Positions 1-64,000 of a stretch of DNA of 64,000 nt are shown piece by piece. Below the pieces are notes generated by a model, which saw nothing but the letters and a program-made list of their open reading frames with translations, made no database searches and had not been told where the DNA came from. The translations under genes were made by a program, and so were the position numbers. Positions within the stretch are counted from its first letter, which is position 1; every line of letters begins with the position of its first letter. This DNA comes from an uncultured Actinomycetota bacterium. Lineage in GTDB: Bacteria > Actinomycetota > Thermoleophilia > RBG-16-64-13. The stretch is taken from contig CAWCLH010000020.1 in the NCBI GenBank assembly GCA_963796315.1, positions 1,121,879-1,185,878 of the forward strand, given 5' to 3'.

Positions 1-1582
1 TGACCCGATTGAGGCCGTGCTCCTTGATGGTGTCGGTGATCTCCTTGGCGGAGTTCGTCGCGCAGGAGAAGAGCTGATCGGTGGCGTAGACCACGTCCGG
101 CAGGGAAAGGGCGTACTCCACCGTGGAGGGGACCCCCACGATCCGGCCGATGTTGGCGCCGCAGTGGCACACGAAGACGCCGATCTTGGGACGCTCCAGG
201 GACACGTCCCTCTCCAGCGGATACTCGCGCTCCTCCGAGAGCTTCCCCCGACGGTGGTCCAGGAGCTCGCCGATCTGCGAACCCGCCGCGCTGGCCGTGA
301 TGACCGACTCGGGGATGTCCGTGGGCCCCTGGAAGCCTCCGCTCACGAAGACGCCCGGTCGGCTGGATTCCATGGGGTTCGCGGAGAGGGATCGGTTGAA
401 GCCGTGATCGTTGAGCTCGATGCCGAAGGTGTCCGCCAGGCCTTTCGCGCCGGCCGGGGGATTCAACCCCACGGACAGCACCACCAGGTCGAACTCTTCT
501 TCCTTGACCCCTTCATCCTCCGTGGCATACCGGATGGTGACGTTCTTGGTCTCCGGATCCTCCCGGTCGATGGACACGTAGCTCCGGAGGAACCGCACCC
601 CGGGGAGGCCTTCGGCCCGCTGGTAGTACCGTTCGAAATCCTTGCCGAAGGAGCGGATGTCGTTGTGGAAGACCGTGCACTCGGTCTCCGCATCGTGTTC
701 CTTGGTCAGGATCACCTGCTTCTGCGTGTAGGTGCAGCACACCCCCGAACAGTAGCTGTTCGCCCCGGGAGTCACGGCCCGAGAGCCGACGCACTGGACC
801 CAAGCCACCTTGCGCGGGTGCTGCCGGTCCGAGGTCCGCCGGATCTCACCCTGGTACGGCCCGGTGGCGCACATGATGCGCTCGTAGTCCATGCTGGTGA
901 CGACGTTCTCGAACCGACCGTACTTGTACCGCTCCACGGCCACCGGATCGAACGGCTCGACCCCGGGTGAGAGGATGACGGCGCCCACGTTCACCACCAA
1001 CTCCTCCGGCTCCTGGCGCAGGTCGATGGCGTTGTTCTTGCAGACGCTCTCGCAGATGCCGCACTTCTTTTCCTTCAGGTACAGGCAGCTCTCGTCTATG
1101 TAGGTCACCAGGGGGATGGCCTGGGCGAAGTAGACGTGGACCGCCTTGCTGTCCGAGATGCCCTGGTTGAAGGGGTCCGGGGTGTTGATCGGACAGTAAT
1201 CGACACACACGGTGCAACCCGTGCAGTTCTCCTCGATGATGTAGCGGGGCTTCTTGGTCAGGGTGACGGTGAAGTCACCCTGGGTTCCCTTGACGCTCTC
1301 GACCTCGGTGTACGTCAGGACTTCTATGTTGGGCTGCCGGCCGACCTCGACCAGTTTAGGCGAGAGTATTCACATCGAGCAGTCGTTCGTGGGGAACGTC
1401 TTGTCGAGTTGGGCCATGTGCCCGCCGATGGAAGGTGCCTTCTCGACCAGGTAGACCTTGAAACCGGCGGAGGCGAGATCGAGGGAGGCCTGCACGCCGC
1501 TGATGCCTCCACCGACGATCATCACGTCGCCGAAGGCCTTCTCCGCCAATCCTTGGCGCAACTGCTCGAACTGATCGCTCAT
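1..1582 (-). CDS. hdrA: HdrA-like heterodisulfide reductase flavoprotein; C-terminus lies beyond the window edge; in-frame TGA at 1370-1372 read as selenocysteine
   Basis: Minus frame is open from position 1 to ATG 1582 (alternative ATG 1600). N-terminal FAD fold [20 protein letters not shown]. Motif [23 protein letters not shown] places the TGA where HdrA homologs carry Cys/Sec. Ferredoxin-type clusters [12 protein letters not shown] and CGICESVCK follow, and CHCGANIG lies near the edge. Confidence 0.85.
1337..1354 (-). promoter_or_regulatory. Candidate SECIS-like hairpin downstream of the hdrA UGA
   Basis: mRNA CUGGUC-GAGGUC-GGCCGG: 6-bp stem (two G.U pairs) with a 6-nt loop, starting 15 nt after UGA 1372..1370. 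Confidence 0.4.
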
Positions 1583-1982
1583 TGACCGGTCCTTTCCCAT
1601 GGGCGACTCGGCGATCACTCCATGCTGCATCACGTCTTCGCAGGGGCCGCCTCGCGTGGCTCCCCGTCGCACCGGACGAAGGTGGACGGGTGTCCGCCAC
1701 GGTGCGCGTCCGGATCTTGGTCCTGGTACCCCCCCGGGCAGGCGCCGCGGCTCTGGGCCGCGACGACAAAAGATGGCACCACGCTGGTGGTTCCTTGCTA
1801 GCCACGCACACCATACACCCGCCCCGGCACGGTGTCCACTCTTTTTGGTTGGCCGACCAGTCAGGATACGCCGCCGCCCCAGCGTCGCCGCCGCCACCGC
1901 CGCCGCCAGCGGGGCGAGCGACGCGACGCCTCGCCTCAGCCGGCGGCGGGGAGTACCTAGACCTCGGGCTCGGCGACGGGGT

Positions 1983-3284
1983 TCACCACGTCAAGGCCTC
2001 CACTCGACCCATGATGACGTCCATGTGGCGCAGGTGGTGCGAGGGGTCGAAGAGCGTCTCGACGGCGCTCTCCGAGAGGTGGGCCGTGACTTCCTCGTCG
2101 CTCAGCAGGAGTTCCTTGAACGAGCGCTTCTCCTGCCAGGCGCGCATGGCGTTCCGCTGGACCATGGCGTACGCTTCCTCCCGCAGCAGACCGGCCTTCA
2201 CCAGGGTCAACAAGACCCGCTGGCTGTACACCAAGCCGTAGCTGCGCTCGACGTTGGCCGCCATCGTCTCCGGGTAGACCAGCAGACGGTCGATCAAGGA
2301 GGTCGCCTTCTTCAGCATGTAGTGGAGCAGGATGGTGCTATCCGGCAGGATGATGCGCTCCACGCTCGAGTGGCTGATGTCCCGTTCGTGCCAGAGGGGC
2401 ACGTTCTCGAAGGCGGCCAGCATGTTGCCCCGGATGACGCGGGCCTGGCCGGCCAGGCGCTCCGAGATGATGGGGTTGCGTTTGTGCGGCATGGCCGAGG
2501 AGCCCTTCTGACCGGGGGCGAAGTACTCCTCCGCCTCCAGCACCTCGGTGCGCTGCAGATGGCGCACCTCGATCGCGATCTTCTCGATGGTGCCGGCCAA
2601 CAGGGCCAGCGCGCTCATGAAGGCGGCGTGGCGGTCGCGCTGGACCACCTGCGTGGACACCGGCGCCGCCCCGAGCCCCAGCCGCGCCATCACCTTCTCC
2701 TCCACCCGAGGGTCGACGTTGGCGTAGGTGCCCACCGCGCCGGAGATCTTGCCCACCGCGACCTCGTCGATGGCCCGCTGGAGCCGTTCGAGCCCCCGGC
2801 GCACCTCGAAAGCGTAGAGGCCCAGGACCATGCCGAAGGTGATGGGCTCCGCGTGGACGCCGTGGCTGCGGCCGATCATGACCGTGTCCCGGTGCTCGAG
2901 CGCGCGGCGTTGGAGGGTCTTCCCCAGGTCGCGGGTGGCCTCCACCAGCAGGGCGCCGGCGCGCTTGAGCTGCAGGGCGAGCCCCGTATCCAGCACGTCG
3001 GAGGAGGTCATGCCCAGGTGGATGAAACGGGAGGCGTCCCCCACGTGCTCGTTGACGTTGGTCAGGAAGGCGATGACGTCGTGCTGCGTCACCTCCTCGA
3101 TCTCCTGGACGCGCTGCACCTCGAAGCGTGCCCCGGCCCGGATCTGAGCCAGTGCGTCGGCGGGCACCTCGCCCAGCTCGGCCCAGGCCTCGCAGGCCGC
3201 CAGCTCCACGTCCAGCCACGCCTGCAGCTTGGCCTCCTCGGTCCACAGCGCGGCCATCTCCGGGGTGGAGTAGCGGGCGATCAC
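1983..3284 (-). CDS. purB: Adenylosuccinate lyase
   Basis: 433-aa ORF starting [27 protein letters not shown], with the fumarate-lyase signature [11 protein letters not shown]. Overlaps the purE stop by 4 nt. Confidence 0.95.
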
Positions 3285-3770
3285 GCCCGGGGCCCTTCGG
3301 GTGCCTCGGTGGACAGGGTCGCATCCGGGAACCAGCCGAGCCGCAGGATCTTCGCCGCCAGGATGCCGGCGTTGCGGGCCCCGTTGATGGCCACGCAGGC
3401 GACGGGCACCCCCTTCGGCATCTGCACGATGGAGAGCAGGGAGTCCAGCCCACCCAGGTCCGACGTGCGGATGGGCACGCCGATCACGGGCAACTCGGTG
3501 TAGGAGGCGACCACGCCGGGCAGGGCGGCCGCCTTCCCGGCGCCGGCGATCAGTACCTTGATGCCCCGGGCTTCCGCGCTCATGGCGTACTCGCGCAGCT
3601 GCTCCGGGTTCCGATGCGCCGAGATGACGTTGACCTCGTACGAGATGCCCCGCTCGGCCAGCTCGTCCGCCGCCTCCTGCATCACGTCCATATCGGACTG
3701 CGACCCCATCAGGATCCCCACCAGGGGAGCGTCGAGCTCCAGGTCCTCCAGCAGCGCCCGGACGTCCGGT

Positions 3771-3787
<17 letters not shown>
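3281..3787 (-). CDS. purE: 5-(carboxyamino)imidazole ribonucleotide mutase
   Basis: 168 aa with [17 protein letters not shown] and [13 protein letters not shown] motifs. Confidence 0.93.
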
Positions 3788-8044
<4,257 letters not shown>

Positions 8045-8048
<4 letters not shown>

Positions 8049-8972
8049 GCCTCACCTTCCGCCGCCGGGAGGTCCTCGCTAGCCCGTGGCCCACGGCGAG
8101 CCACATGTCGCGGGAGGCCGCCTCTCGATGCTCCAGGGCCGCGCGCAACTCGCGCGCCAGTCCGGTGGCCGGCCTGAGCGGGACGCCGTCCAGACTGCGG
8201 CAGGCGCAGACACCCAACAGGCTGCCGGTCAACAGCAACGATGCCGTCCGAGCCGCTCGAGCGGGATGCGGCCCTCGATCGTGTCTCTACCCAACTCTTC
8301 GGCAGCGGCGAGCACAGACCGTAGCGTCACGCCGGCCAGAGCGAGCCCCCGGGGCGGGCCCACGAGTCGCCGCCGTCCCACAGGAGCACGTTGGAGAAAG
8401 AGCCTTCCAGGAGCGTCGGCGGCTCCCCGCCCACGAGCAGGCACTCGAAAGCAGCGGCCGCCTCCGCCCGCCCTTTGCCCACGACGTCAGCCAGGTAGCT
8501 CCCCGACTTCAGCCACGGCAGGGGCCGGGTCAGGTCCGCGGCGGTGACCGCGTCCACGCCGTCCCGATAGACCGCATCGGGCAACGGCGCCACCGGCTCC
8601 ACCGTGGCGATCACCCGGGGCCGGCGCCCCTCAGCCGACGCCGTCAATCTTCGCCCTCCGCCCGGTTGGACCCGCCGGTCACCTGGATCCGGAGCGCTCC
8701 CCGGGGCACCGTCCGCGCCTCCAGCAGCCGCCGCAGGCCGGCGGTCAGCGCCGCCGGGTCCAGGGGGATGCCCAGCTCCCGGCACCCGGCAGCGAGACGG
8801 TCCAGGTGTTCGGCCCAGAGGCAGGGCGCCCCGTCGACCACCTTGAGCGTCTCGAACAGGCTCTCCCCGTACAGCAGCCCGCGGTCCAGCGCCGAGACGG
8901 TGGCCTCGGCCGGCGGGACCAGGCACCATCCGGCAGGCGCACATCGGGGAGAGGCGACGCCCGGTCAGTCAT
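8045..8972 (-). pseudogene. pabC: Class IV aminotransferase / aminodeoxychorismate lyase-like gene broken by at least 4 frameshifts
   Basis: Family-like segments lie in three frames. ATG 8972 gives MTDRASPLPDVRLPDGAW. Then SALDRGLLYGESLFETLKVVDG...LRIQVTGG (stop 8644), VIATVEP...LKSGSYLADVV...FSNVLLWDGG (stop 8327), LAGVTLRSVLAAAEELG (stop 8229), and LLLTGSLLGVCACRSLDG. Breaks are near 8920, 8645, 8385 and 8235. Confidence 0.6.
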
Positions 8973-10498
8973 CGGGGCCGGCCATCTGACCCTCCGTCAA
9001 GATCGCCGCCTGGCGCGCCGCCCGCACCGTCGCCTCGGGCCTTGCTCAGCGTCTCCAGGTACTCCCGCTCGGGGTCGGAATCGGCCACGATCCCCCCTCC
9101 CGCCTGCGCGAAGAGGCTATCCCCTTCGCGCACCAGGGTACGGATGACGATGTTCATGTCCATGTCGCCGCGGTAGCCCAGCCAACCGAACGACCCCGTG
9201 TAGGCGCCGCGACGCACCGACTCCAGCTCGTCGATGATCTCCATGCAGCGCACCTTGGGGCATCCCGTGATGGTGCCGCCGGGGAACATGGCCCGCAGCA
9301 GGTCCACCGAGTCCCGGCCCTCGGCCAGCCGCCCGGTGACGTTGCTCACGATGTGGATGACATGCGAGTAGCGCTCGTTCACCATCAGCTCGTCCACGTG
9401 GACCGAGCCGTACTCGGCCACCCTCCCCAGGTCGTTCCGCTCCAGGTCGACCAACATGATGTGCTCGGCGCGCTCCTTCGGGTCCAGGTTGAGGTCGGCC
9501 GCCAGGGCGCCGTCCTCCGAGAAGTCCTTGCCTCGGCGCCGCGTCCCCGCGATCGGGCGCGTGTCGGCGATGCGTCCGCGCAGCCGGACGAGCCGTTCCG
9601 GCGAGCTCGAGAAGAGCTCGTAGCCGGAGAGTCGCAGGTAGCCGGCAAAGGGCGAGGGGTTGACGCCACGGAGCACCCGGTACAGCAGGGACGAGCCCCC
9701 GCGGTAGGGCAGTTCCAGGCGCTGCGAGAGGTTCACTTGGAAGACGTCGCCGGCCCACACGTACTCGCGGGCGCGGGCGACGATCGCCCGGAAGGCGTCG
9801 GGCGTCATGTTCGAGGAGGTGCGCAGGCTCTCGTCCCGGCTGTGCCCCTCCACGGTCAGGTCCACGTCGCCGCGGGGAGCCCGGGCCGCCCGGGAGACCG
9901 CCTCCTCCATCTCCTCCAGGGCGGCCGGCGTCTCCGCCACCGCCACCACGTGGCCGAGGTCGTGCCGGAAACAGAGCCAGCGGGTCGGGAAGATCAGGTC
10001 GAGGTCGGGGATGAGGAGGTCGTCGCTGGTGGTGTCCGGCAACGGCTCGATGGAGCGGCCCGCGTCGTAGGAGACCAGGCCGTAGGCCCCCACCCAGCTC
10101 AGGTCCTCCGCCCAGCTCTCTCCGGGAAGGGCTCCCAAGGGACGCACCAGCTCCGATCGGGCCGCGAGCAGCGCGCGCAGCGCGAGGAACGGGTCGCCCG
10201 AGGACTCCTCCCGCCTCCAGGCCTGCCCGGCGGCCGGCCCCTTCTCGCCCTCGCGCCCCAGGGGGCGGGTGACCACCACGCGCCCGTCCTTCGCCCAAAG
10301 ATGGGCTTCCGGGGCCCAGGCAAGGAGCGACCGCTGCGCCAGGCGAGGGCTACCCCCGGCACTGTCCAGGAGGACGCACTGTCGTTCGGGGTCGGCCGGG
10401 GGGCCGTCCGGGCGCCCGCCGGCCGCCGGGAAGAGCCCCAGGGCCTCCAGCAATTCGGCCGGCCGGTAGGCGTATGGTCCCAGCAGGCGGGCGTACAT
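8969..10498 (-). CDS. pabB: Aminodeoxychorismate/anthranilate synthase component I
   Basis: 509 aa with chorismate-binding motifs FPGGTITGCPKVRCMEIIDELE and GAYTGSFGWLGY. The last ~25 codons (GDGAGGAPGG...) look out of frame. The alternative frame after a CCC run near 9040 reads KAEATVRAARQAAILTEGQ and stops at TGA 8966-8968. Confidence 0.85.
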   Translation of the reverse strand: MYARLLGPYAYRPAELLEALGLFPAAGGRPDGPPADPERQCVLLDSAGGSPRLAQRSLLAWAPEAHLWAKDGRVVVTRPLGREGEKGPAAGQAWRREESSGDPFLALRALLAARSELVRPLGALPGESWAEDLSWVGAYGLVSYDAGRSIEPLPDTTSDDLLIPDLDLIFPTRWLCFRHDLGHVVAVAETPAALEEMEEAVSRAARAPRGDVDLTVEGHSRDESLRTSSNMTPDAFRAIVARAREYVWAGDVFQVNLSQRLELPYRGGSSLLYRVLRGVNPSPFAGYLRLSGYELFSSSPERLVRLRGRIADTRPIAGTRRRGKDFSEDGALAADLNLDPKERAEHIMLVDLERNDLGRVAEYGSVHVDELMVNERYSHVIHIVSNVTGRLAEGRDSVDLLRAMFPGGTITGCPKVRCMEIIDELESVRRGAYTGSFGWLGYRGDMDMNIVIRTLVREGDSLFAQAGGGIVADSDPEREYLETLSKARGDGAGGAPGGDLDGGSDGRPR

Positions 10499-10501
10499 CG
10501 G

Positions 10502-12310
10502 CTAGGGCTTCACTCGGGCGTCCTGAGGCAGGTCGTTGAACCGAGTGTAGTTCTGGATGAACGCCAGCTTGCAGTCGCCGATCGGCCCGTTCCTCTGCTT
10601 GCCCACGATGATCTCGGCGATGCCCTTGTCGGGGCTCTCCTTGTTGTAGACCTCGTCTCGGTAGATGAAGAGCACGCAGTCCGCGTCCTGTTCGATCGCG
10701 CCCGAGTTGTGACTGACGATGCCGTCCCCGGTCAGCCAGTTGGCGGGTCCCGGGACAGTCAGGTCAAAGACCTCCTCCTCGCCGTCAGGGGTGACGGAAA
10801 CCACCCGATCCCAATAGAGGTCGCTTGTCGCTTCCGCCCTCAGGCCGTCGTCATCCCGTAGCGCGACCCGATCGCCAGGGCTCAGTTCCTGCACACGCTT
10901 CCACCCGGAAGCATCCAGCACGCGGTGGCGACCGGTAGCGCGAAGTCGACGCCCGCTGGCGAGTCGCACCTCAAAGACGGGTCGGGTGCCTACGCTCCAC
11001 ACACAGTCGCTCTGTCGCCGAGACGAGCTTATGGTCTTTCTGAGACGGCAAGGACCTCGAGGCCGGCTCCCGACGAGATCGCGGATGGGTGCGCGCTGCC
11101 CGTTCTCCAACTGGACTAGCGTGTCGCCGGTCACGCACTCCCTCAGATCCGACAGCACCGGCCGGTTCCCGGCGCGCTGCTCCACCTGCCGGGAGAGCTG
11201 GGACAGGGCGAGCACGGGCACGTCCAGATCGCGGGCCAGGATCTTCAAGCCGCGGGAGATGCGGGAGATCTCCTGCTGCCGGTTCTCCGCCGAGGAGTCT
11301 CCGACCATCAGCTGCAGGTAGTCGATGACCACCAATCCCAGGTTGTGCTCCTTCGCCTTCAGCCGGCGGCACTTGGAGCGGATCTCCATCAGGTTGATGG
11401 AGGCGGTGTCGTCGATGAAGATGGGCGCGTTGTAGAGCGGGGTGCAGGCGGCGGTCAGCTTGGTCCACTCGGCCGCCTGGAATTGCCCATGCCGCAGCCG
11501 CTGGCTGTCCACCCGGGCCTCCGAGCACATGATGCGCTGGACCAGCTCGAGCTTGGCCATCTCCAGGCTGAACAAGGCCACACCCTGCCCTTGACCGACG
11601 GCGACGTTGCGCGCGACGTTCAGCGCGAACGCGGTCTTCCCCATGGAGGGCCGCGCAGCGAGGATGATCAGGTTGGCGGGCTGGAAGCCGGTGATGATCT
11701 CGTCCAACCGCCGGAAGCCGGACTCCACACCCCGGGAGCGGCGCCCCTCGGCCATGGTCTTCTCCAGCTCGGTGAAGCTCTCGCTGATCACCTCGCCGAT
11801 GGGGACGAACTCGCTGGAGACCTTGTTCTGGGAGATGTCGAAGACCATCTGCTCGGCCCGGTCGATCAGATCCAAGGGCTGGCCTTCGCGCCGGTACCCC
11901 AACTCGGCGATGTCGGTGCCCACGCCGATCAGGGAGCGGAGCAGGTAGTTCTCGCGGACGATCTCCGCGTAGTAGCGGGCGTTCGTCGCGGCCGGCACCG
12001 CCGCCACCAGGCTGTGCACGTAGGCCTTGCCCCCGACCAACTCCAGGGCGGCCCGGTTGCTCAACTCCTCGCTGACGGTGATGGGGTCGACCGGCTCCCC
12101 CCGCGAGTAGAGGTGCTCCACCACCTCGTAGATCAGCTGGTGCGAGCGCCGGTAGAAATGCTGCGGCTGCAGCACCTCGGTGACGCCGGCGATCAGGTTG
12201 GGCGCCACCATGAGCGCTCCGAGCACCGACACCTCGGCGTCGAGATTCTGAGGCGGGACGTGGTCCCCCGGATCACGGCCGCCCGGGCCGTCCTGCGTGG
12301 CAAACACCAT
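10502..12310 (-). CDS. dnaB: Replicative DNA helicase DnaB, interrupted by a mini-intein
   Basis: 602-aa ORF with N-terminal PPQNLDAEVSVLGALM and Walker A ARPSMGKTAFAL. Extein junction is SDLRE|C...HN|SGAIEQDADCVLFIYRD. Confidence 0.93.
   Translation of the reverse strand: MVFATQDGPGGRDPGDHVPPQNLDAEVSVLGALMVAPNLIAGVTEVLQPQHFYRRSHQLIYEVVEHLYSRGEPVDPITVSEELSNRAALELVGGKAYVHSLVAAVPAATNARYYAEIVRENYLLRSLIGVGTDIAELGYRREGQPLDLIDRAEQMVFDISQNKVSSEFVPIGEVISESFTELEKTMAEGRRSRGVESGFRRLDEIITGFQPANLIILAARPSMGKTAFALNVARNVAVGQGQGVALFSLEMAKLELVQRIMCSEARVDSQRLRHGQFQAAEWTKLTAACTPLYNAPIFIDDTASINLMEIRSKCRRLKAKEHNLGLVVIDYLQLMVGDSSAENRQQEISRISRGLKILARDLDVPVLALSQLSRQVEQRAGNRPVLSDLRECVTGDTLVQLENGQRAPIRDLVGSRPRGPCRLRKTISSSRRQSDCVWSVGTRPVFEVRLASGRRLRATGRHRVLDASGWKRVQELSPGDRVALRDDDGLRAEATSDLYWDRVVSVTPDGEEEVFDLTVPGPANWLTGDGIVSHNSGAIEQDADCVLFIYRDEVYNKESPDKGIAEIIVGKQRNGPIGDCKLAFIQNYTRFNDLPQDARVKP
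10706..11137 (-). mobile_element. DnaB mini-intein (144 codons, no homing-endonuclease domain)
   Basis: Begins CVTGDTLV (Cys1 codon 11137..11135). Block B-like ATGRHRVLDASGWKRV. Ends EEVFDLTVPGPANWLTGDGIVSHN|S (Asn codon 10708..10706). Closely resembles the Ssp DnaB mini-intein and sits at the same RESG/SIEQDAD extein site. Confidence 0.85.
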
Positions 12311-12352
12311 GTCGGTCTCCCCCGGCTCGGCTACTCTCCGGGTCGCGCGGTC

Positions 12353-12811
12353 CTACTCCTCGCCTTGGGCGACGACGATGACCTTGACCTCCGCCGGCTC
12401 GACCGTCTCGTGGACGTCGACGTGCACCATGTGGGTGCCCAGGGTCTTGATCGGCTCGTCGAGCATGACCTTCCGCTTGTCCACCCGCAGCTTGCGGGCG
12501 GCGAACAGCGCCGAGGCGATGTCCTGATTGGTCACCGACCCGAAGATCCGGTCTCCGGTCCCGGCCGCCATGGGGATGGTCAGCACCGTCTTGGACAGCA
12601 GGTCGCGGGTCTCCTCAGCCTGCTCGGCCTCGCGATGCTCCCGGGCCTCCTTCTCGGCCACCGCCTTCTGCACCGTGGCGATGCGGGCCGGCGTGGCCAT
12701 CTGCGCCAGCTGGCGCGGGAAGAGGAAGTTACGGGCGTAACCGTCGGAGACGGCGGCCACCTCGCCTTTCTTCCCAAGCTTGTCGACGTCCTGCAGCAGG
12801 ATGACTTCCAT
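12353..12811 (-). CDS. rplI: 50S ribosomal protein L9
   Basis: 152 aa starting [32 protein letters not shown]. Confidence 0.93.
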
Positions 12812-13829
12812 CTACCACTCCTCTGAGTCGCCCCCGTCCTCGTCACCGGCGGGCGGTGCGGAGGGCGCGGGTTCGCGGGGGGCGAAGCGTTTTCTGTAGT
12901 CGAACCACGTATCCAAGAGGCCGACCCAACTCAACATCCACAGCATGAGTTGGCCGACGACGGCCCCTCCGTACAGCAGCGCTCGGCCTCCGCCGCCCAG
13001 GCGACGCGACACCGAGAACGAATGGACCAGCGCCAGACCCTGCAGAAAGTAGAGGGTCTGGAAGATCAAGAGCAGGTTGAGGCCGATCAAGCGGGCCGCC
13101 TCCGCCCCCGAGTCCAGCGAGGGAGACACGACCAGCAGGACCAGGCCCGCGATGAATCCGTACGCCATGCCCCAGTGCAACCGGAAACGGGCGAACGAGA
13201 GGTTGGAGGAGACCGCCTGACCGGCCCGCGGGAAGATGGAGCCGGCCAACGCCAGGCTCGCCGCGACCAGCAGGAGGCCGGCGATGGCGAACACGCTGGG
13301 CAGCAGGTACGGCAGGACGCGCAGGAGCGCCTGGAACTGCTGCGAGATCGAGTCGAGGGTCGCCTGCGTGACGCCCAAGGACGCATAGAGTTGCTTTGGC
13401 GGCCTGGAGCGACTGGTCCATGGACCGCTGGAGCTGCTCGCGGCTGAGGCCGGTCGTCACCCACAGGGCCAGGGCAAGAGCGCCCAGGCTGAGAGCGGCG
13501 GCGCCGGAGCCGGTCAGCAGGGTCACCGAGAAGTTCCAGTCGCGCCGGAGCGCGAGGCCCAACGCGATGCCTACCACGCCGGAGAGGCAGAGGGCCAGGA
13601 GCCCGTTGCCGGGACCGGCGAGGGCCAGGGTCAACGCGGCCGTACAGAAGGAGGCGGCCACGCCCACCGCGACGCCGCGCCGCAGCACGACGAAGGCCAG
13701 GGGCAGGGGCATGAACGCCATGAGCGGCAGCGATACCAGCGGCAGGAACGCGGCGGCCAGCGCGATGACGACGGCCAAGGCCACCGCCTTCCCCGCCTCG
13801 CTCACGGCCGGTGTGCTGAAGGTGCTCAT
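12812..13829 (-). CDS. DUF2232 (YybS-like) polytopic membrane protein, apparent frameshift at an A/T run 13395-13397
   Basis: The N-terminal half (ORF 12843..13829 up to SMDQSLQAAK) and C-terminal half (ORF 12812..13378, QLYASLGVTQATLDSI...) are both hydrophobic. The gene occupies the rpsR-rplI slot typical of this family. Confidence 0.7.
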
Positions 13830-13847
13830 GGACGGATCCGCCGCCTG

Positions 13848-14099
13848 CTACCGGTTACTGTAGGGGAGCAACGCCATCTCCCGAGCGCGCTTGATCGCGA
13901 TCGAGATCTGGTTCTGATGCCGCCGGCAGGCGCCCGTGGTGCGACGCGAACGGATCTTCGCGCGCTCCGACATGAACCGCCGCAGTAGGTTGTAGTCCTT
14001 GTAGTCGACCTGGTCGACCTTCTCTTTGCAGAAGTAACAGTACTTGCGCCGACGGTTCCCGCCCACGGGCCGGGCCCGGCGCCTTTTCTGGAAGGCCAC
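13848..14099 (-). CDS. rpsR: 30S ribosomal protein S18
   Basis: 83 aa with [31 protein letters not shown]. Confidence 0.95.
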
Positions 14100-14165
14100 G
14101 ATGCCTTTCCTCCTCTGTCGCGTCGGCGCGGCGCGGCCCTGAGAGCCGCGCTCCGCCGGTCTTCA

Positions 14166-14612
14166 TCAGAACGGGATATCGTCCTCGTCGCCGAAGTCGA
14201 TGTCTTTGAAGTCCTCGGCCGGAGCCTTGTCGGCGGGCGGCGCGTACGACGACGAGCGGCCGCCTTCGCCGGCGCTGGAGCGCGCCGGGGAACACGACGC
14301 TGTTAGCGACGATCTCGACCTTGCTCCGCTTGGTGCCGTCTTGGGCTTCCCAACTGCGCTGGTCCAGCCGGCCATCGACGGCCACTTGGTTGCCCTTGGT
14401 CAGGTACTTGGCGCAGTTCTCGCCTTGCGCTCCCCAGACCACCACGTCGAAGTAGCTGGTCTTCTCGACCCATTGGCCGCTGCCGAGTCCTTGTACGAGG
14501 ACTCGACGGCGACGCTCAGCTCGCAGACGGACGTCCCGCTCGGCGGTTGCCGGAGCTCCGGGTCTCGAGTCAGATTGCCCACGAGGGTGACGTGGGCGAA
14601 GCCTCTGGCCAT
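14166..14612 (-). CDS. ssb: Single-stranded DNA-binding protein, two apparent frameshifts (~14480 and the G run 14287-14290)
   Basis: N-terminal MARGFAHVTLVGNLTRDPELR (ORF 14400..14612). Middle part QWVEKTSYFDVVVWGAQGENCAKYLTKGNQVAVDGRL is in a second frame. The acidic tail DFGDEDDIPF is in a third frame (ORF 14166..14375). Confidence 0.8.
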
Positions 14613-14615
14613 GAC

Positions 14616-14957
14616 TTACTCCTCGGGTGCGGCTTCTGCCGCCGGACGTTCACTGGTGACTGCGGCAAGCTCCGCCTCGAGCCGGACCGGCATGTACCGG
14701 ATCACGGCGTCGGTGATGCCCAGGACGCGGGTGACCTCGTCAAGGGCTTCGGCGGACGCCTCGAAGTAGATGACGTAGTAGAAGCCTTCGGTCATGTGGT
14801 CGATCTCGTAGGCGAAGCGGCGCTTGCCCCACTCGTCGACCTTGCCAAATACTCCGCCTCGGGACGTCAGGATGTCCTTGATCCGGTCGAGGATACCGGC
14901 GCGCGCGTCATCTTCGGTCTCGGCGCGCAGGATCAGCATCAGCTCATAGCTGTTCAG
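14616..14957 (-). CDS. rpsF: 30S ribosomal protein S6; likely non-ATG (CTG) start
   Basis: The listed ORF starts MLILRAETED at 14939. The upstream in-frame codons (C)TG-AAC-AGC-TAT-GAG-CTG add xNSYEL, matching the S6 N-terminus. GGAGG at 14967-14971 lies 9 nt before CTG 14957. Confidence 0.85.
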   Translation of the reverse strand: MNSYELMLILRAETEDDARAGILDRIKDILTSRGGVFGKVDEWGKRRFAYEIDHMTEGFYYVIYFEASAEALDEVTRVLGITDAVIRYMPVRLEAELAAVTSERPAAEAAPEE

Positions 14958-15192
14958 GGTGATTCACCTCCCTCGGACTCATGCGGCCCCGGCCTCGCTG
15001 CCGGAGCAGGGGTGAGCTATGAAGTTTTCCCGCACCGGAGTGGCGCGGACGAGGCAGTATACACGCGGGGGCACTCGGGCGCCAAGCAGCGGGCGAGGGC
15101 GCGCTCCATCCCCCACAGACCCCCCGAGCGACATCCTGTGCGTCTCCTCAGCTGGCCTTCTGCTCGAGCCGTGGTGATCGCCACGCACCCGC

Positions 15193-15584
15193 TCATCGAG
15201 CCAGGAGAGAGGCAGGCCCGAGCGGGGACGACCGCTCCCCCGCGCACCGTCGGTCGGTGCCCAGAATGTGATCCAACTGTCGCGCCAGGACCGGCAGATC
15301 GATCGTAGAGCGACCACGAAATCACCTCGTAGTCGACGTCGAAGTACCCATGGATCAGTCTGTCCCGGGTCCCTGCAATCTCGGCGCCAGGTATCTACGG
15401 GATACGGCGCATTCGGGCGAACATTCTTCGCGGCCTCCCCTACGACTTCCAGAAGCCTAACCGTGGCCAAGGCAGCGGTCTCATCGCGGAGCACGTCCAC
15501 GTACGACCTGTCGCGCCAAAGACCGAGGCACTTCTCGGCGGCCTCCAACATGTGGCGCATGCGAACTGCGTCAGGCTGCGTCAT
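15193..15584 (-). pseudogene. hepT: HepT (DUF86) toxin gene with at least 2 frameshifts
   Basis: MTQPDAVRMRHMLEAAEKCL...LLEVVGEAAKNV in one frame. EIAGTRDRLIHGYFDVDYEV (RxxxH-type motif) in a second. TIDLPVLARQLDHILG, ending at TGA 15193-15195, in a third. Confidence 0.65.
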
Positions 15585-15884
15585 AGAGAATCACGGCTTG
15601 GGTGGTGACCTCATCACGGAAATGCGGACTGAGAAACCCAGCCGTTTCCAAATCCACCTGTCGTCCTAGGAGTTCAGAAAGCTCGTCTTGGATGCGGAAG
15701 AACCCGAATCCGGGTACGTGGCCGGGCTCAAACTCTACCAGGATGTCGAGATCACTCTGGGGACCAAGTGAGAGCGGAGCGCCGAGCCAAACACTGCAAG
15801 GCGGCGGAGATGGTTGCGGCGGCAGTATTCCGCCAGGCGTTGAAGAATAATGTTCAATGGTAGATCGGGCACGGCTAGTTCCAT
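15571..15884 (-). pseudogene. mntA: MNT-type nucleotidyltransferase antitoxin with one frameshift (~15775)
   Basis: ATG 15884 gives MELAVPDLPLNIILQRLAEYCRRNHLRRLAVFGSALR. After the shift, GPQSDLDILVEFEPGHVPGFGFFRIQDELSELLGRQVDLET. The stop overlaps the hepT start by 14 nt. Confidence 0.65.
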
Positions 15885-16001
15885 TCTATAAGCGGACATC
15901 GACCCAAAAGCGATGCGCTGGTGAGACCTTCACGTCTCGAGGGGGTGCATGTGGGTACGATAGCGAGACGGAGGGACGGCACGCAACCGACCCGTCGCCC
16001 T

Positions 16002-16863
16002 CTAGCCCGCGTTGTGCTTCACGAACGTACCGGCGCGGTACTCGGCGAACGCCGTCTGCAACTCCTCCGCCGTGTTCATGACGATGGGACCGCCCCAGGC
16101 GATGGGCTCCCGCAGCGGCCGGCCGCTGACCAGCAGGAAGCGGGCACCGTCGGGACCCGCCCGGACCGCCACCTGGTCGCCGTCGGTAAAGAGCACGACC
16201 ACGCCCTCGTCGGCGCAGGTCTCGGCCTCGTCCGGACCGAAGCAGGCCTGCCCTTCGAACAGGAAGGCGAAGACCGTGTGCCCGAGGGTAGTCGGGTGCG
16301 TCCAGGCCGCGCCCGGCCGACGGTCACGTCCAGATACTCCGGGTCGATCACGATGCCGGTCACCGGCCCGACGGTCTCGCCGACGGCCCCGCAGATCACG
16401 CGCACAGTCGCCTCGCCGGTCTCCACCGCCGGGATGTCGGCCGCTTCGATCCCGCAGTAGCGCGGATCCATCATCTTGTCGGTCGCCGGCAGGTTCGCCC
16501 AGAGCTGGGACCCGCGTAGGCGTCCCGCCTGTTCCCCTCGGGCATCTCCTGGTGGATGATGCCGCTGCCGGCCGTCATCCACTGCACGTCGCCCGGGCCT
16601 ATGCGCCCCTCGTTGCCCATGGAGTCGCCATGTTCGACCTCACCCTCCAGGACGTAGGTGATGGTCTCGATGCCGCGGTGTGGATGCCAAGGAAAGCCGG
16701 CGAGATAGCGCGTCGGGTCGTCTCCGCCGAAGTCGTCGAGCATCAGGAACGGGTCGAACGCGTGCTCCTGACCGAAGCCGAAGGCTCGGAGGAGATGACA
16801 CCGGCTCCCTCGATCGTCCGGGCGCGACCTATGGACGGCAGCAACGGTGCGGGTCACGGGCAT
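16002..16863 (-). pseudogene. Pirin-family protein with several frameshifts
   Basis: ATG 16863 follows GGAGG. Motifs [20 protein letters not shown] and [18 protein letters not shown]. Frame changes at the C run 16534-16537, giving [17 protein letters not shown]. Another shift near 16310, then the C-terminal ORF 16002..16202. A possible compensated patch near 16750-16800 reads TIEGAGV in the alternative frame. Confidence 0.6.
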
Positions 16864-17004
16864 GGGTGTCCTCCGGAGGGGCGGGCGAGAGCTCGCGCAG
16901 GGGAGCTCTCGCCGGACGGTGTGGTGCACAAAGTGAAGCCGAACACAGAGTATAGCGGCCCCACCGGACACACCCCACGCAGCCCGCGCCGTGACTACCC
17001 GATA

Positions 17005-18063
17005 CTAGATGCTCCTTGCCTCTTCCGCAGGGGGTTGAGGCCGGCGGGGGCGGGTCAGCCGGTAGACGATCCAGGCTCCGGCCCCCAGGACGATCAGGAC
17101 CGGCAGCATCGAGCCCAGTCCAACAATCATGGTGTTGAGGGTGGAGACGAACCCGCGAAGTCCGTCTTCCAGCGCCTGCAGGAGTCCCCATCCCGCCGTC
17201 GCCGGGACGACCGCCGGCGCGCCGGCTTCGAAGAGGCTCAGGGAGAGCGTCGCGTAGGAGGTGTGCTCCTTGAGGTACTGCAGTTGTCCCTTGAGCTGCT
17301 CGATCTCCTGCTGCGTGCTCGAGAGCACCTGACGCACCTGGAGCACCTCGTTGACCGACTTGGCGCGGATCAGGAGGTCTTGCAGCGCCTGCTCCTGGGC
17401 TTCGGCGTTCTTGAGCCTCGCCTGCAGATCGACGTACTGGCCGGTCACGTCCTGGGAGTCCACCTGGCGGGACTTCACGTTACCCAGTGCGCCGGCGTCG
17501 CGCATGGCCTGCGAGAACGACACGACCGGCACACGGACCGTGATGGTGCCGGTGCGCGCGGCCTCCGCCTGGTCGCCGGCGGAAGACTGCGAGGACACCA
17601 CGTAGCCGTCGTAGCGGTCCGCGATCTGCAGTGCCTGATCATAAGCGTTCTGGAACTTGCCCTTGGCCACCTCGATCTGGAGGTTGGCGCTGCTGACGAT
17701 CTTGCGATCGATCCCCGCCAACGCGAGGTCGAGGCCGCCTCCCGTCGCCGTGCTCCCCGCGGTGGATGGCGCGCCCGCTTCGGCCGCCGCGGCGGTCGTC
17801 GCCGTCTGGCCGCTCCTGGATTGCTGCGCGAAACCACCTGCGGTCCCCTTGGGTGCCACGGGCATCAGGCTGTCCTGCCCGCGGGCGGTCGCCCCGACGG
17901 CCGTCGTCGCCGTCGCCGCGGCCGGGGACGTGGTCGTCGTCACCGATTCTTCCTGCATGCCGCCCTTGCCCACGATGTACGAAGCAACGAGAAGCACCGC
18001 CACCAGCGCCAGGCCGGTGACCGTCGCCCTCGTGCTTGCCAGCTGACGCATCCTGCTGATCAT
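17005..18063 (-). CDS. DUF4349 domain protein, membrane anchored
   Basis: ATG 18063 gives MISRMRQLASTRATVTGLALVAVLLV. Coiled-coil core DLQARLKNAEAQEQALQDLL...EIEQLKGQLQYLKEHTSYATLSLSL, with C-terminal TM helices. Confidence 0.7.
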   Translation of the reverse strand: MISRMRQLASTRATVTGLALVAVLLVASYIVGKGGMQEESVTTTTSPAAATATTAVGATARGQDSLMPVAPKGTAGGFAQQSRSGQTATTAAAAEAGAPSTAGSTATGGGLDLALAGIDRKIVSSANLQIEVAKGKFQNAYDQALQIADRYDGYVVSSQSSAGDQAEAARTGTITVRVPVVSFSQAMRDAGALGNVKSRQVDSQDVTGQYVDLQARLKNAEAQEQALQDLLIRAKSVNEVLQVRQVLSSTQQEIEQLKGQLQYLKEHTSYATLSLSLFEAGAPAVVPATAGWGLLQALEDGLRGFVSTLNTMIVGLGSMLPVLIVLGAGAWIVYRLTRPRRPQPPAEEARSI

Positions 18064-18263
18064 GGCGTCCCTCCCAGGTCCGTTGTGCGGCTGCCGCAGC
18101 CGCCCGGGAGCGCCGTCCTGATGGCGGGGCCCCCTCATGCTCCTAGGACGCCCGCTCCGCATCCAGGGTTCCGGGGAACCGCTTTTGCCGGTTCCGGATC
18201 GCCGGGGGCGGACTCACCCCGGCGTGAGCTGAAGGGAAGGGCGAAGGAGAAGAGGGCGGTCTC

Positions 18264-19492
18264 TCAGCCCAGAGGGGCCGGACCCAGCTCGTTGGCGAGC
18301 TCGTCGAGGAAGAGACCCACGTCCGTGACGATGCCGATGGTCTGGATGCTGCCCCGGTCGGTGAGCTTGGTGACCACCGCCGGGTTGATGTCCACGCAGA
18401 CGGTGTGCACCGAGGCGGGAAGCAGATTGCCGGTGGCGATGGAGTGGAGCATGGTGGAGAGCATCAGGCAGAGACCCGCGTCGGCGACCAGCTCGCCGCA
18501 TCTGCTGCTGGGCCACCATGACGTCGGTCACGACCTCGGGAAGGGGTCCGTCGTCGCGGATGGAGCCGGCGAGCAGGAACGGGATACCCGCCCGGACGAC
18601 CTCGTAGAAGATGCCGGAGGTCAGCACGCCCGTCTCGACCGCCTGCCGGATGCCACCGGCCGCCCGGACGCGGTTGATGCGCGCAGATGATGCTCGTGGC
18701 CGCCGTGCACCGGCAGCCCTTGGGCCAGGTCGACCCCCAGCGACGTGCCGAACAGGGCGGACTCGATGTCGTGCGCGGCGATGGCGTTGCCGCCGAACAA
18801 GACGTCGATCCAGCCCTTTCGGACCAGGCGGGCGAGGGCCGGCGCGGCGCCGGTGTGCACCACCGCCGGTCCCACCACCGCGACGATGGTCTTCCCGGCC
18901 GCCCGCGTCTCCTGGGCCAGCCGGGTGACCTCGGCCAGCACCAGCGCCTTGGGTCTCTCCGAGGAGACGGGGGAGCTCATGAACTCGAAGAAGGCCCCGG
19001 TGCGCGGGCGGGCCGGCGGTACCACGCGGATGCCCTCGCGGCCCACCACCACCTGCTCGCCCCGGCGCACCTGGATCAGGGGCACCGTCCGCGCCCGAGG
19101 AGCGGCGGGATCGACCACGACCCGCAGTCCATCTCGGTGCCCGCCACCTCCACCCACCTACCGTCCAGGCGGACGAAGGTCTCCAGGTTGGTGGTGGAAT
19201 AGAAGGCCTCGGGGAACACGCCGTCGGCAGGCGCCGGCTCGTACCGGGCGTCCCCGGGGACGACGGCGGTCGCACCGTGGCGTTGGATGCGCTCGAGCAG
19301 GGCCTCCAGGTGGGGACCGTCCCGCCCCTCCACCCGAAGGATGGCGGTGGACACGTCCTGGCGTTCGTGGCCCACGGTGATATCCAGGATGTGGTACTCG
19401 CCGTCCAGCGCGAGGATATCGTCCAGCACCAGGGGCAGCATCAAGGAGTCGATGATGTGCCCGTCCAGCCGGACGTCCTCGTAGACGCTCAC
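18264..19492 (-). pseudogene. TIGR00300 / LOR-SDH-type protein (ornithine cyclodeaminase-like) split over four frames
   Basis: GTG 19492 gives MSVYEDVRLDGHIIDSLMLPLVLDDI... Then VVGREGIRV...VVGPAVVHTGAAPALARLVRKGWIDVLFGGNA, then INRVRAAGGIRQAVETGVLTSGIFYE..AGSIRDDGPLPEV, then [12 protein letters not shown]...[13 protein letters not shown]. Breaks are near 19110, 18690 and 18475. Confidence 0.55.
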
Positions 19493-19494
19493 CC

Positions 19495-20273
19495 CTACTC
19501 GGTCCCCATCCGGTCGCGCAGCGCGCTCACCACCGTGCGGACCGCCTGCACGTAGTCCTCGGCCCGCTCGAACGGCGGCGCCTCGTCCAGGTCGGCCTGC
19601 CGGACCGCGCGGCTGTAGGGAGGCTGCCGATGATCTCGTACCCCTCGAGCATGCCGGTCACCTGCTCGCGCTCGCTCTCGTCCACCTTGTTCAGCACCAC
19701 GTACACCCGGCGGATGCCGATGTCGTCCGCCAGCTTGCGGATGGAGGCCGCCGTCCGCGCGCTGCGGGCTCCCGGCTCCACCACGACGACCATGGCGTCC
19801 ACGCCCTCGGCCGTACCCCGGCCCAGGTGCTCGATGCCCGCCTCCATGTCCAGGATCACGGCCTCCTTGCGGCGCAGGAGCAGGTGACGGATCAGGGAGC
19901 GGAGCAACACGCTCTCCGGGCAGACGCAGCCGCCTTTGCCCTCCTTCACGGTGCCCATCACCATGAGGCGGATGCCGTCCAGGCGGTAGCTCAGCTCGTC
20001 GGGGATGTCGTCCACGCGCGGGTTGATCTTGAAGAAGCCGCCCATCGTGCCCGGCTGCGCGCCGGTACGCTCCGCGATCAGCTCCTGCATGTCGGCGATG
20101 GGCACGATCGACGCGGCCACGTCGGGAGGCAGGCCGAGCGCGCTGGCGAGGTTGGCGTCAGGGTCGGCGTCGACCGCGAGTACCTGGAAGCCCTCGGCGG
20201 CCAGGATGCGGGCCATCGTGCCCGCCAATGTGGTCTTGCCGACCCCGCCCTTGCCCGTCACCGCGATCTTCAC
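19495..20273 (-). CDS. cooC: CooC/MinD-family P-loop ATPase (metallocentre maturation type), frameshift at the G run 19618-19620
   Basis: MKIAVTGKGGVGKTTLAGTMARILAAEG, VLAVDADPDANL. After EIIGSLP the alternative frame reads YSRAVRQADLDEAPPFERAEDYVQAV and stops at TAG 19495-19497, 2 nt before the next gene. Confidence 0.7.
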
Positions 20274-20394
20274 GCCGCCTCCCTTGCTGAGTCTGCCACA
20301 TCAGGATGGTAGCACCGCCGTCGGCGAGGCCGTCGCCGGCGCCGTCGCCGCCCGGGCGTTGGCGGGCGGAGCAGGGCACCCGCGATGCGACCGG

Positions 20395-20937
20395 TCAGGC
20401 GAGGAGACGGGCCGGCACGCCTCCCACCACGGCCCCCGGAGGGACGTCGCGGTTGACCAGGCTGTGCGCCGACACGGTGGCTCCGTCGCCGATGACCACC
20501 CCGGGAAGGATGGTGCACGACGCGCCGATGACCACGTCGCGCCCGACCACCACCGGGCCGGTGCGCAACTCGTCGCGCAGGAACTCATGGGCCAGGATGA
20601 CGGAGTTGTAGCCCAGGATGGCGTTCTCCCCGATGGTGATCAGCTCGGGGAAGAAGATGTCCAGCGTGGCGCTCAGACCGGCCGACGCGTGCGGACCCAC
20701 GCGCACCCCGATGGATCGGTAGAGCGCGTTCTTCCAGCGCAGCGAGGGCAGATAGCGGCAGAGGTAGATGACGAGGAAGTTGCGCACCACGCGCCACAGG
20801 GGCACGTGCCGGCGCCAGAGCCAGAGCGAGTTGACCGGCCCGGAGGGGTAGCTGGTCAGACGGTCCTGCCGTCGGCCCGGCTGCTCGTCGAGCGCTTCCT
20901 GTCCACCGGGGTCCCGCGGCCCCGGTTCGTGTTCCAC
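20395..20937 (-). CDS. Hexapeptide-repeat (left-handed beta-helix) acyltransferase
   Basis: 180 aa with ITIGENAILGYNSVILAHE and VVVGRDVVIGASCTILPGVVIGDGATVSAHSLV. Confidence 0.65.
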   Translation of the reverse strand: MEHEPGPRDPGGQEALDEQPGRRQDRLTSYPSGPVNSLWLWRRHVPLWRVVRNFLVIYLCRYLPSLRWKNALYRSIGVRVGPHASAGLSATLDIFFPELITIGENAILGYNSVILAHEFLRDELRTGPVVVGRDVVIGASCTILPGVVIGDGATVSAHSLVNRDVPPGAVVGGVPARLLA

Positions 20938-20952
20938 CGTCGCGCGCCCGAG

Positions 20953-21813
20953 CTAGCCGGCCGGGTCGACCAGCTCGGGGAAGGTGAAGGCGGTGAGCCG
21001 GGACCGCCTGACCAGGCCCACCAGCCCCAGCGACAGGCGCTCCGCGTGGTCGATGGCCAACGTGGTGGCGACGCTCTTCGAGACCAGCAACGGGATGGGC
21101 GTCTTCGCCACCTTGCTGACCATCTCGGAGGAGACGCGCCCGGTGACCACCATGAAGAGGTCGCTCAACGGAGTGCCCGCCAGCAGCAGGCGGCCCACCA
21201 CCTTGTCGACGGCGTTGTGGCGGCCGATGTCCTCGCCGATGGCCACCAAGCGGCCGCTCCGATCGAACAGGCCGGCGGCGTGGGTGCCCCTGGTCCGCCG
21301 GTAGAGCGGGCCCTCCGAGTAGGTCACCCGGGCGGCTTCGAAGATCGCGGAGGCCCCGATCCACGGCAGGTCCTGGGGCAGGGCGCGCCAGGGGGCGGCG
21401 AACGCGTCCAGGGCGTTCGAGAAACCCATCCCCCGGCCGCAGCCGGAACTTAGGACGCGACGCTCGAAAAGCCGGCGCCCCAGCTCGACCCCCGGCGCTT
21501 CCACCCGGACGCCGGACGCCTCCTCCTCGACCGAGACCACCTGATCCACGCGATCGACGATGCCCTCGTCGTAGAGGAAGCCGACCGCAAGCTCGACGCG
21601 CTGACCGGGACTGGCCAGGAGCGTCACCAACTCCTGATCGTTCAGGACCAGCGTGATCGGGTCCTCCCGGGGCAGAGAAAGGCTGTCCTCGCGGACTCCA
21701 TCCTCGCCGATAAGCAGCACGGGGCACTGTGCGTCTTCAGCGGCGTCCGCGGACGAGAGCCGCGAGACGGCGGGCCGGCGGGCGAGATCGTCTGGCCGTA
21801 GCTGGGGTTCCAC
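20953..21813 (-). CDS. fdhD: Formate dehydrogenase accessory sulfurtransferase FdhD
   Basis: 286 aa with SSGCGRGMG, HAAGLFD and IGEDIGRHNAVDKVVG..VTGRVSSEMVSKVA. Confidence 0.85.
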   Translation of the reverse strand: MEPQLRPDDLARRPAVSRLSSADAAEDAQCPVLLIGEDGVREDSLSLPREDPITLVLNDQELVTLLASPGQRVELAVGFLYDEGIVDRVDQVVSVEEEASGVRVEAPGVELGRRLFERRVLSSGCGRGMGFSNALDAFAAPWRALPQDLPWIGASAIFEAARVTYSEGPLYRRTRGTHAAGLFDRSGRLVAIGEDIGRHNAVDKVVGRLLLAGTPLSDLFMVVTGRVSSEMVSKVAKTPIPLLVSKSVATTLAIDHAERLSLGLVGLVRRSRLTAFTFPELVDPAG

Positions 21814-21902
21814 GGGCCTCCCGACAACAGAGAAAGGGCGGGACCAGGCCCGCCCAGAATACGACTACACTCCCACGAGGCGAGAACGCCGACCGGAGGC
21901 GG

Positions 21903-22028
21903 TCAGGCCTTGGGCGTCCCGCAGTGGGGCTTGGGCTGATTGACGGGTTCGGTCAAATCCGCGCCGCAATGCGGGCAGATGGTCGCATCGTCGTCGACTT
22001 CTTTGCGGCAGCTTATGCACTTGGCCAT
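21903..22028 (-). CDS. Small zinc-ribbon protein (41 aa)
   Basis: ATG 22028 gives MAKCISCRKEVDDDATICPHCGADLTEPVNQPKPHCGTPKA. Below the ORF-track size cutoff; found by hand translation. Confidence 0.5.
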   Translation of the reverse strand: MAKCISCRKEVDDDATICPHCGADLTEPVNQPKPHCGTPKA

Positions 22029-22098
22029 GGGTGCCCTCCCGTCGTGGTGTGCTCGCACCAGTATACCTCCAGGGCTGCGTCGCAGCGGAAAGCGCCGC

Positions 22099-22824
22099 TC
22101 AGAAGTCGAAGAACCGATAGCGCGCCAGGTGGGAGGAGAGCCAGGTGAACTGACCGGTCACCATCAGGAGACCGTAGAGGATCAGCAGCGCGCCGGAGAC
22201 GATCCGGATGGCGGTGAAATGCCGCTTGACCCAGCCGAAGGCGCCCATCGCCCGGGTGAAGAAGAGGCCGGAGAGCAGGAAGGGCACGCCTAATCCCAGG
22301 GAATAGGTCAGCAGCAGCAACGCACCGGTCCCGGGATTCCGGCCCGACGCGGCCACCGTGAGGATGGACGCAAGGATCGGCCCGACGCAGGGCGTCCAGC
22401 CGATGGCGAAGGCCAGACCGGCCCCGAACGCACCCACCAGACCTCGAGGGGCACGAAAGGGGAGGGCCCGCCGCTCCCGCTCGAGCACGTTCAGGTGGAC
22501 CACCCCGGTGATCGCCACTCCAAAGAGGATCAGCAGGAGGCCGCCGATGACCTGGAGCGTCCGGCGGTTCTGAAGCACGGCGCCGCCCAGGAACGCCGCT
22601 CCCGCCCCCGCGATGGTGAACATCAGTGAGAACCCGGCGACGAAGGCCAGCGTGGCCAGCATCACCCGCCGGTTCCGCTCCTGCAGGTCACCTACCGAGA
22701 CCCCGGAGACGAAGCTGAGATAGCCGGGGAGCAACGGGAGGACGCAGGGGCTGAGGAAGCTGGCCGCCCCCGCGACGAGCGCGAGGGCAAGGGAAGCCAG
22801 CGAGAGCTCCGGAGAGAGGGTCAC
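22099..22824 (-). CDS. ccdA: Cytochrome c biogenesis thiol-reductant transporter CcdA (DsbD family)
   Basis: 241 aa, polytopic, with FLSPCVLPLLPGY and WTPCVGPILASIL motifs. Confidence 0.9.
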   Translation of the reverse strand: MTLSPELSLASLALALVAGAASFLSPCVLPLLPGYLSFVSGVSVGDLQERNRRVMLATLAFVAGFSLMFTIAGAGAAFLGGAVLQNRRTLQVIGGLLLILFGVAITGVVHLNVLERERRALPFRAPRGLVGAFGAGLAFAIGWTPCVGPILASILTVAASGRNPGTGALLLLTYSLGLGVPFLLSGLFFTRAMGAFGWVKRHFTAIRIVSGALLILYGLLMVTGQFTWLSSHLARYRFFDF

Positions 22825-22839
22825 GTTGTGGGGGCTCGG

Positions 22840-23340
22840 CTAGCGGAGGCCGCTGACGGCGGCGGCCAACTCGGCGGCGGTGGTCGCCCCCACCTTGGTC
22901 TGGGCGATCTTGCCGCCCTTGTCGATGATGATGGCCGTCGGCACTCCCGAGACGCTGTAGTTGCCGGCGATGCCACCGTCCGGGTCGATCAGGACCGGCA
23001 GATCGGTTGCGCCGGACTCCTTCAACAAGGCCTCGACGTTGGAGCGTTGATCCTGGAGCGCCACGAGGAGCATGCCGCTGTCTTGCTGGTGTTCTCGGTA
23101 GAACCTACCGAGTTCCGGGGTCTCGTCCCGGCAGGTGGGTCACCAGGAGGCCCAGAAGACCAGCACGAGGGGCTTGCCCTTGTAGGAGTCCAGGGAGACC
23201 TGCTGGCCGCCCATGGTCATGCCGCTGAAGGCGGCAGCGGACCCCCCCGACGACCCGTTCGCGGTGCCACAGCCGGTGACCGCGACCAGGACGAACAGGA
23301 GGACCAGCAGGACCGCGAGAGCCGGGACAACCCGTTTCAT
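22840..23340 (-). CDS. TlpA/ResA-like thioredoxin-fold lipoprotein with in-frame TGA (23140-23142) in the active site: W-U-P-T-C
   Basis: Two listed ORFs (23140..23340 and 22840..23073) share one frame. Hand translation across the TGA gives ...KPLVLVFWASW-TGA-PTCRDETPELGRFYREHQQDSGMLLVAL..GVPTAIIIDKGG. Lipobox LVAVTGC. 15 nt upstream of ccdA. Confidence 0.8.
23115..23131 (-). promoter_or_regulatory. Candidate SECIS-like hairpin downstream of the UGA in the first TlpA-like gene
   Basis: mRNA CCGGG-ACGAGAC-CCCGG: 5-bp stem with a 7-nt loop, starting 8 nt after the UGA. Confidence 0.4.
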
Positions 23341-23432
23341 CAGACCTCTCTTGTCGGAGAACTGCCTCTACGGCCGACGGTCTCCGTGTGGAAGCGACCC
23401 TCGACGGCAGCCATTGTAGCCCATCGGTCCAT

Positions 23433-23448
23433 ATACCGCCAGGGGTAT
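23433..23448. promoter_or_regulatory. CsoR-operator-like box ATACCGCCAGGGGTAT
   Basis: ATACC-N6-GGTAT pseudo-palindrome in the 280-bp divergent intergenic region between the Sec-TlpA/ccdA operon (start 23340) and asp23 (23620). Confidence 0.4.
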
Positions 23449-23619
23449 GCTCTACGTTCTTCGACCACCCATGTGACCTCCTGCCTGCACCGTTCTTGGA
23501 CCAGATCGGAGGTATCGAGGCACGACGAACCGGGTAGGCTCGAATGGACGGATCGTGCTCGATCGAGGACGACGTCCGGATCGGCCACGGCATAGGTCGC
23601 AACGTGGGAGGAGAGACAG

Positions 23620-24060
23620 ATGGCAGATGCGGTTCCCAGTGCTGAGGATCGTCCGGCCCCCAGCGGCATGCAACCAGGTTTCGTTCTCGAGACCGACCGA
23701 GGGATCACCACCGTGGCGGACGAGGTGGTGGCGAAGATGGCCGCGATCGCCGCGCGCGAGGTGGAGGGAGTACACGGGCTCGGCTCTTCGTTCCGCCGCC
23801 TCGTCAGCCGGGTCACACCGGGCAGTTCCCTCACGCAAGGCGTGAACGTCGAGGTCGGCACGAAGGAGGCCGCCATCGACATGGTCATCGTCATGGACTA
23901 CGGCTACCCGATCCCCAGCGTGGCCCAAAAGCTTCGCGACAACGTCATCAAGACGGTGGAGACCGGGACCGGCCTTTCGGTGAAGGAGGTCAACATCGAG
24001 GTCGCGGATCTCTTCCTACCGTCCGAGGAGGCGGCCCCCGCAACCACCCGCGTCGAGTGA
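23620..24060 (+). CDS. Asp23/Gls24-family stress protein
   Basis: 146 aa with ITTVADEVVAKMAAIAAREVEGVHGL and GLSVKEVNIEVADL. Confidence 0.85.
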   Translation: MADAVPSAEDRPAPSGMQPGFVLETDRGITTVADEVVAKMAAIAAREVEGVHGLGSSFRRLVSRVTPGSSLTQGVNVEVGTKEAAIDMVIVMDYGYPIPSVAQKLRDNVIKTVETGTGLSVKEVNIEVADLFLPSEEAAPATTRVE

Positions 24061-24064
24061 CCCG

Positions 24065-24616
24065 ATGATCGACGCGCCCGTCCTCCGCGTGGTGCTCCTG
24101 CGCTGCTTCGGCTTGGCGACGGGCCTTGCGCTTGCGCTGGTGGCCATCGGTCTCGTGGCGTACGGCGTCGACCGACCGCCGGTCTGGTTGACGAACGGGC
24201 TGGCCTCCTTCGCGAGGTGGGTGTCCCTGGGTACGGTCCCCGGGGTGGCCGTGCTCGCCGGCGCCGGTTTGGTGGGATTGGCGGTCGTCACGGGTCTGGT
24301 GATGCTGCCCCACCGACCGGCCGGTCTCCACCGCCTTGAGAGGAGCCAGGCCGGAACGACGTGGGTCGACATCTCGTCGGTGGCCCGCACGCTCGAGCGG
24401 TCATTGCGGGACGAGGTCGACGGAACCATAGGTGTCCGCGCTCGAAAGGACCGCCTCGAGATCGTCAGCCCGGCGCGGCCGGAGGCACCGTTCGCGATCG
24501 CCGACCTGGTCGGCGAGGCGGCCGACCGGGAGCTCGGGGCACTGGGACTCTCCAACGTGGAGTACGGCCTCGCTCTCGGCTCTGAGAGGCAGCGGCAGCA
24601 ACCGAGGGTGCAGTGA
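24065..24616 (+). CDS. Membrane protein of the Asp23 cluster (uncharacterised)
   Basis: 183-aa ORF with two N-terminal TM helices. Contiguous with asp23 and overlaps the next ORF by 4 nt. Confidence 0.55.
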   Translation: MIDAPVLRVVLLRCFGLATGLALALVAIGLVAYGVDRPPVWLTNGLASFARWVSLGTVPGVAVLAGAGLVGLAVVTGLVMLPHRPAGLHRLERSQAGTTWVDISSVARTLERSLRDEVDGTIGVRARKDRLEIVSPARPEAPFAIADLVGEAADRELGALGLSNVEYGLALGSERQRQQPRVQ

Positions 24617-25131
24617 GAGTCATCCAACGCACGTCAGCTTGGATCGGGTGGGCGGCCATGCTCGCCGTCGGGGTACTGCTCATCCTCGAGGCCACAGGGC
24701 TGATCGATGGTGCCTGGCGTGAGAGCCTCGCCCGGGCCGCCCGTTGGGTCGCTCAGCCCTCCCTGGCCGCGTGGGCCGTCGCGCTGATCGGCCTCCTGAT
24801 CGGTCTCCTGGCGTTGGCGGTCCTGGTCGCCCAGTTCGTCCCGGCTCGCATGACCCGGCGGGCAACCGTGGTGGAGACGAGCTCAGCCGGCTCCACCGCA
24901 GTCCGGGCGGTCGTCGTCCGGCGCGCCGTGGGCCAACGCCTTCGAGAGATCGATGGCATCGTCGAGGCGGTGCCGGTAGCCGATGGGAGGCGCCTGTCTA
25001 TGCGCGCCCGTCTCGCCCCAAACACGGATGCGGTCCGCGTCGCCCATCAGGCCCGCGAAGCTCTGAACGAGGCCTTCTGGTCCTCTCTGGGACTGACTCC
25101 TCGTCCGGTCGACCTGATCCTCGTCTACTGA
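24613..25131 (+). CDS. AmaP/DUF6286-like membrane anchor protein
   Basis: 172 aa. N-terminal TM pair (WIGWAAMLAVGVLLILE, LAAWAVALIGLLIGLLALAVLVA) followed by a soluble domain. Typical partner in Asp23 operons. Confidence 0.5.
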   Translation: MRVIQRTSAWIGWAAMLAVGVLLILEATGLIDGAWRESLARAARWVAQPSLAAWAVALIGLLIGLLALAVLVAQFVPARMTRRATVVETSSAGSTAVRAVVVRRAVGQRLREIDGIVEAVPVADGRRLSMRARLAPNTDAVRVAHQAREALNEAFWSSLGLTPRPVDLILVY

Positions 25132-25166
25132 TCCGTCCGCGCGATCCCAAACCACCAGGAGTCGCC

Positions 25167-25343
25167 ATGACCCGCGCTAGCATCGGAGCCCTCATCGGAA
25201 TCGCTATCGCCGTTGTCTGGCAATGGCTGGGATGGCCCGCCGTGCTGTGGTCGGTCCTCTTCGGCCTGATCGGCTTCGGCGTCGGTTGGGTGATCGAGCA
25301 CCCGGAGGGTCTGATCGGCCTGCTCCGAAGACTCGAACGCTGA
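25167..25343 (+). CDS. DUF2273-like small membrane protein (58 aa)
   Basis: ATG 25167 follows AGGAG. MTRASIGALIGIAIAVVWQWLGWPAVLWSVLFGLIGFGVGWVIE. Confidence 0.55.
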   Translation: MTRASIGALIGIAIAVVWQWLGWPAVLWSVLFGLIGFGVGWVIEHPEGLIGLLRRLER

Positions 25344-25829
25344 GGGACGCACCAGGCGCCGGGGGGTTGGGTCGATCTTCCTTGACCATCTCTTTACCTC
25401 AATCCAACACCCGCTTCACGCCGGCCGAGGAAGATGAGCCACGTCAGGAGGCCCGTGAATCGAAAAGGAGGTACGGGTGAAGCGCTTCATGGTACCGCGC
25501 GTGGCCCACTGCAAGGACGGCTGCGTAGTCTGGTCCCGAGCATGACCTGAAACTGCTCGGTTGACGGCACCGGCCAGGCGAGCCCCTCTTTCCCTCGCCT
25601 GGCCGAGCCTCGGCCTCACCAGCGAGCGCAGGAACTCCCGCCCGAAGGCCTCGCTCGTCCTTCCCCACATATGTATTGCTCCGCCGGCCGGCCTCGTGCA
25701 CGGCGTAGGCCACCACCAAGGCTTTGCTGCCCTCCTACTCCCACCGCTCCACCGCGTCGTCGGGATGAATGTGCGTTTTGCCACGAATGGACTCGGGAAC
25801 ATACCAAGTTCAACCGTTGGAGGTGCGCC

Positions 25830-27257
25830 ATGCCTACCACGCACGTTACGGTCGCTCGTCTCGGCGGTGAGCGGAAGCTCTTGGGCTCCGGCTCGTTGGC
25901 CGCCTTGGAGCGGCGCTTAGAAGGCCGGCTTCTTCTCCCCGAGGACCCAGGGTGGTCGGACGCGATCGCCGTCTGGAACGGCATGGTCGCGTCGGCCCCG
26001 GCGCTGGTCGTTCAGCCCGCCACTGCGGCCGACGTGGCCGCGGTCGTCGATCTTGCCCGCCAAGAAGAACTCCTGCTGAGCGTCAAGGGCGGCGGCCATA
26101 ACATCGCCGGCACTTCGGTGGCCGACGGGGCGTTGACCCTGGACATGTCCCGGATGCGGGCCATCTCAGTCGATGCCGGACATCGGGTCGCTCAGGTCGG
26201 GCCCGGATCTCGGCTCGGTGACGTCGACAAAGCTACTCAGGAACACGGTCTGGCGACGGTCTTGGGGTTCGTTTCCGAGACCGGCGTGGCCGGACTGACA
26301 CTGGGCGGCGGCTGGGGCTACTTGACCCGCCGCTTTGGTTGGACGGTGGACAACCTCGAGGAAGTCGAGATCGTGACCGCCGACGGAGAGATCCATACGG
26401 CCAACCGCGAGGAAGACCCCGATCTGCACTGGGCGGTGCGTGGAGGCGGCGGCAACTTCGGCGTGGTGACCCGCTTCCAGTTTCGCCTTCACGAGGTGGG
26501 CCCGATGGTCACCGGCGGACTCATCGCCTGGAGCGCGGAGAGAACGGAGGAGGTTCTCGAGGAATACCGGGAGCTGACCGCGAGCGCTCCCCGGGAGCTG
26601 ACGGCGGCCCTCGTCATCCGCCTCGCGCCGCCGGCGCCCTTCGTGCCAAAGGAGTGGCACGGCAGGCCGATCGTCGGCATGCTGATCTGCTACAGCGGGG
26701 ACGATGCGGATTCGGCGCTCTCTCCGTCTACGAGGTCGGCGACCCCGTGGTGGACGTCGTCGCAACCGCGCCCCTACGCGGTGCAGCAATCGCTACTCGA
26801 CGGCACGGAGCCCGTCGGCCTGCACCGCTACTGGAAGACGGAGTTCCTCCCGGAACTGTCTGATGGTTTCCTCGATGCCTTCCGCGAAGGCGCACTCGAG
26901 GTGAAATCACCGCTGTCTGATTCGGTCATCTTCCACCTGGAAGGAGCCCTCAACGAGCGCCGGAGCGACGACGGGGCGGTCGATAACCGCGACGCCCATT
27001 TCATCGCCGGCTTCTCCGGCACATGGCCGCCGGACGCTCCCGCCGGACCCCACGTCGAATGGGTTCGCCGATCGTGGGAGGGCATCCGCGACTACTCGAC
27101 GGGCGGCAACTACGTGAACTTCCAAGCCGCAGACGACGACGCAGAGCGACTGCGGGCCGGCTACCGGGACAACTTCAGGCGGCTCCAGAAGATAAAGGCC
27201 AAATACGACCCGAAAAACCTGTTTCGGGTGAACCGAAACGTGAGCCCAGCTCGGTAG
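25830..27257 (+). CDS. FAD-linked oxidase (PCMH/BBE type)
   Basis: ATG 25830 follows GGAGGTG. Motifs SVKGGGHNIAG, GLTLGGGWGYLTR, and the BBE-like end KAKYDPKNLFRVNRNV. A short patch at 26715-26770 reads more family-like in another frame (VYEVGDPVVDVV). Confidence 0.8.
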   Translation: MPTTHVTVARLGGERKLLGSGSLAALERRLEGRLLLPEDPGWSDAIAVWNGMVASAPALVVQPATAADVAAVVDLARQEELLLSVKGGGHNIAGTSVADGALTLDMSRMRAISVDAGHRVAQVGPGSRLGDVDKATQEHGLATVLGFVSETGVAGLTLGGGWGYLTRRFGWTVDNLEEVEIVTADGEIHTANREEDPDLHWAVRGGGGNFGVVTRFQFRLHEVGPMVTGGLIAWSAERTEEVLEEYRELTASAPRELTAALVIRLAPPAPFVPKEWHGRPIVGMLICYSGDDADSALSPSTRSATPWWTSSQPRPYAVQQSLLDGTEPVGLHRYWKTEFLPELSDGFLDAFREGALEVKSPLSDSVIFHLEGALNERRSDDGAVDNRDAHFIAGFSGTWPPDAPAGPHVEWVRRSWEGIRDYSTGGNYVNFQAADDDAERLRAGYRDNFRRLQKIKAKYDPKNLFRVNRNVSPAR

Positions 27258-27284
27258 GAGTACTCAGAGGGGGGACGGACCGTC

Positions 27285-27782
27285 GTGAGCCAGTTCCTCG
27301 TCGGCATTTCCGGTGCCATCGTCGGCGTCGTCGGCTGGCTGCTCGTCGGGCTCTACATCCAGAGACGTGCCCATCTCACGAAGGCCCGAGACGCCGGTCG
27401 AGCCGTGTACTTCGAGTTGGCCGCCAATAGGATGACGATCTTCATAGCGGCGGAGTACGCAGTCTTCGGCGACCTTAGCCGCACGACCTACGAGCGTCTC
27501 CTGCCCGAGCTGGCCACTTGGCTGCCGGCCGCGGAACTGCAGGCGCTCGTCCTGGCCTATCTCGGGCATGGTGGCTATCAGCAGGCGTCGAGCGATCCCG
27601 AATTGCCGGCCAACGTGCGGCAGTCGGCCCTCTCGGGCTTACTGGATGCCCACCGCGTCGCCCTGGACCTGTTGCGCCCCCGAGTCTTCTCCGACAAGGA
27701 AGCCGAATCCCTGAATCGCTATGCGGGTGCGGAGTATGTTCGCATGATAGAGGTCGCGGAGGCGGTGGTACCCGAAAAGTGA
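27285..27782 (+). CDS. Hypothetical membrane-anchored protein
   Basis: 165-aa ORF with N-terminal TM LVGISGAIVGVVGWLLVGLYI. No family recognised. Confidence 0.5.
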   Translation: MSQFLVGISGAIVGVVGWLLVGLYIQRRAHLTKARDAGRAVYFELAANRMTIFIAAEYAVFGDLSRTTYERLLPELATWLPAAELQALVLAYLGHGGYQQASSDPELPANVRQSALSGLLDAHRVALDLLRPRVFSDKEAESLNRYAGAEYVRMIEVAEAVVPEK

Positions 27783-27786
27783 GGGG

Positions 27787-28755
27787 GTGGGGGTGAGCGA
27801 TGCCAAGAGCGCAAGCGGCCGGGACGCGGTCCTGCGCTTCTTCGAGATGCTGAATACGGGAGACACCGACCGCCTGGACGAGGTAGCCGACGAAGAGGTA
27901 AGCACCGTGCACCCGCAGACCCGGGAACGCATCTCCGGCCTGGAGGCCAACCTCGAGATGACCCGCGGCTTTCAGCAACTCGGGGGGATCGACATACGCG
28001 AGGAGCGGGAGTTCGTCGGCAGCGGCGGGGAACGCTACCTGCTCACGCCACTCTTCACCATGGTCAAGATCCAAGGCACCGGTGGCCCCTTGGTGGTCAC
28101 CACGAAGATAGGCTATCCGGACGGCTCTGAATGGTACACGACCGGCATCGTGACGTTCCGCCTAGGCAAGATGCTGAAACAGGTGCTCTTCTTTGCGCCG
28201 GAGTTGGAAGCGCCTGACTGGCGCGCCCAATGGGTGGAGACTCTCGAAGCTGAGACCGGTGTCAAGGTGGAGAAGTCCGATGAAGCCGGACCCAGCGGGC
28301 TGAGCCGAGCCGACCGCGACGTGGTAGTGCGCCTGTACGAGCTCATGGATGGGGGCGATTACGAACGTCTCGACGAAGTCTTCCGTACTGACGTCGTGAC
28401 CGAGTACCCACAGTCCGGCGAGCGGGTCAGGGGACTCGAGAACCTCAAGAGCATCATGCGGAACTATCCGGGAGGTCACCCTCGGGTGAGCAAAGCAGAA
28501 CGCGTCCTCGTGGGTGACCGAGGCGAGCATCGGCTGCCCACGACCACCGACTCGACGCTCAAGGTCCACGACGTCGGCGACCGGCTCTTCTCGAGCGTGA
28601 AGACCCGCTACCCCGATGGAAGCGACTGGTACACCGTCTCCCTCTTCGACTTCTCCGAGGGCAAGATCACGAAGCAGGTCGTCTACTTCGCCCCCGTTAT
28701 GCCGGCACCGGAGTGGCGGGCGCGCTGGGTCGTTCCGGAGATCGGCGAGTACTGA
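27787..28755 (+). CDS. Tandem NTF2/SnoaL-like domain protein
   Basis: 322 aa containing two ~150-aa repeats with matching landmarks: RLDEV..ERxxGLEN...YPDGSxWYT...GKxxKQVxxFAPxxxAPxWRAxWV. Confidence 0.5.
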   Translation: MGVSDAKSASGRDAVLRFFEMLNTGDTDRLDEVADEEVSTVHPQTRERISGLEANLEMTRGFQQLGGIDIREEREFVGSGGERYLLTPLFTMVKIQGTGGPLVVTTKIGYPDGSEWYTTGIVTFRLGKMLKQVLFFAPELEAPDWRAQWVETLEAETGVKVEKSDEAGPSGLSRADRDVVVRLYELMDGGDYERLDEVFRTDVVTEYPQSGERVRGLENLKSIMRNYPGGHPRVSKAERVLVGDRGEHRLPTTTDSTLKVHDVGDRLFSSVKTRYPDGSDWYTVSLFDFSEGKITKQVVYFAPVMPAPEWRARWVVPEIGEY

Positions 28756-28866
28756 GATCGCGCCCAGGAGGTAACCGTCCTCGTGGAGCCGTACGGCGAC
28801 CCGGCGGGCATCCTCCGCGTTCGGGGTCCTCGCGCCCCCAATCACAAGTGGCCCTCGCCCAGGCTA

Positions 28867-28883
28867 TACTACTGAACGTAGTA
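28867..28883. promoter_or_regulatory. BlaI-box-like dyad TACTAC-TGAAC-GTAGTA
   Basis: Perfect 6+6 inverted repeat, 112 bp upstream of the response-regulator start (28995). Confidence 0.55.
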
Positions 28884-28994
28884 ACAAGCGCCGGGCGAAG
28901 TACGAGAGGGGTGAGCGCGGGTGACGGACACGGCCACCCAGACGCGGCCCCGCCGTAGCTGAGAGCCCCGACCGCACTCGATCCGGAGCGACCC

Positions 28995-29702
28995 GTGACC
29001 TCCTCTCCCACCTTGCCACCGCACATCCTCGTCGCCGACGACGACGACAACCTTCGCCGGCTCGTGGCCGCGTACCTGCAGCGCGAAGGGTACCGGGTGA
29101 CCGAGGCGGCCGACGGGAACTCGGCCTACCAGCAGGCCGAGTCCGAGCACCCGGACCTGGTGGTCCTGGACGTCATGCTGCCGGGAGCCAGCGGTCTGCA
29201 GATCGCCCGCAAGCTGGGCGGACGCGTCCCTGTGCTCATGCTCACGGCCCTGGGAGAAGAGGGCGACGTGCTGACCGGGTTCGACGCCGGGGCCGACGAC
29301 TACCTGGTCAAGCCCTTCAACCCCAAGGAGCTGGTCGCGCGAGTGCGGGCCATCCTCCGTCGCTCCGGCGCCGATACCGCCGAAGCCGACGAGACCGAAC
29401 GCTCCCTGACCCGGGGCGGTCTGGCCCTCGATCCTCGTTGCCGGGAAGTCACCCTGCGCGGAGCCGTCCTCGAGCTGACCGCCAAGGAGTTCGAGCTTCT
29501 GCGGGCGCTGATGGAGCACCCCGGGTGGGTGTTCAGCCGGGACGAGCTGCTGGAATCGGTTTGGGGCTATCAGATAGCCGGCGAGACGCGGGTGGTGGAC
29601 ACGCACATCGCCAATCTGCGCAAGAAGATCGAGGACGACCCGGCCGAACCTCGCTACATCCGGACGGTCCGAGGCGTCGGGTACAAGTTTCAGGAACCAT
29701 GA
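28995..29702 (+). CDS. OmpR-family response regulator
   Basis: 235 aa with ILVADDDDNLRRL, DLVVLDVMLPG and winged-helix RYIRTVRGVGYKF. Confidence 0.9.
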   Translation: MTSSPTLPPHILVADDDDNLRRLVAAYLQREGYRVTEAADGNSAYQQAESEHPDLVVLDVMLPGASGLQIARKLGGRVPVLMLTALGEEGDVLTGFDAGADDYLVKPFNPKELVARVRAILRRSGADTAEADETERSLTRGGLALDPRCREVTLRGAVLELTAKEFELLRALMEHPGWVFSRDELLESVWGYQIAGETRVVDTHIANLRKKIEDDPAEPRYIRTVRGVGYKFQEP

Positions 29703-30782
29703 GACTTCGCTGGAAACTCTTCCTCACGTACCTCGCGGTGATCGCCGTCATCGTCGGGACCGTCGCGTTGCTGGTCCGAAGCGTGGCCGTAGGCGCGGTC
29801 ACCGGCCACATGGGCGGGTTGGGCGGGATGATGGGGTCCATGCACTCCGATCTGGAGCTCGCCATCGATCGCGGCGTCTCGCAGGCCCTGCTGGTCGCCG
29901 TCGTGGTCGCCGCGGTCGTCGCCGTGGGGGTGAGCTACGTGGTGTCCGGTTGGGTCACCAGGCCCATCCACCGCAGCGCGCAGGCCGCCAGGCGCATCGC
30001 CCGCGGAGAGTACGGGCAGCGGGTGACGGGGGGCTCGGCCGACGAGATCGGCGAGTTCATCGAGGCCTTCAACGAGATGGCCGGAGAGCTCGAGGCGGCG
30101 GAGCAACGGCGGGCGGAGTTGCTCGCCACCATCTCGCACGAGATCCGCACCCCTCTGGCCACCGTCCGCGGCTACATGGACGGTCTGCTCGACGGGGTGG
30201 TGCCGGCCGAGCCCGAGACGTACGTCCTGGTGCGCCGAGAAGCCGACCGCCTCACCCGGCTGGTGGGTGACATCGAGCGCCTCTCGCGCCTGGAGGCCCG
30301 GGCGGAGCCGCTCACCATCACGACCGTCGATATCGCCTCCGTCGCCGAGCAGGTGATCCGCGGGCTGCGGCCGCTGTTCGAGGAGAAAGGGCTGACCCTC
30401 GAGCTCGAGCAGACCTCACCCCGTCCCCTCGTCCAGGCGGATCCGGACAAGGTCATGCAGGTGCTGACCAACCTGCTGACCAACGCCCTGAAGTACACGG
30501 AGAGAGGCGGGGTGGCCATCAAGGTCGAGACGGACGGGCCCGGCTTCGTCCGCGTGACCGCCAGCGACACCGGCGTCGGCATCCCGCCCGACGACCTTCC
30601 CCACGTCTTCGAACGCTTCTACCGGGTGGACAAGTCCCGGTCGAGCGAAGGAGGCGGGGCCGGCATCGGGCTCGCCGTGGTCCGGTCCTTGGTCACCCAG
30701 ATGGGCGGGGAGGTAGCGAATCGACAGTGTGGTCGGCGAGGGGACCACCGCGACGTTCACCCTCCCCCGCAAGCAGGCGTAA
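29699..30782 (+). CDS. HAMP-domain sensor histidine kinase, frameshift near 30719
   Basis: ATG 29699 overlaps the regulator stop. H-box ISHEIRTPLATVRGY. LTNALKYT, DTGVGIPPDDLPHVFERFYRVD, GGAGIGLAVV. After MGGEVA the alternative frame gives IDSVVGEGTTATFTLPRKQA, ending at TAA 30780-30782. Confidence 0.8.
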
Positions 30783-30847
30783 GCCGCAGGCCGTCCACCA
30801 CTCCAGAGGCGACGTCGAACGACCACAGGGACGCGAACAGGAACGGA

Positions 30848-31372
30848 CTAGAGCGTCTGCAGGTACTGCACCAGCGCGCGGACTTCGCTGTCGGTCAGCT
30901 GCCAGAGCGGCATGGGAGCCTTGAGTCTGTCCCCCTCGGGATCGATACCGTCCCTGACCGCGCGAGCGAAGCTCGCTTCATCGAAGGGGGTCTGGGGCTT
31001 GCCCTCGGGGTCCCGAGGCGAGGCCAGAGTGCTCCAACGGATATCGGGCGCGGTGAAACGCCCCATCATCATGTTCACCGTCTGGCCCCGGCCGTCCCGG
31101 CCGTGGCAATCAGCGCAGGCGACGCCTCCGCCCATCATCCCCACCCCGGTGGAGCGTGGGATGGGTCTCCCACTCGCGTCCGTCCCTGTCAGGTAGATGC
31201 GTTCACCGAGTGACCCGTAGGTGCCTTGCCCCGGCGAATGCCAAGGGGAGAAACGGTACAGGGGCCCTCCCGTGGGCAGGGTGAGGGCCAGCAGCACACC
31301 CAAGGCCAGGACGCCGCCGACAATCAGGATGATCCCGGCCGTCAGTGGCCCCCGGCGTCGATAGATGGCCAT
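30848..31372 (-). CDS. Membrane-anchored mono-haem c-type cytochrome
   Basis: 174 aa with an N-terminal TM helix and haem motif CADCHG. Confidence 0.75.
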   Translation of the reverse strand: MAIYRRRGPLTAGIILIVGGVLALGVLLALTLPTGGPLYRFSPWHSPGQGTYGSLGERIYLTGTDASGRPIPRSTGVGMMGGGVACADCHGRDGRGQTVNMMMGRFTAPDIRWSTLASPRDPEGKPQTPFDEASFARAVRDGIDPEGDRLKAPMPLWQLTDSEVRALVQYLQTL

Positions 31373-31381
31373 AGCTCGTTC

Positions 31382-31663
31382 CTATCTCTCCTCCGTCAGG
31401 TCTTGCTTGCGCCGGAGGAACTCTTCCCGATCGATGTCGCCCTTGGCGTAGCGCTCCTCCAGTATCTGCAGCGCACTCGTGGTCGAGGGCGCGGTTGATC
31501 CGGACGATCCAGGGGCCATGGGGTGCGATTCTCCGGCCGATCCGCCACCGCCCCCGATGCCGCGAACCACCAACACCACCCCGACAACGATGGCGGCCAC
31601 GAACAGGAGCGCGAGCACCCAGATGAACACACTGCCCCCGCCACTGTTCCATCCGTCCATCAT
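31382..31663 (-). CDS. SHOCT-domain membrane protein
   Basis: ATG 31663 follows GGAGG. One TM (VFIWVLALLFVAAIVVGVVLVV) and the C-terminal SHOCT-like LQILEERYAKGDIDREEFLRRKQDL. Confidence 0.7.
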   Translation of the reverse strand: MMDGWNSGGGSVFIWVLALLFVAAIVVGVVLVVRGIGGGGGSAGESHPMAPGSSGSTAPSTTSALQILEERYAKGDIDREEFLRRKQDLTEER

Positions 31664-31928
31664 TTCGCCGCCTCCTTGATGGCGTGGCCTCCCGGACGTA
31701 GTGCCTCCCCCGAAAGCAGGTCGGCGCAAACTCGACGTCGAACCGCTCACGTCAGTCGGGTCGACGGCCGACCATCCGACCGAAGCAGTCTCCCAGCCCA
31801 ACGGGCAGCCCTTCACACCACGGACGCCCTGCTTTCTTTGCATGTTCTTCACCTCGCAGAGACACCAACCAGACGAGGACGCCGGAGAATGGTGGTGTCA
31901 GATACGCGACTACCAAGGAGACGACCAC

Positions 31929-32426
31929 GTGAACGACGGACTCAAGCGCGGAGCGGTGATCGCCGCGATAGGCGTTGTCGGCCTACTGGGCATAGCCGCC
32001 GTTACTTCCGGCCCCAACGCGGGCGCAACACCGATCACCAGCGCTGCGGTGGCGCCGTCTCGAGCACAGTCCGCGGAGCTCACCGCGAAGTCGACTGTCG
32101 AGACGACAGCGAGTCCCACGCAACCGGGAGCGACCGATAAGGAGCTGCGCCAGCAGATCGTGGACATGCTCCAAGAGCGCATGGGCCTGTCCGCCAAGGA
32201 GGCCGATCAGCAGGCCGACACGATGGTCCAGCACATGCGCGAGGTCCACGGTAACGAGGCCGGCCAAGTGGCGGCTGCGTGCGGCGATGGTGATGCTCTC
32301 CAGCAAGGCGGGCAGTCTTCGTACGAGGACATGATGGGCGGGGGCACGGGCTCCATGATGGGTTCGTCTACTGGCTCCGTGATGGGCGGCTCCGTCGGCT
32401 CGATGATGGGAAACGATTCGCTGTAG
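31929..32426 (+). CDS. Membrane-anchored protein with a Met/Gly-rich C-terminus
   Basis: In-frame GTG 31929 (the ORF is open from 31701). TM GAVIAAIGVVGLLGIAAV. C-terminus YEDMMGGGTGSMMGSSTGSVMGGSVGSMMGNDSL. Confidence 0.55.
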   Translation: MNDGLKRGAVIAAIGVVGLLGIAAVTSGPNAGATPITSAAVAPSRAQSAELTAKSTVETTASPTQPGATDKELRQQIVDMLQERMGLSAKEADQQADTMVQHMREVHGNEAGQVAAACGDGDALQQGGQSSYEDMMGGGTGSMMGSSTGSVMGGSVGSMMGNDSL

Positions 32427-32436
32427 TCCTCGATAG

Positions 32437-32727
32437 GTGAAGCCTGCCCGGCGAATGAAGAGCCGGGCAGGCTTCCCAGCGCCCCGTCATTGCGCGATCC
32501 GGCCGGGGCGCGGTCGTTTTCTGGGACTCTCGCGGATGTGCACCCACCTGGGCTGCGTCGTCAAGCGGGAGACCAAAGTCGAAGAGTTCCACTGTCCCTG
32601 CCACGCGGGCGTCTTCTCCTCCACCGGGGAGGTGCTGTCTGGTCCGCCGCTTCGCCCCCTACCCCGACTGAAGCTGAGCGTGGAGGGGAACGACATGTGG
32701 GCGGACGGCTGGCAGCCGACGGACTGA
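32437..32727 (+). CDS. Rieske [2Fe-2S] domain ORF (bc/b6f-type motifs), probably N-terminally truncated
   Basis: 96 aa with CTHLGC...CPCHAG. The first ~13 codons are encoded by the terminator-like hairpin, and there is no TM anchor or N-terminal beta strands. Confidence 0.45.
   Translation: MKPARRMKSRAGFPAPRHCAIRPGRGRFLGLSRMCTHLGCVVKRETKVEEFHCPCHAGVFSSTGEVLSGPPLRPLPRLKLSVEGNDMWADGWQPTD
32439..32475. terminator. Perfect 14-bp stem hairpin, no U tract
   Basis: GAAGCCTGCCCGGC-gaatgaaga-GCCGGGCAGGCTTC, starting 13 nt after the stop of the 31929..32426 gene. Confidence 0.5.
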
Positions 32728-32737
32728 CAGGCGTCGG

Positions 32738-33340
32738 CTAACGGGCGGCGGCAGCCAGAGCGACCAGGTCCTCAACGGTAGTGGCCCCGACCTTGGTCGT
32801 GACGATCCTGCCCTGAGCGTCGATCGCCACCGCGGTCGGCACCCCGCTCACGAAGTAGTCGCCGGCGATCGAGCCGGCGGGGTCTTGGAGGATAGGAAGG
32901 TGGTATCCGCCCTCGCGCATGAAGGCTTCCACGTCGGCGCGCGCATCCTGGATATCGATGAGAAGAAGCTGGGCGTCCTGCTTGTGCTCTCGATAGAACC
33001 TATCGAGTGCCGGGGTCTCCCCCCGGCAGGTGGGTCACCAGCTGGCCCAGAAGATCAACAGTAACGGTCTTCCCCGGTACACCTCGAGGGAGACCGGCTT
33101 GCCCTCGAAGGTGATGCCGCTGAAGGTGGGAGCCGCTCGCAGAGCCGAGACGGCCCCGTCACTCGAAGCCGCGCCCTCCTGCGTCCCCGCCGGCCGGCCC
33201 CGGCTCGTCGAGAACCAGAGGCCGAGAACGAGCACCAGCAGCAGGACGGCCGCCGTGATCGCCGCGGTCCCACGAGCGGACGACCGGGGAGCGGCGGTGG
33301 CTCCGTCGGCTTCGCGCTCGTCGCGACCGTCCTCCTGCAT
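32738..33340 (-). CDS. Second TlpA/ResA-like thioredoxin-fold protein with in-frame TGA (33035-33037): W-U-P-T-C
   Basis: ORFs 33035..33388 and 32738..32932 share a frame. Hand translation gives ...RPLLLIFWASW-TGA-PTCRGETPALDRFYREHKQDAQLLLIDIQ..GVPTAVAIDAQG. One TM anchor. ATG 33340 overlaps the ABC ATPase stop (TGATG). Confidence 0.8.
33009..33027 (-). promoter_or_regulatory. Candidate SECIS-like hairpin downstream of the UGA in the second TlpA-like gene
   Basis: mRNA GCCGGGG-GGAGA-CCCCGGC: perfect 7-bp stem with a 5-nt loop, starting 7 nt after the UGA. Confidence 0.5.
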
Positions 33341-34068
33341 CACGGCGCCAGCGCGAACGTCTCCCGACCTTCGCCCGAGAGCTCGCACGCGGCGGGTCGG
33401 TCGTCACAGGTGATGCGGCCGTCGCGGATCTGGATCAAGCGGTCCACGTTGGCGGTGGATTCCGGGTTGTGGGTCACCATGATCACCGCGTGGCCGCGGT
33501 CGGCCAGCTCGCGGAGCAGGATGAGGATCTGCTGCCCGGTCGCCTGGTCCAGGCTGCCCACCGGTTCGTCGGCCAGGATGACGGGCGGGTCGTTCACGAC
33601 CGCGCGGGCGATCGCCACGCGGCCCTGCTCCCCTCCGGAGAGCTCGGAGGGTACGCGCCGGGCCTTCCGCTCGTCCAATCCCACCCGGCAGAGCGTGTCC
33701 AGGGCGCGGTCGGCCTTGCCCGGGTCCTTGAGGATGGCCAACGGCAGCATGACGTTCTCCACCGCGGACAGGTAGGGGATCAGCTCCAGCTGCTGGAACA
33801 CGAACCCGATGTACTCGCGGCGCAGATCCGCCTGACGCTCCTGACTGAGCGCGTAGACGTCGATGCCATCCACCAGCAACCGCCCGGTGGTGGGCGGGTT
33901 CATCGCCCCCAGGATGGAGAGGAGCGTGGTCTTCCCGGACCCGGAGGGACCCATGATGGCGACGTACTCGCCCCGCTCGATATCCAGGCTGACCCGATCC
34001 AAGGCGGTGACCCGGGCTTCGCCTTCCCCGTAGGAGCGGCTCACGTCTTCGATGCGTACCAGGGACAC
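33340..34068 (-). CDS. ABC transporter ATP-binding protein (MacB/LolD type)
   Basis: 242 aa with GPSGSGKTTLLSILG, LSGGEQGRVAIARA and ILADEPVGSLD. Confidence 0.9.
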   Translation of the reverse strand: MSLVRIEDVSRSYGEGEARVTALDRVSLDIERGEYVAIMGPSGSGKTTLLSILGAMNPPTTGRLLVDGIDVYALSQERQADLRREYIGFVFQQLELIPYLSAVENVMLPLAILKDPGKADRALDTLCRVGLDERKARRVPSELSGGEQGRVAIARAVVNDPPVILADEPVGSLDQATGQQILILLRELADRGHAVIMVTHNPESTANVDRLIQIRDGRITCDDRPAACELSGEGRETFALAP

Positions 34069-34081
34069 GTCCTTACCTCCG

Positions 34082-35239
34082 TCAGATGTACTTGAGAGCG
34101 GTCGCCGGGTCCATGTTGGCCGCCCGGCGGGCCGGGTAGAGAGCGGCCAGCATCCCGACCAGGTAGGCCAGCGCGATACCGGCCAGGATCACCAGCGGAT
34201 TGGGCGCCACGGTCAAGGAGAGGCTGGGCACCAGCGACGGCACCACCAGCCCGGCGGCGACGCCGACCAGGATCCCCGTCAGCGCTCCCCCGCCGCTCAG
34301 GAGGGCCGACTCGAGCAGGATGAGCTTTGCGATGTGCCGTTGCTTGTACCCGACGGCGCGGAAGACGCCGATCTCCTTCTGACGTTCCTTCACCGAGGTC
34401 AGCATGGTGATCATCACCACCAACCCTGAGATCAGCACGATCAGTAGGGTGATCGCCAGCCCAAAGCCGGCCAGTGAGGAGTTCGCCCGATTGGTGAACT
34501 CGATGCTCTTCTTCACCGAGACGACGGAGGACCCGGGGATGCTGCGCTCGATCTCTTTGCTCAGGCGGTCGACGGCGGTGGTGCTGGCAGCCGTGACCTC
34601 GATCAGGTTGACCTCGCCCCGGTGTCCGGTGAGCTCGGCGAGCGCGGGCAGGGGCAGGATGACCAGGTTGTCTTCCTCGCCGCCGATCTCCTGCAGCACG
34701 CCGGCGACGGTGAAGCGCCGACCGTCCAGCTCGATCGACTTCCCCGCATCCAGGCCGAGGGTGTTCCGGACGTTGAGGCCCAGCAGCACCTCGTCGGCTG
34801 CCTGGGGCAGCCGGCCTTCCACCCGCCACCAGAGCTTGACCTTGAGGCTCTCCGCCAGGTCGGTGCCCATGGCCAGGAAAGAGCGCTCTCCCACCTTCAC
34901 CGGTTGCAGCAGCACCGGGATGGCGGCGGCGACGTCGGCCTTGGACGGCACCGCCCGGATCCGATCCACGTCGGCCAGCTTCAGGTACCGCACCTCCCCG
35001 GTCCCCGCGCCGCCGACGTCCACCCCGCCGTAGCTCAGGCTGAGCTCGGTCGTCGCCGGGGTGACCACCAGGTTGGAGCCGAACTTGCTCAGCTTGTCGT
35101 CCATGGTGGCCCGAAGGGAGAAGACCAGGGAGAGGACCAGCACGAAAGCGGCCACCGCCACCGAGAGTCCGAGCACGACCAGGACGGCCTTGCCCTTGCG
35201 GCGGCGCAGATTACCGAGGGCGATGGTGCGAAGGTCCAT
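34082..35239 (-). CDS. FtsX-like ABC permease
   Basis: 385 aa with N-terminal IALGNLRRRKGKA, a large periplasmic loop, and a C-terminal 3-TM FtsX domain. Confidence 0.85.
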   Translation of the reverse strand: MDLRTIALGNLRRRKGKAVLVVLGLSVAVAAFVLVLSLVFSLRATMDDKLSKFGSNLVVTPATTELSLSYGGVDVGGAGTGEVRYLKLADVDRIRAVPSKADVAAAIPVLLQPVKVGERSFLAMGTDLAESLKVKLWWRVEGRLPQAADEVLLGLNVRNTLGLDAGKSIELDGRRFTVAGVLQEIGGEEDNLVILPLPALAELTGHRGEVNLIEVTAASTTAVDRLSKEIERSIPGSSVVSVKKSIEFTNRANSSLAGFGLAITLLIVLISGLVVMITMLTSVKERQKEIGVFRAVGYKQRHIAKLILLESALLSGGGALTGILVGVAAGLVVPSLVPSLSLTVAPNPLVILAGIALAYLVGMLAALYPARRAANMDPATALKYI

Positions 35240-35242
35240 CGG

Positions 35243-36400
35243 CTACACCGGCCTCATGGCGAGGGTAGGGCTGAGACGCGCCGCCTGCCAGGCAGGATAG
35301 AGACTGGCCAGCAGGACCACTCCCAGCGAGGCACCCAGCGCGACGCCCAGGCCGGCAGGGCTGGGGGCCAGCGTCTCGCTCACCCCCGCCACCACGCGGG
35401 CCAACGGCCCCGCACCCAGGGTCGCGAGCAGGAGCCCCCCGATCCCCCCCGCGAAGGCCAGCGCCAAATTCTCCACCAGGATGATGGAAAAGATGTGCTT
35501 GCGCCGGTAGCCGATCGCCCGGAAGATGCCGATCTCGCCGCGTCGGTCACGCACCCCTGCCAGCGTCGAGGAGAGCACGATCAGGCAGCCCACCAGGATC
35601 ATCAGCCCGGACAGGACGGCGCTGAACAGACGGAACTGATCGATCAAAAGCCGTCGTGACTCCACGGCTTTCAGCAGGGCTGAGACGCGGGCGGTGGGTA
35701 GAGCGGTCGAGATCTGAGCGTTGATCAGCTCGATGGGGCAGGTGCTGCAGAAGGCGGATACCTCGATCAGGCTGAGCTCGTCACCTCGCTGCCAGAGCCG
35801 CTGGGTGGTGGCCAGATCCAGGTAGAGCAGATCGTCCTCTTGGGTACCGGTCTGCTCCAGCAGACCGGCCACCGTGAAGCGTTCCCCCTTCAGGGTGACC
35901 GTGTCGCCGCTCTTCAACCCGAGCAGAGCCGCGGCTCGACTCCCGACCAGGACGTCGTGGTCCTTCTGGGGGCGTGCTCCATCGATGTGCCACCATTTCT
36001 TCAAGCCCAGCTCTTCTCTCCAGTCGACGCCGGCCGCCAGCACCCGCCGGCCGCCGACCTCGGCAGCCACGATCAACTCCGGGGCGACCCGGTTGATGTT
36101 CTGCTTGTTCTTGATCCCCCGGATCTTGGCGACGTCGGCCAGGTGGAGAGGCGTGACGTCGTAGGTCAGTCCGCCCAGGCTCACGCCCCCGTAGGTCAGG
36201 GGAAGGTCCTTGCTCCGCGGTACCACCACGATGTTCGCGCCGTAGTCGTCCACCTTGTTCGCCAGATCGCGCTCGGCGCTGCGGGTGACCAGGTAGAGCA
36301 CGCTCACGATGCCCACGGTGGCGACGATGACCAGCAGCAGGAGAGCGCTGCGGGACAGGTGCTGGCGCATGTTCCGAAGAGCGATATGCGAGAGACGCAT
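35243..36400 (-). CDS. FtsX-like ABC permease (second copy)
   Basis: ATG 36400 gives MRLSHIALRNMRQHLSRS. Same architecture as the neighbouring permease. Confidence 0.85.
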   Translation of the reverse strand: MRLSHIALRNMRQHLSRSALLLLVIVATVGIVSVLYLVTRSAERDLANKVDDYGANIVVVPRSKDLPLTYGGVSLGGLTYDVTPLHLADVAKIRGIKNKQNINRVAPELIVAAEVGGRRVLAAGVDWREELGLKKWWHIDGARPQKDHDVLVGSRAAALLGLKSGDTVTLKGERFTVAGLLEQTGTQEDDLLYLDLATTQRLWQRGDELSLIEVSAFCSTCPIELINAQISTALPTARVSALLKAVESRRLLIDQFRLFSAVLSGLMILVGCLIVLSSTLAGVRDRRGEIGIFRAIGYRRKHIFSIILVENLALAFAGGIGGLLLATLGAGPLARVVAGVSETLAPSPAGLGVALGASLGVVLLASLYPAWQAARLSPTLAMRPV

Positions 36401-36521
36401 GGAGCGGGCTGTCCTTCCGGGAGCGGGTCCGCCCGGGACGGCCGGCCGACCGGGCACTGCGTGGTGACCCCCGCCTGCGGCCCGCCCAGTGCGGGCCGCA
36501 GGCGTTCAAAGGGTCAGAACG

Positions 36522-37214
36522 CTACTGCCGGGGGGTCCAAGCCTCCAGGTCGGCGGTGGCCACCACGATCTTGCCGTTCTGGTTCTGCGCCTTGATCGGG
36601 TCCGGCGGGAAGTCGGTGCAGCCGCCGGAGATGCCCTGGAGCGTGTTCAGGTCCCACTTGGTGAAACAGGTGTCGCAGACCAGGGTGTTGCCCTCGATGT
36701 GGAAGCTGTTGCTGCGGCAGGGCTCGCAGAACGATGACGCCACCACCAGGTTCCCGCTGGGCGCGACGTACGAGATCAGGGGCAGCTTGCCGCCGGTCAG
36801 ACTCTGCCATTCGCCCGGGAACGGATTGGTCCGCTGGTACTTCATCATGACCAGCTTGCTCTGCTGCACGTCGGCAGCGGAGAAGCTGGCCGAGGTGCCG
36901 CTGACGGCCAGGTCGATCGGCGTCTGGGTGATCGTGCCGCCCGCAGAGCCGCCGGTCGATGAGGCGGTGGTCACGTCGCTGACCTGCACGCCGCTCGAAA
37001 CCTGCTTGCCCGACTGCACCTTCTGGTAGCCCGCCATCCCCAGGAAGGCGACGACCGCGATGGCGGTGACGACGATGATGACCCGCTGCAGGGGGAACTT
37101 GCCCGCCTCCTCGAAGCGTTGCCGCTTGCTATCGAGGTTGTCCAGATGCGCGGGCTGGCTAGTGCGCGGACGGGCGGCCGGAGGCTTCTTCTGCTGACCT
37201 TTGGATCGACTCAC
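36522..37214 (-). CDS. DUF2318-like Cys-rich membrane-anchored protein
   Basis: GTG 37214 follows AAGGGGAGAG. One TM (VIIVVTAIAVVAFLGMAGY). C-terminal domain SSFCEPCRSNSFHIEGNTLVCDTCFTKWDL..GGCTDFPP. Confidence 0.65.
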   Translation of the reverse strand: MSRSKGQQKKPPAARPRTSQPAHLDNLDSKRQRFEEAGKFPLQRVIIVVTAIAVVAFLGMAGYQKVQSGKQVSSGVQVSDVTTASSTGGSAGGTITQTPIDLAVSGTSASFSAADVQQSKLVMMKYQRTNPFPGEWQSLTGGKLPLISYVAPSGNLVVASSFCEPCRSNSFHIEGNTLVCDTCFTKWDLNTLQGISGGCTDFPPDPIKAQNQNGKIVVATADLEAWTPRQ

Positions 37215-37299
37215 GACTCTCCCCTTACTGAGAAGTGACGACTGCTCGCTCAGCCTTCGGGGATTCCTTGTGAAGCTGCCCACGAAGACTGACGGCATT

Positions 37300-37318
37300 C
37301 TACTACGCCACATAGTAG
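37300..37318. promoter_or_regulatory. BlaI-box-like dyad CTACTAC-GCCAC-ATAGTAG
   Basis: 6 of 7 positions pair. Lies 86-104 bp upstream of the DUF2318 start. Confidence 0.5.
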
Positions 37319-37331
37319 AAGGGCAATGCTC

Positions 37332-37350
37332 CTACGACGATTTGTAGTAG
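37332..37350. promoter_or_regulatory. BlaI-box-like dyad CTACGAC-GATTT-GTAGTAG
   Basis: 6 of 7 positions pair. It is the second box of a tandem pair, 32 bp centre to centre from the first. Confidence 0.5.
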
Positions 37351-37369
37351 AGAGAGGGGAGGCGAGGGA

Positions 37370-38396
37370 TCAGTGGGTGTCGCCGGCGGGGAGACGCGTG
37401 ACCGAGTGGGTGCCGTCGTGGCAGGTGTGGGTCGGTGCCTCGCCGGGGAGCGTCACGTCGGTGAAAGCGAGGGCGCTGCCCGTGAAGGCGAACAGGAGGA
37501 CGGTCACCACCAAGACGGTCCCCGACGAGGTACCGCCGTGAGGTGACCGCCACTTGGCCGAACACGAGTCCCCGGATCCGCTCCACGACGTCGCCCTCGT
37601 CGGCGAAAGCCAGGCCGGGCGAGGTGGTGCCGGGAAGCAGGGCGCGGGCGAACTTCTGCAGGCTGGAGGCGACCACGAGCGGGTCTCCGGTCCGCCGCCT
37701 GGCGAAGTCGTCGGCGGCCAGTTCCTGTGCCCGGCGCAACCGGACGACGGCCGGACGGACGCCGGGCAGCAGCGCGAAGGTCGCGACAAAGGTCCGCGCG
37801 ACCAACAGGATCAGGTTGTCCCGAGCGATAAGATGTCCCTCCTCGTGGGCGAAGACCGCCTGCACCTCCTGCTCATCCAAGCCGGACAGCAGACCGGACG
37901 AGATCACGACCCGGGGCCGCAGGGTGCCCATCGTGTACGAACGCGGGACCTCGTCGTCCACCACATAGGTCCGCCCGCGGAGACCGGGAGGCAGCGGACC
38001 TCCGTACAGGACCCCCTCTTCGAGGGCACGGGCCACGTAGCGGGAAGAGGAGTGGACTTGGCTGAGCGCTGCATAGACCGCGACGGCGATCAGCCCGAGA
38101 AGGATCCCCCCCATGAAGAAGGAGAAGGTGGCGTTGGCCCACCCGGGAAGGGCTCGCTGGCAGGCGACGGCGACCTTGCAGACCAGTCCGGTCCGATCGA
38201 GGACGGCATGGGGCAGGTAGCGCAGGAACACCGCGACCAGCAGCAGCAACGTGGCCAGAGCGGCGCCGGAGATGGACGCGAGGTAGGTCAGGACAAGCGC
38301 GCGGGGAGCCAGCCGAGACTCCAGGAACCGGCGGACCAGCCAGGGCCCGGCCAGCAGGAGGGCGTAGGTCAGCGCGAGGGTCAGGCCGACGATGAC
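37370..38396 (-). CDS. M56-family (BlaR1-like) membrane metalloprotease without a penicillin-binding sensor domain; frameshift at the C run 37520-37523; start unresolved
   Basis: HEEGH zinc motif in QAVFAHEEGHLIARDN. After SRRYLVG the alternative frame gives TM TVLVVTVLLFAFTGSALAF and the tail TDVTLPGEAPTHTCHDGTHSVTRLPAGDTH (stop 37370-37372). TM1-like coding (VIVGLTLALTYALLLAGPWLV) extends to ~38396 with no in-frame ATG/GTG/TTG. Confidence 0.7.
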
Positions 38397-38812
38397 TCCC
38401 GCTCCTGGCGCATCTGCTGGATGATGTCGGCGAGGACGTCGAGTTGGCCCGCATCCTCGTTGGTGAGACTCTCCACGAAGTGAGTGAGGACCGGCCGGTT
38501 GACCGAACCGAACAGCCCGCTGACGACGGTCTTGACCACTCCGGTACAGAAGGCGTCTCGAGTCTGCACCGGCTCGTAGATGTAGGCCCGGCCTTCCTGA
38601 CGGCGGCGCAGCAGCGCTTTCTCCGCCAAGCGACTCATCACGGTCATCACCGTGGTGTAGGCGATCTCACGCCGTTCCAGCAGGCACTCGTGCACCTCCC
38701 GGACCGACGCCGATCCGAGATCCCACATGCACTCCATGATCTCGGCCTCCAGGTCGCCGAGGACCTGCCTCAGCCCCTGGCTCCCGATATTCAGGCTCAA
38801 CGGTTCGTCCAT
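38381..38812 (-). CDS. blaI: BlaI/MecI/CopY-family winged-helix repressor
   Basis: ATG 38812 follows AGGAGG. LGDLEAEIMECMWDLGSASVREVHECLLERREIAYTTVMTVMSRLAEKALLRRRQEGRAYIYEP. No C-terminal CxC copper motif. Confidence 0.85.
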   Translation of the reverse strand: MDEPLSLNIGSQGLRQVLGDLEAEIMECMWDLGSASVREVHECLLERREIAYTTVMTVMSRLAEKALLRRRQEGRAYIYEPVQTRDAFCTGVVKTVVSGLFGSVNRPVLTHFVESLTNEDAGQLDVLADIIQQMRQERESSSA

Positions 38813-38841
38813 GCAGGTCCCTCCTGGTGCGACGGCACGCA

Positions 38842-38858
38842 TACTACCAAACGTAGTA
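38842..38858. promoter_or_regulatory. BlaI-box-like dyad TACTAC-CAAAC-GTAGTA (probable autoregulatory site)
   Basis: Perfect 6+6 inverted repeat, 30-46 bp upstream of the blaI-like start codon. Confidence 0.6.
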
Positions 38859-38930
38859 GCAACGGGGCAAGCAGCCCGACCGGTGGTGGCGGCGGGGGCG
38901 CCGTTGGCGGTGCAGGCGCGGCCGCAGACC

Positions 38931-39074
38931 CTACTGCGGCAGCTGCATCTCCCGTTCCAGCCGCTCGATCTCCTTGCGAAGGCCCGTCTGGCGCCGGGCG
39001 ATAGAGATCATGTAGGCCCCGAGGATCACCCAGATGACCGCGTAGCCGGCGAACAGAAAACCCAAGTCGTTCAC
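38931..39074 (-). CDS. ccmD: CcmD-like small membrane protein (47 aa)
   Basis: GTG 39074 gives VNDLGFLFAGYAVIWVILGAYMISIARRQTGLRKEIERLEREMQLPQ. Lies 10 nt after ccmC. Found by hand translation. Confidence 0.6.
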   Translation of the reverse strand: MNDLGFLFAGYAVIWVILGAYMISIARRQTGLRKEIERLEREMQLPQ

Positions 39075-39084
39075 AACGACGCTC

Positions 39085-39831
39085 CTATCGCATCAGGTGT
39101 TGATGACGAAGACGCTCGATCCTTGAGGTCAGATCCATCTGGCGGTAGCGCACGATCAAGAGGTACGCGTAGACGAGCGTGATGGCGAACAGCGAGAACA
39201 TCAGCACGAGCGTCATCCGCGAATCCAGGTTGATGGCGTTCTCGGTGATGACGGTGGGGTGGATGGTCCGCCACCAACGCACCGACATGAAGACGATGGG
39301 TACGTCCACCCACCCCACGATGCCGAAGACCGCCGCCACCCGGGCCGTCTTGTGCCCGGGCTGCGACGCGGACCGCAGCATGAGGTAGGCCACGTAGATG
39401 AACCACAGCACCAGGGTGGTGGTCAGACGCGGGTCCCACGTCCAGTAGGCGCCCCAGATGGGCCGGGCCCACAGGGGACCGGTGATCAGGGTGACGGTGG
39501 TGAAGACGACGCCGATCTCGGCCGACGCGGCCGCGATCCGGTCGTAGCGCAGGTCCTTCTTGATCAGGTAGAGGATGCTCGCGATGAACACCACCGTGAA
39601 GGAGGGCCCCAGGGCGACCCAGGCGCTGGGGACGTGGAAGTAGAAGATGCGCTGCACGTCGCCCATCTGGGCCTCGGTCGGCGCGTAGAGCAGCGCCCCG
39701 TAGAGGGCGATGACGACGGACACCAGGGCCGCGACGCCCAGAGCGTCCAGCCAGAGTGAGCCGCCGGTGAGGCCGCGGGTCCCGGTCGAGGGCAGGCCGC
39801 GGTCGAGGGTCTGGTCGTGTGCCATGCTCAT
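39085..39831 (-). CDS. ccmC: Haem exporter protein CcmC
   Basis: 248 aa with the WWD motif WGAYWTWDPRLTTTLVLW. Confidence 0.9.
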   Translation of the reverse strand: MSMAHDQTLDRGLPSTGTRGLTGGSLWLDALGVAALVSVVIALYGALLYAPTEAQMGDVQRIFYFHVPSAWVALGPSFTVVFIASILYLIKKDLRYDRIAAASAEIGVVFTTVTLITGPLWARPIWGAYWTWDPRLTTTLVLWFIYVAYLMLRSASQPGHKTARVAAVFGIVGWVDVPIVFMSVRWWRTIHPTVITENAINLDSRMTLVLMFSLFAITLVYAYLLIVRYRQMDLTSRIERLRHQHLMR

Positions 39832-40505
39832 TCCTCGAGGACGAAGTCGAAGGTCATGATCGAGAGTGCCAGGAAGATCACGTCATAGACTACCAGCAGT
39901 AGGAGCCAGGAGGAGCCCTCGCCCAGCGAGCGCCCGTCCAGCACGTGCCCCGACGACTTGGCGGCCGCCAGGATCACCGGCACCATCACCGGGAACAGCA
40001 GGATGGACAAGATGACGTCACGGGCCTTGAGCCCCACCGACACTGCGGAGAACAGGGTGCCCACGCTGCTGAACCCGATGGTGGCCAGCACCAGGATCAA
40101 GCCCAGCGGGGCCACGGTGCGGGCCAGGTCGACGTTGTAGAGCACCGCGAAGAAGAAGAACACCACGACGCCCATCAGCAGCAGGAAGACGAAGTTGCCC
40201 AGGAACTTGCCCAGGTAGATCACGCTGCGGTCCACCGGGCAGAGCAGCAGCCCCTGCAGGCAGTCGTTCTCCTTCTCCGAGGCGAAGGAACGGTTGAGGC
40301 CCAGGATGCCGGCGAAGGTGAACGCGGCCCAGAGCACCCCCGGCTTGACCAGGTTCTCCTCCCGCAGGCCCGGCTCGATCCCGAAGTTGAAGATCAGGAT
40401 GACCAGGAAGCCGAAGAGAAGCATGGAGAAGACCATCTCGCGGGTGCGCAACTCCCCCACGATGTCCTTCCAGGCGATGGCCCACGCCCGGTTCAGGAAT
40501 CCCAT
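39828..40505 (-). CDS. ccmB: Haem exporter permease CcmB
   Basis: ATG 40505 gives MGFLNRAWAIAWKDIVGELRTREMV. Six TM helices. Overlaps ccmA and ccmC. Confidence 0.85.
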   Translation of the reverse strand: MGFLNRAWAIAWKDIVGELRTREMVFSMLLFGFLVILIFNFGIEPGLREENLVKPGVLWAAFTFAGILGLNRSFASEKENDCLQGLLLCPVDRSVIYLGKFLGNFVFLLLMGVVVFFFFAVLYNVDLARTVAPLGLILVLATIGFSSVGTLFSAVSVGLKARDVILSILLFPVMVPVILAAAKSSGHVLDGRSLGEGSSWLLLLVVYDVIFLALSIMTFDFVLEE

Positions 40506-41264
40506 CGGTAGTCCTTCCCCACGTACTCGAAGTACGTCTGCTCGAAGGCCGCCCGGTCGATCTGGCCGATAGGCCGACGGAACACGGTCTTCCCCAGCAC
40601 CTGAATGGACACCTCGTCGCACATCTCGAGCCCCTGCTCCAGGTTATGCGTGGTCAGGACGATGCTCCGTTCCCCCGTGTGCAGGGTCTCGAGGACGCTG
40701 CGCAGCATGCGGGAGGCATGCTGGTCCAGGCCGGTGTAGGGCTCGTCCAGGAACATGATGTCCGGTTCGTGCAGCAGGGCGCGCGCGATGGACAGGCGTT
40801 GCTGCATGCCCCGAGAGTACGTGGCCACCCGGTCCTCCATGCGGCCGTAGAGCCCGACCTCCTCCAGCAGCTTCGTCGCCCGGTCTTCCAGGTCGGCGAC
40901 GCCGTACATCGTGCCGTAGAAGGTCAGGTTCTCGAAGGCGGAGAGGCTCGGGATAGAGGTAGGTATTGTGCGAGATGACCCCGATGCGACGGCGGAGGAT
41001 GTCCGCTCCCTGCACCACGTCGGTCCCCGCCAGCAGCACCTGACCTTCGGTGGGCTTGATCTGGGTCGAGAGGACCTTGATCAGCGTGGTCTTGCCGGCA
41101 CCGTTCGGTCCGAAGATGGTGAGGAACTTACCCTGCTCCAGCTGAAGGTCCAGACCGCGAAGCGCCGCGAAATGGCCAAAGTACTTCCATAGGCCCCGGA
41201 CCTCGATGGCGAGGTCCGGGGTGGGTGGGCCGGGCTCCAGATTGTCAGGGGCAGCGACGGCCAA
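40493..41264 (-). CDS. ccmA: Haem exporter ATPase CcmA, frameshift near 40949-40952
   Basis: TTG 41264 lies 2 nt after the upstream stop. FGPNGAGKTTLIKVL. After ISHNTYLYP the alternative frame gives SLSAFENLTFYGTMYGVADLE...YSRGMQQRLSIARALL..MFLDEPYTGLD. Confidence 0.8.
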
Positions 41265-41266
41265 GG

Positions 41267-41879
41267 TCAGGCGGTCACCTCGGCGCCGCAGCCTCCGCAG
41301 AAGCGCGCCCCCGCCTTCAAGGGGGCGCCGCACTCGTCGCACGCGGCCCCCGCGTGCCCGTTGGGAGAGGTCTCCATCACGGCGACGGCCGACTGCTCCA
41401 GCAGGTGGTCGCCGCAGCCTGCGCAGAAGCGGGCCCCCGCCGGGTTGAGGTGGTCGCAGGCCAGGCAGACCAGCTGCCCGTCGTCCGCCGGGGCAGCTCG
41501 CCGCGGACGCTTCGGAGACGCGGCCGCTTGCTTCTGCGCGACAGCCGGCCGAGGCTGCCGCGCCGCGGTCTGCGTGGCCCGGGGCCGGCTCTTCGCCTTG
41601 GGCGCGGGCCGCTCGGCTTCGGCGATCGCTTCCAGGATCTCCACGGCGTTGGCCCGGTACTTGAGCGTCGAGCTCCCGGAAGTCGGACTCGGACAGTTTG
41701 CCCGTCCGGAAGTCGAACTCGAGCTCCTTGAGCGCCGAGTAGGTCGACTCCTTCCGCCGGTGCAGCTCCTCGACCTCCTCGGGAAGCTCCATCTCTTCTT
41801 CGTCGGTCCACTGGCGCAGCAGCGGATAGCCTACGAAGGCCACTGCCGCCAGCGCCATGAGGATCTTGATCAGCATCAC
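41267..41879 (-). CDS. CcmI-like N-terminal module fused to a double zinc ribbon, frameshift near 41668-41671
   Basis: MMLIKILMALAAVAFVGYPLL...YSALKELEFDFRTGKLSESDFREL. After the shift, TLKYRANAVEILEAI...LVCLACDHLNPAGARFCAGCG...ACDECGAPLKAGARFCGGCG. Confidence 0.6.
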
Positions 41880-41922
41880 GGTCGTTCGTCTCCTCGGTCT
41901 CGCCGTCGCGGACGCCTGGGTC

Positions 41923-42419
41923 TCAGTCGAAGTCCTTCAGCTCGTCCTCCATCTTGTGGACGAGCTCATCGCGCACCGGGGACTGCAGCTCCACCTGTCC
42001 CTCGGGGGTCGCGGCCACGAGCGCCGCGCGGCGCTTGGCCCAGCCGCCGATCAGAAAGTAGATGGCGATACCGCCGCCGATCAGGACGGCGAAGGGGATC
42101 AGCCAGGCGGCCAGGTTGAAGCCGCTCTTGGTGGGCGCGGCCAGGACACGGTCGCCGTATTTCGTGACGTACGAGTCGATCACCTGCTGAGGCGTCTCGC
42201 CCGCCGCCAGCTGGGCGTGGACGTCCTGCTTCGCAGGGATGCCCCACTCGCAGTTCTGGTGCGGGCACTCCTTGAGCACCGCGTTGCAGCCGCACAGGCA
42301 CATGATCTTCGAGGTCACCGACGAATCCGCAGGCGCCGCCTGTCGCCGGCGCGGTCCCCAGAAGGCCGGCGCCGAGCGCTAGGAGGAGCACCGCCGGGCC
42401 GAGCCACAGGCGCCGAAAA

Positions 42420-42430
<11 letters not shown>
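41923..42430 (-). CDS. ccmH: CcmH/NrfF-like protein, frameshift near 42333
   Basis: ATG 42430 overlaps the ccmF stop by 11 nt. The signal peptide [29 protein letters not shown] is in one frame. The mature part VTSKIMCLCGCNAVLKECPHQNC...AAWLIPFAVLIGGGIAIYFL is in another (ORF 41923..42318). Confidence 0.7.
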
Positions 42431-44423
<1,993 letters not shown>

Positions 44424-44526
44424 GTGGTTGGTTCCTCCGTGTCACCTGGGTCTGGGATCCGCCAGTGCCGACGTCCTCGCCGTCCGCCGACGAAACGACG
44501 AGACGAACGGCGCGACGGCACCTCTT

Positions 44527-44973
44527 CTACTTGCCGGTCGACGTGCCCGTCGGCGCCTCGGACTTCGCCTTCGCCTCGTACTTGGACGGGCACTTGGCGA
44601 GCAGATCGACCGAGCTGAACTGCTTGCTCTGCAGGTAGTCACCGGTCACGACCACCTCGGGGGCGGGCTCGTCGGCACGCGGCTCCCGGAAGGTGTCGGG
44701 CACCGGGCCGGTGTGCGACACGAGCAGGACCTTATTCGGGGAAGCCTTGTCGTGGATCTGGAAGGTGATGGGCTGGCCCACGCCGCCCTTCTTGATACTG
44801 CCGACGACCAGGTCCCCAGAGACCTTGACGTTCTGGGACGGGCCCTTGGCCTGAAGCTCGGTGACGGTGTAGTAGTAGACCATGTTCCCCCGCACCGCGT
44901 AGAACGCGAGGGAGGCGATGGCGGCCACGATCACCAGGCCGCCGATCACGAACTTCAGCTTCTTGTTGCCCAT
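44527..44973 (-). CDS. ccmE: Haem chaperone CcmE, Cys-type (CxxxY) variant
   Basis: ATG 44973 follows GGAGGAAGG. TM anchor, and VDLLAKCPSKYEAK where canonical CcmE has HxxxY. Confidence 0.85.
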   Translation of the reverse strand: MGNKKLKFVIGGLVIVAAIASLAFYAVRGNMVYYYTVTELQAKGPSQNVKVSGDLVVGSIKKGGVGQPITFQIHDKASPNKVLLVSHTGPVPDTFREPRADEPAPEVVVTGDYLQSKQFSSVDLLAKCPSKYEAKAKSEAPTGTSTGK

Positions 44974-45025
44974 ATGCGCCTGTCCTTCCTCCATGGATCC
45001 TCCGACCCGCATCGACCGTACAGGA

Positions 45026-45502
45026 TCAGTACAGCAGTCGCTCGAGGCCCGTCCCACTCATCACCCGGTTGGTCACTTTCTCCGGGAACAGTTTTTCCGG
45101 GCATTTTACCAAAATCTGCGTAGCCTCGAAGACGCCGCCCTTGCCCGTGGAGCCCGTCACCACCACCTCTTGGAAGGGAGCGAGGCGTTCGGGGTAGGGC
45201 CCGGTGTAGACGACGTCCATGCGGCCGCCCTTCGATCCCTCGAGGACGAAGCGGACCTCCTGCGTCGACGGGTCCTGGTTCAGGCTGCTCTCGGCCACCC
45301 GGCCGCCGACCCGGACATTGGACAGCGTACCGGCCGCCTTGGCCTCGTCGACGGTCTGGTAGAAGTCTCCACCGACGGTCAGGAAGAGCACCAGCCAGAG
45401 CAGGGCCAGCACGATGACCACGATACCGACGATCAGCTTCCACCTGCGCCACCAGGGGGTCGAGACGGGGGGCTGCAGGTCCTGGGTCTCGGTCACCGTC
45501 AC
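45026..45502 (-). CDS. Second CcmE-like paralog (C-P-E-K-L, no Tyr at +4)
   Basis: GTG 45502 follows AGGAG. TM WKLIVGIVVIVLALLWLVLFL. FYQTVDEA, and TQILVKCPEKLFPEK at the haem-binding position. Confidence 0.7.
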   Translation of the reverse strand: MTVTETQDLQPPVSTPWWRRWKLIVGIVVIVLALLWLVLFLTVGGDFYQTVDEAKAAGTLSNVRVGGRVAESSLNQDPSTQEVRFVLEGSKGGRMDVVYTGPYPERLAPFQEVVVTGSTGKGGVFEATQILVKCPEKLFPEKVTNRVMSGTGLERLLY

Positions 45503-45507
45503 TCCTG

Positions 45508-46182
45508 TCAGTCGGCTTTCGCGGCTTGGAGACCGCTCTCGACCAGCTCTCGCAGGCCGGCATCTCCTAGGCCCGGCTCGATGGCGAGCCAGTACAGGTC
45601 CCTGCCGACGCGGAAGTAGTAGTGCTTCTGCCCCATGCCGTCCAAAGCCTGGACCTCGACGCCCTGCGCCGTCATCGTCTGCGGGTGTGTGAAGGGCGAC
45701 GTGCCGGCGGCGATCTTGGTCTTCATGCGCTCCATAAGGGCTTCGGCATCCTGGAGCCTCACCGATCGGCTGACCCACAGGGTCGCAGCCCCGCCGGTGC
45801 CGTAGGTGGCCAGCCAGGCCTCGTCCAGCCCGGCGCCCAACCCCTTGCCGTGGAGTTGCTCCACCTGGATGATGGCCTGCTCGCCGTCCAGGTACTCGCT
45901 CAAGGACAGTCCCGCGATGGTTCTGGGCACCGTCGCCGCCACCCCCGCCACCGGCGGCTGGATGGTACTCGGGCTGCCCGCCGGGTCGCCGAGCGTGGAG
46001 GTCGTCCCGGAGGCAGCGGTCTGCACAGCCGCCGGGGGAGCGTCCGCCGTCTGACCGCACCCCAACAGCACCAGGGCCAGGACCAGGAGGAGCACGGACG
46101 CCCCGACCCGCACCGGCGCCGCGAAGACCGAGGCGGCGATCCGCCCTCTCCACTGTCCGCCTCCTGCCCGCATGTGGGTCAC
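45508..46182 (-). CDS. Uncharacterised lipoprotein, first gene of the ccm operon
   Basis: 224 aa with lipobox LVLLGCGQ. No family recognised. 5 nt upstream of the second ccmE. Confidence 0.65.
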   Translation of the reverse strand: MTHMRAGGGQWRGRIAASVFAAPVRVGASVLLLVLALVLLGCGQTADAPPAAVQTAASGTTSTLGDPAGSPSTIQPPVAGVAATVPRTIAGLSLSEYLDGEQAIIQVEQLHGKGLGAGLDEAWLATYGTGGAATLWVSRSVRLQDAEALMERMKTKIAAGTSPFTHPQTMTAQGVEVQALDGMGQKHYYFRVGRDLYWLAIEPGLGDAGLRELVESGLQAAKAD

Positions 46183-46263
46183 CTCGACCTCGTCATCGAC
46201 TCCAGCCGGACCGGCTGGAGAAGCTCCGCTTGTGAAAGCCGTCGCGTAGTGGCGAGCGGATTT

Positions 46264-46280
46264 TACTACTCCGCGTAGTA
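46264..46280. promoter_or_regulatory. BlaI-box-like dyad TACTAC-TCCGC-GTAGTA
   Basis: Perfect 6+6 inverted repeat in the 165-bp gap, 82 bp upstream of the lipoprotein/ccm operon start (46182). Confidence 0.6.
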
Positions 46281-46347
46281 GGCGTCAACGTCGAGCGGGC
46301 GGAACGTCGAGCGGCGCCGTCCTGGCCGCCGCTCGACCGGGACCCGC

Positions 46348-47439
46348 CTACTCGCGCTCCTGTCCGCACTGGGGGCAGAACCGGTCGTTCTTCGTCAGCT
46401 TCGCCCCGCAATTCGTGCAGAAGCGCTGCGGCCCGGTGGCCGGCGCGGCGGCTTTGCCTTTCCTCGCCGTCGACGCGGCCTTGCTCGACCCCGTCCGGGA
46501 CCCTCCACCGGTGGCACGGCCTCCGCCGGCCACGGCCGGTGTCCGGCGATTGCTGATCATACGATAGGCGACGAAACCCGCGACACCCACGACCATGGCG
46601 ATGAGCAACCAGACCAGGTAGTTCTGGCTCGCCTGAGTCTGGGGGCTGTCGGTCGCGCTGGACTTGGTGGGGTTCGCGTCGGGCTTGTTGTAGGCGACCT
46701 GCACCCGGGCATGTTCGCCCGGTGTGACCTTGGCGGCGGTGGTCGTGAAGACCGTGAGGCCTTCCGCATCCGGTGAGGACTGCCCGAACGGAGGGGTCAG
46801 CACGAAGTCGGTGGCACGCGCAGGCTGCTGGACGGCCACCGTCAGCGTGTCGAGCGCGGCGGGCGCCTCGTAGTCGGCGACGAAGGAGCGGGCCCCCGTC
46901 GGGTCGAGGCCGCTCGGCTTGTAGTAGTACTCGATGTGCACCGGTTGATCTCGGGGCACCTGCGCCGACACCAGGTCCCACTCGGTCCCTGGAGTGACCT
47001 GCGGCGTCGGGCGGTTGTAGTCGAAGTTGCCCTGGGAGTCCAGGAGGGCGTAGCCGGTCAGCCGGGCATTGTGAGGGATGCGGAACTGGTAGTTCAGCGG
47101 GAGCTTCACGCCCTGTGGCAGCTGGTAGTTGATGATGACCAGCACTTCGCCGTCCGGAGTGTCGTACTCGGGCAGGAACTGGACGCTCGCATCGGGGAAG
47201 GTCAGGCCGGGATTGAGCTCCTTGAAGTCCGCGGACTTGGGCGAGATCAGCGAGCCGGCCGCCGCCACCGTGGTAGGGGTCGTACCGGTGGCCTCGGTGG
47301 TGCTGGATGGCGTCAGGGGCACGCCGAGCTGCGTGGTCGGCGTCGTCTGCGCCAAGGCCGCAGGCGCCATCATCAGCATCAGAAGGCCGACGAGGACTGC
47401 CAACAGTGGCCATCGCAACGAGGTCATGGCGCTTGTCAT
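46348..47439 (-). CDS. Secreted-domain / single-TM / cytoplasmic zinc-ribbon protein (uncharacterised)
   Basis: ATG 47439. Signal peptide LLAVLVGLLMLMMAPAALAQ. TM YLVWLLIAMVVGVAGFVAY. C-terminal FCTNCGAKLTKNDRFCPQCG. Confidence 0.65.
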   Translation of the reverse strand: MTSAMTSLRWPLLAVLVGLLMLMMAPAALAQTTPTTQLGVPLTPSSTTEATGTTPTTVAAAGSLISPKSADFKELNPGLTFPDASVQFLPEYDTPDGEVLVIINYQLPQGVKLPLNYQFRIPHNARLTGYALLDSQGNFDYNRPTPQVTPGTEWDLVSAQVPRDQPVHIEYYYKPSGLDPTGARSFVADYEAPAALDTLTVAVQQPARATDFVLTPPFGQSSPDAEGLTVFTTTAAKVTPGEHARVQVAYNKPDANPTKSSATDSPQTQASQNYLVWLLIAMVVGVAGFVAYRMISNRRTPAVAGGGRATGGGSRTGSSKAASTARKGKAAAPATGPQRFCTNCGAKLTKNDRFCPQCGQERE

Positions 47440-47455
47440 CGGGTCGTACGCTCCC

Positions 47456-48328
47456 TTATCGAGATGTCTTCTTGCCACGGCGAACAGGGGAGGCTGGGCT
47501 CTTGACCGCGCCTCCGCTCTTGGTGCTGCTTCGCTGCCTTCTTCTGTCGGTGGGGGCCTGCTTCCCCGGCCTCCGTGCCGGCGAGGAGGCAAGAGCCACG
47601 GGCGAGCGTTCCAGCCGCCAGATGAGGATGCCTCCGACGATGATCAATCCGATGCTGATCCATTGCTGCTGGGTCATCCCCAGCAGCACGGGGACGTTCG
47701 TCCGTACGAACTCCACGAGGAAGCGCTCGATCCCGGCCAGGACCAGGTAGACCGCGAAGAGCGAACCGCGACCCCGAAGCCGGGGCGCGAACACGTAGAT
47801 CAGCAGGAAGAAGATGCCGAGCGAGAGGATGACCTCGTACAGTTGCGTGGGGTGGACCACCACGGTGGTCGGCGGCTCCCCCTGGGGGAAGGACATCCCC
47901 CAGGGCAGGTTCGTCGGCTTGCCGTAGTCGTCGCCGTTGAGGAAGCAGCCGATCCGGCCCACGGCATAGCCCATCGCCAGAGCGGGCGCGACCACGTCGG
48001 CGGTCGTGGCTATGCGGAGTCTGGACAGCCGCGCCGCGATGATCACTCCCAGCGTGCCGCCGAAGAGCCCGCCGTACCACACCAGCCCGCTCCCGTTGAA
48101 GGCGGCGACGCGGAACTGATCCGGGTGGAGGATCAGGTAGTGGAGCTTCGCCCCGACCACCCCGCCCACGATGGCGCCGATCAACAGGTTGTAGACCAGT
48201 TCCGGGTTCTCGCCCAGCCGTCGCAGACGCCACCACGCGACGATGCCGGCCGCGACGAAGGCAAGGGCCATCATGACCCCGAATGAACGGACCGTCACCG
48301 GCCCAAAGTGGAAGAGCACCGGATGCAT
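47456..48328 (-). CDS. lgt: Prolipoprotein diacylglyceryl transferase
   Basis: 290 aa with GPVTVRSFGVMMALAF, WYGGLFGG and GRIGCFLNGDDYGKPT. Confidence 0.9.
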   Translation of the reverse strand: MHPVLFHFGPVTVRSFGVMMALAFVAAGIVAWWRLRRLGENPELVYNLLIGAIVGGVVGAKLHYLILHPDQFRVAAFNGSGLVWYGGLFGGTLGVIIAARLSRLRIATTADVVAPALAMGYAVGRIGCFLNGDDYGKPTNLPWGMSFPQGEPPTTVVVHPTQLYEVILSLGIFFLLIYVFAPRLRGRGSLFAVYLVLAGIERFLVEFVRTNVPVLLGMTQQQWISIGLIIVGGILIWRLERSPVALASSPARRPGKQAPTDRRRQRSSTKSGGAVKSPASPVRRGKKTSR

Positions 48329-48382
48329 GGGGATGAGGAGGTCCCGGCCCGCTTCAGCGGGCCGGGACCTCCGATCGTTCCT

Positions 48383-49069
48383 TTACTGAGTGGTCGTCGG
48401 GGTGGTGGCGCCGTGCGGGTTCGATCCGGTGGAACCACCGGAACTCGGGTTGTCCATCAGGCTGATGAACTGCGCCGCCAGCGAGCCCAGCTCGCTCTTG
48501 GGATCGATAGCCGCGACCTTCTCCCACGTCGCCTTCGCCTTGTCGCGCTCGTTCGTGGAGAAGTACACGATGGCCAGGCTGTACAGAGCGGCCTGGTTCT
48601 TGGGATCCTGCTGGCTCAGCGCCAGCAGTTGCTTCTCGGCTTCAGCGCTCTTGCCCGCGTTGAAGTCGAGCATCGCCAGCCCCACCTTGGCATCGACGTT
48701 CTTCGCGTCGACCGCCAGAGCTTCATTGAACTTCTTCGAGGCGTCGGCCGTCCGGTTGGCTTCCACGTAGGCTTGGCCGAGACTCAAGAGGGTGGCGACG
48801 TCCTTGGGGTTCTTCTTGTAGGCGGCCTCGAGGGTCTTCAGCGCCTCGGTGTTCGCCGGTGCCGCAGTCGCCGTGGTCTCTCCGCTGATGGGGACATGAC
48901 CGGGCGGGACGGTCGCATCGGGCGAGATGGGAGGAGCGGATGCCGACGAATTGGTACCCGCGGCGACGTCAGTGCTATTGCCGTTGTTGTTGTTGCTGCT
49001 CAACACCACGATGAGCACGACGACCACCACCGCGGCGACGCCGATAGCGATCAGGTTCTTCCTATTCAT
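48383..49069 (-). CDS. Membrane-anchored TPR-repeat protein (NrfG/CcmI C-terminal-like)
   Basis: ATG 49069 follows GGAGGAAAGG. One TM, then TPR-like LSLGQAYVEANRTADASKKFNEALAVDAKN and LYSLAIVYFSTNERDKAKATWEK. Confidence 0.65.
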   Translation of the reverse strand: MNRKNLIAIGVAAVVVVVLIVVLSSNNNNGNSTDVAAGTNSSASAPPISPDATVPPGHVPISGETTATAAPANTEALKTLEAAYKKNPKDVATLLSLGQAYVEANRTADASKKFNEALAVDAKNVDAKVGLAMLDFNAGKSAEAEKQLLALSQQDPKNQAALYSLAIVYFSTNERDKAKATWEKVAAIDPKSELGSLAAQFISLMDNPSSGGSTGSNPHGATTPTTTQ

Positions 49070-49270
49070 GCGGGCTTGTTCCTTTCCTCCACGACGAGGC
49101 TTGTGAAGCGGGGTACGAGACGCCGGGAATGCTACCTGATGCGACGTCTGCTGCCAAGAGAACCCCATGCCCCGGCACGCGTGCCGCGCCGCTTCCCTGC
49201 GGCCTTCGTTCGGACGCGGGAAAGGCGGGACGAGTTCCCGACGTCGGGACGTCTCACACCGCGTATACTC

Positions 49271-49286
49271 CTACCCCCCGGGGTAT
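49271..49286. promoter_or_regulatory. CsoR-operator-like box CTACCCCCCGGGGTAT
   Basis: C/G-tract dyad 66 bp upstream of the ferredoxin start and ~200 bp upstream of the TPR gene start. Confidence 0.4.
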
Positions 49287-49314
49287 GCAATGGGCTTCAC
49301 GGCCGGAGTGGAGC

Positions 49315-49344
49315 CCACCCGATGAGGGGCGCCACCCGATGAGG
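49315..49344 (+). repeat. 17-bp tandem duplication (CCACCCGATGAGG twice)
   Basis: Copies at 49315-49327 and 49332-49344, immediately upstream of the ferredoxin GTG (49352). Each copy carries ATGAGG. Confidence 0.7.
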
Positions 49345-49351
49345 AGGGTCC

Positions 49352-49546
49352 GTGAAGGTCGCGCAGGTCGATTTCGAGAAGTGTCAGGCGTGTAGGGAAT
49401 GTCCGCCCAAGAAGGCCTGCCGCACCAAGGCACTCATCAAGATGGGGCCTGACGAGGAAGCCATCGTCAAACCGTCGGACTGCATGGGCTGCGGCGACTG
49501 CGTCGAACCTTGCCCCTACGGCGCCGTCAGCATCAAGGAGAGCTAG
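49352..49546 (+). CDS. Small 4Fe-4S ferredoxin
   Basis: 64 aa with CQACRECPPKKAC and CMGCGDCVEPCP. Confidence 0.8.
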   Translation: MKVAQVDFEKCQACRECPPKKACRTKALIKMGPDEEAIVKPSDCMGCGDCVEPCPYGAVSIKES

Positions 49547-51236
49547 ACCCTCCCTTCGCCGGCGATCGTCGGGACACGCCGTCGCGCCGTCGGGAAGTGT
49601 CGCGGCCCGCGGCGGACGCGAGGATCAACTCCAGCAGTCTGGATTCGTCCACGCGGCCCGGTTCCGCCGGGACTCCATCCACCACCACCAGCGGCACCTG
49701 GCCGACCTGATAGCGCTGCACCAGCTCCGGGAAATCAGACGCCGCCACCATGTCGACGGTGATCTTCGGCGAGGCCAAAGAGAACTGGTGAGCCAAGCGC
49801 ACCACCCCGGGGCAGACCGGGCAGGTGGACGTGGTCAGCACTTCCAGGCGCACCGGCACCCGAAGCCGCGACAACGCGCTGCGAGTCTCGTCGGACACCT
49901 CGCCGGGCGCCTCGGCAGACAGATCGACCAAAGCGTCGACCAGGGGGCCGAACTCATAGCCTTCCGGCACTCCGAAGAAGCGGAGGCGAGCAGCCTCACC
50001 CGGACGCGCCGCCAACGTGGCCGGGATGCGCTCGACCCCGAGCTCCTCCGCGAGCTCCTTCTCCGTCAGCATGTCGTGCACGTCCAGCTCCAGCTTGGCC
50101 GACAACGAGGCGAGGTCCTCGACCAGCTGCCGAGCCTCCCGGCACGCTTCCGTCGGGAGCGAGCGTCCGGTGCCGGCCAGCTGGGTCAGATGGACGAGGC
50201 GCACCGGTCCCGCCAGCTTCTCCTCGAAGAGCGCGCTGAGCTCCTTCTTGTCCTCATCGGCCAACGCCTGCGGTGCGGCCCGACCGCCGGACGCAGCCGT
50301 TCGCTCGGCAGTACCGGAAGAAGCCGTCCCCCGGACGGCCGGCCTCAACAGCTGGAGCGCCTGGAACGCGGCGATCTGGCCCTGCCCCACCGCCTTGGCG
50401 ATCTGGTAGGGCTCGCCCGTGGCATCGCCGGCGGCCAGCACGCCGGGCACCGAGGTCTGCAGGGAGGCGTCGACGACGATATGTCCGCCCTCCACCTCCA
50501 AGCCCTCCAGCAGGTCGTGAGGGGCGACGCTGCGCCGGTAGACGAAGACTCCGTCGACGACCACCTCTTCGTCGGGATGGAGCACGTGGACCTTCCCGGA
50601 CTCGTCCCGGAAGAGCCGGCCGGGACGCTTCCGCGCCAGCACCCGCACGCCGGCCGGCAGGTGGTAGGGGCCGCCGTAGAGGGGAAGGTAGACCAGGGAT
50701 GAGGCGAAGTCCTGGGCCAACACCGTGGCCTCCTCCTCCCCTTCCTCCAAGTAGCTGATGAAGGCCAGGTCCTTTCCGGCGAACAGACGGCCGTCGCAGC
50801 TGACACAGTAGGCCACGCCCCGGCCGACCAGCTCGTCCTCACCCTCCAGGTCCGGCTCCCGATAGAGCCCGTTCGCCAGGATGACCACTTTGGCTTCGTA
50901 CATGTCCTTGTCGGTGAAGAGGACCAGTCGGTCGTCCTCCCGGTAGATCTTCGAGACCTTCTCCCGCAGCAGGGGCACGTTGAACCGCTCGAGATGCTCG
51001 ATGAAGGCGGACGCGAGCCCCTCCCCGCTCGTGAAAGTGAACCCGGGATAGTTGGGGACCTTGGGCGCCTTCCGCGTGTACGAGAACGGGCGCTGCCCGT
51101 CCATCACCACCACGCTCTTCTTCCGGTTGGCCAGATTGATGGCGGCGGAGATGCCGGCCGGCCCCGCACCGACCACCACCACCTCGTAGTGGGAGGACTT
51201 CTCGGCGGGATCGGCGCCGGTATTGGGATCGCTCAC
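49533..51236 (-). CDS. Thioredoxin-reductase-like flavoprotein fused to a PDO/glutaredoxin-like double thioredoxin-fold domain
   Basis: GTG 51236 follows GGGAGG. VVVVGAGPAGISAA, redox CVSC, AAGDATGEP. The second dinucleotide motif reads LAFISYLEEGEEEA instead of GGGxSAxEEA. C-terminal TSTCPVCPGVVRLAH...GQVPLVVVDG. Confidence 0.75.
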   Translation of the reverse strand: MSDPNTGADPAEKSSHYEVVVVGAGPAGISAAINLANRKKSVVVMDGQRPFSYTRKAPKVPNYPGFTFTSGEGLASAFIEHLERFNVPLLREKVSKIYREDDRLVLFTDKDMYEAKVVILANGLYREPDLEGEDELVGRGVAYCVSCDGRLFAGKDLAFISYLEEGEEEATVLAQDFASSLVYLPLYGGPYHLPAGVRVLARKRPGRLFRDESGKVHVLHPDEEVVVDGVFVYRRSVAPHDLLEGLEVEGGHIVVDASLQTSVPGVLAAGDATGEPYQIAKAVGQGQIAAFQALQLLRPAVRGTASSGTAERTAASGGRAAPQALADEDKKELSALFEEKLAGPVRLVHLTQLAGTGRSLPTEACREARQLVEDLASLSAKLELDVHDMLTEKELAEELGVERIPATLAARPGEAARLRFFGVPEGYEFGPLVDALVDLSAEAPGEVSDETRSALSRLRVPVRLEVLTTSTCPVCPGVVRLAHQFSLASPKITVDMVAASDFPELVQRYQVGQVPLVVVDGVPAEPGRVDESRLLELILASAAGRDTSRRRDGVSRRSPAKGGSSSP

Positions 51237-51416
51237 GACGACCTCCCATGGAGCGACACGGACCGGGTGACCTCGGCACAGACCTCGCGCACACGGCAGC
51301 ACCGGTCCTGAACAGACGATGGGGCGTCGCCCCTTCGAGCGACGCCCCATGACTGTACCCACTTTCGAGCCAACTAACGGCCGACCCTCCGCTGCCCTCA
51401 GACGGCTCGTCCGGCG

Positions 51417-51965
51417 TCAGGCATCGAACGAGTCGAGTTCCTCCTGCACGCGGCGACGGTACTCCGAGTCCGGCGCGTCGGGCCCGGACGAAGGAGTGGC
51501 AACCGGCACCGGCGTGGACGAGGCGGGGCCGCGCCAGCGCCTGATGGCCACCAGCACCACGCCTCCCGCCAGCGCTACGCCCACCGGGGGAAGCACGTAG
51601 GCCAGCCAGTTGAATCCGCTGGCCCGGGGCTTGGTCAGGATCTTCTGCCCGTACTGGGCGATGAAGACGTCCAGCACCTGCTGCTCCGTGTTGCCCTGAG
51701 CAAGCAGGCTACGGACCTGTGCCTTGGCCAGGACGACCTCCTCGCTGAGGTGAGCGTCGGACAGCGGCTGCGTCCAACAGCAGGGGCCCATCAGCTTGGT
51801 CTCGAGCCTCTTCGCTGTCGCTTCTTGCTCCGGCGACAGGGCTACGTCCACCGCCTCCTGCGCGGCGGCCGGAGCCGCCGCCACCAGGCTCGCGAACAGG
51901 ATCAAGCACAGGACGAAGATGCCCCGAGGTCTCACGGCGCCCAACGGGCGCCCTAGTGCGCTCAA
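51417..51965 (-). CDS. CcmH/NrfF-like protein with a vicinal Cys pair
   Basis: 182 aa with signal peptide and LMGPCCWTQPLSDAHLSEEV where CcmH has LRCxxCQxQSxxDS. C-terminal TM WLAYVLPPVGVALAGGVVLVAI. Confidence 0.65.
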   Translation of the reverse strand: MSALGRPLGAVRPRGIFVLCLILFASLVAAAPAAAQEAVDVALSPEQEATAKRLETKLMGPCCWTQPLSDAHLSEEVVLAKAQVRSLLAQGNTEQQVLDVFIAQYGQKILTKPRASGFNWLAYVLPPVGVALAGGVVLVAIRRWRGPASSTPVPVATPSSGPDAPDSEYRRRVQEELDSFDA

Positions 51966-52168
51966 CCGAAGCTCCCGGTATGGCCGCAGCCCGCCGGAGC
52001 GGACGAGCCGCCCCCGGCCGTGGAGCCACAGAGAAACCCGGTGTACCGCTGCTCGACGTCACGGCTACCGCACTCGGGGCAGACCTTCTGGTCGTCTTTC
52101 AGGAAACCCTGGACGAAGAGCTCGAAGTCCTGCCCGCATGCATCGCAACGCAGATCGTAGGAGGCCAT
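51962..52168 (-). CDS. FmdB-family zinc-ribbon protein
   Basis: 68 aa starting MASYDLRCDACGQDFELFV...VCPECGS. Confidence 0.75.
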   Translation of the reverse strand: MASYDLRCDACGQDFELFVQGFLKDDQKVCPECGSRDVEQRYTGFLCGSTAGGGSSAPAGCGHTGSFG

Positions 52169-52497
52169 CAGTCAACCACTCCCAGCTGTCGCAGTTCGTT
52201 GACGATCCAGGCGAACGAGAGCACGGGCGGGTGCTTCAGCGTGTCGCCGGAGAGCACCATGGGCACGGGGCTGCCCGCCTCGATCGCCTCACGGAGCACA
52301 GGATAGTCCGCCAACTCGGGGCTGGCCACGTCGAGATAGGTGACGCCGACACCCTCGCCGTAGTCCTGCTCCAGGTAGCGGTTGATGTAGCCGACCGTCT
52401 CCTCCAGAGACAGAGGGGGCGCTCAACCACCGCCGCGGCAGGCGTCGAACACGCGCGACCCGACCACGATCAGCTCTTTCGTCGTGACATTCTCCAT
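52168..52497 (-). CDS. Small (109 aa) thioredoxin-fold-like ORF with in-frame TGA (52423-52425): candidate selenoprotein, C20-x4-U25
   Basis: ATG 52497 lies 9 nt after GGAGG. MENVTTKELIVVGSRVFDACRGGG-TGA-APPLSLEETVGYINRYLEQDYGEGVGVTYLDVASPELADYPVLREAIEAGSPVPMVLSGDTL... in one frame. The stop overlaps the fmdB start (TGATG). No plausible start codon follows the TGA. Overall layout resembles YuzD/DUF1462 proteins. Confidence 0.6.
52395..52413 (-). promoter_or_regulatory. Candidate SECIS-like hairpin downstream of the UGA in the small ORF
   Basis: mRNA CUGUCUC-UGGAG-GAGACGG: 7-bp stem (one G.U) with a 5-nt loop, starting 9 nt after the UGA. Confidence 0.45.
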
Positions 52498-52514
52498 GCT
52501 GAACCCTCCTCGGC

Positions 52515-52841
52515 CTAGGCTAGGCCGAACTCTTTCTCGTAGTCCTTCTGGCTGCGCGCCCCGACGATCTGACTCTTGACCTTGCCGGCCTCGAACAGGA
52601 TGACCGTGGGAATGCTCATGATGCCGTAGCGAGCGGCGATCTCCTGATTCTCGTCGACGTTGAGCTTGGCGACCGTCACCTTCTCGTTGTGCTCTACGGC
52701 GAGCTTCTCGAGGACCGGACCTACCATTTTGCACGGGCCGCACCACGGCGCCCAGAAGTCGACCACCACAGGGCCCTCCGCCTGGATGACCTCTTTGTCG
52801 AATGACTGGCTGTCCAGATCCTGCACCATGCCACTACCCAT
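52515..52841 (-). CDS. trxA: Thioredoxin
   Basis: ATG 52841 follows [30 protein letters not shown]. Confidence 0.93.
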
Positions 52842-52974
52842 GACATCCTCTCCTTCTGCTGACGACTCCCTACGGTTTACCCAGCGGAACAGGCGGCTCC
52901 GCGCTCCACAGCCCACGCCCTCTGTATCGACCCTCGGGTCGCTCGGGCTCGGTTCCCGGACGATCGCATCGTTT

Positions 52975-52990
52975 ATACCTGCGGGGGTAT
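52975..52990. promoter_or_regulatory. CsoR-operator-like box ATACCTGCGGGGGTAT
   Basis: Lies in the divergent gap between the trxA operon (start 52841) and the DUF1405 gene (53078). Confidence 0.45.
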
Positions 52991-53077
52991 TCTAGCAAGC
53001 CGACGACCGACGCGACAAGGCTCGCCGACCAGTTGGTCCAAACCGCCCTCCGACCGCGTCGGCTATACTGGCCGGCC

Positions 53078-53752
53078 ATGTCCACCCGCACGACGCCCAT
53101 CCCGGTCCCTCCCCCGCTCTGGGGAACGTGGGGGCGCTTCTCCCATTGGCTCGCGCGGACCCCCTTGATCGTCTGGACGCTGGTCACCATCAACCTGGTC
53201 AGCTCGCTGGCCGGGTACCTCTACTGGTACGGCGACGAGATCCGGGCCGCGCCGCTCCACCTCTGGCCGTTCATTCCCGACAGTCCCCTCTCCGCGACGT
53301 TGTGGGCGTTCGCCTTGATCGTGTTGCACCGCCGCGGCCGGACCGACCTGCTCGGCCTACTGGCCTGCATGGGGGCCATCAAGTACGGCTTGTGGACCGA
53401 CTGGGTCTGGTTCGTCGCGCGGCTCAGTGGTGAGCCCTATACCCTGGAGCGGGTCGTCTTGAGTCTCAACCACTTCGGCATGGTGTTGGAGGGATTGGCA
53501 CTGCTGCCCCTGCTGGCCCCCCGATTCCCGCAAACACTGGCCGTGATCGCGTGGTACGCCATGAACGACTACGTCGACTACGGACTGGGCTACCACCCCC
53601 GCGGGCCGACTCCGCAAGAGCTACCCGCCATCCGTGCCTTCGCCGTGGCCACGACCGGCGCACTGGCGATCGTCTGGCTCGTACTGACGGCTCTGCGCTG
53701 GTTCAGGACGACGCCTTCGAACCACCGGCGGGGCGAGAGGCGCGCACGATAG
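53078..53752 (+). CDS. DUF1405 polytopic membrane protein
   Basis: ATG 53078 inside ORF 53033..53752. LVTINLVSSLAGYLYWYG, WPFIPDSPLSATLWAF, IKYGLWT. Confidence 0.6.
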   Translation: MSTRTTPIPVPPPLWGTWGRFSHWLARTPLIVWTLVTINLVSSLAGYLYWYGDEIRAAPLHLWPFIPDSPLSATLWAFALIVLHRRGRTDLLGLLACMGAIKYGLWTDWVWFVARLSGEPYTLERVVLSLNHFGMVLEGLALLPLLAPRFPQTLAVIAWYAMNDYVDYGLGYHPRGPTPQELPAIRAFAVATTGALAIVWLVLTALRWFRTTPSNHRRGERRAR

Positions 53753-54984
53753 AGACCAGCCGCCGTGGCCTGAAGACACGCGCCGAGGACATCGGGGCGC
53801 AGGAGCCAGGTGGCCGGCACGCTGTTGGAGAGCACTCCCATGCCTCCCCGGGCCAGGCCGTCGTCGCGCTGGAGAAGGCGGACGACCAGGCCGTTCCCGG
53901 CCGGCCGGACCAGTACTTGGCGGACCAGGTAGGCGCCCAGGAACTCCATCGAGAGCCCTCGCCAGATCTTGGCGTCGTACCGGGCAAGGTCGCTCAGCCG
54001 GCCGCTCTGCAAGGCCGTTCCGACCGCGTCTGCCACCGCTCCGGCACTCTCCAGCGCGTAGGCCATGCCCTCGCCGGAGAGTGGGTCGATCAGGTTACCC
54101 GCATCTCCCGCGAAGAGGGTCGTGCCCAGTCGCCGGCGGCCCCGGGGGAAGTCGAGCAGGAGCGGAAACGGCGCCGCGGGTCCGACCGGGCGCGCATCCG
54201 CCAGATAGGGCCAGGCCATGGAGTCTGGTCCGAGGAACCGGTCGAAGATCTGCGCCAAGCGTTCCGGCCGGCGTCGAAGCGCCCTCGCCTGTATGCCCAG
54301 GCCCACGTTCGCCGGCTGCCCCGGCCGACCGCCGGGGAAGATCCAGCCGTAGCCGGGCAGAAGGTCCGGGTCCACGAAGAAATGAAGGGCGTCGTCGAGA
54401 CCGCTGACTCCCTCCATATAGACGCGCATCGCCACGGCGTAGGGGGACAGGCGCTCGGACGGCATGACCGTTCGGGAGAACGAGCCCCGAGACCCGTCCG
54501 CCGCCACGACCACCCGTCCGCGGAGCCGCACCTGCTCGCCCTCGTCCGTGCGGGCGGACAGGACGTTCGAACCAGCCCCGTCGACGGGACGGAGGACGCG
54601 TACGCCCTCCTCGACCCGGGCGCCGGCCTCGCGCGCCCGGTCCACCAGGAGCTGGTCCAGCTCGAACCGGGGCACGACGTACAGGTAGTCGGGGCCCTTG
54701 CCCCAGGTCGGCAACTCGGCGATGACGGAGTCGCCCCAGCTGCTGAAGATACGGTAGCGGCGAAGCGGCCGGTAGCCACGCTCCTGTAGCCGCTCCTCGA
54801 GGCCCAACCGGCGCAGCATGGCCACGCTGCGCGGGGCAAGTCCGTCACCGCACACCTTCTCGCGAGGGAATCGCGCCCGGTCCACGGCGAGCACCTCGTG
54901 CCCGGACTCCGCGAGCAGGGTGGCGACCGCCGACCCCGCCGGGCCCGCTCCGACGACGACCACGTCCGCCGCTAGCTCCCGCAT
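53590..54984 (-). CDS. Geranylgeranyl-reductase-family FAD oxidoreductase
   Basis: ATG 54984 follows GGAGGG. DVVVVGAGPAGSAVATLLAESGHEVLAVD, KVCGDGL, AGDAGNLIDPLSGEGM. The last ~55 codons overlap the convergent DUF1405 gene. Confidence 0.75.
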   Translation of the reverse strand: MRELAADVVVVGAGPAGSAVATLLAESGHEVLAVDRARFPREKVCGDGLAPRSVAMLRRLGLEERLQERGYRPLRRYRIFSSWGDSVIAELPTWGKGPDYLYVVPRFELDQLLVDRAREAGARVEEGVRVLRPVDGAGSNVLSARTDEGEQVRLRGRVVVAADGSRGSFSRTVMPSERLSPYAVAMRVYMEGVSGLDDALHFFVDPDLLPGYGWIFPGGRPGQPANVGLGIQARALRRRPERLAQIFDRFLGPDSMAWPYLADARPVGPAAPFPLLLDFPRGRRRLGTTLFAGDAGNLIDPLSGEGMAYALESAGAVADAVGTALQSGRLSDLARYDAKIWRGLSMEFLGAYLVRQVLVRPAGNGLVVRLLQRDDGLARGGMGVLSNSVPATWLLRPDVLGACLQATAAGLYRARLSPRRWFEGVVLNQRRAVSTSQTIASAPVVATAKARMAGSSCGVGPRGW

Positions 54985-55051
54985 CGTCCCTCCGTCGTCT
55001 CGACCGGGGCCGGACGCGGTGCCCGCCCGGTCGACACGTCGTCTCAGGCCT

Positions 55052-55261
55052 CTAGGCAGCCGCGGGATACCCCTCTTCCGCCAGCGTGGCGAGGATAGCA
55101 CTCTCGGTCACGGCGGCTTCGTCGAAGGCGATATCCACCGTCTTGGCCTCCACGTCCACGTCGACGCTCTTGACGCCGGCCATCGCGCCGACCGCGGACT
55201 CGACGGCCTTCTTGCAGTGGCCGCACGACACGTCCGGCACCTTGTACGTCTTCTCGGTCAT
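55052..55261 (-). CDS. copZ: Heavy-metal-associated copper chaperone
   Basis: 69 aa starting MTEKTYKVPDVSCGHCKKAVESAV. Confidence 0.8.
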   Translation of the reverse strand: MTEKTYKVPDVSCGHCKKAVESAVGAMAGVKSVDVDVEAKTVDIAFDEAAVTESAILATLAEEGYPAAA

Positions 55262-55318
55262 CTGCTTCCTCCGCTCCGCCGCCCGGCCCAGGAGGGCCCG
55301 GCCGGCTGGTCGCTCACC

Positions 55319-55356
55319 GTACCAGGCTATGGTACCATATACCCCCACCCCCTATA
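55319..55356. promoter_or_regulatory. copZ/csoR divergent control region: GTACCA-N5-TGGTAC dyad, TATGGTACCATA palindrome, and ATACCCCC-A-CCCCCTAT tract
   Basis: Lies 29-66 bp upstream of csoR and 58-95 bp upstream of copZ. The left half (CCATATACC) is identical to the box at 23433. The right half is C5TAT, not G5TAT. Confidence 0.4.
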
Positions 55357-55384
55357 CGTGGACATCGCGACGAAAGGAGCGGGG

Positions 55385-55678
55385 ATGGCCTCCTACGTTC
55401 AGGACAAGCCCGTGCTCCTGACCCGGCTGCGCCGGATCGAGGGACAGGTGCGCGGCCTCCAGCGCATGATCGACGAAGAGCAGTACTGCGTGGACGTGCT
55501 GACCCAGGTCTCGTCGGTGATGGCCGCGCTGCAGAAGGTGGGCGTGATCATCCTGGAAGACCACATCCGGGGCTGCGTACGCGGCGCGATCGAAGACGGG
55601 ACAGGCGGCGACCACGCGGTGGAGGAGCTGATCGAGGTGGTGGAGCGTTTCGTCAAAGCCGGCCCGGTCGCGCGTTGA
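55385..55678 (+). CDS. csoR: CsoR-family copper-sensing repressor
   Basis: 97 aa starting LLTRLRRIEGQVRGLQRMI. The Cys-x25-His-x3-Cys ligand spacing is present (YCVDV...EDHIRGC). Confidence 0.85.
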   Translation: MASYVQDKPVLLTRLRRIEGQVRGLQRMIDEEQYCVDVLTQVSSVMAALQKVGVIILEDHIRGCVRGAIEDGTGGDHAVEELIEVVERFVKAGPVAR

Positions 55679-55697
55679 AGGGCCGGACGGGCCCGGA

Positions 55698-56355
55698 CTA
55701 CTCGGCGCGGACCTTGATCAACAGGCGTTCGGCCGCTGTCAGTCCCACGAACACCCGGGCGCCCGGACCGAGGGACACGCATACCGGACCCCGAAGCGGC
55801 GCGTAACCCACCACCTCCACCTTCACCCCCGGCACAAGGCCGAGCTCTTCCACGTACCGGAGCAACTCCTCGTCCTCCGCCACGACGCAGCGCAACACGC
55901 CGCGAGCCCCCACCGGTAGCTCGCTCAACCGGGCCAGGATCTCCGGCTCCCCACTGGACCCGGGGATGGGATTGCCGTGCGGACAGGTGGTGGGGTAGTC
56001 GAGGACCTTCGCCAAGCGCTCCTCGACCTCCGGCGAGATCACGTGCTCGAACTTGCAGGCCTCGTCGTGGGCCACCGACCACGGCATCCCCAGGATATCG
56101 GTCAGCAGGCGCTCGGACAGCCGGTGGCGGCGCACCGAGGACCTCCGCGGCCTCGAGTCCCTTGGGCGTCAGCACGACCTCCTTGCCGTCGCCGGACTCG
56201 ACAAAGCCTTCGTGGCGAAGCCGGCGAAGCATCTCGGTGACCGTGGGCGCGGCGACGTTCAGGTCCTCGGCCAGCCGTGCGCCGATGACCTTGACGCCCC
56301 GGTGCTGGAGCTTGTAGATGGACTCGAGGTACTCCTCGATGGCCTGCGTAGGCAT
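55698..56355 (-). CDS. DtxR/MntR-family metal-dependent repressor, frameshift at 56135-56136
   Basis: ATG 56355 follows [29 protein letters not shown]...[17 protein letters not shown]. After EAAEVL the alternative frame continues [18 protein letters not shown]...CPHGNPIP and an SH3-like C-terminus. Confidence 0.8.
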
Positions 56356-56454
56356 CGTCGCCCACCTCCACACCGCATGACTTCGGCCGTCGGTCCCCTG
56401 CGCGTGCCCTGCTCGGAGTATACCAACGCCCCCTCCAGACGATAGACTGGCACC

Positions 56455-59400
56455 ATGAGCGAACCCGCCCACGCCAGAAACCCGGAGGTCATCGACGGTC
56501 CCCAGGACGCGTCGGAGCACGCGGCTCGAAGCGAACGGGCGACCCTCCCCCGGAGGACCCGGACCCCCGGTCTCCCCCGGTTGCTGCAGTATCTTATCGA
56601 ACGCATGACCGCCCGCTCCCAAGGCGAACCGGAAGGTAACGTGGTCCGTCCTCGGTTCGGGGGCGGCAAACGAGGGGGTCGAAGGGGAGGGCGGCGCATC
56701 GGTCTTCTCTGGCTGCTTGCCGCGATACCCGTCCTGGTCGTCCTCCTCAGTATCCTGGCACGCGTCTGGACCGACGTGCTCTGGTTCCAGGAGGTGGGGT
56801 TCACCCAGGTGTACTGGACCCGCATCGTCGCGCAGGTCCTGACCGGCCTGGCGGGCGGGGTGCTGTTCTTCGCGGTGTTTGCGGTCAACCTGCTGCTGGC
56901 GTGGCACTTCTCGCCCAAGACGCTCCTGAGGGGAGACCTGGACAGCGAGAACCCCGTGCTGGAGGTGGTGGAGCGCATCGAGGGCCGGTCGGTACGCTGG
57001 ATCCTTCTGGGCATCTCCGTCTTCCTGGCCTTCTTCTTCGCCCTGAACGCCGGCGGGGCCTGGCAGGACGTCCTCCTCTTCCTCAACCGGGTGGACTTCG
57101 GCTTCAAGGACCCCATCTTCGGCCGGGACGCCTCGTTCTTCGTGTTCGTCCTTCCGCTCGCGCAGCGCCTGCTGTCCTTCCTGTTGGTCACCCTGATCCT
57201 CACGTTGATCGCCGTCGTCGTGCTCTACCTCGTGGACGAGGCGATCACCTTCCGGGAGAACCGGATAGCTCTGGCCGCCCACGTGAAGGGCCACCTCTCG
57301 GTGCTGGCCGCCTTCGCCCTGGTCCTGAAGGCGGGCGACTACCTGCTGTCCACGTGGCAGCTCAACTACTCCGCGCGGGGCACCGTGTTCGGAGCCAGCT
57401 ACACCGACGTCCACGCGGAGCTCCCCGTGCTGCGCATCTTGGCGATCGTGGCCCTGGTGTCCGCACTCCTGTTCCTGGTCAACATCCGCTACAAAGGTTG
57501 GCGGCTGCCCCTGATCGCCATCGGGCTCATGGCCGTGTTCTGGCTGACGGCCGGCAACATCTATCCGGCGATCGTCCAGCAGTACCGGGTCTCCCCCAAC
57601 GAGATCGCGGTGGAGTCGCCGTACATCGCCGACAACATCAAGGCCACCCGCTGGGCATTCGGGCTGGAAGGCGTCACGCAGGACCCCTTCCCGGTGGCTC
57701 AGGACCTGACCCTCGCCGAGGTGCAGGCGAACCAGGGCACCGTCAAGAACATCCGCCTCTGGGATCCGACTCCCCTCCTGGATACCTACACCCAGATCCA
57801 GGAGCTGCGTCCCTACTACGTCATCAAGGACGTGGACGTCGACCGCTACTCGGTCAACGGCGACTATCGTCAGGTGATGCTGGCTGCCCGGGAGATGGAC
57901 ACCGCCGGCCTCCAGCCCCAGGCGCGCACCTGGGTCAACCAGCACCTCACCTACACGCACGGATACGGCGCGGTGGTGGCAGCCGTCAACGAGGTGACCG
58001 GGGAGGGTCTGCCCTTCTTCTTCGTCAAGGACATCCCGCCGGTGACCTCCACCAACCTCAAGATCACCCGACCGGGTATCTACTACGGGGAGGTGGGCGG
58101 CGACTTCGTCATGGCGCGGACCACGGCGAAGGAGCTCGACTATCCCAAGGGCAGCGAGAACGTCTACACGACCTACACAGGCAAGGGCGGCATCCCCATC
58201 GCCTCCTTCGCGCGTCGCGCGGCCTTCTCCTGGCGATTCGGCACGCTGAAGCTGTTGCTCTCCGACTACCTGACACCCGACTCGCGCTTGATGTTCCGGC
58301 GGTCTTTGAGCGAGCGAGTCCACGCCATCGCCCCGTTCTTAGGACTGGACCGCGATCCCTACATGGTCATCAAGGAAGACGGCGGCCTGGTCTGGGTCTG
58401 GGACGCGTACACGCTGTCCAGCCGCTTCCCCTACTCGCAGCCACGCGCCAACGGCACGAACTACATCCGCAACTCCGTCAAGATCGCGATCGATGCCTAC
58501 GACGGCACGGTCACCTTCTACCAGATCGATCCCAACGACGCGGTGGCGAACGCCTGGGGCAAGGTCTTCCCCGGGCTTGATGACGCCGGGCGACCAGATG
58601 CCGCAGCAATTGCGCGACCACCTGCGCTATCCGGAGGACCTCTTCCCCTGCAGTCCGAGGTGCTCTCCACCTACCACATGACCGACCCGCAGGTCTTCTA
58701 CAACAAGGAGGACGTCTGGGTCATCCCGCGCGAGCAGTACGCCGGCGAAGAGGTGCCGGTCGTCCCCTACTACGTGATCATGGCGCTGCCCGGGCAGCAG
58801 AAGGAAGAGTTCCTGCTGCTCCAACCGTTCGCCCCGCTGCGCAAGGACAACATGATCTCCTGGATGGCCGCGCGCATGGACGGCGACGCGTACGGCCAGC
58901 TGAAGCTGTACGAGTTCCCCAAGGACACCCTGATCTACGGGCCGGCGCAGATCGAGTCACGCATCTCGAACGACCCGACCATCTCCGCTCAAGTCACCCT
59001 GTGGGACCAGGCGGGGAGCCGGGTGATCCGCGGCAACCTGCTGGTCATCCCCATCGAAGGGAACCTGGTCTACGTCGAGCCGCTCTACCTTCAGGCCTCG
59101 CAAAGCCCCATCCCCGAGCTCAAGCGGGTGATCGTGGTCTACGGGCAGAAGGTGGTGATGGAGCCCACCCTCGGCGAGTCGCTCGACCGCCTCTTCCGGC
59201 CCACCGGCGGCACGACCACCACCACCCTGGAGCGGCCGGGTACCACGACCACCACGACCACCCCCTCCGGGGGTACGACCACCACGACCACCCCGCCGAC
59301 GACGGTTACCACGACCACGCCCCCGACCACCCTGGGTCCCGGCAGCACCGGGACCACCATCGCCCCCGGGGCTCCCCTCCCCACCGACCGCGCGGCGCTG

Positions 59401-59526
59401 ACCGCCCTCGCCCAGCAGACCTATGAGCGGGCACTTGCGGCTCAGCGGAGCGGGGATTGGGCGGAGTACGGGGCCCAGATCCAGCTGTTGGGCCGGATCA
59501 TCACCGCACTCGAGGCGGCACGGTAG
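56455..59526 (+). CDS. UPF0182-family large membrane protein
   Basis: 1023 aa, intact. WTDVLWFQEVGFTQVYWTRI, multiple N-terminal TM helices, and a Thr/Pro-rich tract near the C-terminus. Start codon choice is uncertain. Confidence 0.8.
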   Translation: MSEPAHARNPEVIDGPQDASEHAARSERATLPRRTRTPGLPRLLQYLIERMTARSQGEPEGNVVRPRFGGGKRGGRRGGRRIGLLWLLAAIPVLVVLLSILARVWTDVLWFQEVGFTQVYWTRIVAQVLTGLAGGVLFFAVFAVNLLLAWHFSPKTLLRGDLDSENPVLEVVERIEGRSVRWILLGISVFLAFFFALNAGGAWQDVLLFLNRVDFGFKDPIFGRDASFFVFVLPLAQRLLSFLLVTLILTLIAVVVLYLVDEAITFRENRIALAAHVKGHLSVLAAFALVLKAGDYLLSTWQLNYSARGTVFGASYTDVHAELPVLRILAIVALVSALLFLVNIRYKGWRLPLIAIGLMAVFWLTAGNIYPAIVQQYRVSPNEIAVESPYIADNIKATRWAFGLEGVTQDPFPVAQDLTLAEVQANQGTVKNIRLWDPTPLLDTYTQIQELRPYYVIKDVDVDRYSVNGDYRQVMLAAREMDTAGLQPQARTWVNQHLTYTHGYGAVVAAVNEVTGEGLPFFFVKDIPPVTSTNLKITRPGIYYGEVGGDFVMARTTAKELDYPKGSENVYTTYTGKGGIPIASFARRAAFSWRFGTLKLLLSDYLTPDSRLMFRRSLSERVHAIAPFLGLDRDPYMVIKEDGGLVWVWDAYTLSSRFPYSQPRANGTNYIRNSVKIAIDAYDGTVTFYQIDPNDAVANAWGKVFPGLDDAGRPDAAAIARPPALSGGPLPLQSEVLSTYHMTDPQVFYNKEDVWVIPREQYAGEEVPVVPYYVIMALPGQQKEEFLLLQPFAPLRKDNMISWMAARMDGDAYGQLKLYEFPKDTLIYGPAQIESRISNDPTISAQVTLWDQAGSRVIRGNLLVIPIEGNLVYVEPLYLQASQSPIPELKRVIVVYGQKVVMEPTLGESLDRLFRPTGGTTTTTLERPGTTTTTTTPSGGTTTTTTPPTTVTTTTPPTTLGPGSTGTTIAPGAPLPTDRAALTALAQQTYERALAAQRSGDWAEYGAQIQLLGRIITALEAAR

Positions 59527-59576
59527 CCGTACCGTAGCGCCCGGGGCGGCAGGGTGAACTGGTTCGTCCGAAGGGA

Positions 59577-60350
59577 GTGCAGACGATGTCGGAGCGGTTG
59601 GAGGGCACGGCGGCGCTGATCACGGGCGCGAGCAGCGGTATCGGCGAGGCGACGGCGCGGGCGCTCGCCGCGGAGGGAGCGGCCGTCGCCCTGGTGGCGC
59701 GGCGCAGGGAACGGCTCGAGACCCTGGCTCAGGAGCTCGAGTCCCGGGGTGGACGGGCCCTCGCCATCCAAGCGGACGTCACCGACCGAGACCAGGCGGT
59801 GGCCGCCGTCGACCGCGCGGCCCACGAGCTGGGCCGCCTGGACATCGTCATCAACAACGCGGGCGTGATGCTCCTGGGCCCCGTCGAGGGGGCGCCGCTC
59901 GAGGAGTGGGAGCGGATGGTCCAGCTCAATGTCCTCGGGCTGCTCTACGTCGCTCATGCCTCCCTGCCCCGCCTGCTCCACGCGGCGGAGGGCCCGCCCC
60001 GGCAGGTCGCGGACATCGTCAACATCAGCTCCGTGGCCGGCAGGGTCGCGCGCGCCGGCTCGGGCGTCTACAACCTGACCAAGTTCGGCGTCGTGGGCTT
60101 CACGGAATCGCTGCGGAAGGAAGTGACCGGCCGTCACGTACGGGTCGCCGTGGTGGAGCCCGGGGCCGTGAAGACCGAGCTGATCGAGCACGTGCGCCCG
60201 GAGATCCGGGCGGCGTCGTCCGCCCGCTTCGCGAACATGGAGCGATTGGAGGCCGAGGACATCGCCGACGCGATCACGTACGTCGTCACCCGCCCCCGGC
60301 GGATGGCGGTCAACGAACTCCTGGTACGCCCCACCGAGCAGGAGGGGTGA
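59577..60350 (+). CDS. Short-chain dehydrogenase/reductase
   Basis: 257 aa with TGASSGIGEATA, NNAG, and YNLTKFGVVGF (YxxxK). Confidence 0.88.
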   Translation: MQTMSERLEGTAALITGASSGIGEATARALAAEGAAVALVARRRERLETLAQELESRGGRALAIQADVTDRDQAVAAVDRAAHELGRLDIVINNAGVMLLGPVEGAPLEEWERMVQLNVLGLLYVAHASLPRLLHAAEGPPRQVADIVNISSVAGRVARAGSGVYNLTKFGVVGFTESLRKEVTGRHVRVAVVEPGAVKTELIEHVRPEIRAASSARFANMERLEAEDIADAITYVVTRPRRMAVNELLVRPTEQEG

Positions 60351-60452
60351 GGGGTCGACGGCCCGCGGTCCGGTCGACCCGACCCTTCGCCCGCGGGCCC
60401 GAGAGAGGGTGGGCGGCCCGTCCGGGCCGCCCACCGGAGGACATCGACAGGG

Positions 60453-61587
60453 CTACTGGTCGGTGAGGGTCTTCAGGAACGCCACGATTGCGGCTTCCTG
60501 TACCGGCGGCAGGTGCAGGTTGCCCACACTCGTGTCGAGGTTGGCGGAGACCTCCGGAGCCGGCCAGCCCGGCGCCGGGGACGTCGCGGGTGTTGTAGAA
60601 GTGGACGATCTCCTCGAGGCTCTTGAAGTAGCCGTTGTGCCCGTAGGCCTTGACGAACTTCTTGTTCGGCCGCATGTCCACGTTGCGCAGGGTGGGCACC
60701 TTCATGCTTGCCGATCTCGGATCTAGACCGTCCTCCGGATAGCCGGCACCCTTCAGGAAGGCGCCCAAGCCCTTGTCGACCCAGTCCGCTCCAGCGGGGT
60801 TCCAAGCAGTCGTAGAAGGGGTTCACGGGGTTGGGCGGCACCCCGAGGTTGGCGTAGGTGAAGTCCGTGAAGAGCGGCGGGACGTGGCAGGTGGCGCACT
60901 TGGCCTTGTGGGTGAAGAGCTCGAGGCCCATACGCTCCTGGCCGGTCAGCTTGGCCTGGCCCTTAAGCCAGGAGTCGTACTTCGAGGTGTACTGAGCTGA
61001 CCTCACTCGAACGCTCGTAGGCGGCGATGGCCCGCCCGATGACGCTCGTACTGCTGTTCGGTGGTGGTCGCATCGGCGGCAGTGCAGGCCTGCATGAAAG
61101 GTCGTTGTAGCTGGACGCGAGCACCTTGTCGATCACGGCCTGCGCACTCGCATTGTTCTGTTCCAGCGGGTTCAGGAACGGGCCCTGGGCCTGCTCGGCC
61201 AGAGGATCGCCGAGGACCCCCCGGTGGCCCGGCCGTCCCAGAACATGCCCCCGACCCACTCCGTGCCGTAGTGCAGGACCGGGCTGTCGCCCGCGTATGC
61301 CGCCGCCGGCGGCTTGCGGTTGCCGTATCGGCCCGCGACGGCGCCCTCGTAGACCGCTCCGCCGATGTTGATGGCCTCATCCGGCCCGGTGTAGCCGACG
61401 TCAGGTCCGTGGCAGGCCGCACAGGCCTGGCCGGGTGGGTCGGACAGGTTCGTGTCGAAGAACAGGTCCTTGCCCAGTTGCTCCTGGTGTCGGTCAGCGG
61501 CGCCGCCGCGGCCGCTCCCGCGACGGTGCCGAACAGGACCACCGTCGCGACCAGCAGCAGGATCAGCCTCGTTCGTGATGACTCCAT
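60453..61587 (-). pseudogene. Di-haem cytochrome c peroxidase (CcpA/MauG family) broken by about 6-7 frameshifts
   Basis: ATG 61587 follows AAGGAGGG, with a signal peptide. LFFDTNLSDPPGQACAACHGP, FWDGRATG, LGDPLAEQAQGPFLNPLE, KCATCHVPPLFTD, MKVPTLRNV, YGHNGYFKSLEEIVHFYN and LPPVQEAAIVAFLKTLTDQ (TAG 60453-60455) are spread over all three frames. Confidence 0.65.
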
Positions 61588-61786
61588 CGGTCCCTCCTTC
61601 TCTCGCGCCCGTGTCGGGATGCGGCGACCGCCCACCCCTCGTAAGGCTATCGTAAACCCATAGCGCCGCGAACCATAGCTTCATGACGCACTGGGGCCGC
61701 TGGCGAGGGGAACGGGAGCGGCGATCGAGAAGTGGGCGCCAGAGCAGACTGTCGACTAACAGCAGCGGAGAGCGGCGTAGTACCGG

Positions 61787-64000
61787 CTACAGACCCTGGG
61801 GCACCAGCCGGGCGTCGGAACCCTCGAGCCGAGCGAGGCGGCGGTGCCCCGAGGCCTTCTCCACCGATACTCGCGTGGCTCCCCAAGCCAGCTCCCCGGT
61901 CCCGGCCACCTCCACCAGTTCCAGCAGGTCCAGCGGGTTGACCCCACGACCTTCCGCGTAACGGCCGTAAAACCGATGGCCCTGCCCCAGGGGGATGGCG
62001 ACCGTGTCGGGACGCGCCGCGGGGTAGACGTAGGCCGGCACCTCGACTGAACCCGCGGGAGAGCTCACCTTGATCAGGTCGCCCGTCGTCACGCCTAGCT
62101 TGTCGGCTACGGTCGGGTGGATCTCCGCCCAGCTCCACCAGCCGATGGAGGTAAGGGTGGCCGGTACCTCTTGGAGCCAGGAGCGATTCGCGCCCCGACC
62201 GCCGCCGATCAGCGGGTGCGGGTAGATCTCCAAGACGTAGGGTCGCGCGGCGGCGTCGCCGCCCAGAGGCGGCGTCGTGCGAGGATCGGCGTGAGCCGGG
62301 ACACGGACGCCGGTCAGCCCTACCGGCATGCCCAGGCTCGACTCAGCCGTGGGTACGGACGTCTGCCCCGGCATCTGCCACCAGCCACCGAACTCCTGGA
62401 AGGTGCGGACGAACGCATCGGCATCGGTCGTCTGGATCGAGCCTCCCGGTGCGGTGCGCAGGGTGGCTATCCTCGCCTTGACGAACTCCACCTCGTTCTT
62501 CCAGGGTAGGGCGGCCGCGGCCTGTCCGCCCAGGGCCTTCGCCACGAAGAGCAGGATGTCGGCGGAGGAGCGGGTGTCGTAGAGTTGGGTGACCACCGGC
62601 TGCTGAGCACTGACCGTCGCCACCGGAGCCCCCGCCTGTGGCAGGGAGTAACCCCAGGTCTCCAGCGGTGTGGGACGGGGCAGGACCAGGTCGGCCAAAG
62701 CCATCTGGGTGTCGGTAGGGAACGGCGAGCAGTCGACGATCAGCGGGACCTTAGCCGCTGCCTGCTCGAATCCCAGTGCTTGCGGAAGATCGTGCGCGGG
62801 GTCGCCGTCCAGCACCAGCAGCACCTTGACCGCGCCGCTCTGCATTGCCTTGATCAGGTCCCGCACGTCCGCGAACGAGGAGACCGAACCGGCCTGCAGC
62901 ACGTCCTGCGCCGCAGCCGGCGGCGACGTCACGACCGGCGCCCTGCCCAGAGTGGTGCGTTGGGCACCCAGCAGCAGGTCGAGGGCCATGACGGCCCCCA
63001 GGCTGTCTCGGCCGTTGGCGTAGCCGGTCAGTCCTCCCCCGGGGAGCGCGAGTGGGGCCCGGGCCGCGCCGAGAAGCCGGGCCACCTGCACAAGCTCCTC
63101 GAAGGAGAGCCCCATCGAATCGGCCAACTCGCGCGGCTTGACTCCGGCGAACACGGCGTCGACGCCCGGGACGCCAGGCTTGGCGGCCAGACCCTCGTCC
63201 AGGATCACCCGACCGAGCACCAGGGCGACCTCACCCTCACGCCCGGGGGGTGTCGCGATCCATCGGTCCGCCACCGCAGCGGTGGCCGAGAAGCGGGACG
63301 AGACGTGGATCACGCGGCCGCGCCCCTGGATGTTCCGGCGGAGCTGGGCATACTCGCGACCGAAGGAGACCGGCGAGAGCCAGTGGTCAAGGAAGTCGGC
63401 GGCGAAGGAGACCACCAGGTCCGACGAGCCCACGGCGAAGGAGGGCATGCCGGCTTCCCCCGTGGTCGCGCCCATGAGGTCCTGGAGCAGGGTCTCGCCC
63501 TGGGTGGCACGGGCCACGTCCCATACCACCGGCCGGGTGTTCCACGTTCCTCCCCCGCTCCCGTTCACGGCGGTCAGGAATAGCCCGACCAGCTGAGAGA
63601 GGTGGTCGGACAGGTGCCCTCCGCCCCAGACGGCCACTCCGCCCTTTCCGCCCGCGCCCCGCACGGCATCGGTCAGCTTGGCCAACCCCTTGTTCCAGTC
63701 GGTGCTGCCGAACGCGGCCTCACGGCCGGAGCGCTCGCGGGGGCCGGGGACCCGGTCCGGGTTGTAGAGCCCCTGCAAGGCCGCCTGCCCCATCGCGCAG
63801 AGCCGCCCTTGGTTGACCGGATGACGCGGGTTCCCCTCGATCTTGTGGGCCCGTCCGCCCATGAGCTTCACCAGGATGCCGCAGCCGGCCGAGCACTCCT
63901 GACACGCGCTGGCGAAGTACGTGAAGACGCCCGCGACCTGGTCCTCGGGTGAGTCGAGGAAGGGCACCAGGCGTTCCTCGGCCCGGTCGCCGCCACAGCC
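61787..64000 (-). CDS. Molybdopterin-dependent oxidoreductase catalytic subunit (DMSO-reductase superfamily); N-terminus beyond the window
   Basis: The frame is open to the window edge. FeS motif CQECSAGCG...C. 726+ aa, intact. Subfamily not resolved. Confidence 0.75.
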   Translation of the reverse strand, partial: GCGGDRAEERLVPFLDSPEDQVAGVFTYFASACQECSAGCGILVKLMGGRAHKIEGNPRHPVNQGRLCAMGQAALQGLYNPDRVPGPRERSGREAAFGSTDWNKGLAKLTDAVRGAGGKGGVAVWGGGHLSDHLSQLVGLFLTAVNGSGGGTWNTRPVVWDVARATQGETLLQDLMGATTGEAGMPSFAVGSSDLVVSFAADFLDHWLSPVSFGREYAQLRRNIQGRGRVIHVSSRFSATAAVADRWIATPPGREGEVALVLGRVILDEGLAAKPGVPGVDAVFAGVKPRELADSMGLSFEELVQVARLLGAARAPLALPGGGLTGYANGRDSLGAVMALDLLLGAQRTTLGRAPVVTSPPAAAQDVLQAGSVSSFADVRDLIKAMQSGAVKVLLVLDGDPAHDLPQALGFEQAAAKVPLIVDCSPFPTDTQMALADLVLPRPTPLETWGYSLPQAGAPVATVSAQQPVVTQLYDTRSSADILLFVAKALGGQAAAALPWKNEVEFVKARIATLRTAPGGSIQTTDADAFVRTFQEFGGWWQMPGQTSVPTAESSLGMPVGLTGVRVPAHADPRTTPPLGGDAAARPYVLEIYPHPLIGGGRGANRSWLQEVPATLTSIGWWSWAEIHPTVADKLGVTTGDLIKVSSPAGSVEVPAYVYPAARPDTVAIPLGQGHRFYGRYAEGRGVNPLDLLELVEVAGTGELAWGATRVSVEKASGHRRLARLEGSDARLVPQGL

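Follow-up and report, generated by a model that had tools for sequence, protein, structure and literature searches.

A predicted selenocysteine-containing TlpA-like lipoprotein encoded next to ccdA in an actinobacterial contig, with a possible role in cytochrome c maturation

In an actinobacterial contig, the gene tlpA(U)-1 for a thioredoxin-fold lipoprotein carries an in-frame TGA at the position of the first cysteine of its active site and is followed directly by ccdA. The comparative data make it very probable that this is a real selenocysteine (Sec) gene, or at least a recoded one. The explanation as a whole, a genuine selenoprotein that serves as CcdA-linked surface reductase of the TlpA/ResA/StoA type and as possible CcmG-equivalent, is favoured with moderate confidence. 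The analysis covered the window, i.e. the whole 64-kb stretch of DNA, in which the Sec-type genes and their partner were located as follows:

23340..22840, minus strand: tlpA(U)-1, thioredoxin-fold lipoprotein gene (translation, Pfam, PDB relatives, orthologs)
23142..23140, minus strand: TGA, predicted Sec codon at the first Cys position of WCxxC (alignment; same codon in orthologs and paralog)
23131..23115, minus strand: hairpin 1, CCGGG-ACGAGAC-CCCGG, 5-bp stem (folding, ortholog comparison)
23112..23094, minus strand: hairpin 2, CUCGGUAG-GUU-CUACCGAG, 8-bp stem (folding, covariation, codon usage)
22824..22099, minus strand: ccdA, DsbD-type membrane thiol-disulfide transporter, presumed electron donor (Pfam DsbD_TM, 6.2e-18)
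33340..32738, minus strand: tlpA(U)-2, Sec-type paralog (TlpA-like HMM on six-frame translation, score 113)
33037..33035, minus strand: in-frame TGA of tlpA(U)-2, FWASW-U-PTC (translation)

The sequence-only reading had described two same-frame ORFs parted only by a TGA, and this description held: tlpA(U)-1 is a single frame of 166 codons from the ATG at 23340, preceded by the Shine-Dalgarno-like AGAGAGG, to the TAG at 22842..22840, and the TGA is its sole internal stop. The translation runs MKRVVPALAVLLVLLFVLVAVTGC...KPLVLVFWASW(TGA)PTCRDETPELGRFYRE...GVPTAIIIDKGGKIAQTKVG...GLR. Around the TGA it reads VLVFWASW(TGA)PTCRDETPEL, which gives the active site W-U-P-T-C, and a signal peptide with the lipobox VTGC was read from the N-terminal sequence. 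The GC content at third codon positions (GC3) was 0.91 in the half before the TGA and 0.89 in the half after it, as in the real genes of this window of 68 % G+C. With cysteine substituted for the TGA, the protein was matched by the Pfam families AhpC-TSA (7.9e-22) and Redoxin (1.4e-21), with scores of 78 bits for PF00578 (AhpC-TSA; cut-off 26) and 77 bits for PF08534 (cut-off 26.6). A cis-Pro loop, GVPT, is kept in the orthologs and the paralog; the sequence thus unites the Redoxin/thioredoxin fold, cis-Pro loop and export signal of a TlpA-like reductase. In a PDB sequence search the structures of StoA and ResA matched over the full length. The closest solved structures were Bacillus subtilis StoA (1e-19), the Etrx lipoproteins of Streptococcus pneumoniae and ResA, while CcmG/DsbE structures matched clearly less well, with about 42 bits. 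The nearest NCBIfam models were StoA, ResA, DsbE and TlpA, and the curated cut-offs of all of them were missed.

The assignment of the TGA to the first cysteine of the WCxxC motif, made earlier from the letters, was borne out by alignment with Cys-type homologs. In an alignment with 15 of these, W66, C67 and C70 were the only invariant columns. A contig scan with the Cys-substituted protein found VFWASWCPxC at the TGA-equivalent place in 60 Cys-type genes; its seed pattern VFWASWCP biased the scan, which yielded Cys-type homologs only, with identities of at most 39 %. The identical TGA codon was present in eight distinct orthologs upstream of ccdA and in the paralog within the window. Seven of these loci (L206, L081, L208, L082, L211, L214, L217) were reached via relatives of CcdA and one (L130) by a pattern scan; the CcdA proteins of the ortholog-bearing relatives are 82 % down to 59 % identical to the CcdA of the window. 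All orthologs are lipoproteins with the motif FWA[ST]W-U-P[TAS]C, 46-66 % identical to TlpA(U)-1, and conservation covers both flanks of the TGA and runs on to the C-terminus. A search among 5.8 billion proteins with the Cys-substituted query returned no full-length Cys-form homolog above 35 % identity; thus the clade seems to have no Cys form. A DNA pattern scan for FWA[ST]W-TGA-CCN-NNN-TGY obtained at least 120 metagenome contigs, all of which translate as thioredoxin-fold ORFs across the TGA. Within the window 20 of the 41 genes end with TGA as their ordinary stop, which rules out a global reassignment of this codon. Pirin, LOR/SDH-ArgZ, ccmA and purA, other genes of the window, look frameshifted, and the per-base quality of the assembly is imperfect.

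Downstream of the UGA two hairpins are predicted. The hairpin announced at 8 nt from the codon was recovered as hairpin 1, which begins 9 nt past the UGA, following an 8-nt spacer; a second hairpin follows beyond it. At the place of hairpin 1 every ortholog has a hairpin, with varying sequence and pairing register. Hairpin 2, with a folding energy of -10.4 kcal/mol and its GUU loop 35 nt after the UGA, is nearly invariant, the loop being (A/G)GUU(C). Its pair 35-45 is AU in six and GC in three of the nine sequences with no breaks, and is the sole covarying pair; here a switch between Gly and Asp codons (GGU/GAU) goes along with a synonymous one between Tyr codons (UAC/UAU). The stem is formed by codons seldom used in this genome (GGU 0.11, AGG 0.05, CGA 0.08). 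Bacterial SECIS elements have an apical loop at 16-37 nt from the UGA with a G in the first two loop positions. Hairpin 2 fits this rule and hairpin 1 alone does not, and the GUU-loop hairpin is most likely the SelB-binding (SECIS) element. In 78 of 114 sequences, the broad family of related genes in soil has a single hairpin with the loop AGUUG or AGUUA where hairpin 1 stands in the window clade; it is also supported by covariation (pair 14-30: GC 61, CG 25, GU 10; pair 17-27: AU 63, GC 33). Unlike in this main soil family, the GUU-loop hairpin of the window clade lies about 19 nt farther from the UGA, behind the small extra hairpin. The mean folding z-score 3' of the Sec codon was -1.15 versus -0.01 in Cys-type homologs (Mann-Whitney p = 6e-11), and all ten members of the window clade ranged from -2.5 to -5.5. 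The SECIS check proposed with the earlier reading thus revealed a SECIS-like structure that is specific to TGA-bearing genes and that Cys-type homologs lack. Together with ortholog conservation and the Cys/Sec alignment it lends strong support to the claim of that reading that a TlpA/ResA-like lipoprotein next to ccdA contains Sec, at the first position of its CxxC; the two genes are presumably co-transcribed.

The genes selA, selB and selD and the tRNA-Sec were absent from the 64-kb window and from the fetched loci of relatives; Rfam and ARAGORN scans of the window gave no matches, and the 20 related loci scanned with ARAGORN were free of tRNA-Sec. That the genome decodes Sec is thus an inference. 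This absence, the single covarying pair of hairpin 2 and the imperfect per-base quality are points against the favoured explanation. The relative L214 has a PF11823 Se/S-carrier gene which is absent from the window, where a HepT/MNT-like pair takes its place. Two other candidates for Sec proteins in the window were rejected: the CcmH-like genes encode the motifs CLCGC and PCC, and the molybdopterin protein at 61790-64000, considered as a Sec formate dehydrogenase, has an uninterrupted frame and a QrcB-like best match.

A reading of the TGA as a true stop of a decaying pseudogene, or as an assembly error for TGC, would be in line with the frameshifted-looking Pirin, LOR/SDH-ArgZ, ccmA and purA genes and with the split of the gene in most public records. 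The comparative data contradict this reading and leave it effectively refuted, with hardly any probability to assign to it: eight orthologs that come independently from different samples share the codon, as do the paralog and at least 120 metagenome contigs, so that sequencing error and pseudogene decay are effectively excluded; in addition, the half 3' of the TGA is still conserved at the protein level, GC3 is similar on either side and the codon choices 3' of the TGA preserve the RNA structure. A recoding of the UGA to a residue other than Sec is very improbable as well. It would supply cysteine via a tRNA-Sec-like tRNA, or tryptophan or cysteine by a near-cognate tRNA, and the product would be an ordinary CxxC or WxxC protein. 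In its favour, certain bacteria have been proposed to insert cysteine at UGA codons in a SelB-dependent way, and Sec machinery was not seen within the 64 kb. Against it stand the SECIS-like hairpin, whose loop contains G/U as is typical where SelB directs the insertion of Sec, and the match of the position and the UxxC motif to a catalogued selenoprotein family (PMC13188914).

This family is the 'Prx-like thiol:disulfide oxidoreductase' family of selenoproteins with a PF00578 domain and UxxC or UxxU motifs (PMC9312934, PMC13188914), one of two relevant families in reviews and the first surveys. It was first predicted in Geobacter and the Sargasso Sea metagenome, has been known since 2004-2006 and is treated as a high-confidence prediction, and its function is called unclear (PMC1088965, PMC1794560, PMC9312934, PMC13188914). 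TlpA(U)-1 has in common with it the AhpC-TSA/Redoxin domain, a UxxC motif that starts with Sec and an in-gene SECIS hairpin shortly after the UGA, and judged from its sequence it is a member of the known UxxC class. Different from the family at large, the window clade is actinobacterial, with CcdA relatives named Thermoleophilia or Actinobacteria, and its protein is a lipoprotein whose gene invariably accompanies ccdA and shows linkage to a ccm cluster. A similar combination of a TlpA/ResA-like fold with Sec is described by the NCBIfam model NF041054 ('ResA-like WAxxUGC motif-containing protein', a UGC-containing TlpA family selenoprotein), but its motif is WAxxUGC versus W-U-P-x-C in TlpA(U)-1, which scored 38.7 against a cut-off of 300. 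UxxC selenoproteins with PF00578 were already known and have been catalogued since 2004-2005 (PMC1088965, PMC9312934); it is specific to the clade that tlpA(U) is obligately paired with ccdA and linked to a System I cluster without ccmG, that the Sec paralog is duplicated in one genome and that the two-hairpin SECIS is displaced. Literature searches yielded no paper that links a Sec-containing TlpA to CcdA or to cytochrome c maturation.

The GTG start of ccdA at 22824 is located 15 nt 3' of the TAG of tlpA(U)-1, the distance given before, and the adjacency of tlpA(U) and ccdA is kept at all orthologous loci. Elsewhere in the window a System I cytochrome c maturation cluster was found, together with further genes:

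45057..39088, minus strand: System I ccm cluster without ccmG (Pfam)
44530-45057, minus strand: ccmE (Pfam)
42423-44441, minus strand: ccmF (Pfam)
41926-42378, minus strand: ccmH-like gene, abutting ccmF (Pfam)
about 40496-41300, minus strand: ccmA, looks frameshifted (Pfam)
39831-40643, minus strand: ccmB (Pfam)
39088-39882, minus strand: ccmC (Pfam)
39007..33343, minus strand: block of a BlaI-like repressor, M56/M48 peptidase, FtrD-like gene, two MacB/FtsX permeases and ABC ATPase (Pfam)
49536-51416: AhpF-like thioredoxin-reductase/PDO fusion (Pfam)
51420-52058: second ccmH-like gene (Pfam)

Beyond the ccm cluster, the window holds a TPR CcmH/CycH-like gene and lgt. Genes for ResB/CcsB were absent from the window, and the ccm genes belong to System I. 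The earlier observation that the window contains no conventional Cys-type ccmG or resA was upheld by a TlpA-like HMM on the six-frame translation; the non-Sec thioredoxin-fold matches in the window were a cytoplasmic TrxA and the domain of the AhpF-like/PDO fusion itself. The paralog tlpA(U)-2 directly follows the block from BlaI to the ABC ATPase, and its ATG overlaps the stop of the ABC ATPase gene. Its protein is 53 % identical to TlpA(U)-1 and has an N-terminal membrane anchor in place of the lipobox; the same two hairpins follow its TGA (33028..33008 and 33007..32989; folding z-score -5.5). Both tlpA(U)-2 and the ccm cluster at 39-45 kb had been overlooked in the first reading, whose factual statements all proved correct.

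Between tlpA(U)-2 and tlpA(U)-1 lies an insert of about 10 kb with genes for a cytochrome c, a two-component system and an oxidase as well as Asp23 genes, and the pair of tlpA(U)-1 and ccdA is followed by a Zn-ribbon gene and fdhD. The distance of tlpA(U)-1 to the ccm genes is about 16 kb in the window; in relatives the gene follows ccmC at about 1.7-6 kb. There the insert is missing, and the array is continuous and co-directional. The order in L214 is ccmE-F-H, a DZR zinc-ribbon gene, ccmA-B-C, an ORF of 51 residues, blaI, M56, tlpA(U) and ccdA; L211 has the same order with additional FtrD/MacB/ABC genes. In relatives a BlaI/BlaR-like pair, in some of them accompanied by the FtrD/MacB-ABC block, stands between ccmC and tlpA(U). 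At L211 and L214 the Sec gene encodes the sole TlpA-like domain of the locus. The most distant relatives, L217-L219 (L217-type genomes such as GCA_052035455.1), have tlpA(U)-ccdA flanked by lgt and a PatA_N gene, and ccm genes are missing from that place, although at L217 the pair occupies the equivalent position in the genome. Sec-TlpA genes of the broad soil family seldom neighbour ccdA or ccm genes. A ccm cluster that lacks ccmG and, in relatives, runs in the same direction as tlpA(U)-ccdA renders a role in cytochrome c maturation plausible.

TlpA(U)-1 can be compared with three groups of Cys-type reductases. ResA of B. subtilis and CcsX of Mycobacterium tuberculosis reduce apocytochrome c in System II and receive their electrons from CcdA (PMC3781833). 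They share with TlpA(U)-1 the extracytoplasmic TlpA-like fold, the WCxxC-type site and the genetic link to ccdA, but TlpA(U)-1 has Sec for Cys, reached only 82.1 with the model NF002854 versus a cut-off of 170, and the machinery nearby is ccmABCEFH of System I and not resBC/ccsBA. In System I bacteria that use CcdA, electrons flow from CcdA to CcmG. A CcmG-like position is indicated by the ccm cluster without CcmG, near which the Sec-type genes are the only extracytoplasmic kind of the thioredoxin fold. However, the scores of TlpA(U)-1 for CcmG/DsbE models were low (TIGR00385, 58.4 versus 123.15; NF011941, 46.6 versus 359), its gene is outside the ccm operon and not in the slot between ccmF and ccmH, and the cis-Pro loop of TlpA(U) is GVPTA versus GxPETF of the CcmG type. 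TlpA(U)-1 has a lipid anchor where CcmG has an N-terminal helix, and such a helix does occur in TlpA(U)-2. The surface thioredoxin-like proteins StoA (B. subtilis) and Etrx1/Etrx2 (S. pneumoniae) are reduced by CcdA (PMC3914529, PMC2665060). They gave the best solved-structure matches (1e-19 to 1e-16), all of these being CcdA partners, and Etrx and TlpA(U)-1 are both lipoproteins; the difference is that StoA and Etrx work with Cys, in the synthesis of the spore cortex or in Msr-dependent repair, and client genes of this kind are not found near tlpA(U)-1.

TlpA(U)-1 is likely a CcdA-dependent extracytoplasmic reductase. In the proposed mechanism the mRNA structure just 3' of the UGA, a small variable hairpin followed by the conserved 8-bp hairpin with the GUU loop, would recruit SelB, and the UGA, which replaces the attacking N-terminal Cys of WCxxC, would be read as Sec. 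Cytoplasmic thioredoxin would reduce CcdA, which in turn would reduce the selenenylsulfide in the U-x-x-C motif of the lipoprotein. The Sec residue could then attack disulfides of extracytoplasmic client proteins, most likely in CcmH-like proteins or in apocytochromes c at their CxxCH motifs. TlpA(U)-1, the membrane-anchored TlpA(U)-2 or both would take the part of CcmG in a System I pathway that otherwise has none.

Clients other than apocytochromes have to be weighed against this assignment. A Sec-containing, CcdA-dependent surface reductase could deliver electrons in an Etrx-like manner to a methionine sulfoxide reductase, in a TlpA-like manner to Sco and CoxB for copper insertion, or to the defence against peroxide and disulfide stress. 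StoA and Etrx1/2, not CcmG, are the nearest solved relatives, the cut-offs of CcmG and ResA were missed, a BlaI/CopY-family repressor and a MacB-type exporter stand in between, the L217 relatives retain the pair without neighbouring ccm genes, the Sec-TlpA genes of the soil family are usually not beside ccdA or ccm, and reviews call the function of the selenoprotein family unclear (PMC9312934). On the other side, family and Pfam scans of the window found no Msr, Sco or peroxidase genes adjoining tlpA(U)-1-ccdA, and the association with a ccmG-less ccm cluster is kept in several relatives; we regard such other clients as possible, though not likely. Five observations count against the cytochrome role, namely the missed CcmG and ResA cut-offs, the nearer StoA/Etrx, the lack of a place between ccmF and ccmH, the context in L217-L219 and that in the soil family. 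The separation of tlpA(U)-1 from the ccm genes by the insert, and the genes that stand between ccmC and tlpA(U) in relatives, are further points against it. Cytochrome c maturation as the main task of TlpA(U)-1 is accordingly put forward tentatively, its chances being a little short of even. The earlier suggestion that the apocytochrome-reducing thioredoxin of this organism may be a selenoprotein is plausible, and the earlier reading thus stood in part: the linkage to a ccmG-less ccm cluster favours it, the missed CcmG/ResA cut-offs, the nearer StoA/Etrx and the ccm-free locus of L217 do not. It is doubtful that the only CcmG-like System I reductant of the clade would be an obligate selenoprotein, duplicated here, with no Cys ortholog and with a two-hairpin SECIS whose GUU is 35 nt from the UGA; if true, respiration with c-type cytochromes would depend on selenium in this clade.

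For a family whose role is called unclear in reviews, the locus offers a fixed partner, ccdA, and a conserved ccmG-less ccm neighbourhood. The two lead to the testable hypothesis of a selenium-dependent reduction of apocytochrome c or CcmH. Most gene callers split such genes or call the opposite strand, hence the thioredoxin-like reductases that soil bacteria, Actinobacteria among them, encode are systematically under-annotated. The gene is split at the TGA in most public records; in the NCBI record GCA_027493445.1 (L082) a product of 176 residues appears to span the TGA.

The window encodes a System I cytochrome c maturation machinery in two blocks, one of which also contains a flavoprotein gene:
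39088-45057, minus strand, cytochrome c maturation cluster (ccmE, F, H-like, A, B, C)
48386-52058, minus strand, further ccm-related genes (second CcmH-like, TPR CcmH/CycH-like, lgt)
49536-51416, minus strand, AhpF/thioredoxin-reductase-like flavoprotein of 627 residues, fused to a C-terminal PDO/Grx-like domain
The System I ccm genes of both blocks lack ccmG, and the second CcmH-like gene carries the motif PCC. The flavoprotein gene is flanked on both sides by ccm-related genes, and the fusion could be a cytoplasmic source of reductant for CcdA. Its PDO/Grx-like domain scored 168 bits against TIGR02187, slightly below the cut-off of 185; Sec forms of this family occur elsewhere. The setting of tlpA(U)-ccdA, the Sec-type TlpA-like gene and its partner, in the most distant relatives bears on whether the function of the pair is tied to cytochrome c maturation. 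In L217-L219 (about 7391-8726) the order is lgt, directly before the pair, then tlpA(U)-ccdA and a PatA_N gene, with neither ccm genes nor the blaI/M56 block at that locus.

A second Sec-type paralog, tlpA(U)-2, is present in the window:
32738-33340, minus strand, TlpA-like gene with an in-frame TGA (33037..33035), motif FWASW-U-PTC
Its lipobox is replaced by an N-terminal membrane anchor, translational coupling links it to the ABC ATPase gene upstream, and its position is that of the sole tlpA(U) copy in relatives. Predicted thioredoxin-fold selenoproteins with FWATW-U-PxC also form a large family in soil and sediment metagenomes (at least 120 contigs). Among the matches listed, the SECIS hairpin, which begins 9-10 nt past the UGA, is highly uniform (CGGGAGG-AGUUG-CCUCCCG) and its stem clearly covaries; the majority of these genes are not adjacent to ccdA.

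Further redox-related genes were recorded:
61175-64000, minus strand, QrcB-like molybdopterin-family protein and adjoining di-haem cytochrome c peroxidase/MauG-like gene
20953-21813, fdhD, distant from any recognisable formate dehydrogenase
The QrcB-like assignment, at 235 bits, is under the cut-off. The unbroken reading frame of the molybdopterin-family protein ruled it out as a Sec enzyme.

Four genes are seemingly split across frames or truncated:
4829-6706, purA
16005-17004, Pirin
18264-19657, LOR/SDH-ArgZ-like gene
40496-41300, ccmA
These frames therefore suggest indel errors in the assembly, possibly from long-read errors, rather than true pseudogenes.

Two other minus-strand features were observed:
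10505-12352, minus strand, DnaB replicative helicase with an intein insertion (Pfam Intein_splicing, residues 415-549)
14979-15899, minus strand, HepT/MNT-like toxin-antitoxin pair (DUF86 and nucleotidyltransferase) between rpsF and Pirin
The toxin-antitoxin pair is frameshifted in appearance; the equivalent site in the related locus L214 (16234-16674) is occupied by a gene of the 'Se/S carrier' family PF11823.

Follow-up and report, generated by a model that had tools for sequence, protein, structure and literature searches.

Genes and inverted repeats of the locus

The window (the whole 64-kb stretch of DNA analysed) encodes a System I cytochrome c maturation set (CcmA, B, C, D, E, F, H), a BlaI-family repressor with a partner membrane protease, an FtrD-like/ABC/thioredoxin operon and a two-component system. 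Scanning the entire window with TACTACNNNNNGTAGTA and allowing at most one mismatch returned five matches to TACTAC-N5-GTAGTA (28867, 37301, 37333, 38842 and 46264), the same three perfect and two one-mismatch dyads on which the original prediction of a BlaI/M56 regulon had been built.

28867..28883, no strand: dyad 1, perfect, 112 bp upstream of the response-regulator GTG at 28995
28995..29702, plus strand: OmpR-family response regulator (NCBIfam OmpR-type matches, all under their equivalog cut-offs)
29699..30782, plus strand: histidine kinase (HAMP, HisKA, HATPase_c), with an apparent frameshift near 30715
32738..33340, minus strand: ResA/TlpA-like thiol:disulfide oxidoreductase, last gene of the FtrD-like/ABC operon
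33340..34068, minus strand: ABC transporter ATPase (PF00005, E 8e-34)
34082-35239 and 35243-36457, minus strand: two MacB/FtsX-type permeases (Pfam)
36522..37214, minus strand: FtrD-like (DUF2318) membrane protein with two CxxC pairs (PF10080, E 1.5e-18), first gene of its operon
37301..37317, no strand: dyad 2, one mismatch, promoter-proximal, within the spacer of TTGCCC-18-TAGAAT
37333..37349, no strand: dyad 3, one mismatch, upstream of the -35 box, 32 bp centre-to-centre from dyad 2
37368..38396, minus strand: M48/M56 membrane metalloprotease (HEEGH), BlaR/PetP-like, with an apparent frameshift near 37530-37540
38381..38812, minus strand: BlaI/MecI/CopY-family repressor, 143 aa (PF03965, Penicillinase_R)
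38842..38858, no strand: dyad 4, perfect, 30 bp upstream of the blaI ATG (38812), its right half forming the -10 box TAGTAT
38931..46182, minus strand: ccm operon of eleven genes, lipoprotein gene first and ccmD last, including
38931-39092, minus strand: ccmD (position and size only)
39085-39831, minus strand: ccmC (Cytochrom_C_asm match)
39828-40622, minus strand: ccmB (CcmB Pfam match)
about 40493-41300, minus strand: ccmA, split by an apparent frameshift near 40950
to 41879, minus strand: double-zinc-ribbon gene
41923-42318, minus strand: ccmH (CcmH Pfam match)
42420-44423, minus strand: ccmF (CcmF_C and Cytochrom_C_asm matches)
44527-44973, minus strand: ccmE (CcmE Pfam match)
45026 to about 45511, minus strand: second ccmE (CcmE Pfam match)
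45508-46182, minus strand: lipoprotein gene
46264..46280, no strand: dyad 5, perfect, filling the spacer of TTGACG-17-TAAAAT, 82 bp upstream of the lipoprotein gene start (46182)

The earlier gene calls were confirmed for blaI, the protease, ccm, the FtrD-like protein, permeases, ATPase, redoxin and OmpR/kinase pair; the gene labelled ccmI was the exception, its orthologues encoding a double-zinc-ribbon protein. Still further upstream, at 48383-49168, there is a TPR gene of the CcmH/CycH-like type. The selenocysteine suspected in the thioredoxin was also found, with an in-frame TGA at 33035-33037 in a W-U-P-T-C motif, and W-U-P-x-C with its in-frame TGA is conserved in five other genomes. The outer loop of the kinase is short and Met/His-rich (GHMGGLGGMMGSMH) and is conserved in loci L171 and L173. 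One apparent frameshift each interrupts the protease, ccmA and kinase genes in this assembly; should they be genuine, some of the circuit would be dead in this strain.

No match to the dyad was obtained in 100 of 100 dinucleotide-preserving shuffles (five observed against none expected), and the A+T-rich 17-mers are unusual because the window is 67.9% G+C. The next best matches (39888 and 42667) have two mismatches and both fall in coding DNA. Among spacings of 0 to 14, 5 was the only one to join TACTAC with GTAGTA: four of the seven TACTAC copies in the window belong to dyads, the other three lying at 57.8-58.8 kb within one long gene, as do 4 of the 14 copies of GTAGTA. The intergenic location of all five dyads stood; in the assembled sequence the protease ORF ends in contact with dyad 3, and once the frameshift is corrected the gene stops at 37368-37370 and the dyad lies 19 bp downstream of it. 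The distances to blaI, the lipoprotein gene and the response regulator had likewise been given correctly.

Only three sigma-70-like promoters were predicted between 28000 and 47900, and every one of them overlaps a dyad. When aligned, the promoters display a common TTGAC-N2-3-dyad arrangement in which the final TA of the dyad opens the -10 box TAnnAT, a geometry that, as read from the sequence, fits a repressor. Dyad 1, at the two-component system, does not have the TTGAC-N2-3-dyad-nnAT layout common to the other sites; its left half overlaps a predicted -10 box, TATACT (28865-28870).

The repressor, its partner protease and their known relatives

The repressor matches PF03965 with an E-value of 4.2e-30 (104.9 bits, cut-off 22.6) and has the winged-helix Penicillinase_R domain; its PDB matches are 2G9W (the best), 1SD4 and 1OKR. 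The recognition helix, IAYTTVMTVMSRL, is invariant among 34 repressor homologues, as is F112 among the homologues, and by alignment only, H111-F112 corresponds to the N101-F102 cleavage position of S. aureus BlaI. Four residues, C28, H41, C43 and C89, are each at least 90% conserved in the clade and absent from M. tuberculosis BlaI. The layout fits autoregulation, with a palindrome overlapping the promoter of blaI itself, and this site is kept in all orthologous loci.

The protease gene lies directly downstream of blaI, overlapping or abutting it, and the same order was found in all related loci examined. Its product matches PF01435 (M48) with 47.4 bits and PF05569 (M56) marginally (31.6 bits, cut-off 31). 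Hydropathy places helices at 1-19, 39-57, 93-111 and 293-311, with an extra hydrophobic stretch (195-213) inside the protease domain, and the topology was assigned by homology with BlaR1 and PetP. A penicillin-binding (transpeptidase-like) domain was not matched in Pfam, and the tail past the last helix comprises only about 30 residues. The protein carries a C-x5-C loop and the tail THTCHDGTH; both the loop C-x5-C and the tail Cys occur in 21 of the 21 closest cluster representatives, and the tail Cys in 95 of 126 protease representatives. The clade appears to possess three extracytoplasmic cysteines (loop C-x5-C and tail Cys, often Cys-His).

The BlaI/BlaR1 and MecI/MecR1 systems of S. aureus have the same repressor fold (1SD4, 1OKR), a repressor-protease operon likewise laid out for autoregulation and a protease domain with HExxH, and their N-F cleavage position aligns with H-F here, whereas the C-terminal penicillin-binding domain of BlaR1/MecR1 is missing here, no beta-lactamase or PBP2a gene is found here and the half-sites differ. 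CopY, another member of the family, responds to metal, being switched by Cu(I), and the cop box is TACAnnTGTA. CopY/TcrY (TIGR02698) is the best NCBIfam match of the repressor and shares its Pfam family and a TAC...GTA type palindrome, but the score of 57.6 bits is far under the equivalog cut-off of 121.95, the cop box is not 6-N5-6 and CopY has no partner protease. The C-terminal CxCx4-5CxC metal motif of CopY was looked for in the repressor sequences and is absent; the C-terminus (...QQMRQERESSSA) contains no cysteines.

M. tuberculosis BlaI (Rv1846c) is the closest solved homologue (2G9W, E 2e-18 to 7e-26), its recognition helix is nearly identical (AYTTVM), and the cognate BlaR (Rv1845c) also has no penicillin-binding domain. 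M. tuberculosis blaI carries TACGACAGCGAGTAGTA (TACGAC-N5-GTAGTA) 60 bp upstream, and the dyads would therefore belong to the mycobacterial BlaI operator class. The mycobacterial regulon described by Sala in 2009 reportedly includes blaI-blaR, blaC-sigC, rv1456c, rv3921c and ATP synthase; among these five loci there is no ccm, FtrD-like/ABC or thioredoxin operon. The mycobacterial protease tail also has no cysteine, and the repressor no C28, C43 or C89. The mycobacterial regulon likewise extends into respiration: M. tuberculosis BlaI represses Rv1303, a gene transcribed together with the ATP synthase operon (PMC12565901).

The cyanobacterial pair PetR/PetP (Synechocystis slr0240/slr0241) likewise joins a BlaI/CopY-family factor to an overlapping gene for a sensor-less four-helix M48/M56 protease. 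[quoted passage not shown] A 6-N5-6 (or core 3-N5-3) inverted-repeat layout has been reported for a C. thermocellum family member and for PetR. PetRP also controls a c-type cytochrome gene and conserves the cleavage-site Phe. The half-site nevertheless differs (GAC-N5-GTC versus TACTAC-N5-GTAGTA, core TAC-N5-GTA, here), the PetP loop has two methionines in place of C-x5-C, no Cys-His tail is mentioned for PetP, and copper dependence, demonstrated for PetRP, is only inferred here. The PetRP regulon consists of four genes (petE, petJ, slr0601, slr0602), with a structural cytochrome gene rather than the maturation machinery.

Conservation of the sites

The motif was followed across the 64-kb window and, for related loci, across flanks of 10 kb. 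The three core sites (ccm, blaI-protease and FtrD-like/ABC/thioredoxin operons) are kept in L001, L081, L083, L085, L088 and L170, and were present in every syntenic Thermoleophilia locus examined; the gene order of the ccm operon is identical in L081, L083, L085 and L170. Only the half-sites are conserved among syntenic loci, the N5 spacer and the flanks being variable. Where genes had been called (four loci), 13 of the 14 sites with at most one mismatch are intergenic. Across 80 genome loci (1.32 Mb), 45 motif matches were counted against 1.4 expected, 36 of them within the 6.3% of sequence directly upstream of blaI or just past the protease gene. The blaI-protease-[dyad]-FtrD-like-ABC unit, with its dyad upstream of the FtrD-like gene, was also found in Bacillota and other Actinomycetota; in these groups the dyad also stands upstream of ccm operons (L006 and L015) and of an lgt paralogue (L007). 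The proposed wiring is seen again in several bacterial phyla.

The site at the two-component system is lineage-specific and positioned unlike the others. The regulon as first proposed is accordingly supported by promoter geometry, core-site conservation, recurrence across phyla and the M. tuberculosis operator, and weakened at this one site. It is conceivable, if unlikely, that only the three core sites are repressor operators and that the two-component site is non-functional, activator-like (compare PetR at petJ) or a roadblock. Its deviating layout would agree with this, as would the location of the two-component genes in a stretch of about 10 kb that orthologous loci lack between their thioredoxin and ccdA genes, and the 65%-identical regulator of L173 (the L001 genome) has no dyad ahead of it. 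However, dyad 1 is perfect and its left half overlaps the predicted -10 box, and L171/L172 retain a perfect dyad 133 bp ahead of their 89%-identical regulator, amid intergenic DNA that is otherwise unalignable.

A probable proteolytic switch and its alternatives

The BlaI-family repressor, together with the membrane protease paired with it, most likely switches the dyad promoters, whose genes are predicted to make c-type cytochromes and to keep exported cysteines reduced. It is highly probable that the dyads serve as operators for BlaI and mark out this regulon; binding and repression by the repressor at these sites are inferred from sequence. A repressor dimer bound to TACTAC-N5-GTAGTA would fill the -35/-10 spacer or cover the -10 box, and would therefore block RNA polymerase at four promoters: those of its own blaI-protease operon, of the lipoprotein-ccmE-ccmE-ccmF-ccmH-(zinc ribbon)-ccmABCD operon, of the FtrD-like/MacB-type ABC/selenocysteine-ResA-like thioredoxin operon, with two operators three helical turns apart, and, in this lineage, of the OmpR/histidine-kinase pair. 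Repression would be lifted when the co-transcribed protease cuts the dimerisation helix of the repressor, at H111-F112. We hold such proteolytic release to be fairly likely, and the explanation as a whole, in which the five dyads are operators of the repressor at 38381-38812 released by the protease, to be likely.

The probable sensor would be the cysteine trio on the membrane's outer face, namely C-x5-C of the helix 2-3 loop and Cys-His of the short C-terminal tail. A copper or thiol signal is suggested tentatively and on circumstantial grounds, by analogy with cyanobacterial PetRP; it would most likely be a thiophilic metal such as copper, or the oxidation of exported thiols, each of which would harm cytochrome c maturation.

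The same dyads could serve as operators of a repressor switched allosterically, its own C28, H41, C43 and C89 binding metal or forming a disulfide, with the protease in a housekeeping or secondary role. These near-invariant residues, missing from M. tuberculosis BlaI, could sense a signal directly, and the best NCBIfam match is to a metal-switched protein, albeit well under its cut-off and without its C-terminal metal motif. We consider this improbable: the protease gene follows blaI in every related locus examined, the cleavage-site Phe is invariant, the protease has conserved outer-face cysteines of its own, and degradation of PetR in vitro needed PetP and copper (bioRxiv 10.1101/2020.07.31.226407).

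That the dyads are chance palindromes, terminator-like hairpins or repeat-element remnants is very hard to credit: every one can fold into a hairpin of 6-10 bp (-5 to -10 kcal/mol), but none was expected by chance, a terminator scan reported neither T-runs nor terminators at the sites, the half-sites alone are conserved, and the sites lie in promoter spacers rather than at gene ends and follow blaI genes across phyla.

A switch of the BlaI/BlaR proteolytic type is of a known kind, whereas the regulon proposed here is new. We found no published description of BlaI/protease wiring to cytochrome c maturation, and the claim that proteolytic control of Ccm is undescribed appears to hold for the maturation machinery; for c-type cytochromes themselves PetRP is a partial precedent (bioRxiv 10.1101/2020.07.31.226407). 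BlaIR pairs without a beta-lactam domain, as here, make up the majority of annotated BlaR proteins according to the Clostridioides difficile CenIR study (PMC13492132); the CenIR regulon differs in consisting of cell-envelope genes (cdr_0474, cwp6), with no cytochrome or thiol redox link reported.

The FtrD-like operon resembles Campylobacter jejuni FetABCDEF, a module that likewise combines a membrane protein of the DUF2318 family with a pair of FtsX-type permeases, an ABC ATPase and thioredoxin(s) anchored in the membrane (PMC10783030). In C. jejuni the module goes with the genes for iron uptake by FetMP (Ftr1/P19) and is induced by low iron (PMC10783030), and neither a FetM nor a FetP gene was seen among the annotated window genes. 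Unlike its Campylobacter counterpart, the module here follows blaI-protease amid ccm genes, its FtrD-like protein is short (230 aa) and its thioredoxin contains selenocysteine.

Dyads and promoters of the window

Searching the 64-kb window for TACTACNNNNNGTAGTA with at most one mismatch returned five matches to the palindromic dyad TACTAC-N5-GTAGTA (28867, 37301, 37333, 38842 and 46264), and not one of 100 dinucleotide-preserving shuffles contained any match. The window has a G+C content of 67.9%. The next best matches carry two mismatches and all lie inside genes, and among the spacings of 0 to 14 tested the two hexamers were paired at a gap of 5 only. The original prediction had assigned these dyads to a BlaI regulon, and when the sites were re-measured in the window its dyad coordinates and distances to genes were all correct. 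A literature search with the motif strings yielded primer matches only. The dyads and the genes around them are arranged as follows.

Gene map of the window, in the direction of minus-strand transcription
51417-51965, minus strand, second CcmH gene, first in the transcription direction
49533-51362, minus strand, pyridine-nucleotide-disulfide oxidoreductase fused to a thioredoxin domain, 609 aa
48383-49168, minus strand, TPR CcmH/CycH-like gene
47456-48328, minus strand, Lgt
46348-47592, minus strand, zinc-ribbon membrane protein, followed by dyad 46264
After dyad 46264, minus strand, lipoprotein, CcmE, CcmE, CcmF, CcmH, zinc-ribbon protein, CcmA, CcmB, CcmC, CcmD
After dyad 38842, minus strand, BlaI-family repressor, then M48/M56 protease
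After dyads 37333 and 37301, minus strand, FtrD-like protein (DUF2318), two MacB/FtsX permeases, ABC ATPase, ResA/TlpA-like redoxin
3' of dyad 28867, plus strand, OmpR-type regulator and histidine kinase
22840-32737, insertion of about 10 kb with Asp23, a BBE-type FAD oxidase, a SnoaL protein, the dyad and two-component system, and a Rieske-domain protein
31701-32426, Met-rich protein within the insertion
30848-31372, monohaem cytochrome c within the insertion
22102-22824, CcdA, beyond the insertion

The insertion (22840-32737) separates the thioredoxin gene from ccdA, while in the orthologous loci ccdA/dsbD directly follows the thioredoxin gene. Upstream of the Lgt, zinc-ribbon, TPR and second CcmH genes the window holds no dyad with up to three mismatches, except for a poor three-mismatch match at 49269, and none was found there before the second CcmH gene or the 609-aa oxidoreductase-thioredoxin fusion (49533-51965). 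Compared with orthologues, apparent single-base frameshifts are present in the histidine kinase (near 30715), the protease (37530-37540) and ccmA (near 40950), and a zinc-ribbon gene is probably frameshifted too (41300-41700). These could be real pseudogenes or assembly indels of the kind that long-read MAGs typically show.

An independent consensus scan of positions 28000-47900 predicted three sigma-70-like promoters only, each overlapping a dyad: TTGACG-17-TAAAAT around dyad 46264, TTGCCC-18-TAGAAT around dyad 37301 and ATCACA-18-TATACT at dyad 28867. An alignment of 35 sites, taken from the window and its relatives, showed a common layout, with TTGAC 2-3 nt ahead of the dyad and a -10 box TAnnAT that starts at the dyad's final TA. 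In the blaI promoters the -10 box, TAGTAT, is the right half-site itself. Repressor operators classically fill the promoter spacer and overlap the -10 box. A function of the dyads as terminators or hairpins was rejected, their stems being weak and T-runs absent.

Operator class and conservation of the locus

The repressor shares 70-95% identity with its best homologues, which, where named, belong to uncultured Thermoleophilia; its recognition helix IAYTTVMTVMSRL shows no variation in 34 homologues. The closest solved structure is that of M. tuberculosis BlaI (2G9W), with the helix LAYTTVMAVLQRL. Inspection of the mycobacterial locus revealed TACGACAGCGAGTAGTA 60 bp 5' of blaI, and the window dyad is thus of the same operator class as that of a BlaI already studied experimentally. 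Such M. tuberculosis BlaI sites are said to have been footprinted by Sala et al. in 2009. Inverted repeats with a 5-nt gap, as in the window dyad, are also reported for the C. thermocellum BlaI proteins and for cyanobacterial PetR. The predicted mechanism is of the BlaI/BlaR family type and the operator, as read from its sequence, is of the mycobacterial BlaI type.

Taking the Thermoleophilia loci one at a time, we found that six of them (L001, L081, L083, L085, L088 and L170) share the gene order of the window and also three of its dyad positions: one dyad precedes the lipoprotein/ccm operon, one precedes blaI and one precedes the FtrD-like gene. In L083 and L088 the ccm-side dyad precedes the zinc-ribbon gene instead of the lipoprotein gene. 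Dyad flanks and the five spacer bases vary among the Thermoleophilia loci. Of the 14 sites with at most one mismatch in the four loci for which genes were called, 13 are intergenic and the remaining one lies within CcmH, at a conserved QYYVxQY stretch. Across 80 genome loci (1.32 Mb) containing repressor relatives among the matches listed, we counted 45 dyad matches against 1.4 expected; 36 of the 45 matches in these 80 listed loci lie within the 6.3% of sequence located just 5' of blaI or just 3' of the protease gene.

The unit blaI-protease-[dyad]-FtrD-like-ABC also occurs in Bacillota (L005, L006, L007, L009), in Candidatus Aquicultor (L011) and in other Actinomycetota (L015, L016). L006 and L015 have a further dyad immediately 5' of a zinc-ribbon-lipoprotein-ccmE-ccmF operon, and L007 has one 5' of an lgt paralogue. 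Second dyads were additionally detected 5' of a DsbA-like thioredoxin in candidate-phyla-radiation genomes (Woesebacteria genome, L030 11300-12106) and, in a KSB1 genome, immediately 5' of a 617-aa fusion of MerB, an alkylmercury lyase (L012 2537-4387). In a Thermoleophilia MAG (L168 11588-13700), a tandem dyad pair is followed by a small gene and then by a Fer4_5 polyferredoxin-like membrane protein. In two more distant Actinomycetota, L167 and L169, the blaI-protease-FtrD-like-ABC unit is situated between a haem biosynthesis operon (GluTR, PBG deaminase, ALAD, UroD, ferrochelatase and a radical SAM enzyme; L167 1-8947, L169 1-3273) and genes for multihaem cytochrome c and cytochrome b (L167 15334-19415, L169 9153-11153). 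With up to two mismatches, no dyad was detected in these two loci before the haem biosynthesis operon, nor was one found before the cytochrome operons.

Chloroflexota relatives of blaI (L022, L023, L034, L054) are preceded by variant dyads, TACGAC-N5-GTCGTA and TACCAT-N5-ATGGTA, with the same 6-N5-6 layout; the operator specificities may therefore form a family whose members share a TAC...GTA frame.

Contents of the putative regulon

The ccm operon is without a CcmG-type thioredoxin, and the FtrD-like/ABC operon ends with a ResA/DsbE-like gene, next to which CcdA/DsbD is found in orthologues; the two putatively repressed operons therefore look like haem-handling and thiol-reduction arms. Beside these cytochrome c maturation arms, the regulon also appears to include a FetABCD-like transporter. 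In the ResA/TlpA-like redoxin gene (32738-33340, minus strand) an in-frame TGA (33035-33037) replaces the first cysteine of the CxxC motif (FWASW-U-PTC). TGA stands at the same redoxin position in L001, L081, L083, L085 and L088, and two conserved hairpins lie 3' of it, one of them an 8-bp stem, CUCGAUAG-GUU-CUAUCGAG. The gene probably encodes an exported, lipobox-bearing selenoprotein and carries a SECIS element. No tRNA-Sec was found in the window.

Two CcmE paralogues are encoded in tandem (44527-44973 and 45026-45511, minus strand), and this pair is kept in all Thermoleophilia loci. Both have a cysteine at the position of the usual haem-binding histidine (LAKCPSKY and LVKCPEKLF) and are of the CxxxY-type variant found in archaea and some bacteria; CcmH is nonetheless present in the window.

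Lgt, a lipoprotein without Pfam match and a membrane protein with WPEYD and a C-terminal zinc ribbon accompany this variant ccm operon (45508-48328, minus strand), and the same trio is found with ccm in Thermoleophilia, Bacillota and other Actinomycetota (including L006, L007 and L015). In some genomes the trio opens right after a dyad. These three proteins may be unrecognised accessory factors of the variant ccm system.

To our knowledge, the regulation of the Ccm machinery in bacteria is poorly understood, and our literature search on BlaI/BlaR and ccm found no paper that connects the two. What is new is the composition of the putative regulon, comprising variant System I maturation, the FetABCD-like module, the selenocysteine thioredoxin and, in the lineage of the window, a two-component system, together with a cysteine-based sensor candidate. 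The uncharacterised FetABCD-like module would thereby be tied to cytochrome and thiol-redox biology, beyond iron uptake alone.

Protease cysteines and the candidate signal

The protease contains HEEGH, matches M48 (and, marginally, M56) and has no penicillin-binding domain; once corrected for the frameshift, its C-terminus reads ...TDVTLPGEAPTHTCHDGTHSVTRLPAGDTH. Homology with BlaR1 and PetP implies that the protease loop is cytoplasmic, as access to the repressor requires; the C-terminal tail and the loop between helices 2 and 3 would then face outward. In a search of 1.84 billion cluster representatives, the loop C-x5-C and the tail cysteine were found in all 21 closest representatives. Among the 126 representatives with a C-terminal helix, 95 have a tail cysteine, and cysteine makes up 4.6% of tail residues versus 1.6% overall. 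A large subgroup of the protease representatives carries HxxCHLPHP and the Bacillota proteases have a single terminal cysteine directly after the last helix; the tail cysteine is absent from the M. tuberculosis protease. CXXCH was dropped as a general sensor motif, being present in only 2 of the 126 representatives.

The dyad of the two-component system (28867) is perfect and does not have the promoter layout common to the other sites. A perfect dyad with another spacer lies 133 bp 5' of an 89%-identical regulator in L171/L172, where the rest of the intergenic DNA is unalignable; in L173 the gene of the 65%-identical response regulator is without a dyad upstream. The kinase (29699-30782) has a Met-rich outer loop, GHMGGLGGMMGSMH, conserved in relatives, as is the MMGG-repeat tail of the neighbouring protein (31701-32426). 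In L173 (9293-11889, 17070-19987) the same kinase/MMGG pair is found near SHOCT proteins, a CopA-type P-type ATPase and a cupredoxin. Together, these features point to a copper-responsive module which would have come under BlaI control in the lineage of the window.

Several features suggest, indirectly, thiol oxidation or a thiophilic metal, acting outside the membrane, as the signal: the three outer cysteines of the protease, often accompanied by histidines; the copper dependence of PetRP, the cyanobacterial BlaI-like pair whose authors suspect the same loop; the predicted membership of DUF2318 in a CsoR copper regulon of gut Clostridiales; the DsbA-like, ResA-like, CcdA-adjacent and MerB genes among the targets; and the Met-rich two-component module. 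Copper is harmful to cytochrome c assembly in the periplasm.

An alternative that we consider improbable is that the protease senses cytochrome c maturation itself, providing feedback on Ccm capacity. In ccm-bearing Thermoleophilia loci the outer tail reads (C)xxCH, as CAACH, CSTCH or CSGCH across four loci and as xxxCH in three, the window included. CxxCH is the haem c attachment motif, and the tail could thus be an apocytochrome-like substrate, or a mimic of one, for the same Ccm and thioreduction proteins that are under the repressor's control. An unmodified or oxidised tail would leave the protease active and the operons on, and reduction of the tail or ligation of haem to it would turn them off; if true, such a loop would fit maturation capacity to demand.

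Most annotated BlaR-like proteases have no beta-lactam domain, and their signal is not known (PMC13492132). The locus and its relatives in at least three phyla would give one BlaR-like clade a defined operator, a coherent conserved regulon (Ccm, the FetABCD-like ABC transporter, the selenocysteine ResA-like thioredoxin and lipoprotein-processing partners) and, in the three outer-face cysteines, a concrete sensor candidate. Orphan BlaIR sensing could in this way be narrowed to a few testable hypotheses, namely copper or another thiophilic metal, thiol oxidation, and haem attachment.

It is to be noted that four residues of the repressor, C28, H41, C43 and C89, are absent from the BlaI proteins of M. 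tuberculosis and S. aureus and near-invariant in the clade of the window, and could give the repressor itself a metal or redox site.

Follow-up and report, generated by a model that had tools for sequence, protein, structure and literature searches.

The Sec-TlpA2 gene and its operon

The window, a 64-kb stretch of DNA, carries on its minus strand a 200-codon gene, designated Sec-TlpA2, which begins with ATG (33340-33338), ends with TAG (32740-32738) and is interrupted by an in-frame TGA. The features of this gene, of its paralogue Sec-TlpA1 and of their neighbours are listed in Table 1.

Table 1. Coordinates in the window of the two Sec-TlpA genes, their RNA hairpins and neighbouring genes
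Feature	Position	Strand	Basis and remarks
Sec-TlpA2, gene of a predicted TlpA/ResA-like thioredoxin-fold selenoprotein	32738..33340	minus	200 codons; translation, Pfam
N-terminal transmembrane anchor AAITAAVLLLVLVLGLWF	33212..33265	minus	read from translation; without lipobox
In-frame UGA, putative selenocysteine codon	33035..33037	minus	first (nucleophilic) position of W-U-P-T-C
HP1, (U)GCCGGGG-GGAGA-CCCCGGC(A)	33008..33028	minus	+10..+30 from U of UGA; RNAfold
HP2, CUCGAUAG-GUU-CUAUCGAG	32989..33007	minus	+31..+49, codons L-D-R-F-Y-R-E; RNAfold
ABC ATPase, MacB/LolD-like	33340..34068	minus	Pfam ABC_tran 8e-34; NCBIfam MacB/LolD-like
Two MacB-type FtsX permease genes	34082-35239 and 35243-36457	minus	Pfam MacB_PCD and FtsX in both
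FtrD-like (DUF2318) membrane protein	36522..37313	minus	PF10080 FtrD-like 2.3e-18; first gene of the operon proper
BlaR1-like M48/M56 peptidase	37332-38249	minus	Pfam; upstream of the operon
BlaI/CopY-family repressor	38381-38842	minus	Pfam; upstream of the operon
Sec-TlpA1, lipoprotein paralogue	22840..23340	minus	in-frame TGA 23142-23140
HP1 of Sec-TlpA1	23115-23131	minus	RNAfold
HP2 of Sec-TlpA1, CUCGGUAG-GUU-CUACCGAG	23094-23112	minus	RNAfold, motif search
CcdA/DsbD-type membrane electron conduit	22099..22824	minus	directly downstream of Sec-TlpA1; ORF, NCBIfam DsbD-type matches

The Sec-TlpA2 translation scored 71 bits with the Pfam family AhpC-TSA (9e-20; cut-off 26) and 69 bits with Redoxin (6e-19; cut-off 26.6), and the domain runs across the TGA. 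Both the WUPTC motif and the GVPT cis-Pro (VPT) loop are present, and the top matches among solved structures were ResA (4nmu, 3.5e-18) and StoA (3erw). Scores with the NCBIfam models stayed far under the curated cut-offs (ResA 78 vs 170, StoA 75 vs 210, DsbE/CcmG 56 vs 123, TlpA 49 vs 230 and the WAxxUGC ResA-like selenoprotein 39 vs 300), and the protein was assigned to no named equivalog among them.

The two Sec-TlpA proteins are 54 % identical in amino-acid sequence and share the FWASW-U-PTCRxETPxLxRFYREHxQD stretch pointed out in the first-pass annotation, which had regarded them as paralogues (FWASWUPTCRDETPELGRFYREHQQD in Sec-TlpA1, FWASWUPTCRGETPALDRFYREHKQD in Sec-TlpA2). The different anchoring proposed there was also evident from both translations: Sec-TlpA1 has the lipobox VTG-C of a lipoprotein, and Sec-TlpA2 has a single hydrophobic segment and no N-terminal Cys.

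Pfam matches and gene junctions agree with the proposal that Sec-TlpA2 closes an FtrD-like/DUF2318-FtsX-FtsX-ABC operon. The TGA stop codon of the ABC ATPase gene (33342-33340) overlaps the Sec-TlpA2 start, the A of the ATG being common to both (TGATG, ..GTGATGCAG..), in keeping with the suggested translational coupling. No YHS domain was detected by Pfam in the FtrD-like protein. The BlaI/BlaR1-like pair and the operon occur in the same order in the related loci L235 and L247.

An in-frame UGA codon in the active-site motif

The TGA (33037-33035) lies in the context FWASW-TGA-PTCR, exactly as first described, and in alignment the residue encoded by it falls on the first of the two WCxxC cysteines in ResA, StoA and 9 Cys-form homologues; this alignment, the translation and the Pfam matches all sustain the reading of a Sec-type (UxxC) TlpA/ResA-like gene. 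The frame continues for 98 further codons with a GC3 of 0.81, so the high third-position G+C carries on past the TGA. Scans with the pattern FWAxW-TGA-PxC gave at least 120 genomic and at least 120 metagenomic loci, nearly all of which stay open for about 100 codons past the TGA; both the TGA and about 100 further codons are preserved at over 200 loci, which belong to many phyla. Judged by the recurrence of the context WxxW-TGA-PxC in at least 240 loci with the ORF continuing in frame, the TGA and its surroundings are clearly more than chance, as the first-pass annotation had argued from the two copies. The TGA was retained in L001, L142, L149, L161, L225, L232 and L242-L247, and relatives hold it within one thioredoxin-fold ORF rather than between two separate genes.

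A search with the full-length U-to-C protein returned only 3 weak matches; the low-complexity N-terminus is suspected of having filled up the 8000 candidates scored for shared words. The informative homologue search used the C-terminal 98 aa and full HMMER. Matches more than 50 % identical to this part in the representative library were all short fragments of 58-96 aa, and the full-length Cys forms were at most 46 % identical. The 8 retrieved matches (shorter than 100 aa, or aligned from their own second residue) all resemble C-terminal pieces of split genes, and in each of the 5 for which the contig was fetched an in-frame TGA was found just upstream. A scan of the window for TGA-interrupted ORFs with high GC3, judged by eye on translations and positions, gave 22 candidates, of which only Sec-TlpA1 looked genuine; Sec-TlpA2 itself lies under the GC3 filter of that scan.

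Automatic gene callers annotate two pieces, as for L001 (101 aa and 73 aa), and selA, selB, selC and selD were absent from the 64-kb window when it was searched with ARAGORN, Rfam and Pfam (about 50 ORFs). Both facts would suit a true stop codon, and hence a pseudogene or a pair of distinct small genes, an explanation that we regard as barely credible. Such a stop would cut the thioredoxin fold inside the active-site motif, the TGA exactly replacing the catalytic Cys; it would have survived in the two diverged paralogues and every relative alike, although the coding signature and the homology persist after it, a conserved SECIS-type hairpin follows it (see below) and no start codon stands directly after it. 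A reassigned genetic code was ruled out, since TGA ends ordinary genes here (the ABC ATPase gene and many ORFs).

Since none of the four sel genes was seen in the window, the competence of the host for selenocysteine is inferred. Species of tRNA(Cys) resembling tRNA(Sec) have reportedly been described by Mukai and colleagues, and the UGA might be recoded through SelB and a SECIS to cysteine, making an ordinary CxxC TlpA. The RNA signals would be identical in that case, so no finding presented here distinguishes cysteine from selenocysteine. This possibility is nevertheless given very little weight: nothing speaks positively for cysteine, ARAGORN found no tRNA gene within the 64-kb window and the family is listed among the UxxC selenoproteins (PMC13188914).

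Standard gene callers split or truncate Sec-TlpA2 and its paralogue in the same way as hundreds of relatives, so an extracytoplasmic redox enzyme is missing from those proteomes. Split relatives occur in Acidimicrobiia, Rokubacteria/Methylomirabilota, Dehalococcoidia, Geobacteraceae and sponge-symbiont genomes.

Two hairpins downstream of the UGA

The hairpin singled out in the first-pass annotation, here HP1, is present as described, with a 7-bp GCCGGGG/CCCCGGC stem and a GGAGA loop, separated from the TGA by 7 nt (CCCACCT); RNAfold lengthens the stem to 8 bp by a U-A pair. It is followed directly by a second hairpin, HP2, which starts 27 nt after the UGA. The 19-mer of HP2 in Sec-TlpA2 (CUCGAUAGGUUCUAUCGAG) may be drawn equally well with 8 bp and a GUU triloop or with 7 bp and a GGUUC loop. 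The motif occurs twice in the 64-kb window, both times 27 nt past an in-frame TGA, with 0 occurrences expected by chance. Its interpretation as an intrinsic terminator was ruled out, as no U-run follows it.

HP2 is identical in 13 related loci, and in every close relative it is either nucleotide-identical or altered only in ways that preserve pairing: A-U is replaced by G-C in Sec-TlpA1, U-A by U-G in L149 and L225, and in a second paralogue from L246 the closing G-C is replaced by A-U with pairing kept. The MFE of HP2 was -9.5 and -11.5 kcal/mol, compared with about -3 on average for the synonymous resamples, and 0 of 2000 resamples reached the observed value in any of the 11 sequences. HP2 is built from rare codons (CTC GAT AGG TTC TAT CGA, with a usage in the window of 28 %, 19 %, 6 %, 94 %, 12 % and 8 %). 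The L-D-R-F codons are invariant, and in 20-28 of the 36 pairs conserved residues nearby show synonymous variation. HP2 is absent from the 9 Cys-form homologues. The RFYRE residues, listed in the first-pass annotation as shared protein sequence, are the second RNA hairpin.

HP1 behaved differently. With the protein sequence fixed it stands only weakly beyond chance (synonymous-codon resampling, P=0.0135 in Sec-TlpA2, 0.10 in Sec-TlpA1 and 0.04-0.78 in other relatives), and it changes sequence, register and length (4-8 bp) among relatives. RNAalifold applied to 12 subfamily sequences recovered HP2 and gave no consensus for HP1. As HP1 shifts register, column-wise covariation could not be counted for it. 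The claim that UGA context and hairpin are conserved between the copies holds for the context and is not supported for HP1; the conserved hairpin is HP2.

Published bacterial SECIS elements are described by a bSECIS model with a loop of 3-9 nt, a stem of 4-16 bp, a distance of 16-37 nt from the UGA, a G within the first two loop positions and an MFE of -7.5 or lower (PMC13188914). HP2 falls within this description (GUU loop, 8 bp, 35-nt spacing, -9.5/-11.5 kcal/mol), with its loop start at 35 nt near the upper limit. HP1 does not: its loop starts 13-14 nt past the UGA (14 in Sec-TlpA2), below the 16-nt minimum, and that of Sec-TlpA1 (ACGAGAC) has no G at the first two positions. Rfam searches at gathering and permissive thresholds gave no relevant match. 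A stem spacing of 11 nt, far exceeded by HP2, is said to have been found necessary in E. coli by Liu et al. in 1998. The SECIS of E. coli fdhF has a GGUC loop, which HP2 resembles when read as A-GGUUC-U.

HP2 thus shares with the bSECIS consensus (bSECISearch, PMC13188914) a small apical G-U loop, a 7-8 bp stem and a position in the 16-37 nt range. It differs from the consensus and from the fdhF element in that the loop is 35 nt from the UGA (18 nt in fdhF), a separate hairpin fills the spacer, the whole 19-mer is invariant in the subfamily and no Rfam family matches. From these sequence comparisons HP2 is probably the SelB-binding element or SECIS core, and the recoding signal is most likely this second hairpin, which the first-pass annotation had overlooked.

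The first-pass annotation had instead taken the hairpin over the CR(D/G)ETP codons for the conserved recoding element. HP1 occupies the site at which most of the wider Sec-TlpA family has its SECIS-type hairpin, so it could be the working element, HP2 being incidental or serving another role. In Sec-TlpA2 it has a G+C-rich 8-bp stem and a GGAGA loop, and 12 of 12 subfamily members, different in sequence as they are, have some hairpin at +12..+30 whose loop contains the Glu codon GAR. The resampling P lay between 0.01 and 0.13 in 8 of 11 sequences, and Fisher's method on all 11 values gave about 0.001 when the related sequences were treated as independent. Nonetheless, HP1 was not significantly stabler than synonymous recodings in 9 of the 11 sequences; it varies in loop, stem length and register; it is mostly explained by the amino acids encoded; and its proximity to the UGA and the loop of Sec-TlpA1 both depart from the bSECIS model (PMC13188914). 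The nucleotide invariance of HP2 would also be left unexplained. A SECIS at HP1 (33008-33028), over the C-R-G-E-T-P codons, is therefore considered improbable.

If HP2 is the recoding signal, SelB carrying Sec-tRNA(Sec) would be recruited mainly by this distal hairpin (+31..+49), and the variable proximal HP1 (+10..+30) would be accessory at most. Folding of HP1 would leave about 8-11 unpaired nt between the UGA and HP2 and would thereby place HP2 at the ribosome's mRNA entrance.

A UxxC TlpA-like selenoprotein is an already known kind: 'Prx-like thiol:disulfide oxidoreductase' selenoproteins (PF00578, UxxC) and the related ResA-like/TlpA-family selenoproteins have been catalogued in surveys of prokaryotic selenoproteomes (PMC13188914, table in section 7). 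Sec-TlpA2 has in common with the Prx-like UxxC family the AhpC-TSA/Redoxin fold, Sec at the first position of the redox motif, a stem-loop within the coding sequence after the UGA and a gene split by callers. What sets its subfamily apart is the context FWASW-U-P-T-C-R..LDRFYR, the conserved hairpin that starts 27 nt past the UGA and is preceded by a variable one, and its place in a ccm/FtrD-FtsX-ABC/ccdA block. In this subfamily a variable hairpin separates the UGA from an invariant one of 19 nt, which starts 27 nt downstream, an arrangement that makes a clean natural experiment in which the rules on distance and spacer for SECIS recognition in bacteria are directly testable.

Gene order and the possible role of Sec-TlpA2

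In relatives the genes form one block, ccmEFHABC-blaI-blaR1-like-(ftrD)-ftsX-ftsX-ABC-SecTlpA-ccdA. Sec-TlpA is on the same strand as, and downstream of, a ccmEFHABC cluster without ccmG. The gene directly downstream of Sec-TlpA has a Pfam DsbD_TM domain in L242 and L247, and the CcdA of the window gave a tblastn match at this place in L161, L225 and L235. In L235 no FtrD-like gene was detectable, and Sec-TlpA still stands beside ccdA, downstream of ccmEFHABC. In the window no ccdA lies next to Sec-TlpA2; it adjoins Sec-TlpA1. An ancestral block, ccmEFHABC-blaI-blaR1-like-(ftrD)-ftsX-ftsX-ABC-SecTlpA-ccdA-fdhD, may have been duplicated and split in the window.

The block in relatives points to an extracytoplasmic reductase fed by CcdA, and from gene order only we infer this function for Sec-TlpA2. 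The U-x-x-C centre would be held reduced by electrons passed through CcdA and would act on an extracytoplasmic partner. Candidate partners are the CXXCH sites of apocytochrome c, in a CcmG/ResA-like role within a ccm cluster devoid of ccmG, and/or a component of the FtrD-like/FtsX/ABC module, in a role like that of FetE/FetF. Taken together, we consider it likely that Sec-TlpA2 is a functional selenoprotein gene whose product is an extracytoplasmic, membrane-anchored TlpA/ResA-like thiol:disulfide oxidoreductase, with SelB recruited mainly by HP2 and electrons supplied by CcdA.

With the ResA (Bacillus)/CcmG-DsbE/TlpA proteins, thioredoxin-like reductases outside the cytoplasm that receive electrons from CcdA or DsbD, Sec-TlpA shares a membrane or lipid anchor and an adjacent ccdA (in Sec-TlpA1 and in the single copy of relatives). 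It differs in having Sec in place of Cys and NCBIfam scores far under the cut-offs.

In Campylobacter jejuni, the FetABCDEF system consists of the DUF2318 protein FetA, the FtsX-type FetB and FetC, the ATPase FetD and the thioredoxins FetE and FetF (PMC6083913, PMC10783030). The operon of Sec-TlpA2 likewise has a DUF2318/FtrD-like protein, two FtsX-type permeases, an ABC ATPase and then a membrane-associated thioredoxin-fold protein. It deviates in having one thioredoxin-like gene with UxxC instead of two with CxxC, no nearby FetM/FetP (Ftr1/P19) in the window, no YHS domain detected in the FtrD-like protein, and a BlaI/BlaR1-like pair upstream; relatives have ccdA downstream.

Sec-TlpA2 might serve only the FtrD-like/FtsX/ABC module, like FetE/FetF, and have no role in cytochrome c maturation. 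The linkage FtrD-like-FtsX-FtsX-ABC-Trx is conserved with the genes translationally coupled, and C. jejuni fetABCDEF, which does not work without its thioredoxins (PMC10783030), has the same gene order. We hold this restriction to be possible and on balance unlikely, as no Ftr1/P19 (FetM/FetP) genes were found among the approximately 50 ORFs scanned in the window, L235 keeps Sec-TlpA by ccdA and a ccmG-less ccm cluster even where no FtrD-like gene is detectable, and the best solved relatives of the protein are ResA and StoA. As a putative CcdA-fed reductase, Sec-TlpA2 would connect selenoproteins with the maturation of cytochrome c, with CcdA and with the FtrD-like/FtsX/ABC (FetABCD-type) module, which is poorly understood.

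Hairpins in the wider Sec-TlpA family

Most of the wider Sec-TlpA family has a single G[G/U] hairpin at the HP1 site, with an AGUUG or AGUUA loop starting at +17-20. Of 202 family sequences, 107 have their (N)G[G/U] loop at +16-20 and 29 at +21-30; the class of HP2 is made up of the 12 with the loop at +36-40. In a wider Actinomycetota class, 92 % of the HP2 cells in the alignment were paired, as against 25-45 % with the partner slid, a percentage that is inflated because 7 of the 14 sequences in this alignment (A1) had been chosen for pairing at the HP2 register. Five of the 8 HP2 pairs change on both sides, and 0 of 500 shuffles reached the observed score. The relatives with the two-hairpin arrangement also suggest that the source of the window belongs to Actinomycetota.

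These data allow the tentative proposal, to which we give somewhat less than an even chance, that some Actinomycetota use, for Sec insertion into TlpA-like proteins, a two-hairpin SECIS with a distal G-U loop, recognised by SelB, at about 35 nt from the UGA and that the selenoprotein is the missing CcmG-type reductase of a System I cluster for cytochrome c maturation, wired to CcdA and a FetABCD-like ABC module. If true, the two-hairpin SECIS would constitute a bSECIS class of its own, with a relaxed rule on the distance between UGA and hairpin, the variable proximal hairpin acting as a folded spacer and the distal one being the invariant 19-mer in the LDRFYR subfamily. The Actinomycetota in question are Acidimicrobiia, Nitriliruptoria/Euzebyaceae and relatives.

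The in-frame TGA in Sec-TlpA2

When the single internal TGA of the Sec-TlpA2 gene was read as a residue, the product (MQEDG...LLLIFWASW-U-PTCRGETPALDRFYREH...AAAR) gave Pfam matches spanning this position (AhpC-TSA, 9e-20; Redoxin, 6e-19). Its nearest solved relatives were ResA (4nmu, 3.5e-18) and StoA, in both of which the first Cys of WCxxC aligns with the TGA. The N-terminal region of Sec-TlpA2 contains a single hydrophobic helix and lacks Cys; the gene's ATG start overlaps, by its A, the TGA stop codon of the gene for a MacB/LolD-like ABC ATPase. The coordinates, motif, hairpin sequence, TGATG coupling and anchor types (transmembrane versus lipid) described for the two paralogues in the first-pass annotation were all confirmed on reading the sequence.

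Coordinates of the analyzed features (HP1 and HP2, proximal and distal hairpins after the UGA, counted from its U)
Feature	Position	Strand	Description
Sec-TlpA2 ORF (copy 2)	33340-32738	minus	200 codons, single internal TGA at 33037-33035
Sec-TlpA1 (copy 1, lipoprotein paralogue)	23340-22840	minus	TGA at 23142-23140; lipobox VTG/C (cleavage at the slash); FWASW-U-PTCR as in copy 2
HP1	+10 to +30; 33028-33008 in copy 2	minus	from RNA folding; hairpin of the first-pass annotation
HP2	+31 to +49; 33007-32989 in copy 2	minus	CUCGAUAG-GUU-CUAUCGAG; directly after HP1
Unrelated block	23341-32737		about 9.4 kb; Rieske, cytochrome c, two-component response regulator and histidine kinase, SnoaL, FAD/BBE oxidase, Asp23
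System I cytochrome c maturation cluster, ccmE-F-H-A-B-C	39085-45057	minus	

A scan for the F-W-A-x-W-TGA-P-x-C pattern (one genome per species) gave at least 120 loci, and in all but three of the 120 listed the frame continued for about 75–120 codons past the TGA. The sources listed included Acidimicrobiia (sponge symbionts among them), Rokubacteria/Methylomirabilota, Dehalococcoidia, Geobacteraceae, Nitrospirota, Planctomycetota and others; at least another 120 loci were found in metagenomes with a narrower pattern. When the 98 residues following the Sec-TlpA2 TGA were used as the query for full HMMER, every match of more than 50 % identity was short (58–96 aa), and full-length Cys forms, i.e. 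homologues with WCxxC in place of UxxC, showed at most 46 % identity. Eight matches, each under 100 aa in length or aligning from its second residue onward, were retrieved, and all resemble the C-terminal parts of split genes; an in-frame TGA was present just upstream in each of the five whose contigs were fetched (P0031, P0039, P0052, P0054 and P0078). A near-identical copy, L001, had been split by gene callers into 101-aa and 73-aa products.

A reassigned genetic code was rejected since other ORFs of the window end at TGA in the ordinary way. Neither sel genes nor a tRNA gene were found in the 64-kb window. The identification of the gene as a Sec-containing TlpA was right: the TGA is widely kept, the frame continues and the fold spans it. 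Selenoproteome surveys already include UxxC 'Prx-like thiol:disulfide oxidoreductases' (PF00578) as well as selenoproteins resembling ResA/TlpA (PMC13188914), so that Sec-TlpA2 adds a further member to a known family.

Several loci among the relatives had unusual architectures. FWASW-U-PTCGPQ occurred in large proteins of L007, L032, L165 and L189; over 460 codons precede the TGA there, and the Sec-TlpA domain forms the C-terminal end of a far longer ORF. Two tandem Sec-TlpA genes were present in L246 (3638-6698), the first with an approximately 550-aa extension past the thioredoxin domain containing SLH and TIG domains, and three tandem genes for FWAEW-U-PxC TlpA-like selenoproteins in L100 (3846-5832) and L102 (5619-7647), from sponge-associated MAGs (RHO bins).

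Evidence for selection on the distal hairpin

The RNA following the UGA folds into two adjacent stem-loops in both copies. The proximal one, HP1, had been proposed as the conserved recoding element. Among the relatives its stem varied from 4 to 8 bp in three different registers with differing loop sequences, and RNAalifold gave no consensus for it. Upon resampling, with synonymous codons drawn under the codon usage of the window (2000 recodings), HP1 gave P values between 0.0135, for copy 2, and 0.78; their median was close to 0.1. The earlier interpretation was probably wrong as to which hairpin matters.

HP2 in copy 1, CUCGGUAG-GUU-CUACCGAG, differs from that in copy 2 by one compensatory change of A-U to G-C, and the two copies are 88.9 % identical from the UGA through HP2 in comparison to 62–71 % in the flanks. 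In the subfamily of close relatives recognized by the LDRFYR motif (L001, L142/L239, L232, L161, L149, L225/L235 and L242-L247) the 19-mer of HP2 was nucleotide-identical with the exception of U-A to U-G in L149/L225, and several members differ in the UxxC motif itself (UGSC, UPIC, UGYC, UPSC). In the second L246 paralogue the closing G-C is replaced by A-U (AAG UUU versus AGG UUC). The L-D-R-F codons were invariant in the codon alignment; codons for further residues without any variation (Leu, Gly, Pro and Ser) showed synonymous differences in 20–28 of 36 sequence pairs. The HP2 codons are rare in the window (GAT 19 %, AGG 6 %, TAT 12 %, CGA 8 %). The stability of HP2, −9.5 to −11.5 kcal/mol versus a resample mean of about −3, was reached by none of the 2000 recodings for any of the 11 sequences. 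No similar hairpin was found in nine Cys-form homologues, including the closest (L248, 45 % identity), and there are only two occurrences of the HP2 motif in the window, each 27 nt after an in-frame TGA. Together, these observations are evidence that HP2 is under selection at the RNA level.

The two-hairpin layout with other HP2 stems was found in seven more sequences (L023, L034, L049, L057, L071, L103 and L107), the taxon-named ones all from Actinomycetota. In a 14-sequence HP2 alignment 92 % of cells paired versus 25–45 % with the partner slid, the former value being inflated because seven of the sequences were chosen for pairing at the HP2 register. Five of the eight pairs changed on both sides, and the observed score was reached in 0 of 500 shuffles. 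Covariation between subfamilies is unaffected by this choice of sequences. No Rfam family matched the hairpins.

Fit to the bSECIS model and possible recoding mechanism

The bacterial SECIS (bSECIS) model comprises a stem of 4–16 bp with an apical loop of 3–9 nt; a G at loop position 1 or 2, most often as GG or GU; a UGA-to-loop distance of 16–37 nt; and an MFE of −7.5 kcal/mol or lower (PMC13188914). HP2 agrees with all four requirements (loop GUU, 8 bp, 35 nt), whereas the spacing of HP1, 13–14 nt, is too short and its copy 1 loop, ACGAGAC, departs from the G rule.

Hairpins were also predicted for 202 distinct sequences of the wider Sec-TlpA family. Their loops were AGUUG or AGUUA (108 cases) with a start at +17–20, GGUC at about +29, or GUU at about +39. 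By position class, AGUUG/AGUUA at +17–24 characterized the Rokubacteria/Methylomirabilota 'REELP' type, GGUC at about +29–32 the Acidimicrobiia 'REAPAVA' type, and GUU at +39–41, behind a first hairpin, Actinomycetota. (N)G[G/U] loops lay at +16–20 in 107 sequences, +21–30 in 29 and +36–40 in 12. There is thus one G-U-type loop per class, carried by HP2 in the two-hairpin class.

SelB with Sec-tRNA(Sec) would be expected to bind the apical loop of HP2. With HP1 folded, the unpaired stretch separating HP2 from the UGA would shrink to about 8–11 nt, near the 11-nt spacing that E. coli needs, and HP2, 27 nt downstream, could then occupy the mRNA entrance with the UGA in the A site. Alternatively, HP1 itself could be the working SECIS, as it occupies the position usual for a SECIS-type hairpin in the wider family and some hairpin persists there in every relative, but this leaves the invariance of HP2 unexplained.

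Gene neighbourhood and probable function

The minus strand of the window encodes, in order, CcmE, CcmF, CcmH, CcmA, CcmB, CcmC, a BlaI-family repressor, a BlaR1-like M48/M56 peptidase, an FtrD-like (DUF2318) membrane protein, two MacB-type FtsX permeases, the ABC ATPase and Sec-TlpA2, then about 9.4 kb of unrelated genes filling exactly the interval between the paralogues, and finally Sec-TlpA1, CcdA, FdhD and a hexapeptide transferase. The fdhD gene (20953-21864, minus) follows ccdA. In relatives with a single Sec-TlpA the unrelated block is missing: the order is CcmE-F-H-A-B-C-BlaI-M56-FtsX-FtsX-ABC-SecTlpA-CcdA in L235 and BlaI-M56-FtrD-FtsX-FtsX-ABC-SecTlpA-CcdA-FdhD in L247, and L225 contains the FtsX-ABC-SecTlpA-CcdA part running on into FdhD. 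Since the block is contiguous there, the window appears to represent a duplicated, split form of one ancestral block. The unrelated block seems to have arisen through an insertion or rearrangement in which the TlpA gene was duplicated, leaving one copy at each edge.

No ccmG/dsbE was found in the ccm cluster of the window, and the only TlpA-like genes near it are those of Sec-TlpA1 and Sec-TlpA2. Together with ResA and StoA as the best relatives and CcdA as the usual neighbour, this points to Sec-TlpA as a putative reductase of the CcmG/ResA type, extracytoplasmic and fed by CcdA. The Sec-TlpA2 gene is tightly coupled to the FtrD-like/FtsX/ABC genes, an arrangement mirroring fetABCDEF of C. 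jejuni, in which the thioredoxins FetE and FetF support the module (PMC10783030); in contrast, no FetM/FetP was found among the roughly 50 window ORFs scanned, and no YHS domain was detected.

A further envelope redox cluster (47456-52991, minus) encodes Lgt, a TPR CcmH/CycH-like protein, a second CcmH, a thioredoxin and a 627-aa fusion of pyridine-nucleotide-disulfide oxidoreductase and Thioredoxin_3 domains. A molybdopterin oxidoreductase ORF (61787-64000, minus; Fe4S4, Molybdopterin, Molydop_binding) reaches the window edge without interruption or in-frame TGA, and the DnaB replicative helicase (10502-12352, minus) contains an intein (Pfam Intein_splicing, residues 415-549).

Follow-up and report, generated by a model that had tools for sequence, protein, structure and literature searches.

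A stand-alone short-form relative of the Fet accessory genes, with a predicted selenocysteine thioredoxin, beside a cytochrome c maturation cluster

What do genes of the kind that accompany FTR1/P19 iron uptake do at a locus that encodes neither FTR1 nor P19? We addressed this question in 64,000 nt of DNA (hereafter the window) from a Thermoleophilia-like actinobacterium; for this stretch, a sequence-only reading had proposed a module of five tightly coupled genes. All five were confirmed and occupy 32,738-37,214 of the minus strand. From 5' to 3' they encode a DUF2318/FtrD-like protein (36,522-37,214; GTG start, 230 aa), two MacB-type permeases of 385 aa each, FtsX1 (35,243-36,400) and FtsX2 (34,082-35,239), an ABC ATPase of the MacB/LolD type (33,340-34,068) and a membrane-anchored ResA/TlpA-like thioredoxin, Trx1 (32,738-33,340). 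The Pfam profiles suggested for searching, DUF2318 (PF10080), MacB_PCD and FtsX, all matched, the latter two in both permeases; ABC_tran matched the ATPase and AhpC-TSA/Redoxin the thioredoxin (E about 1e-19). The coupling is indeed tight, with spacings of 121 nt (DUF2318-FtsX1), 3 nt (FtsX1-FtsX2) and 13 nt (FtsX2-ABC) and a 1-nt overlap (TGATG) between the stop codon of the ATPase gene and the start codon of trx1. Right after the DUF2318 stop, inside the 121-nt gap, lies a strong GC-rich hairpin (36,472-36,504, minus strand), which may be a partial terminator or transcript stabiliser setting stoichiometry; comparable hairpins were observed at several related loci. A Met-rich protein is encoded adjacent to the module. 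Since the same gene order, including an in-frame TGA in the thioredoxin gene, recurs in independent and diverged MAGs (DUF2318 identity 40-48%), the arrangement is not due to chance.

The module had been likened to the accessory genes of P19/FTR1 loci, and the likeness was borne out by comparison with fetMP-fetABCDE(F) of E. coli VR50 (pVR50B), whose FetA-E are matched one for one. The ATPase is 49% identical to FetD, the DUF2318 region 26% to that of FetA, the permeases match FetB and FetC with E-values of 1e-12 to 1e-22, and the thioredoxin matches FetE with E 2e-12. The order DUF2318, two permeases, ATPase and TlpA-family thioredoxin is that of FetABCDEF (Cj1660-Cj1665 / CJJ81176_1651-1656), and the cysteine motif of FetA, CxxC-x13-CxxC-x14/15-C, is kept. 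However, tblastn with FetM (FTR1) and FetP (P19, a copper-binding protein) gave no match at E <= 1, either in the window or in 80-81 related loci, as the sequence-only reading had supposed for this site; a REGLE-type motif is absent as well. The DUF2318 protein is homologous to FetA, but it is a short form with a single TM helix and no YHS domain, whereas FetA has eight TM helices and carries a YHS domain (PMC10783030). The module further differs from Fet loci in having a putative BlaI operator ahead of it instead of a Fur box, a permease with an invariant CxxCP, a thioredoxin predicted to use selenocysteine (Sec), and ccm genes rather than iron uptake as its context. Its sequence identifies the module as a short-form, stand-alone relative of FetABCDE, the accessory genes at FetMP (FTR1/P19) iron-uptake loci.

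The first gene had been called DUF2318-like and is a true member of PF10080 (E 2.3e-18; 66.6 bits against a cut-off of 26.3). Its product comprises a cytoplasmic KRQRFEEAGKFP motif, the TM helix and an extracytoplasmic domain; the pattern CEPC-x13-CxxC-x15-C...PP, with five cysteines, is invariant in the family alignment. In the AF2 model, pLDDT exceeds 90 for residues 100-230, and the closest folds in the PDB are Rieske ferredoxins (TM about 0.6-0.65, E 1e-4), so that the extracytoplasmic domain models as a Rieske-like fold. A Tat motif was looked for in this protein and none was found; a pre-assembled Fe-S cofactor is therefore unlikely.

FtsX1 contains the extracytoplasmic motif EVSAFC218-S-T-C221-P-I-E (encoded at 35,735-35,749), placed in a strand-loop-helix N-terminus geometry. 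The CxxCP was present in the first permease at 73/73 loci and in 120/120 database homologues, but is missing from the second permease, and FtsX2 contains no cysteine at all. It was not found in E. coli FetB or FetC, the sequences of which were inspected by eye. Solved relatives of the permeases are MacB, LolC, LolE, YbbP and BceB, and permeases and ATPase also score against MacB, LolCDE, DevCA and bacteriocin exporters. With type VII ABC systems (MacB, LolCDE, FtsEX, HrtBA, BceAB, YbbAP) the module shares the four-TM FtsX domain, a large external domain between TM1 and TM2 and a LolD/MacB-like ATPase as a separate polypeptide, and like LolC/LolE it has two different permeases. By analogy, mechanotransmission is therefore the default expectation. 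Unlike these systems, however, the module includes an obligatory partner whose ectodomain is Cys-rich and predicted to be Rieske-like, bears a CxxCP in one permease, and occurs in monoderm hosts without adaptor or outer-membrane partner.

The neighbourhood comparison proposed along with the module showed which part of it is conserved. Among 80 related loci, FtsX genes were found at 73 and ABC ATPase genes at 72, and the conserved unit is a triad of DUF2318, FtsX and ABC genes that spans Actinomycetota, Bacillota, Thermodesulfobacteriota/Syntrophia and Ignavibacteriota/Bacteroidota. The thioredoxin, in contrast, is not the fixed module part it had been taken for: it lies near the triad at only 7/80 loci, and ccm core genes do so at 17/80, with none adjoining the triad in the Ignavibacteriota and Syntrophia loci. 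Both associations are lineage-specific, not family-wide. The commonest functional neighbours are CcmH-type oxidoreductases (32/80), while CcdA (8), small Rieske proteins (5), polyferredoxin-like proteins (4) and FMN proteins also recur. Copper genes, namely CusCBA (with HMBD and YHS domains), small HMBD/YHS proteins and a CopA-type ATPase with cupredoxin, occur near the triad at 23/80 loci, and about 20 loci of Ignavibacteriota/Bacteroidota have a Cu-efflux context. At 15 Syntrophia-type loci the triad is part of an Rrf2-CysK-HcyBio-MnmA-ThiI sulfur-assimilation operon.

In Trx1, an in-frame TGA (33,035-33,037) replaces the first Cys codon of WCxxC, giving FWASW-U-PTC. That this UGA is decoded as Sec, as had been claimed, is well supported by comparative evidence. 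A TGA occupies the same codon in 8 genome and 21 metagenome genes (29 in total), and a 19-nt hairpin past the UGA is near-invariant in them; the pattern used for the hairpin search left the stem free. In the window this SECIS-like hairpin (CUCGAUAGGUUCUAUCGAG; 32,989-33,007, minus strand) has an 8-bp stem and a GUU loop, lies 27 nt past the UGA and folds with a z-score of -4.2. Third-codon-position identity reaches 0.95-0.97 at UGA and hairpin, compared to a baseline of 0.55-0.75. A second predicted Sec-thioredoxin, the lipoprotein Trx2 with the motif W-U-P-T-C (22,840-23,340, minus strand; TGA 23,140-23,142), has a corresponding hairpin (CUCGGUAGGUUCUACCGAG; 23,094-23,112, minus strand) with one compensatory A-U to G-C change. 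The genes selA, selB, selC and selD are not within the 64,000-nt window. Known thioredoxin-fold selenoproteins with UxxC include a 'Prx-like thiol:disulfide oxidoreductase' and a 'thiol:disulfide interchange protein' (PMC1976440). As in these, the N-terminal Cys of the redox motif is exchanged for Sec, the UGA has a stem-loop after it, and homologues with Cys exist; Trx1 and Trx2 differ from them by their high-GC actinomycetotal host, the ccm/CcdA context and the unusually invariant hairpin. The motif W-U-P-x-C also sets them apart from the NCBIfam family 'ResA-like WAxxUGC' (NF041054; 39 bits against a cut-off of 300).

The closest matches of the thioredoxin are ResA and StoA, followed by DsbE/CcmG and then TlpA. 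Like the thioredoxins of the ResA/CcdA (System II) and CcmG(DsbE)/DsbD (System I) thiol-reduction arms, and like TlpA, it is a membrane-anchored protein or lipoprotein of the TlpA fold, and its W-[C/U]-P-x-C resembles the E. coli DsbE motif WCPTC. As in the ResA/CcmG arm, the gene for a thiol-disulfide transporter, CcdA (DsbD_TM; 22,099-22,824, minus strand), adjoins a thioredoxin gene, here directly downstream of trx2, and as with CcmG, the thioredoxin lies within a ccm cluster, in which there is no further candidate for CcmG. Unlike ResA, CcmG and TlpA, however, the proteins described here have Sec in place of the first catalytic Cys; they are also two paralogues, of which Trx1 shows translational coupling to the ABC ATPase and does not adjoin CcdA. 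Its paralogue and its orthologues elsewhere do adjoin CcdA: at the metagenome Sec-thioredoxin loci, CcdA is directly downstream in 10 and an ABC gene upstream in 7. Because the coupling to CcdA is the tighter one, the Sec-thioredoxin is best read as a ResA/CcmG equivalent and foremost as CcdA's partner. TlpA-type thioredoxins have been tied to copper stress and tolerance by the Scs system (PMC10907172).

The module was also said to lie downstream of a BlaI/M56 pair and ccm genes, and it does: the pair is directly upstream of the DUF2318 gene, and a System I ccm cluster (39,085-46,182, minus strand), assigned by Pfam matches and synteny, lies beyond it. The cluster begins with c28, a gene for an uncharacterised protein, followed on the same strand by CcmE (44,527-45,057), CcmF (42,420-44,441), a CcmH-type gene (41,923-42,318), a zinc-ribbon (DZR) gene (41,267-41,644), an apparently frameshifted CcmA (about 40,493-41,230), CcmB (39,828-40,622) and CcmC (39,085-39,831). 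At no fewer than nine loci, that is at least 9, the module is found inside a ccm supercluster, and in five loci a paralogous DUF2318 gene follows CcmF-CcmH-DZR directly; three Bacillota loci (L037, L047, L048) have ccm genes near the triad.

BlaI (38,381-38,812, minus strand) is a BlaI/CopY-family winged-helix repressor (Penicillinase_R; PF03965, E 5e-30), the likely start of which is the ATG at 38,812, preceded by AGGAGG. Its closest NCBIfam family is CopY/TcrY, but the score of 57 bits is below the cut-off and the C-terminal Cys motif of CopY is missing. The partner (37,332 to about 38,400, minus strand) is a BlaR1-like M56/M48 membrane metalloprotease with HEEGH and an invariant Cys near TM1; its gene has no canonical start upstream of a TTG at 38,249, and homology extends upstream of that codon. 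A Penicillinase_R repressor with an M56 HExxH membrane protease recalls BlaI/BlaR1 and CopY, as does, for BlaI/BlaR1, a palindrome upstream of the pair's own operon and of target operons, here the putative operator TACTAC-N5-GTAGTA. In contrast to BlaR1, no penicillin-binding sensor domain was detected in the M56 protein by Pfam, and the pair's putative targets are ccm, the DUF2318/ABC module and a two-component system. The majority of BlaIR-like pairs lack this sensor domain and have other roles (PMC13492132); such pairs control an envelope function in C. difficile (CenIR; PMC13492132), while in mycobacteria the target of BlaIR is the ATP synthase operon (PMC12565901).

Exact TACTA-N7-TAGTA occurs at four sites in the window, compared to 0.0 in shuffles. 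Putative operator 1 (TACTACTCCGCGTAGTA; 46,264-46,280) stands at the head of the c28-ccmE-F-H-DZR-ccmABC run, a position also occupied at loci L001, L011 and L012. Number 2 (TACTACGTTTGGTAGTA, minus strand; 38,842-38,858) lies about 30 nt ahead of the likely start of blaI, and number 3 (TACTATGTGGCGTAGTA, minus strand; 37,301-37,317) is directly upstream of the DUF2318 gene, overlapping a promoter-like TTGCCC-18-TAGAAT (37,326-37,297). Number 4 (28,867-28,883) precedes the gene for an OmpR-type response regulator (28,995-29,702, plus strand), which is followed by that for a histidine kinase (29,699-30,760, plus strand) with a short, Met/His-rich external loop, GHMGGLGGMMGSMH. The remainder of the window consists of housekeeping genes. 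The same palindrome is found upstream of blaI and the DUF2318 gene across two phyla; for the DUF2318 gene it was present at 21/47 loci of Actinomycetota/Bacillota and 0/31 others. A putative operator would thus be common to ccm, blaI, the module and the two-component system. Judged by synteny and this shared putative operator, the proposed link to cytochrome maturation is real in this lineage; it does not extend to the family.

Fet-like helper genes that lack the iron transporter, share a putative operator with ccm and are joined by a Sec-thioredoxin therefore probably serve a separate function, in extracellular thiol or metal handling. Our preferred reading, to which we give a probability of roughly 45%, is that the triad and the Sec-thioredoxin, co-regulated with ccm, serve ATP-driven thiolate handling of a thiophilic ligand, most likely Cu(I). 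As in other type VII ABC systems, the permeases would probably carry no substrate through the membrane; instead, ATP hydrolysis in the cytoplasm would move their external domains. The motion would work on a thiolate site made up of the CxxCP of FtsX1 and the DUF2318 cysteines, where a ligand would be captured and then released or handed over. Cu(I) might be removed, which would shield both the Ccm thiol relay and the CXXCH thiols of apocytochromes; alternatively, respiratory enzymes might be supplied with it. The Sec-thioredoxins would receive reducing equivalents from CcdA and would keep the cysteines of module and apocytochromes reduced, and M56 would cleave BlaI on an envelope signal, switching on ccm and module together. 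Leads to copper are the copper genes near the triad at 23/80 loci, CopY/TcrY as the closest named family of BlaI, the YHS domain of FetA, the copper binding of P19, the Met/His-rich kinase loop and the Met-rich protein encoded beside the module. Against copper stand the sub-threshold CopY match, the missing Cys motif and the sulfur-assimilation context in Syntrophia, which copper does not explain. Genetics on relatives is available for C. jejuni fetABCDEF only, where deletion of fet genes impairs iron-limited growth, a phenotype tied to iron and not to copper (PMC6083913, PMC10783030).

The CcmH-type, small Rieske, polyferredoxin-like and FMN neighbours are no less compatible with a redox relay than with metal handling. 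In such a relay, which we regard as possible but rather doubtful, the Rieske-like domain and the FtsX1 CxxC would be redox centres (disulfide/dithiol pairs or a metal centre) that receive electrons either from CcdA with the Sec-thioredoxin or from a low-molecular-weight thiol delivered by way of the ABC system, and pass them to CcmH, CcmF-bound heme or apocytochrome, or to Fe(III)/P19 in Fet systems, with ATP hydrolysis gating or driving the hand-over. The modelled fold, the thioredoxin-like placement of the CxxC at a helix N-terminus and the prevalence of thiol oxidoreductases and electron carriers around the triad speak for it, as do the cysteine and homocysteine synthesis genes in the Syntrophia operons. 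In canonical Fet clusters the last gene codes for a thioredoxin or FMN-binding protein, and the authors who described these clusters suggest that reducing power is relayed via FetBCD and FetA (PMC6083913, PMC10783030). However, no transport of reductant or electrons is known for type VII ABC transporters, there is no Tat signal to export a cofactor-loaded domain, at most triad loci neither CcdA/DsbD nor a thioredoxin is close by to supply electrons, and the Cu-efflux context would be left unexplained.

We consider it improbable that the triad is a dedicated Ccm accessory handling heme or apocytochrome on the external side of the membrane in monoderm Actinomycetota, for instance by HrtBA-like extraction of surplus heme or by holding the CXXCH motif. 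The ccm superclusters, the DUF2318 paralogue after CcmF-CcmH-DZR, the common putative operator and the Bacillota loci would fit this role, and the Cys-Pro of FtsX1 may be likened to heme-regulatory motifs. But ccm core genes accompany only 17/80 triad loci and do not adjoin the triad in two of its groups, CcmABC, E, F and H with thioredoxin and CcdA already make up a complete ccm set, and Campylobacter, which has Fet-cluster relatives of the module, uses System II. Least credible, and in our view very improbable, is a generic envelope-stress or antimicrobial efflux pump of the MacB/BceAB kind under a BlaI/BlaR1 antibiotic sensor, with ccm and thioredoxin nearby by coincidence: beta-lactam resistance is the classical target of such pairs and the exporter scores agree with a pump, but the M56 protein lacks the sensor domain, as do most BlaIR-like pairs, which have other roles (PMC13492132), an antibiotic pump would need neither the invariant CxxCP nor an obligatory five-Cys partner, and the same putative operator precedes ccm while the ABC and thioredoxin genes are translationally coupled.

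The triad, the CxxCP of FtsX1, the Rieske-like model, the shared palindrome, the hairpin and Trx2 go beyond the sequence-only reading. DUF2318 genes were described in 2018 as mapping 'almost always' to FetMP clusters (PMC6083913), and the stand-alone triad departs from that picture. Overall, we infer that the module likely uses ATP and thiol chemistry outside the cytoplasm to handle a thiophilic metal, probably Cu(I), or to relay reducing power in cytochrome and respiratory biogenesis.

The five genes read from the sequence were all recovered by ORF calls and Pfam searches, co-directional on the minus strand and in the order first described. They encode a 230-aa DUF2318 protein (36522-37214), two permeases of 385 aa with MacB_PCD and FtsX domains (FtsX1, 35243-36400; FtsX2, 34082-35239), an ABC ATPase (33340-34068), and Trx1, a 200-aa thioredoxin of the AhpC-TSA/Redoxin fold (32738-33340) whose frame is broken by a single TGA at 33035-33037. 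The first gene is truly a DUF2318 gene, as it matched PF10080 with an E-value of 2.3e-18 and 66.6 bits against a cut-off of 26.3. This family is now named 'FtrD-like', a name on which a literature search for FtrD/FtrABCD shed no light. The tight spacing was confirmed as well: 121 nt follow the DUF2318 gene, and the later junctions are gaps of 3 nt and 13 nt and a TGATG overlap. Directly 3' of the DUF2318 stop codon lies a GC-rich hairpin with a stem of ~14 bp (36472-36504, minus strand), likewise present in L004, L022 and other related loci. It may serve as a partial terminator or stabiliser that raises DUF2318 output relative to the transporter.

Upstream of the module we found the BlaI/M56 pair (a Penicillinase_R repressor and an M56/M48 protease) and, beyond it, genes for CcmC, CcmB, CcmA, a zinc-ribbon protein, CcmH, CcmF and CcmE, which belong to System I cytochrome c maturation (ccm). 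The reading frame of the CcmA ATPase (40493-41230) is split over two frames at ~40900-40950 (ABC_tran positions 1-73 versus 82-136), which might reflect an error in sequencing, decay to a pseudogene or recoding. The window has a G+C content of ~68%, and the MAGs most closely related to it carry the labels Gaiellales, Thermoleophilia or Actinomycetes. Its first 19 kb are chromosomal housekeeping genes, including purB, purD, rplI and an intein-bearing dnaB; the latter encodes the replicative helicase (10502-12352, minus strand), with an Intein_splicing domain at residues 415-549.

The sequence-only reading had likened this gene order to Campylobacter cj1660-cj1665. In C. jejuni, the fetMP-fetABCDEF locus encodes, besides the FTR1-family permease FetM and the P19 protein FetP, a protein of 8 TM helices whose DUF2318 and YHS domains are periplasmic (FetA), two permeases (FetB and FetC), an ATPase (FetD) and two thioredoxins (FetE and FetF); single deletions of fetA-D and the fetE fetF double deletion impair iron-limited growth (PMC6083913, PMC10783030). 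Which substrate FetBCD acts on and what FetA/DUF2318 does are acknowledged gaps in the Fet field (PMC10783030). For comparison we used the canonical cluster on plasmid pVR50B of E. coli VR50 (NZ_CP011136), found through the supplement of PMC6083913. E. coli FetD is 49% identical to the module ATPase (E 5e-62), FetB and FetC match both permeases over their full length with 22-26% identity (E 1e-12 to 1e-22), FetA shares 26% identity across 97 aa and the Cys motif with the DUF2318 protein, and FetE is 22% identical to Trx1 (E 2e-12). Since each Fet gene has a measurable match, the resemblance is one of homology, beyond similar labels. The order of two permeases, ATPase and TlpA-type thioredoxin is the same in both, so that the likeness to the Fet accessory genes was borne out gene by gene. 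The module, whose component families are all known already, is thus very likely a relative of the Fet accessory set.

It is not, however, a Fet accessory set in the usual form. FetA comprises ~8 TM helices, a DUF2318 domain and a YHS domain (PMC10783030), whereas the module protein has 230 aa, a single TM helix in the AF2 model and no Pfam match to YHS. The canonical set lies downstream of FetM and FetP, but the module stands alone, as had been noted: neither the 64-kb window nor any of 81 related loci gave a tblastn match to FetM or FetP at E <= 1, no REGLE-type motif was found, and none of the window ORFs scanned against Pfam matched PF03239 or PF10634. Besides this and the short form of DUF2318, the module differs in a CxxCP motif on one permease, a putative BlaI-type operator with a BlaI/M56 pair upstream, the ccm link and a terminal thioredoxin predicted to contain selenocysteine (Sec, U).

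DUF2318 genes have been described as mapping 'almost always' to FetMP-type clusters (PMC6083913). We collected 79 loci by a profile scan with one genome per species and added one Thermoleophilia locus and the window; ORFs were called in all loci and clustered, and recurrent clusters were annotated. Of 80 loci, 73 have FtsX proteins and 72 the ABC ATPase; a single permease occurs in 40 loci and a pair in 32. The conserved core is the triad of DUF2318, FtsX and ABC. The order ccmE-F-H-DZR-ccmA-B-C, blaI, M56, DUF2318, FtsX, FtsX, ABC, Trx(TGA), ccdA, fdhD defines the Thermoleophilia type (class A; seen in eight genome loci, in the window and on additional metagenome contigs). Other Actinomycetota and Bacillota have blaI-M56-DUF2318-FtsX-ABC(-FtsX) (class B); overall, BlaI occurs in 23 loci. 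In class C, which comprises 15 loci of Syntrophia and other deltaproteobacterial origin, the order is Rrf2-CysK-HcyBio-NIL/Fer4-MnmA-PP-loop-ThiI(-BioB)-DUF2318-FtsX-ABC. In these loci (L036, L038-L046, L052, L062, L063, L065 and L074), the triad forms the distal part of an Rrf2-led sulfur-insertion operon. Class D, from Ignavibacteriota and Bacteroidota, has CusC-CusB (HMBD + YHS)-CusA, a P-II-like protein, an HMBD protein and DUF1573 upstream, followed by a zinc-ribbon/CcmH-like protein, DUF2318-FtsX-ABC and a YHS protein. Finally, five loci carry a second DUF2318 copy directly 3' of CcmF-CcmH-DZR, with the transporter absent, in MAGs that also have class A or B (class E). From these gene contents, the proposed association with thioredoxin and ccm is conserved within a lineage but not across the family, an outcome that the first reading had itself named as refuting and that now applies in part. 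CcmH-type proteins were found in 32 of 80 loci and copper-related genes of any kind in 23, among them a nearby CopA-type ATPase in 10; a cupredoxin stood alongside in 4.

The CcmH-family proteins beside DUF2318 genes lack the classical LRCxxC and carry five cysteines instead. This was seen in the window, where C-x-C-G-C-x7-C-x4-C replaces LRCxxC (41923-42318, minus strand), in L069 (367-1308) and in 14 similar loci. Those of Ignavibacteriota have C-S-C-G-T-C...C-x-C twice per protein and are fused to a zinc ribbon. The CcmH of the window was considered as an additional selenoprotein and dismissed, as the gene has no in-frame TGA and its Cys-rich CxCGC motif is present. A second redox cluster (49533-52991, minus strand) encodes another CcmH-family protein with the motif PCCW (51417-52058), a thioredoxin (52515-52991) and a fusion of Pyr_redox_2 and Thioredoxin_3 (49533-51416).

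Which residues does the triad conserve? The short-form DUF2318 family comprises at least 349 protein clusters, all of ~190-270 aa. In the family alignment, C-E-P-C and C-x-x-C, one further Cys and a pair of prolines (PP) are invariant. The motif CxxC-x13-CxxC-x14/15-C is kept as in the Fet family. A tblastn search of PLSDB plasmids with the short protein gave no match, as this form is too diverged from the long one. The AF2 model of the module protein (pLDDT > 90 for residues 100-230) has Rieske-type ferredoxins as its best PDB fold matches (target TM 0.60-0.65, E ~1e-4). Judging by motif spacing, the two CxxC knuckles probably occupy the places of the Rieske CxH and CxxH loops. Export of a cofactor-loaded domain by the Tat pathway was rejected, because a twin-arginine-type RRx-hydrophobic motif occurs in only 14 of 157 DUF2318 proteins; a pre-assembled Fe-S domain is therefore unlikely to be exported. 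N-terminal to the TM helix, the strongly conserved cytoplasmic motif L-D-x-K-R-x-R-F-E-E-A-G-K-F-P suggests a cytoplasmic contact.

Both permeases are of type VII (MacB-type), with a four-TM FtsX domain and MacB_PCD between TM1 and TM2; their solved relatives are MacB, LolC/E/F, YbbP, YtrF and BceB, and the ATPase was best matched by MacB and LolD. FtsX1 carries the motif E-V-[SA]-A-x-C-x-x-C-P-[IV]-E in every locus of all four phyla, and the CxxCP was found in 120 of its 120 best database homologues. These cysteines are usually the only two of FtsX1. The second permease lacks the motif in all surveyed loci, and E. coli FetB and FetC, unlike FtsX1, have no CxxCP on reading their sequences. In the AF2 model (pLDDT 82), the CxxCP lies in the membrane-proximal external subdomain between a strand (211-216) and a helix (223-233), ~20 residues ahead of the stalk helix and TM2. 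Thioredoxin active sites and HMA copper sites have this geometry, with the CxxC at the N-terminus of a helix.

A palindrome ties the module to its neighbours. TACTA-N7-TAGTA, mostly as TACTAC-N5-GTAGTA, occurs in four exact copies in the window against 0.0 in shuffles. One copy (46264-46280) lies between the zinc-ribbon gene and the run c28-ccmE...ccmC, one ~30 nt ahead of the likely blaI start (38842-38858), one in the gap that separates the end of the M56 gene from the DUF2318 start (37301-37317), where it overlaps a promoter-like TTGCCC-18-TAGAAT, and one (28867-28883) upstream of the genes for an OmpR-type response regulator and a histidine kinase. Among the Actinomycetota and Bacillota loci that contain BlaI, nearly all have the palindrome ahead of both blaI and the DUF2318 gene. 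Of 47 loci from these two phyla, 21 have an exact copy within 350 nt upstream of the DUF2318 gene, compared with none of 31 from other phyla, and the ccm genes are preceded by it in seven loci (L001, L005, L006, L011, L012, L047 and L048). We infer that it is a putative BlaI operator and that ccm, blaI-M56, the module and the two-component system probably form one regulon. The suggested link to cytochrome maturation draws its strongest support from this putative operator common to ccm and the module.

The M56 protein (~305-355 aa) has HEEGH and an invariant Cys near TM1; in Pfam it gave only M48/M56 matches and none to the penicillin-binding sensor domain of BlaR1. Most BlaIR pairs are indeed sensor-less and control non-antibiotic functions (PMC13492132), and mycobacterial BlaI represses the ATP synthase operon (PMC12565901). 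The BlaI of the module is not CopY/TcrY: it scored 57.3 bits against the TIGR02698 cut-off of 121.95, and its C-terminus (…QQMRQERESSSA) contains no Cys and hence no CxCxxxxCxC metal site. In the M56 frame, homology extends ~50 codons upstream (38250-38400, minus strand) of the first ATG/GTG/TTG, a TTG at 38249. This stretch has no canonical start codon and the frame overlaps the end of blaI, which could be due to a non-canonical start (CTG or ATC) or to an assembly error.

The TGA of Trx1 falls exactly on the first Cys of FWASW-C-PTC. It is found at the same codon in 6 of 6 independent class A thioredoxin genes and, as W-U-P-x-C, in 29 genes overall, with the frame conserved on both sides; this conservation led us to reject the TGA as a true stop that splits the gene or leaves a pseudogene. 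A hairpin CUCGAUAGGUUCUAUCGAG follows 27 nt past the TGA, with an 8-bp stem and a G/U-containing GUU loop, and folds with -31.8 kcal/mol (z -4.2). The paralogue Trx2 (22840-23340, minus strand) is a predicted lipoprotein Sec-thioredoxin with W-U-P-T-C, 50% identical to Trx1, and has its TGA at 23140-23142 and a SECIS-like hairpin at 23094-23112 (CUCGGUAGGUUCUACCGAG), in which an A-U pair is replaced by G-C as a compensatory change. One orthologue has a wobble-compatible change from U-A to U-G. Third-codon-position identity reaches 0.95-0.97 at the UGA and the hairpin, compared with a baseline of 0.55-0.75. The stem codons GAT, AGG, TAT and CGA are expected to be rare in a genome whose genes have ~85% GC3, and would point to selection on the RNA. 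We also scanned metagenomes with a pattern in which the W-U-P-x-C context was fixed and the stem left free. This gave 21 true genes, down to 39-45% identity to Trx1, and all 21 had the hairpin; two of 23 matches (L086 and L092) were due to chance.

At the gathering threshold, Rfam gave no match anywhere in the window; this SECIS belongs to no curated family. ARAGORN detected no tRNA in the window, hence no tRNA-Sec, and selA, selB, selC and selD are absent from it. The TGA in 29 genes, the near-invariant hairpin, the compensatory change and the peak of synonymous-site conservation agree with the first reading of Trx1 as a Sec-thioredoxin, and decoding of the UGA as Sec is highly probable. UxxC selenoproteins of the thioredoxin fold are a known kind (PMC1976440); the ResA-like Sec family NF041054 of NCBIfam differs from Trx1. 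The molybdopterin oxidoreductase at 61787-64000 (minus strand), which is formate dehydrogenase-like and continues past the window end, has no in-frame TGA in its visible part.

Trx1 best matched ResA and StoA, then DsbE/CcmG, then TlpA. Trx1 itself adjoins the ABC gene and not ccdA, which adjoins Trx2 (ccdA at 22099-22824, minus strand, directly downstream) and its orthologues; in the metagenome contigs, CcdA lies 3' of the Sec-thioredoxin in 10 and an ABC gene 5' in 7. The ccm cluster contains no other CcmG candidate. Like CcmG and ResA, the predicted Sec-thioredoxins are extracytoplasmic TlpA-fold proteins in a CcdA/ccm context. Given these matches, the CcdA adjacency and the missing CcmG candidate, their ancestral role would be that of the ResA/CcmG-CcdA thiol-reduction arm. 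The gene has been duplicated in this genome: Trx2-ccdA-fdhD-hexapeptide-MinD retains the class A synteny, and the TM-anchored Trx1 keeps its translational coupling to the ABC ATPase. That a module-linked Trx1 was retained suggests that the module uses a thioredoxin. The fdhD gene next to ccdA lies at 20953-21813.

The synteny of related genomes is interrupted by ~9.4 kb between the two thioredoxin genes (~23400-32737). This stretch contains an Asp23-like gene, an FAD-linked oxidase, SnoaL-like proteins, a SHOCT protein and the OmpR/HK two-component system, in which the loop of the kinase has the sequence GHMGGLGGMMGSMH. A cytochrome c (30848-31372), a Met-rich protein (...MMGGGTGSMMGSSTGSVMGGSVGSMMG; 31701-32426) and a Rieske-like product of a short ORF (32437-32727) are also encoded here. 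Copper sensing or binding is suggested by the Met/His-rich motifs of this stretch.

Instead of transporting across the membrane, type VII ABC systems work mechanically on its outside. In the module, such work would act on a cysteine-rich site made up of the FtsX1 CxxCP and the DUF2318 domain, and the thiophilic metal handled there would be Cu(I). This choice of metal is favoured by the Cu-efflux, CopA, HMBD, YHS and cupredoxin contexts of triad loci, by the presence of a YHS domain in FetA and of a copper site in P19, by the CopY-like affinity of BlaI, although this is below the cut-off, and by the Met/His-rich neighbours in the window. Copper attacks periplasmic thiols and the cytochrome c assembly pathway. 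Such damage is countered by Scs- and TlpA-type thioredoxins (PMC10907172). We regard copper handling as a tentative proposal, possible but short of an even chance. A redox relay through the module is almost as good an explanation, as no neighbours are more frequent than the CcmH-type oxidoreductases and the last gene of canonical Fet clusters encodes a thioredoxin or an FMN protein. The sulfur-assimilation context in Syntrophia is explained neither by the copper model nor by the redox relay, nor by a role in ccm.

The broadest reading, to which we assign a probability of about 0.25, is that the triad of short DUF2318, CxxCP-FtsX and ABC is a widespread, previously unrecognised ATP-driven extracytoplasmic thiolate machine. 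Mechanotransmission would load or strip Cu(I), or a redox equivalent, at the composite Cys site. In Actinomycetota and Bacillota, the triad would work within a regulon that BlaI/M56 controls and that serves the biogenesis of cytochrome c and of the respiratory chain, and FetABCD would provide this activity, not iron transport, to P19/FTR1 iron uptake. As the core of DUF2318 and a MacB-type ABC transporter stands alone in four phyla (~80 relatives), with FTR1/P19 not nearby, its function is not specific to that iron permease.

The locus thus separates the FetABCD-type function from FTR1/P19 and comes with precise residues and a predicted regulon. It offers as handles the FtsX1 CxxCP, five invariant cysteines on a Rieske-like ectodomain, the cytoplasmic juxtamembrane motif and the predicted operator by which the module is tied to the System I pathway of cytochrome c maturation. 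Further gains are a BlaI/M56 pair that lacks the sensor and has a predicted regulon for respiratory biogenesis, and a bacterial SECIS, clean and deeply conserved, in a thioredoxin of ResA/CcmG type from high-GC Actinomycetota. The latter raises the question of why the thiol-reduction arm of cytochrome c maturation should need selenium. If the triad is indeed a thiolate machine, this would account for the part that the four 'extra' membrane proteins play in Fet systems.
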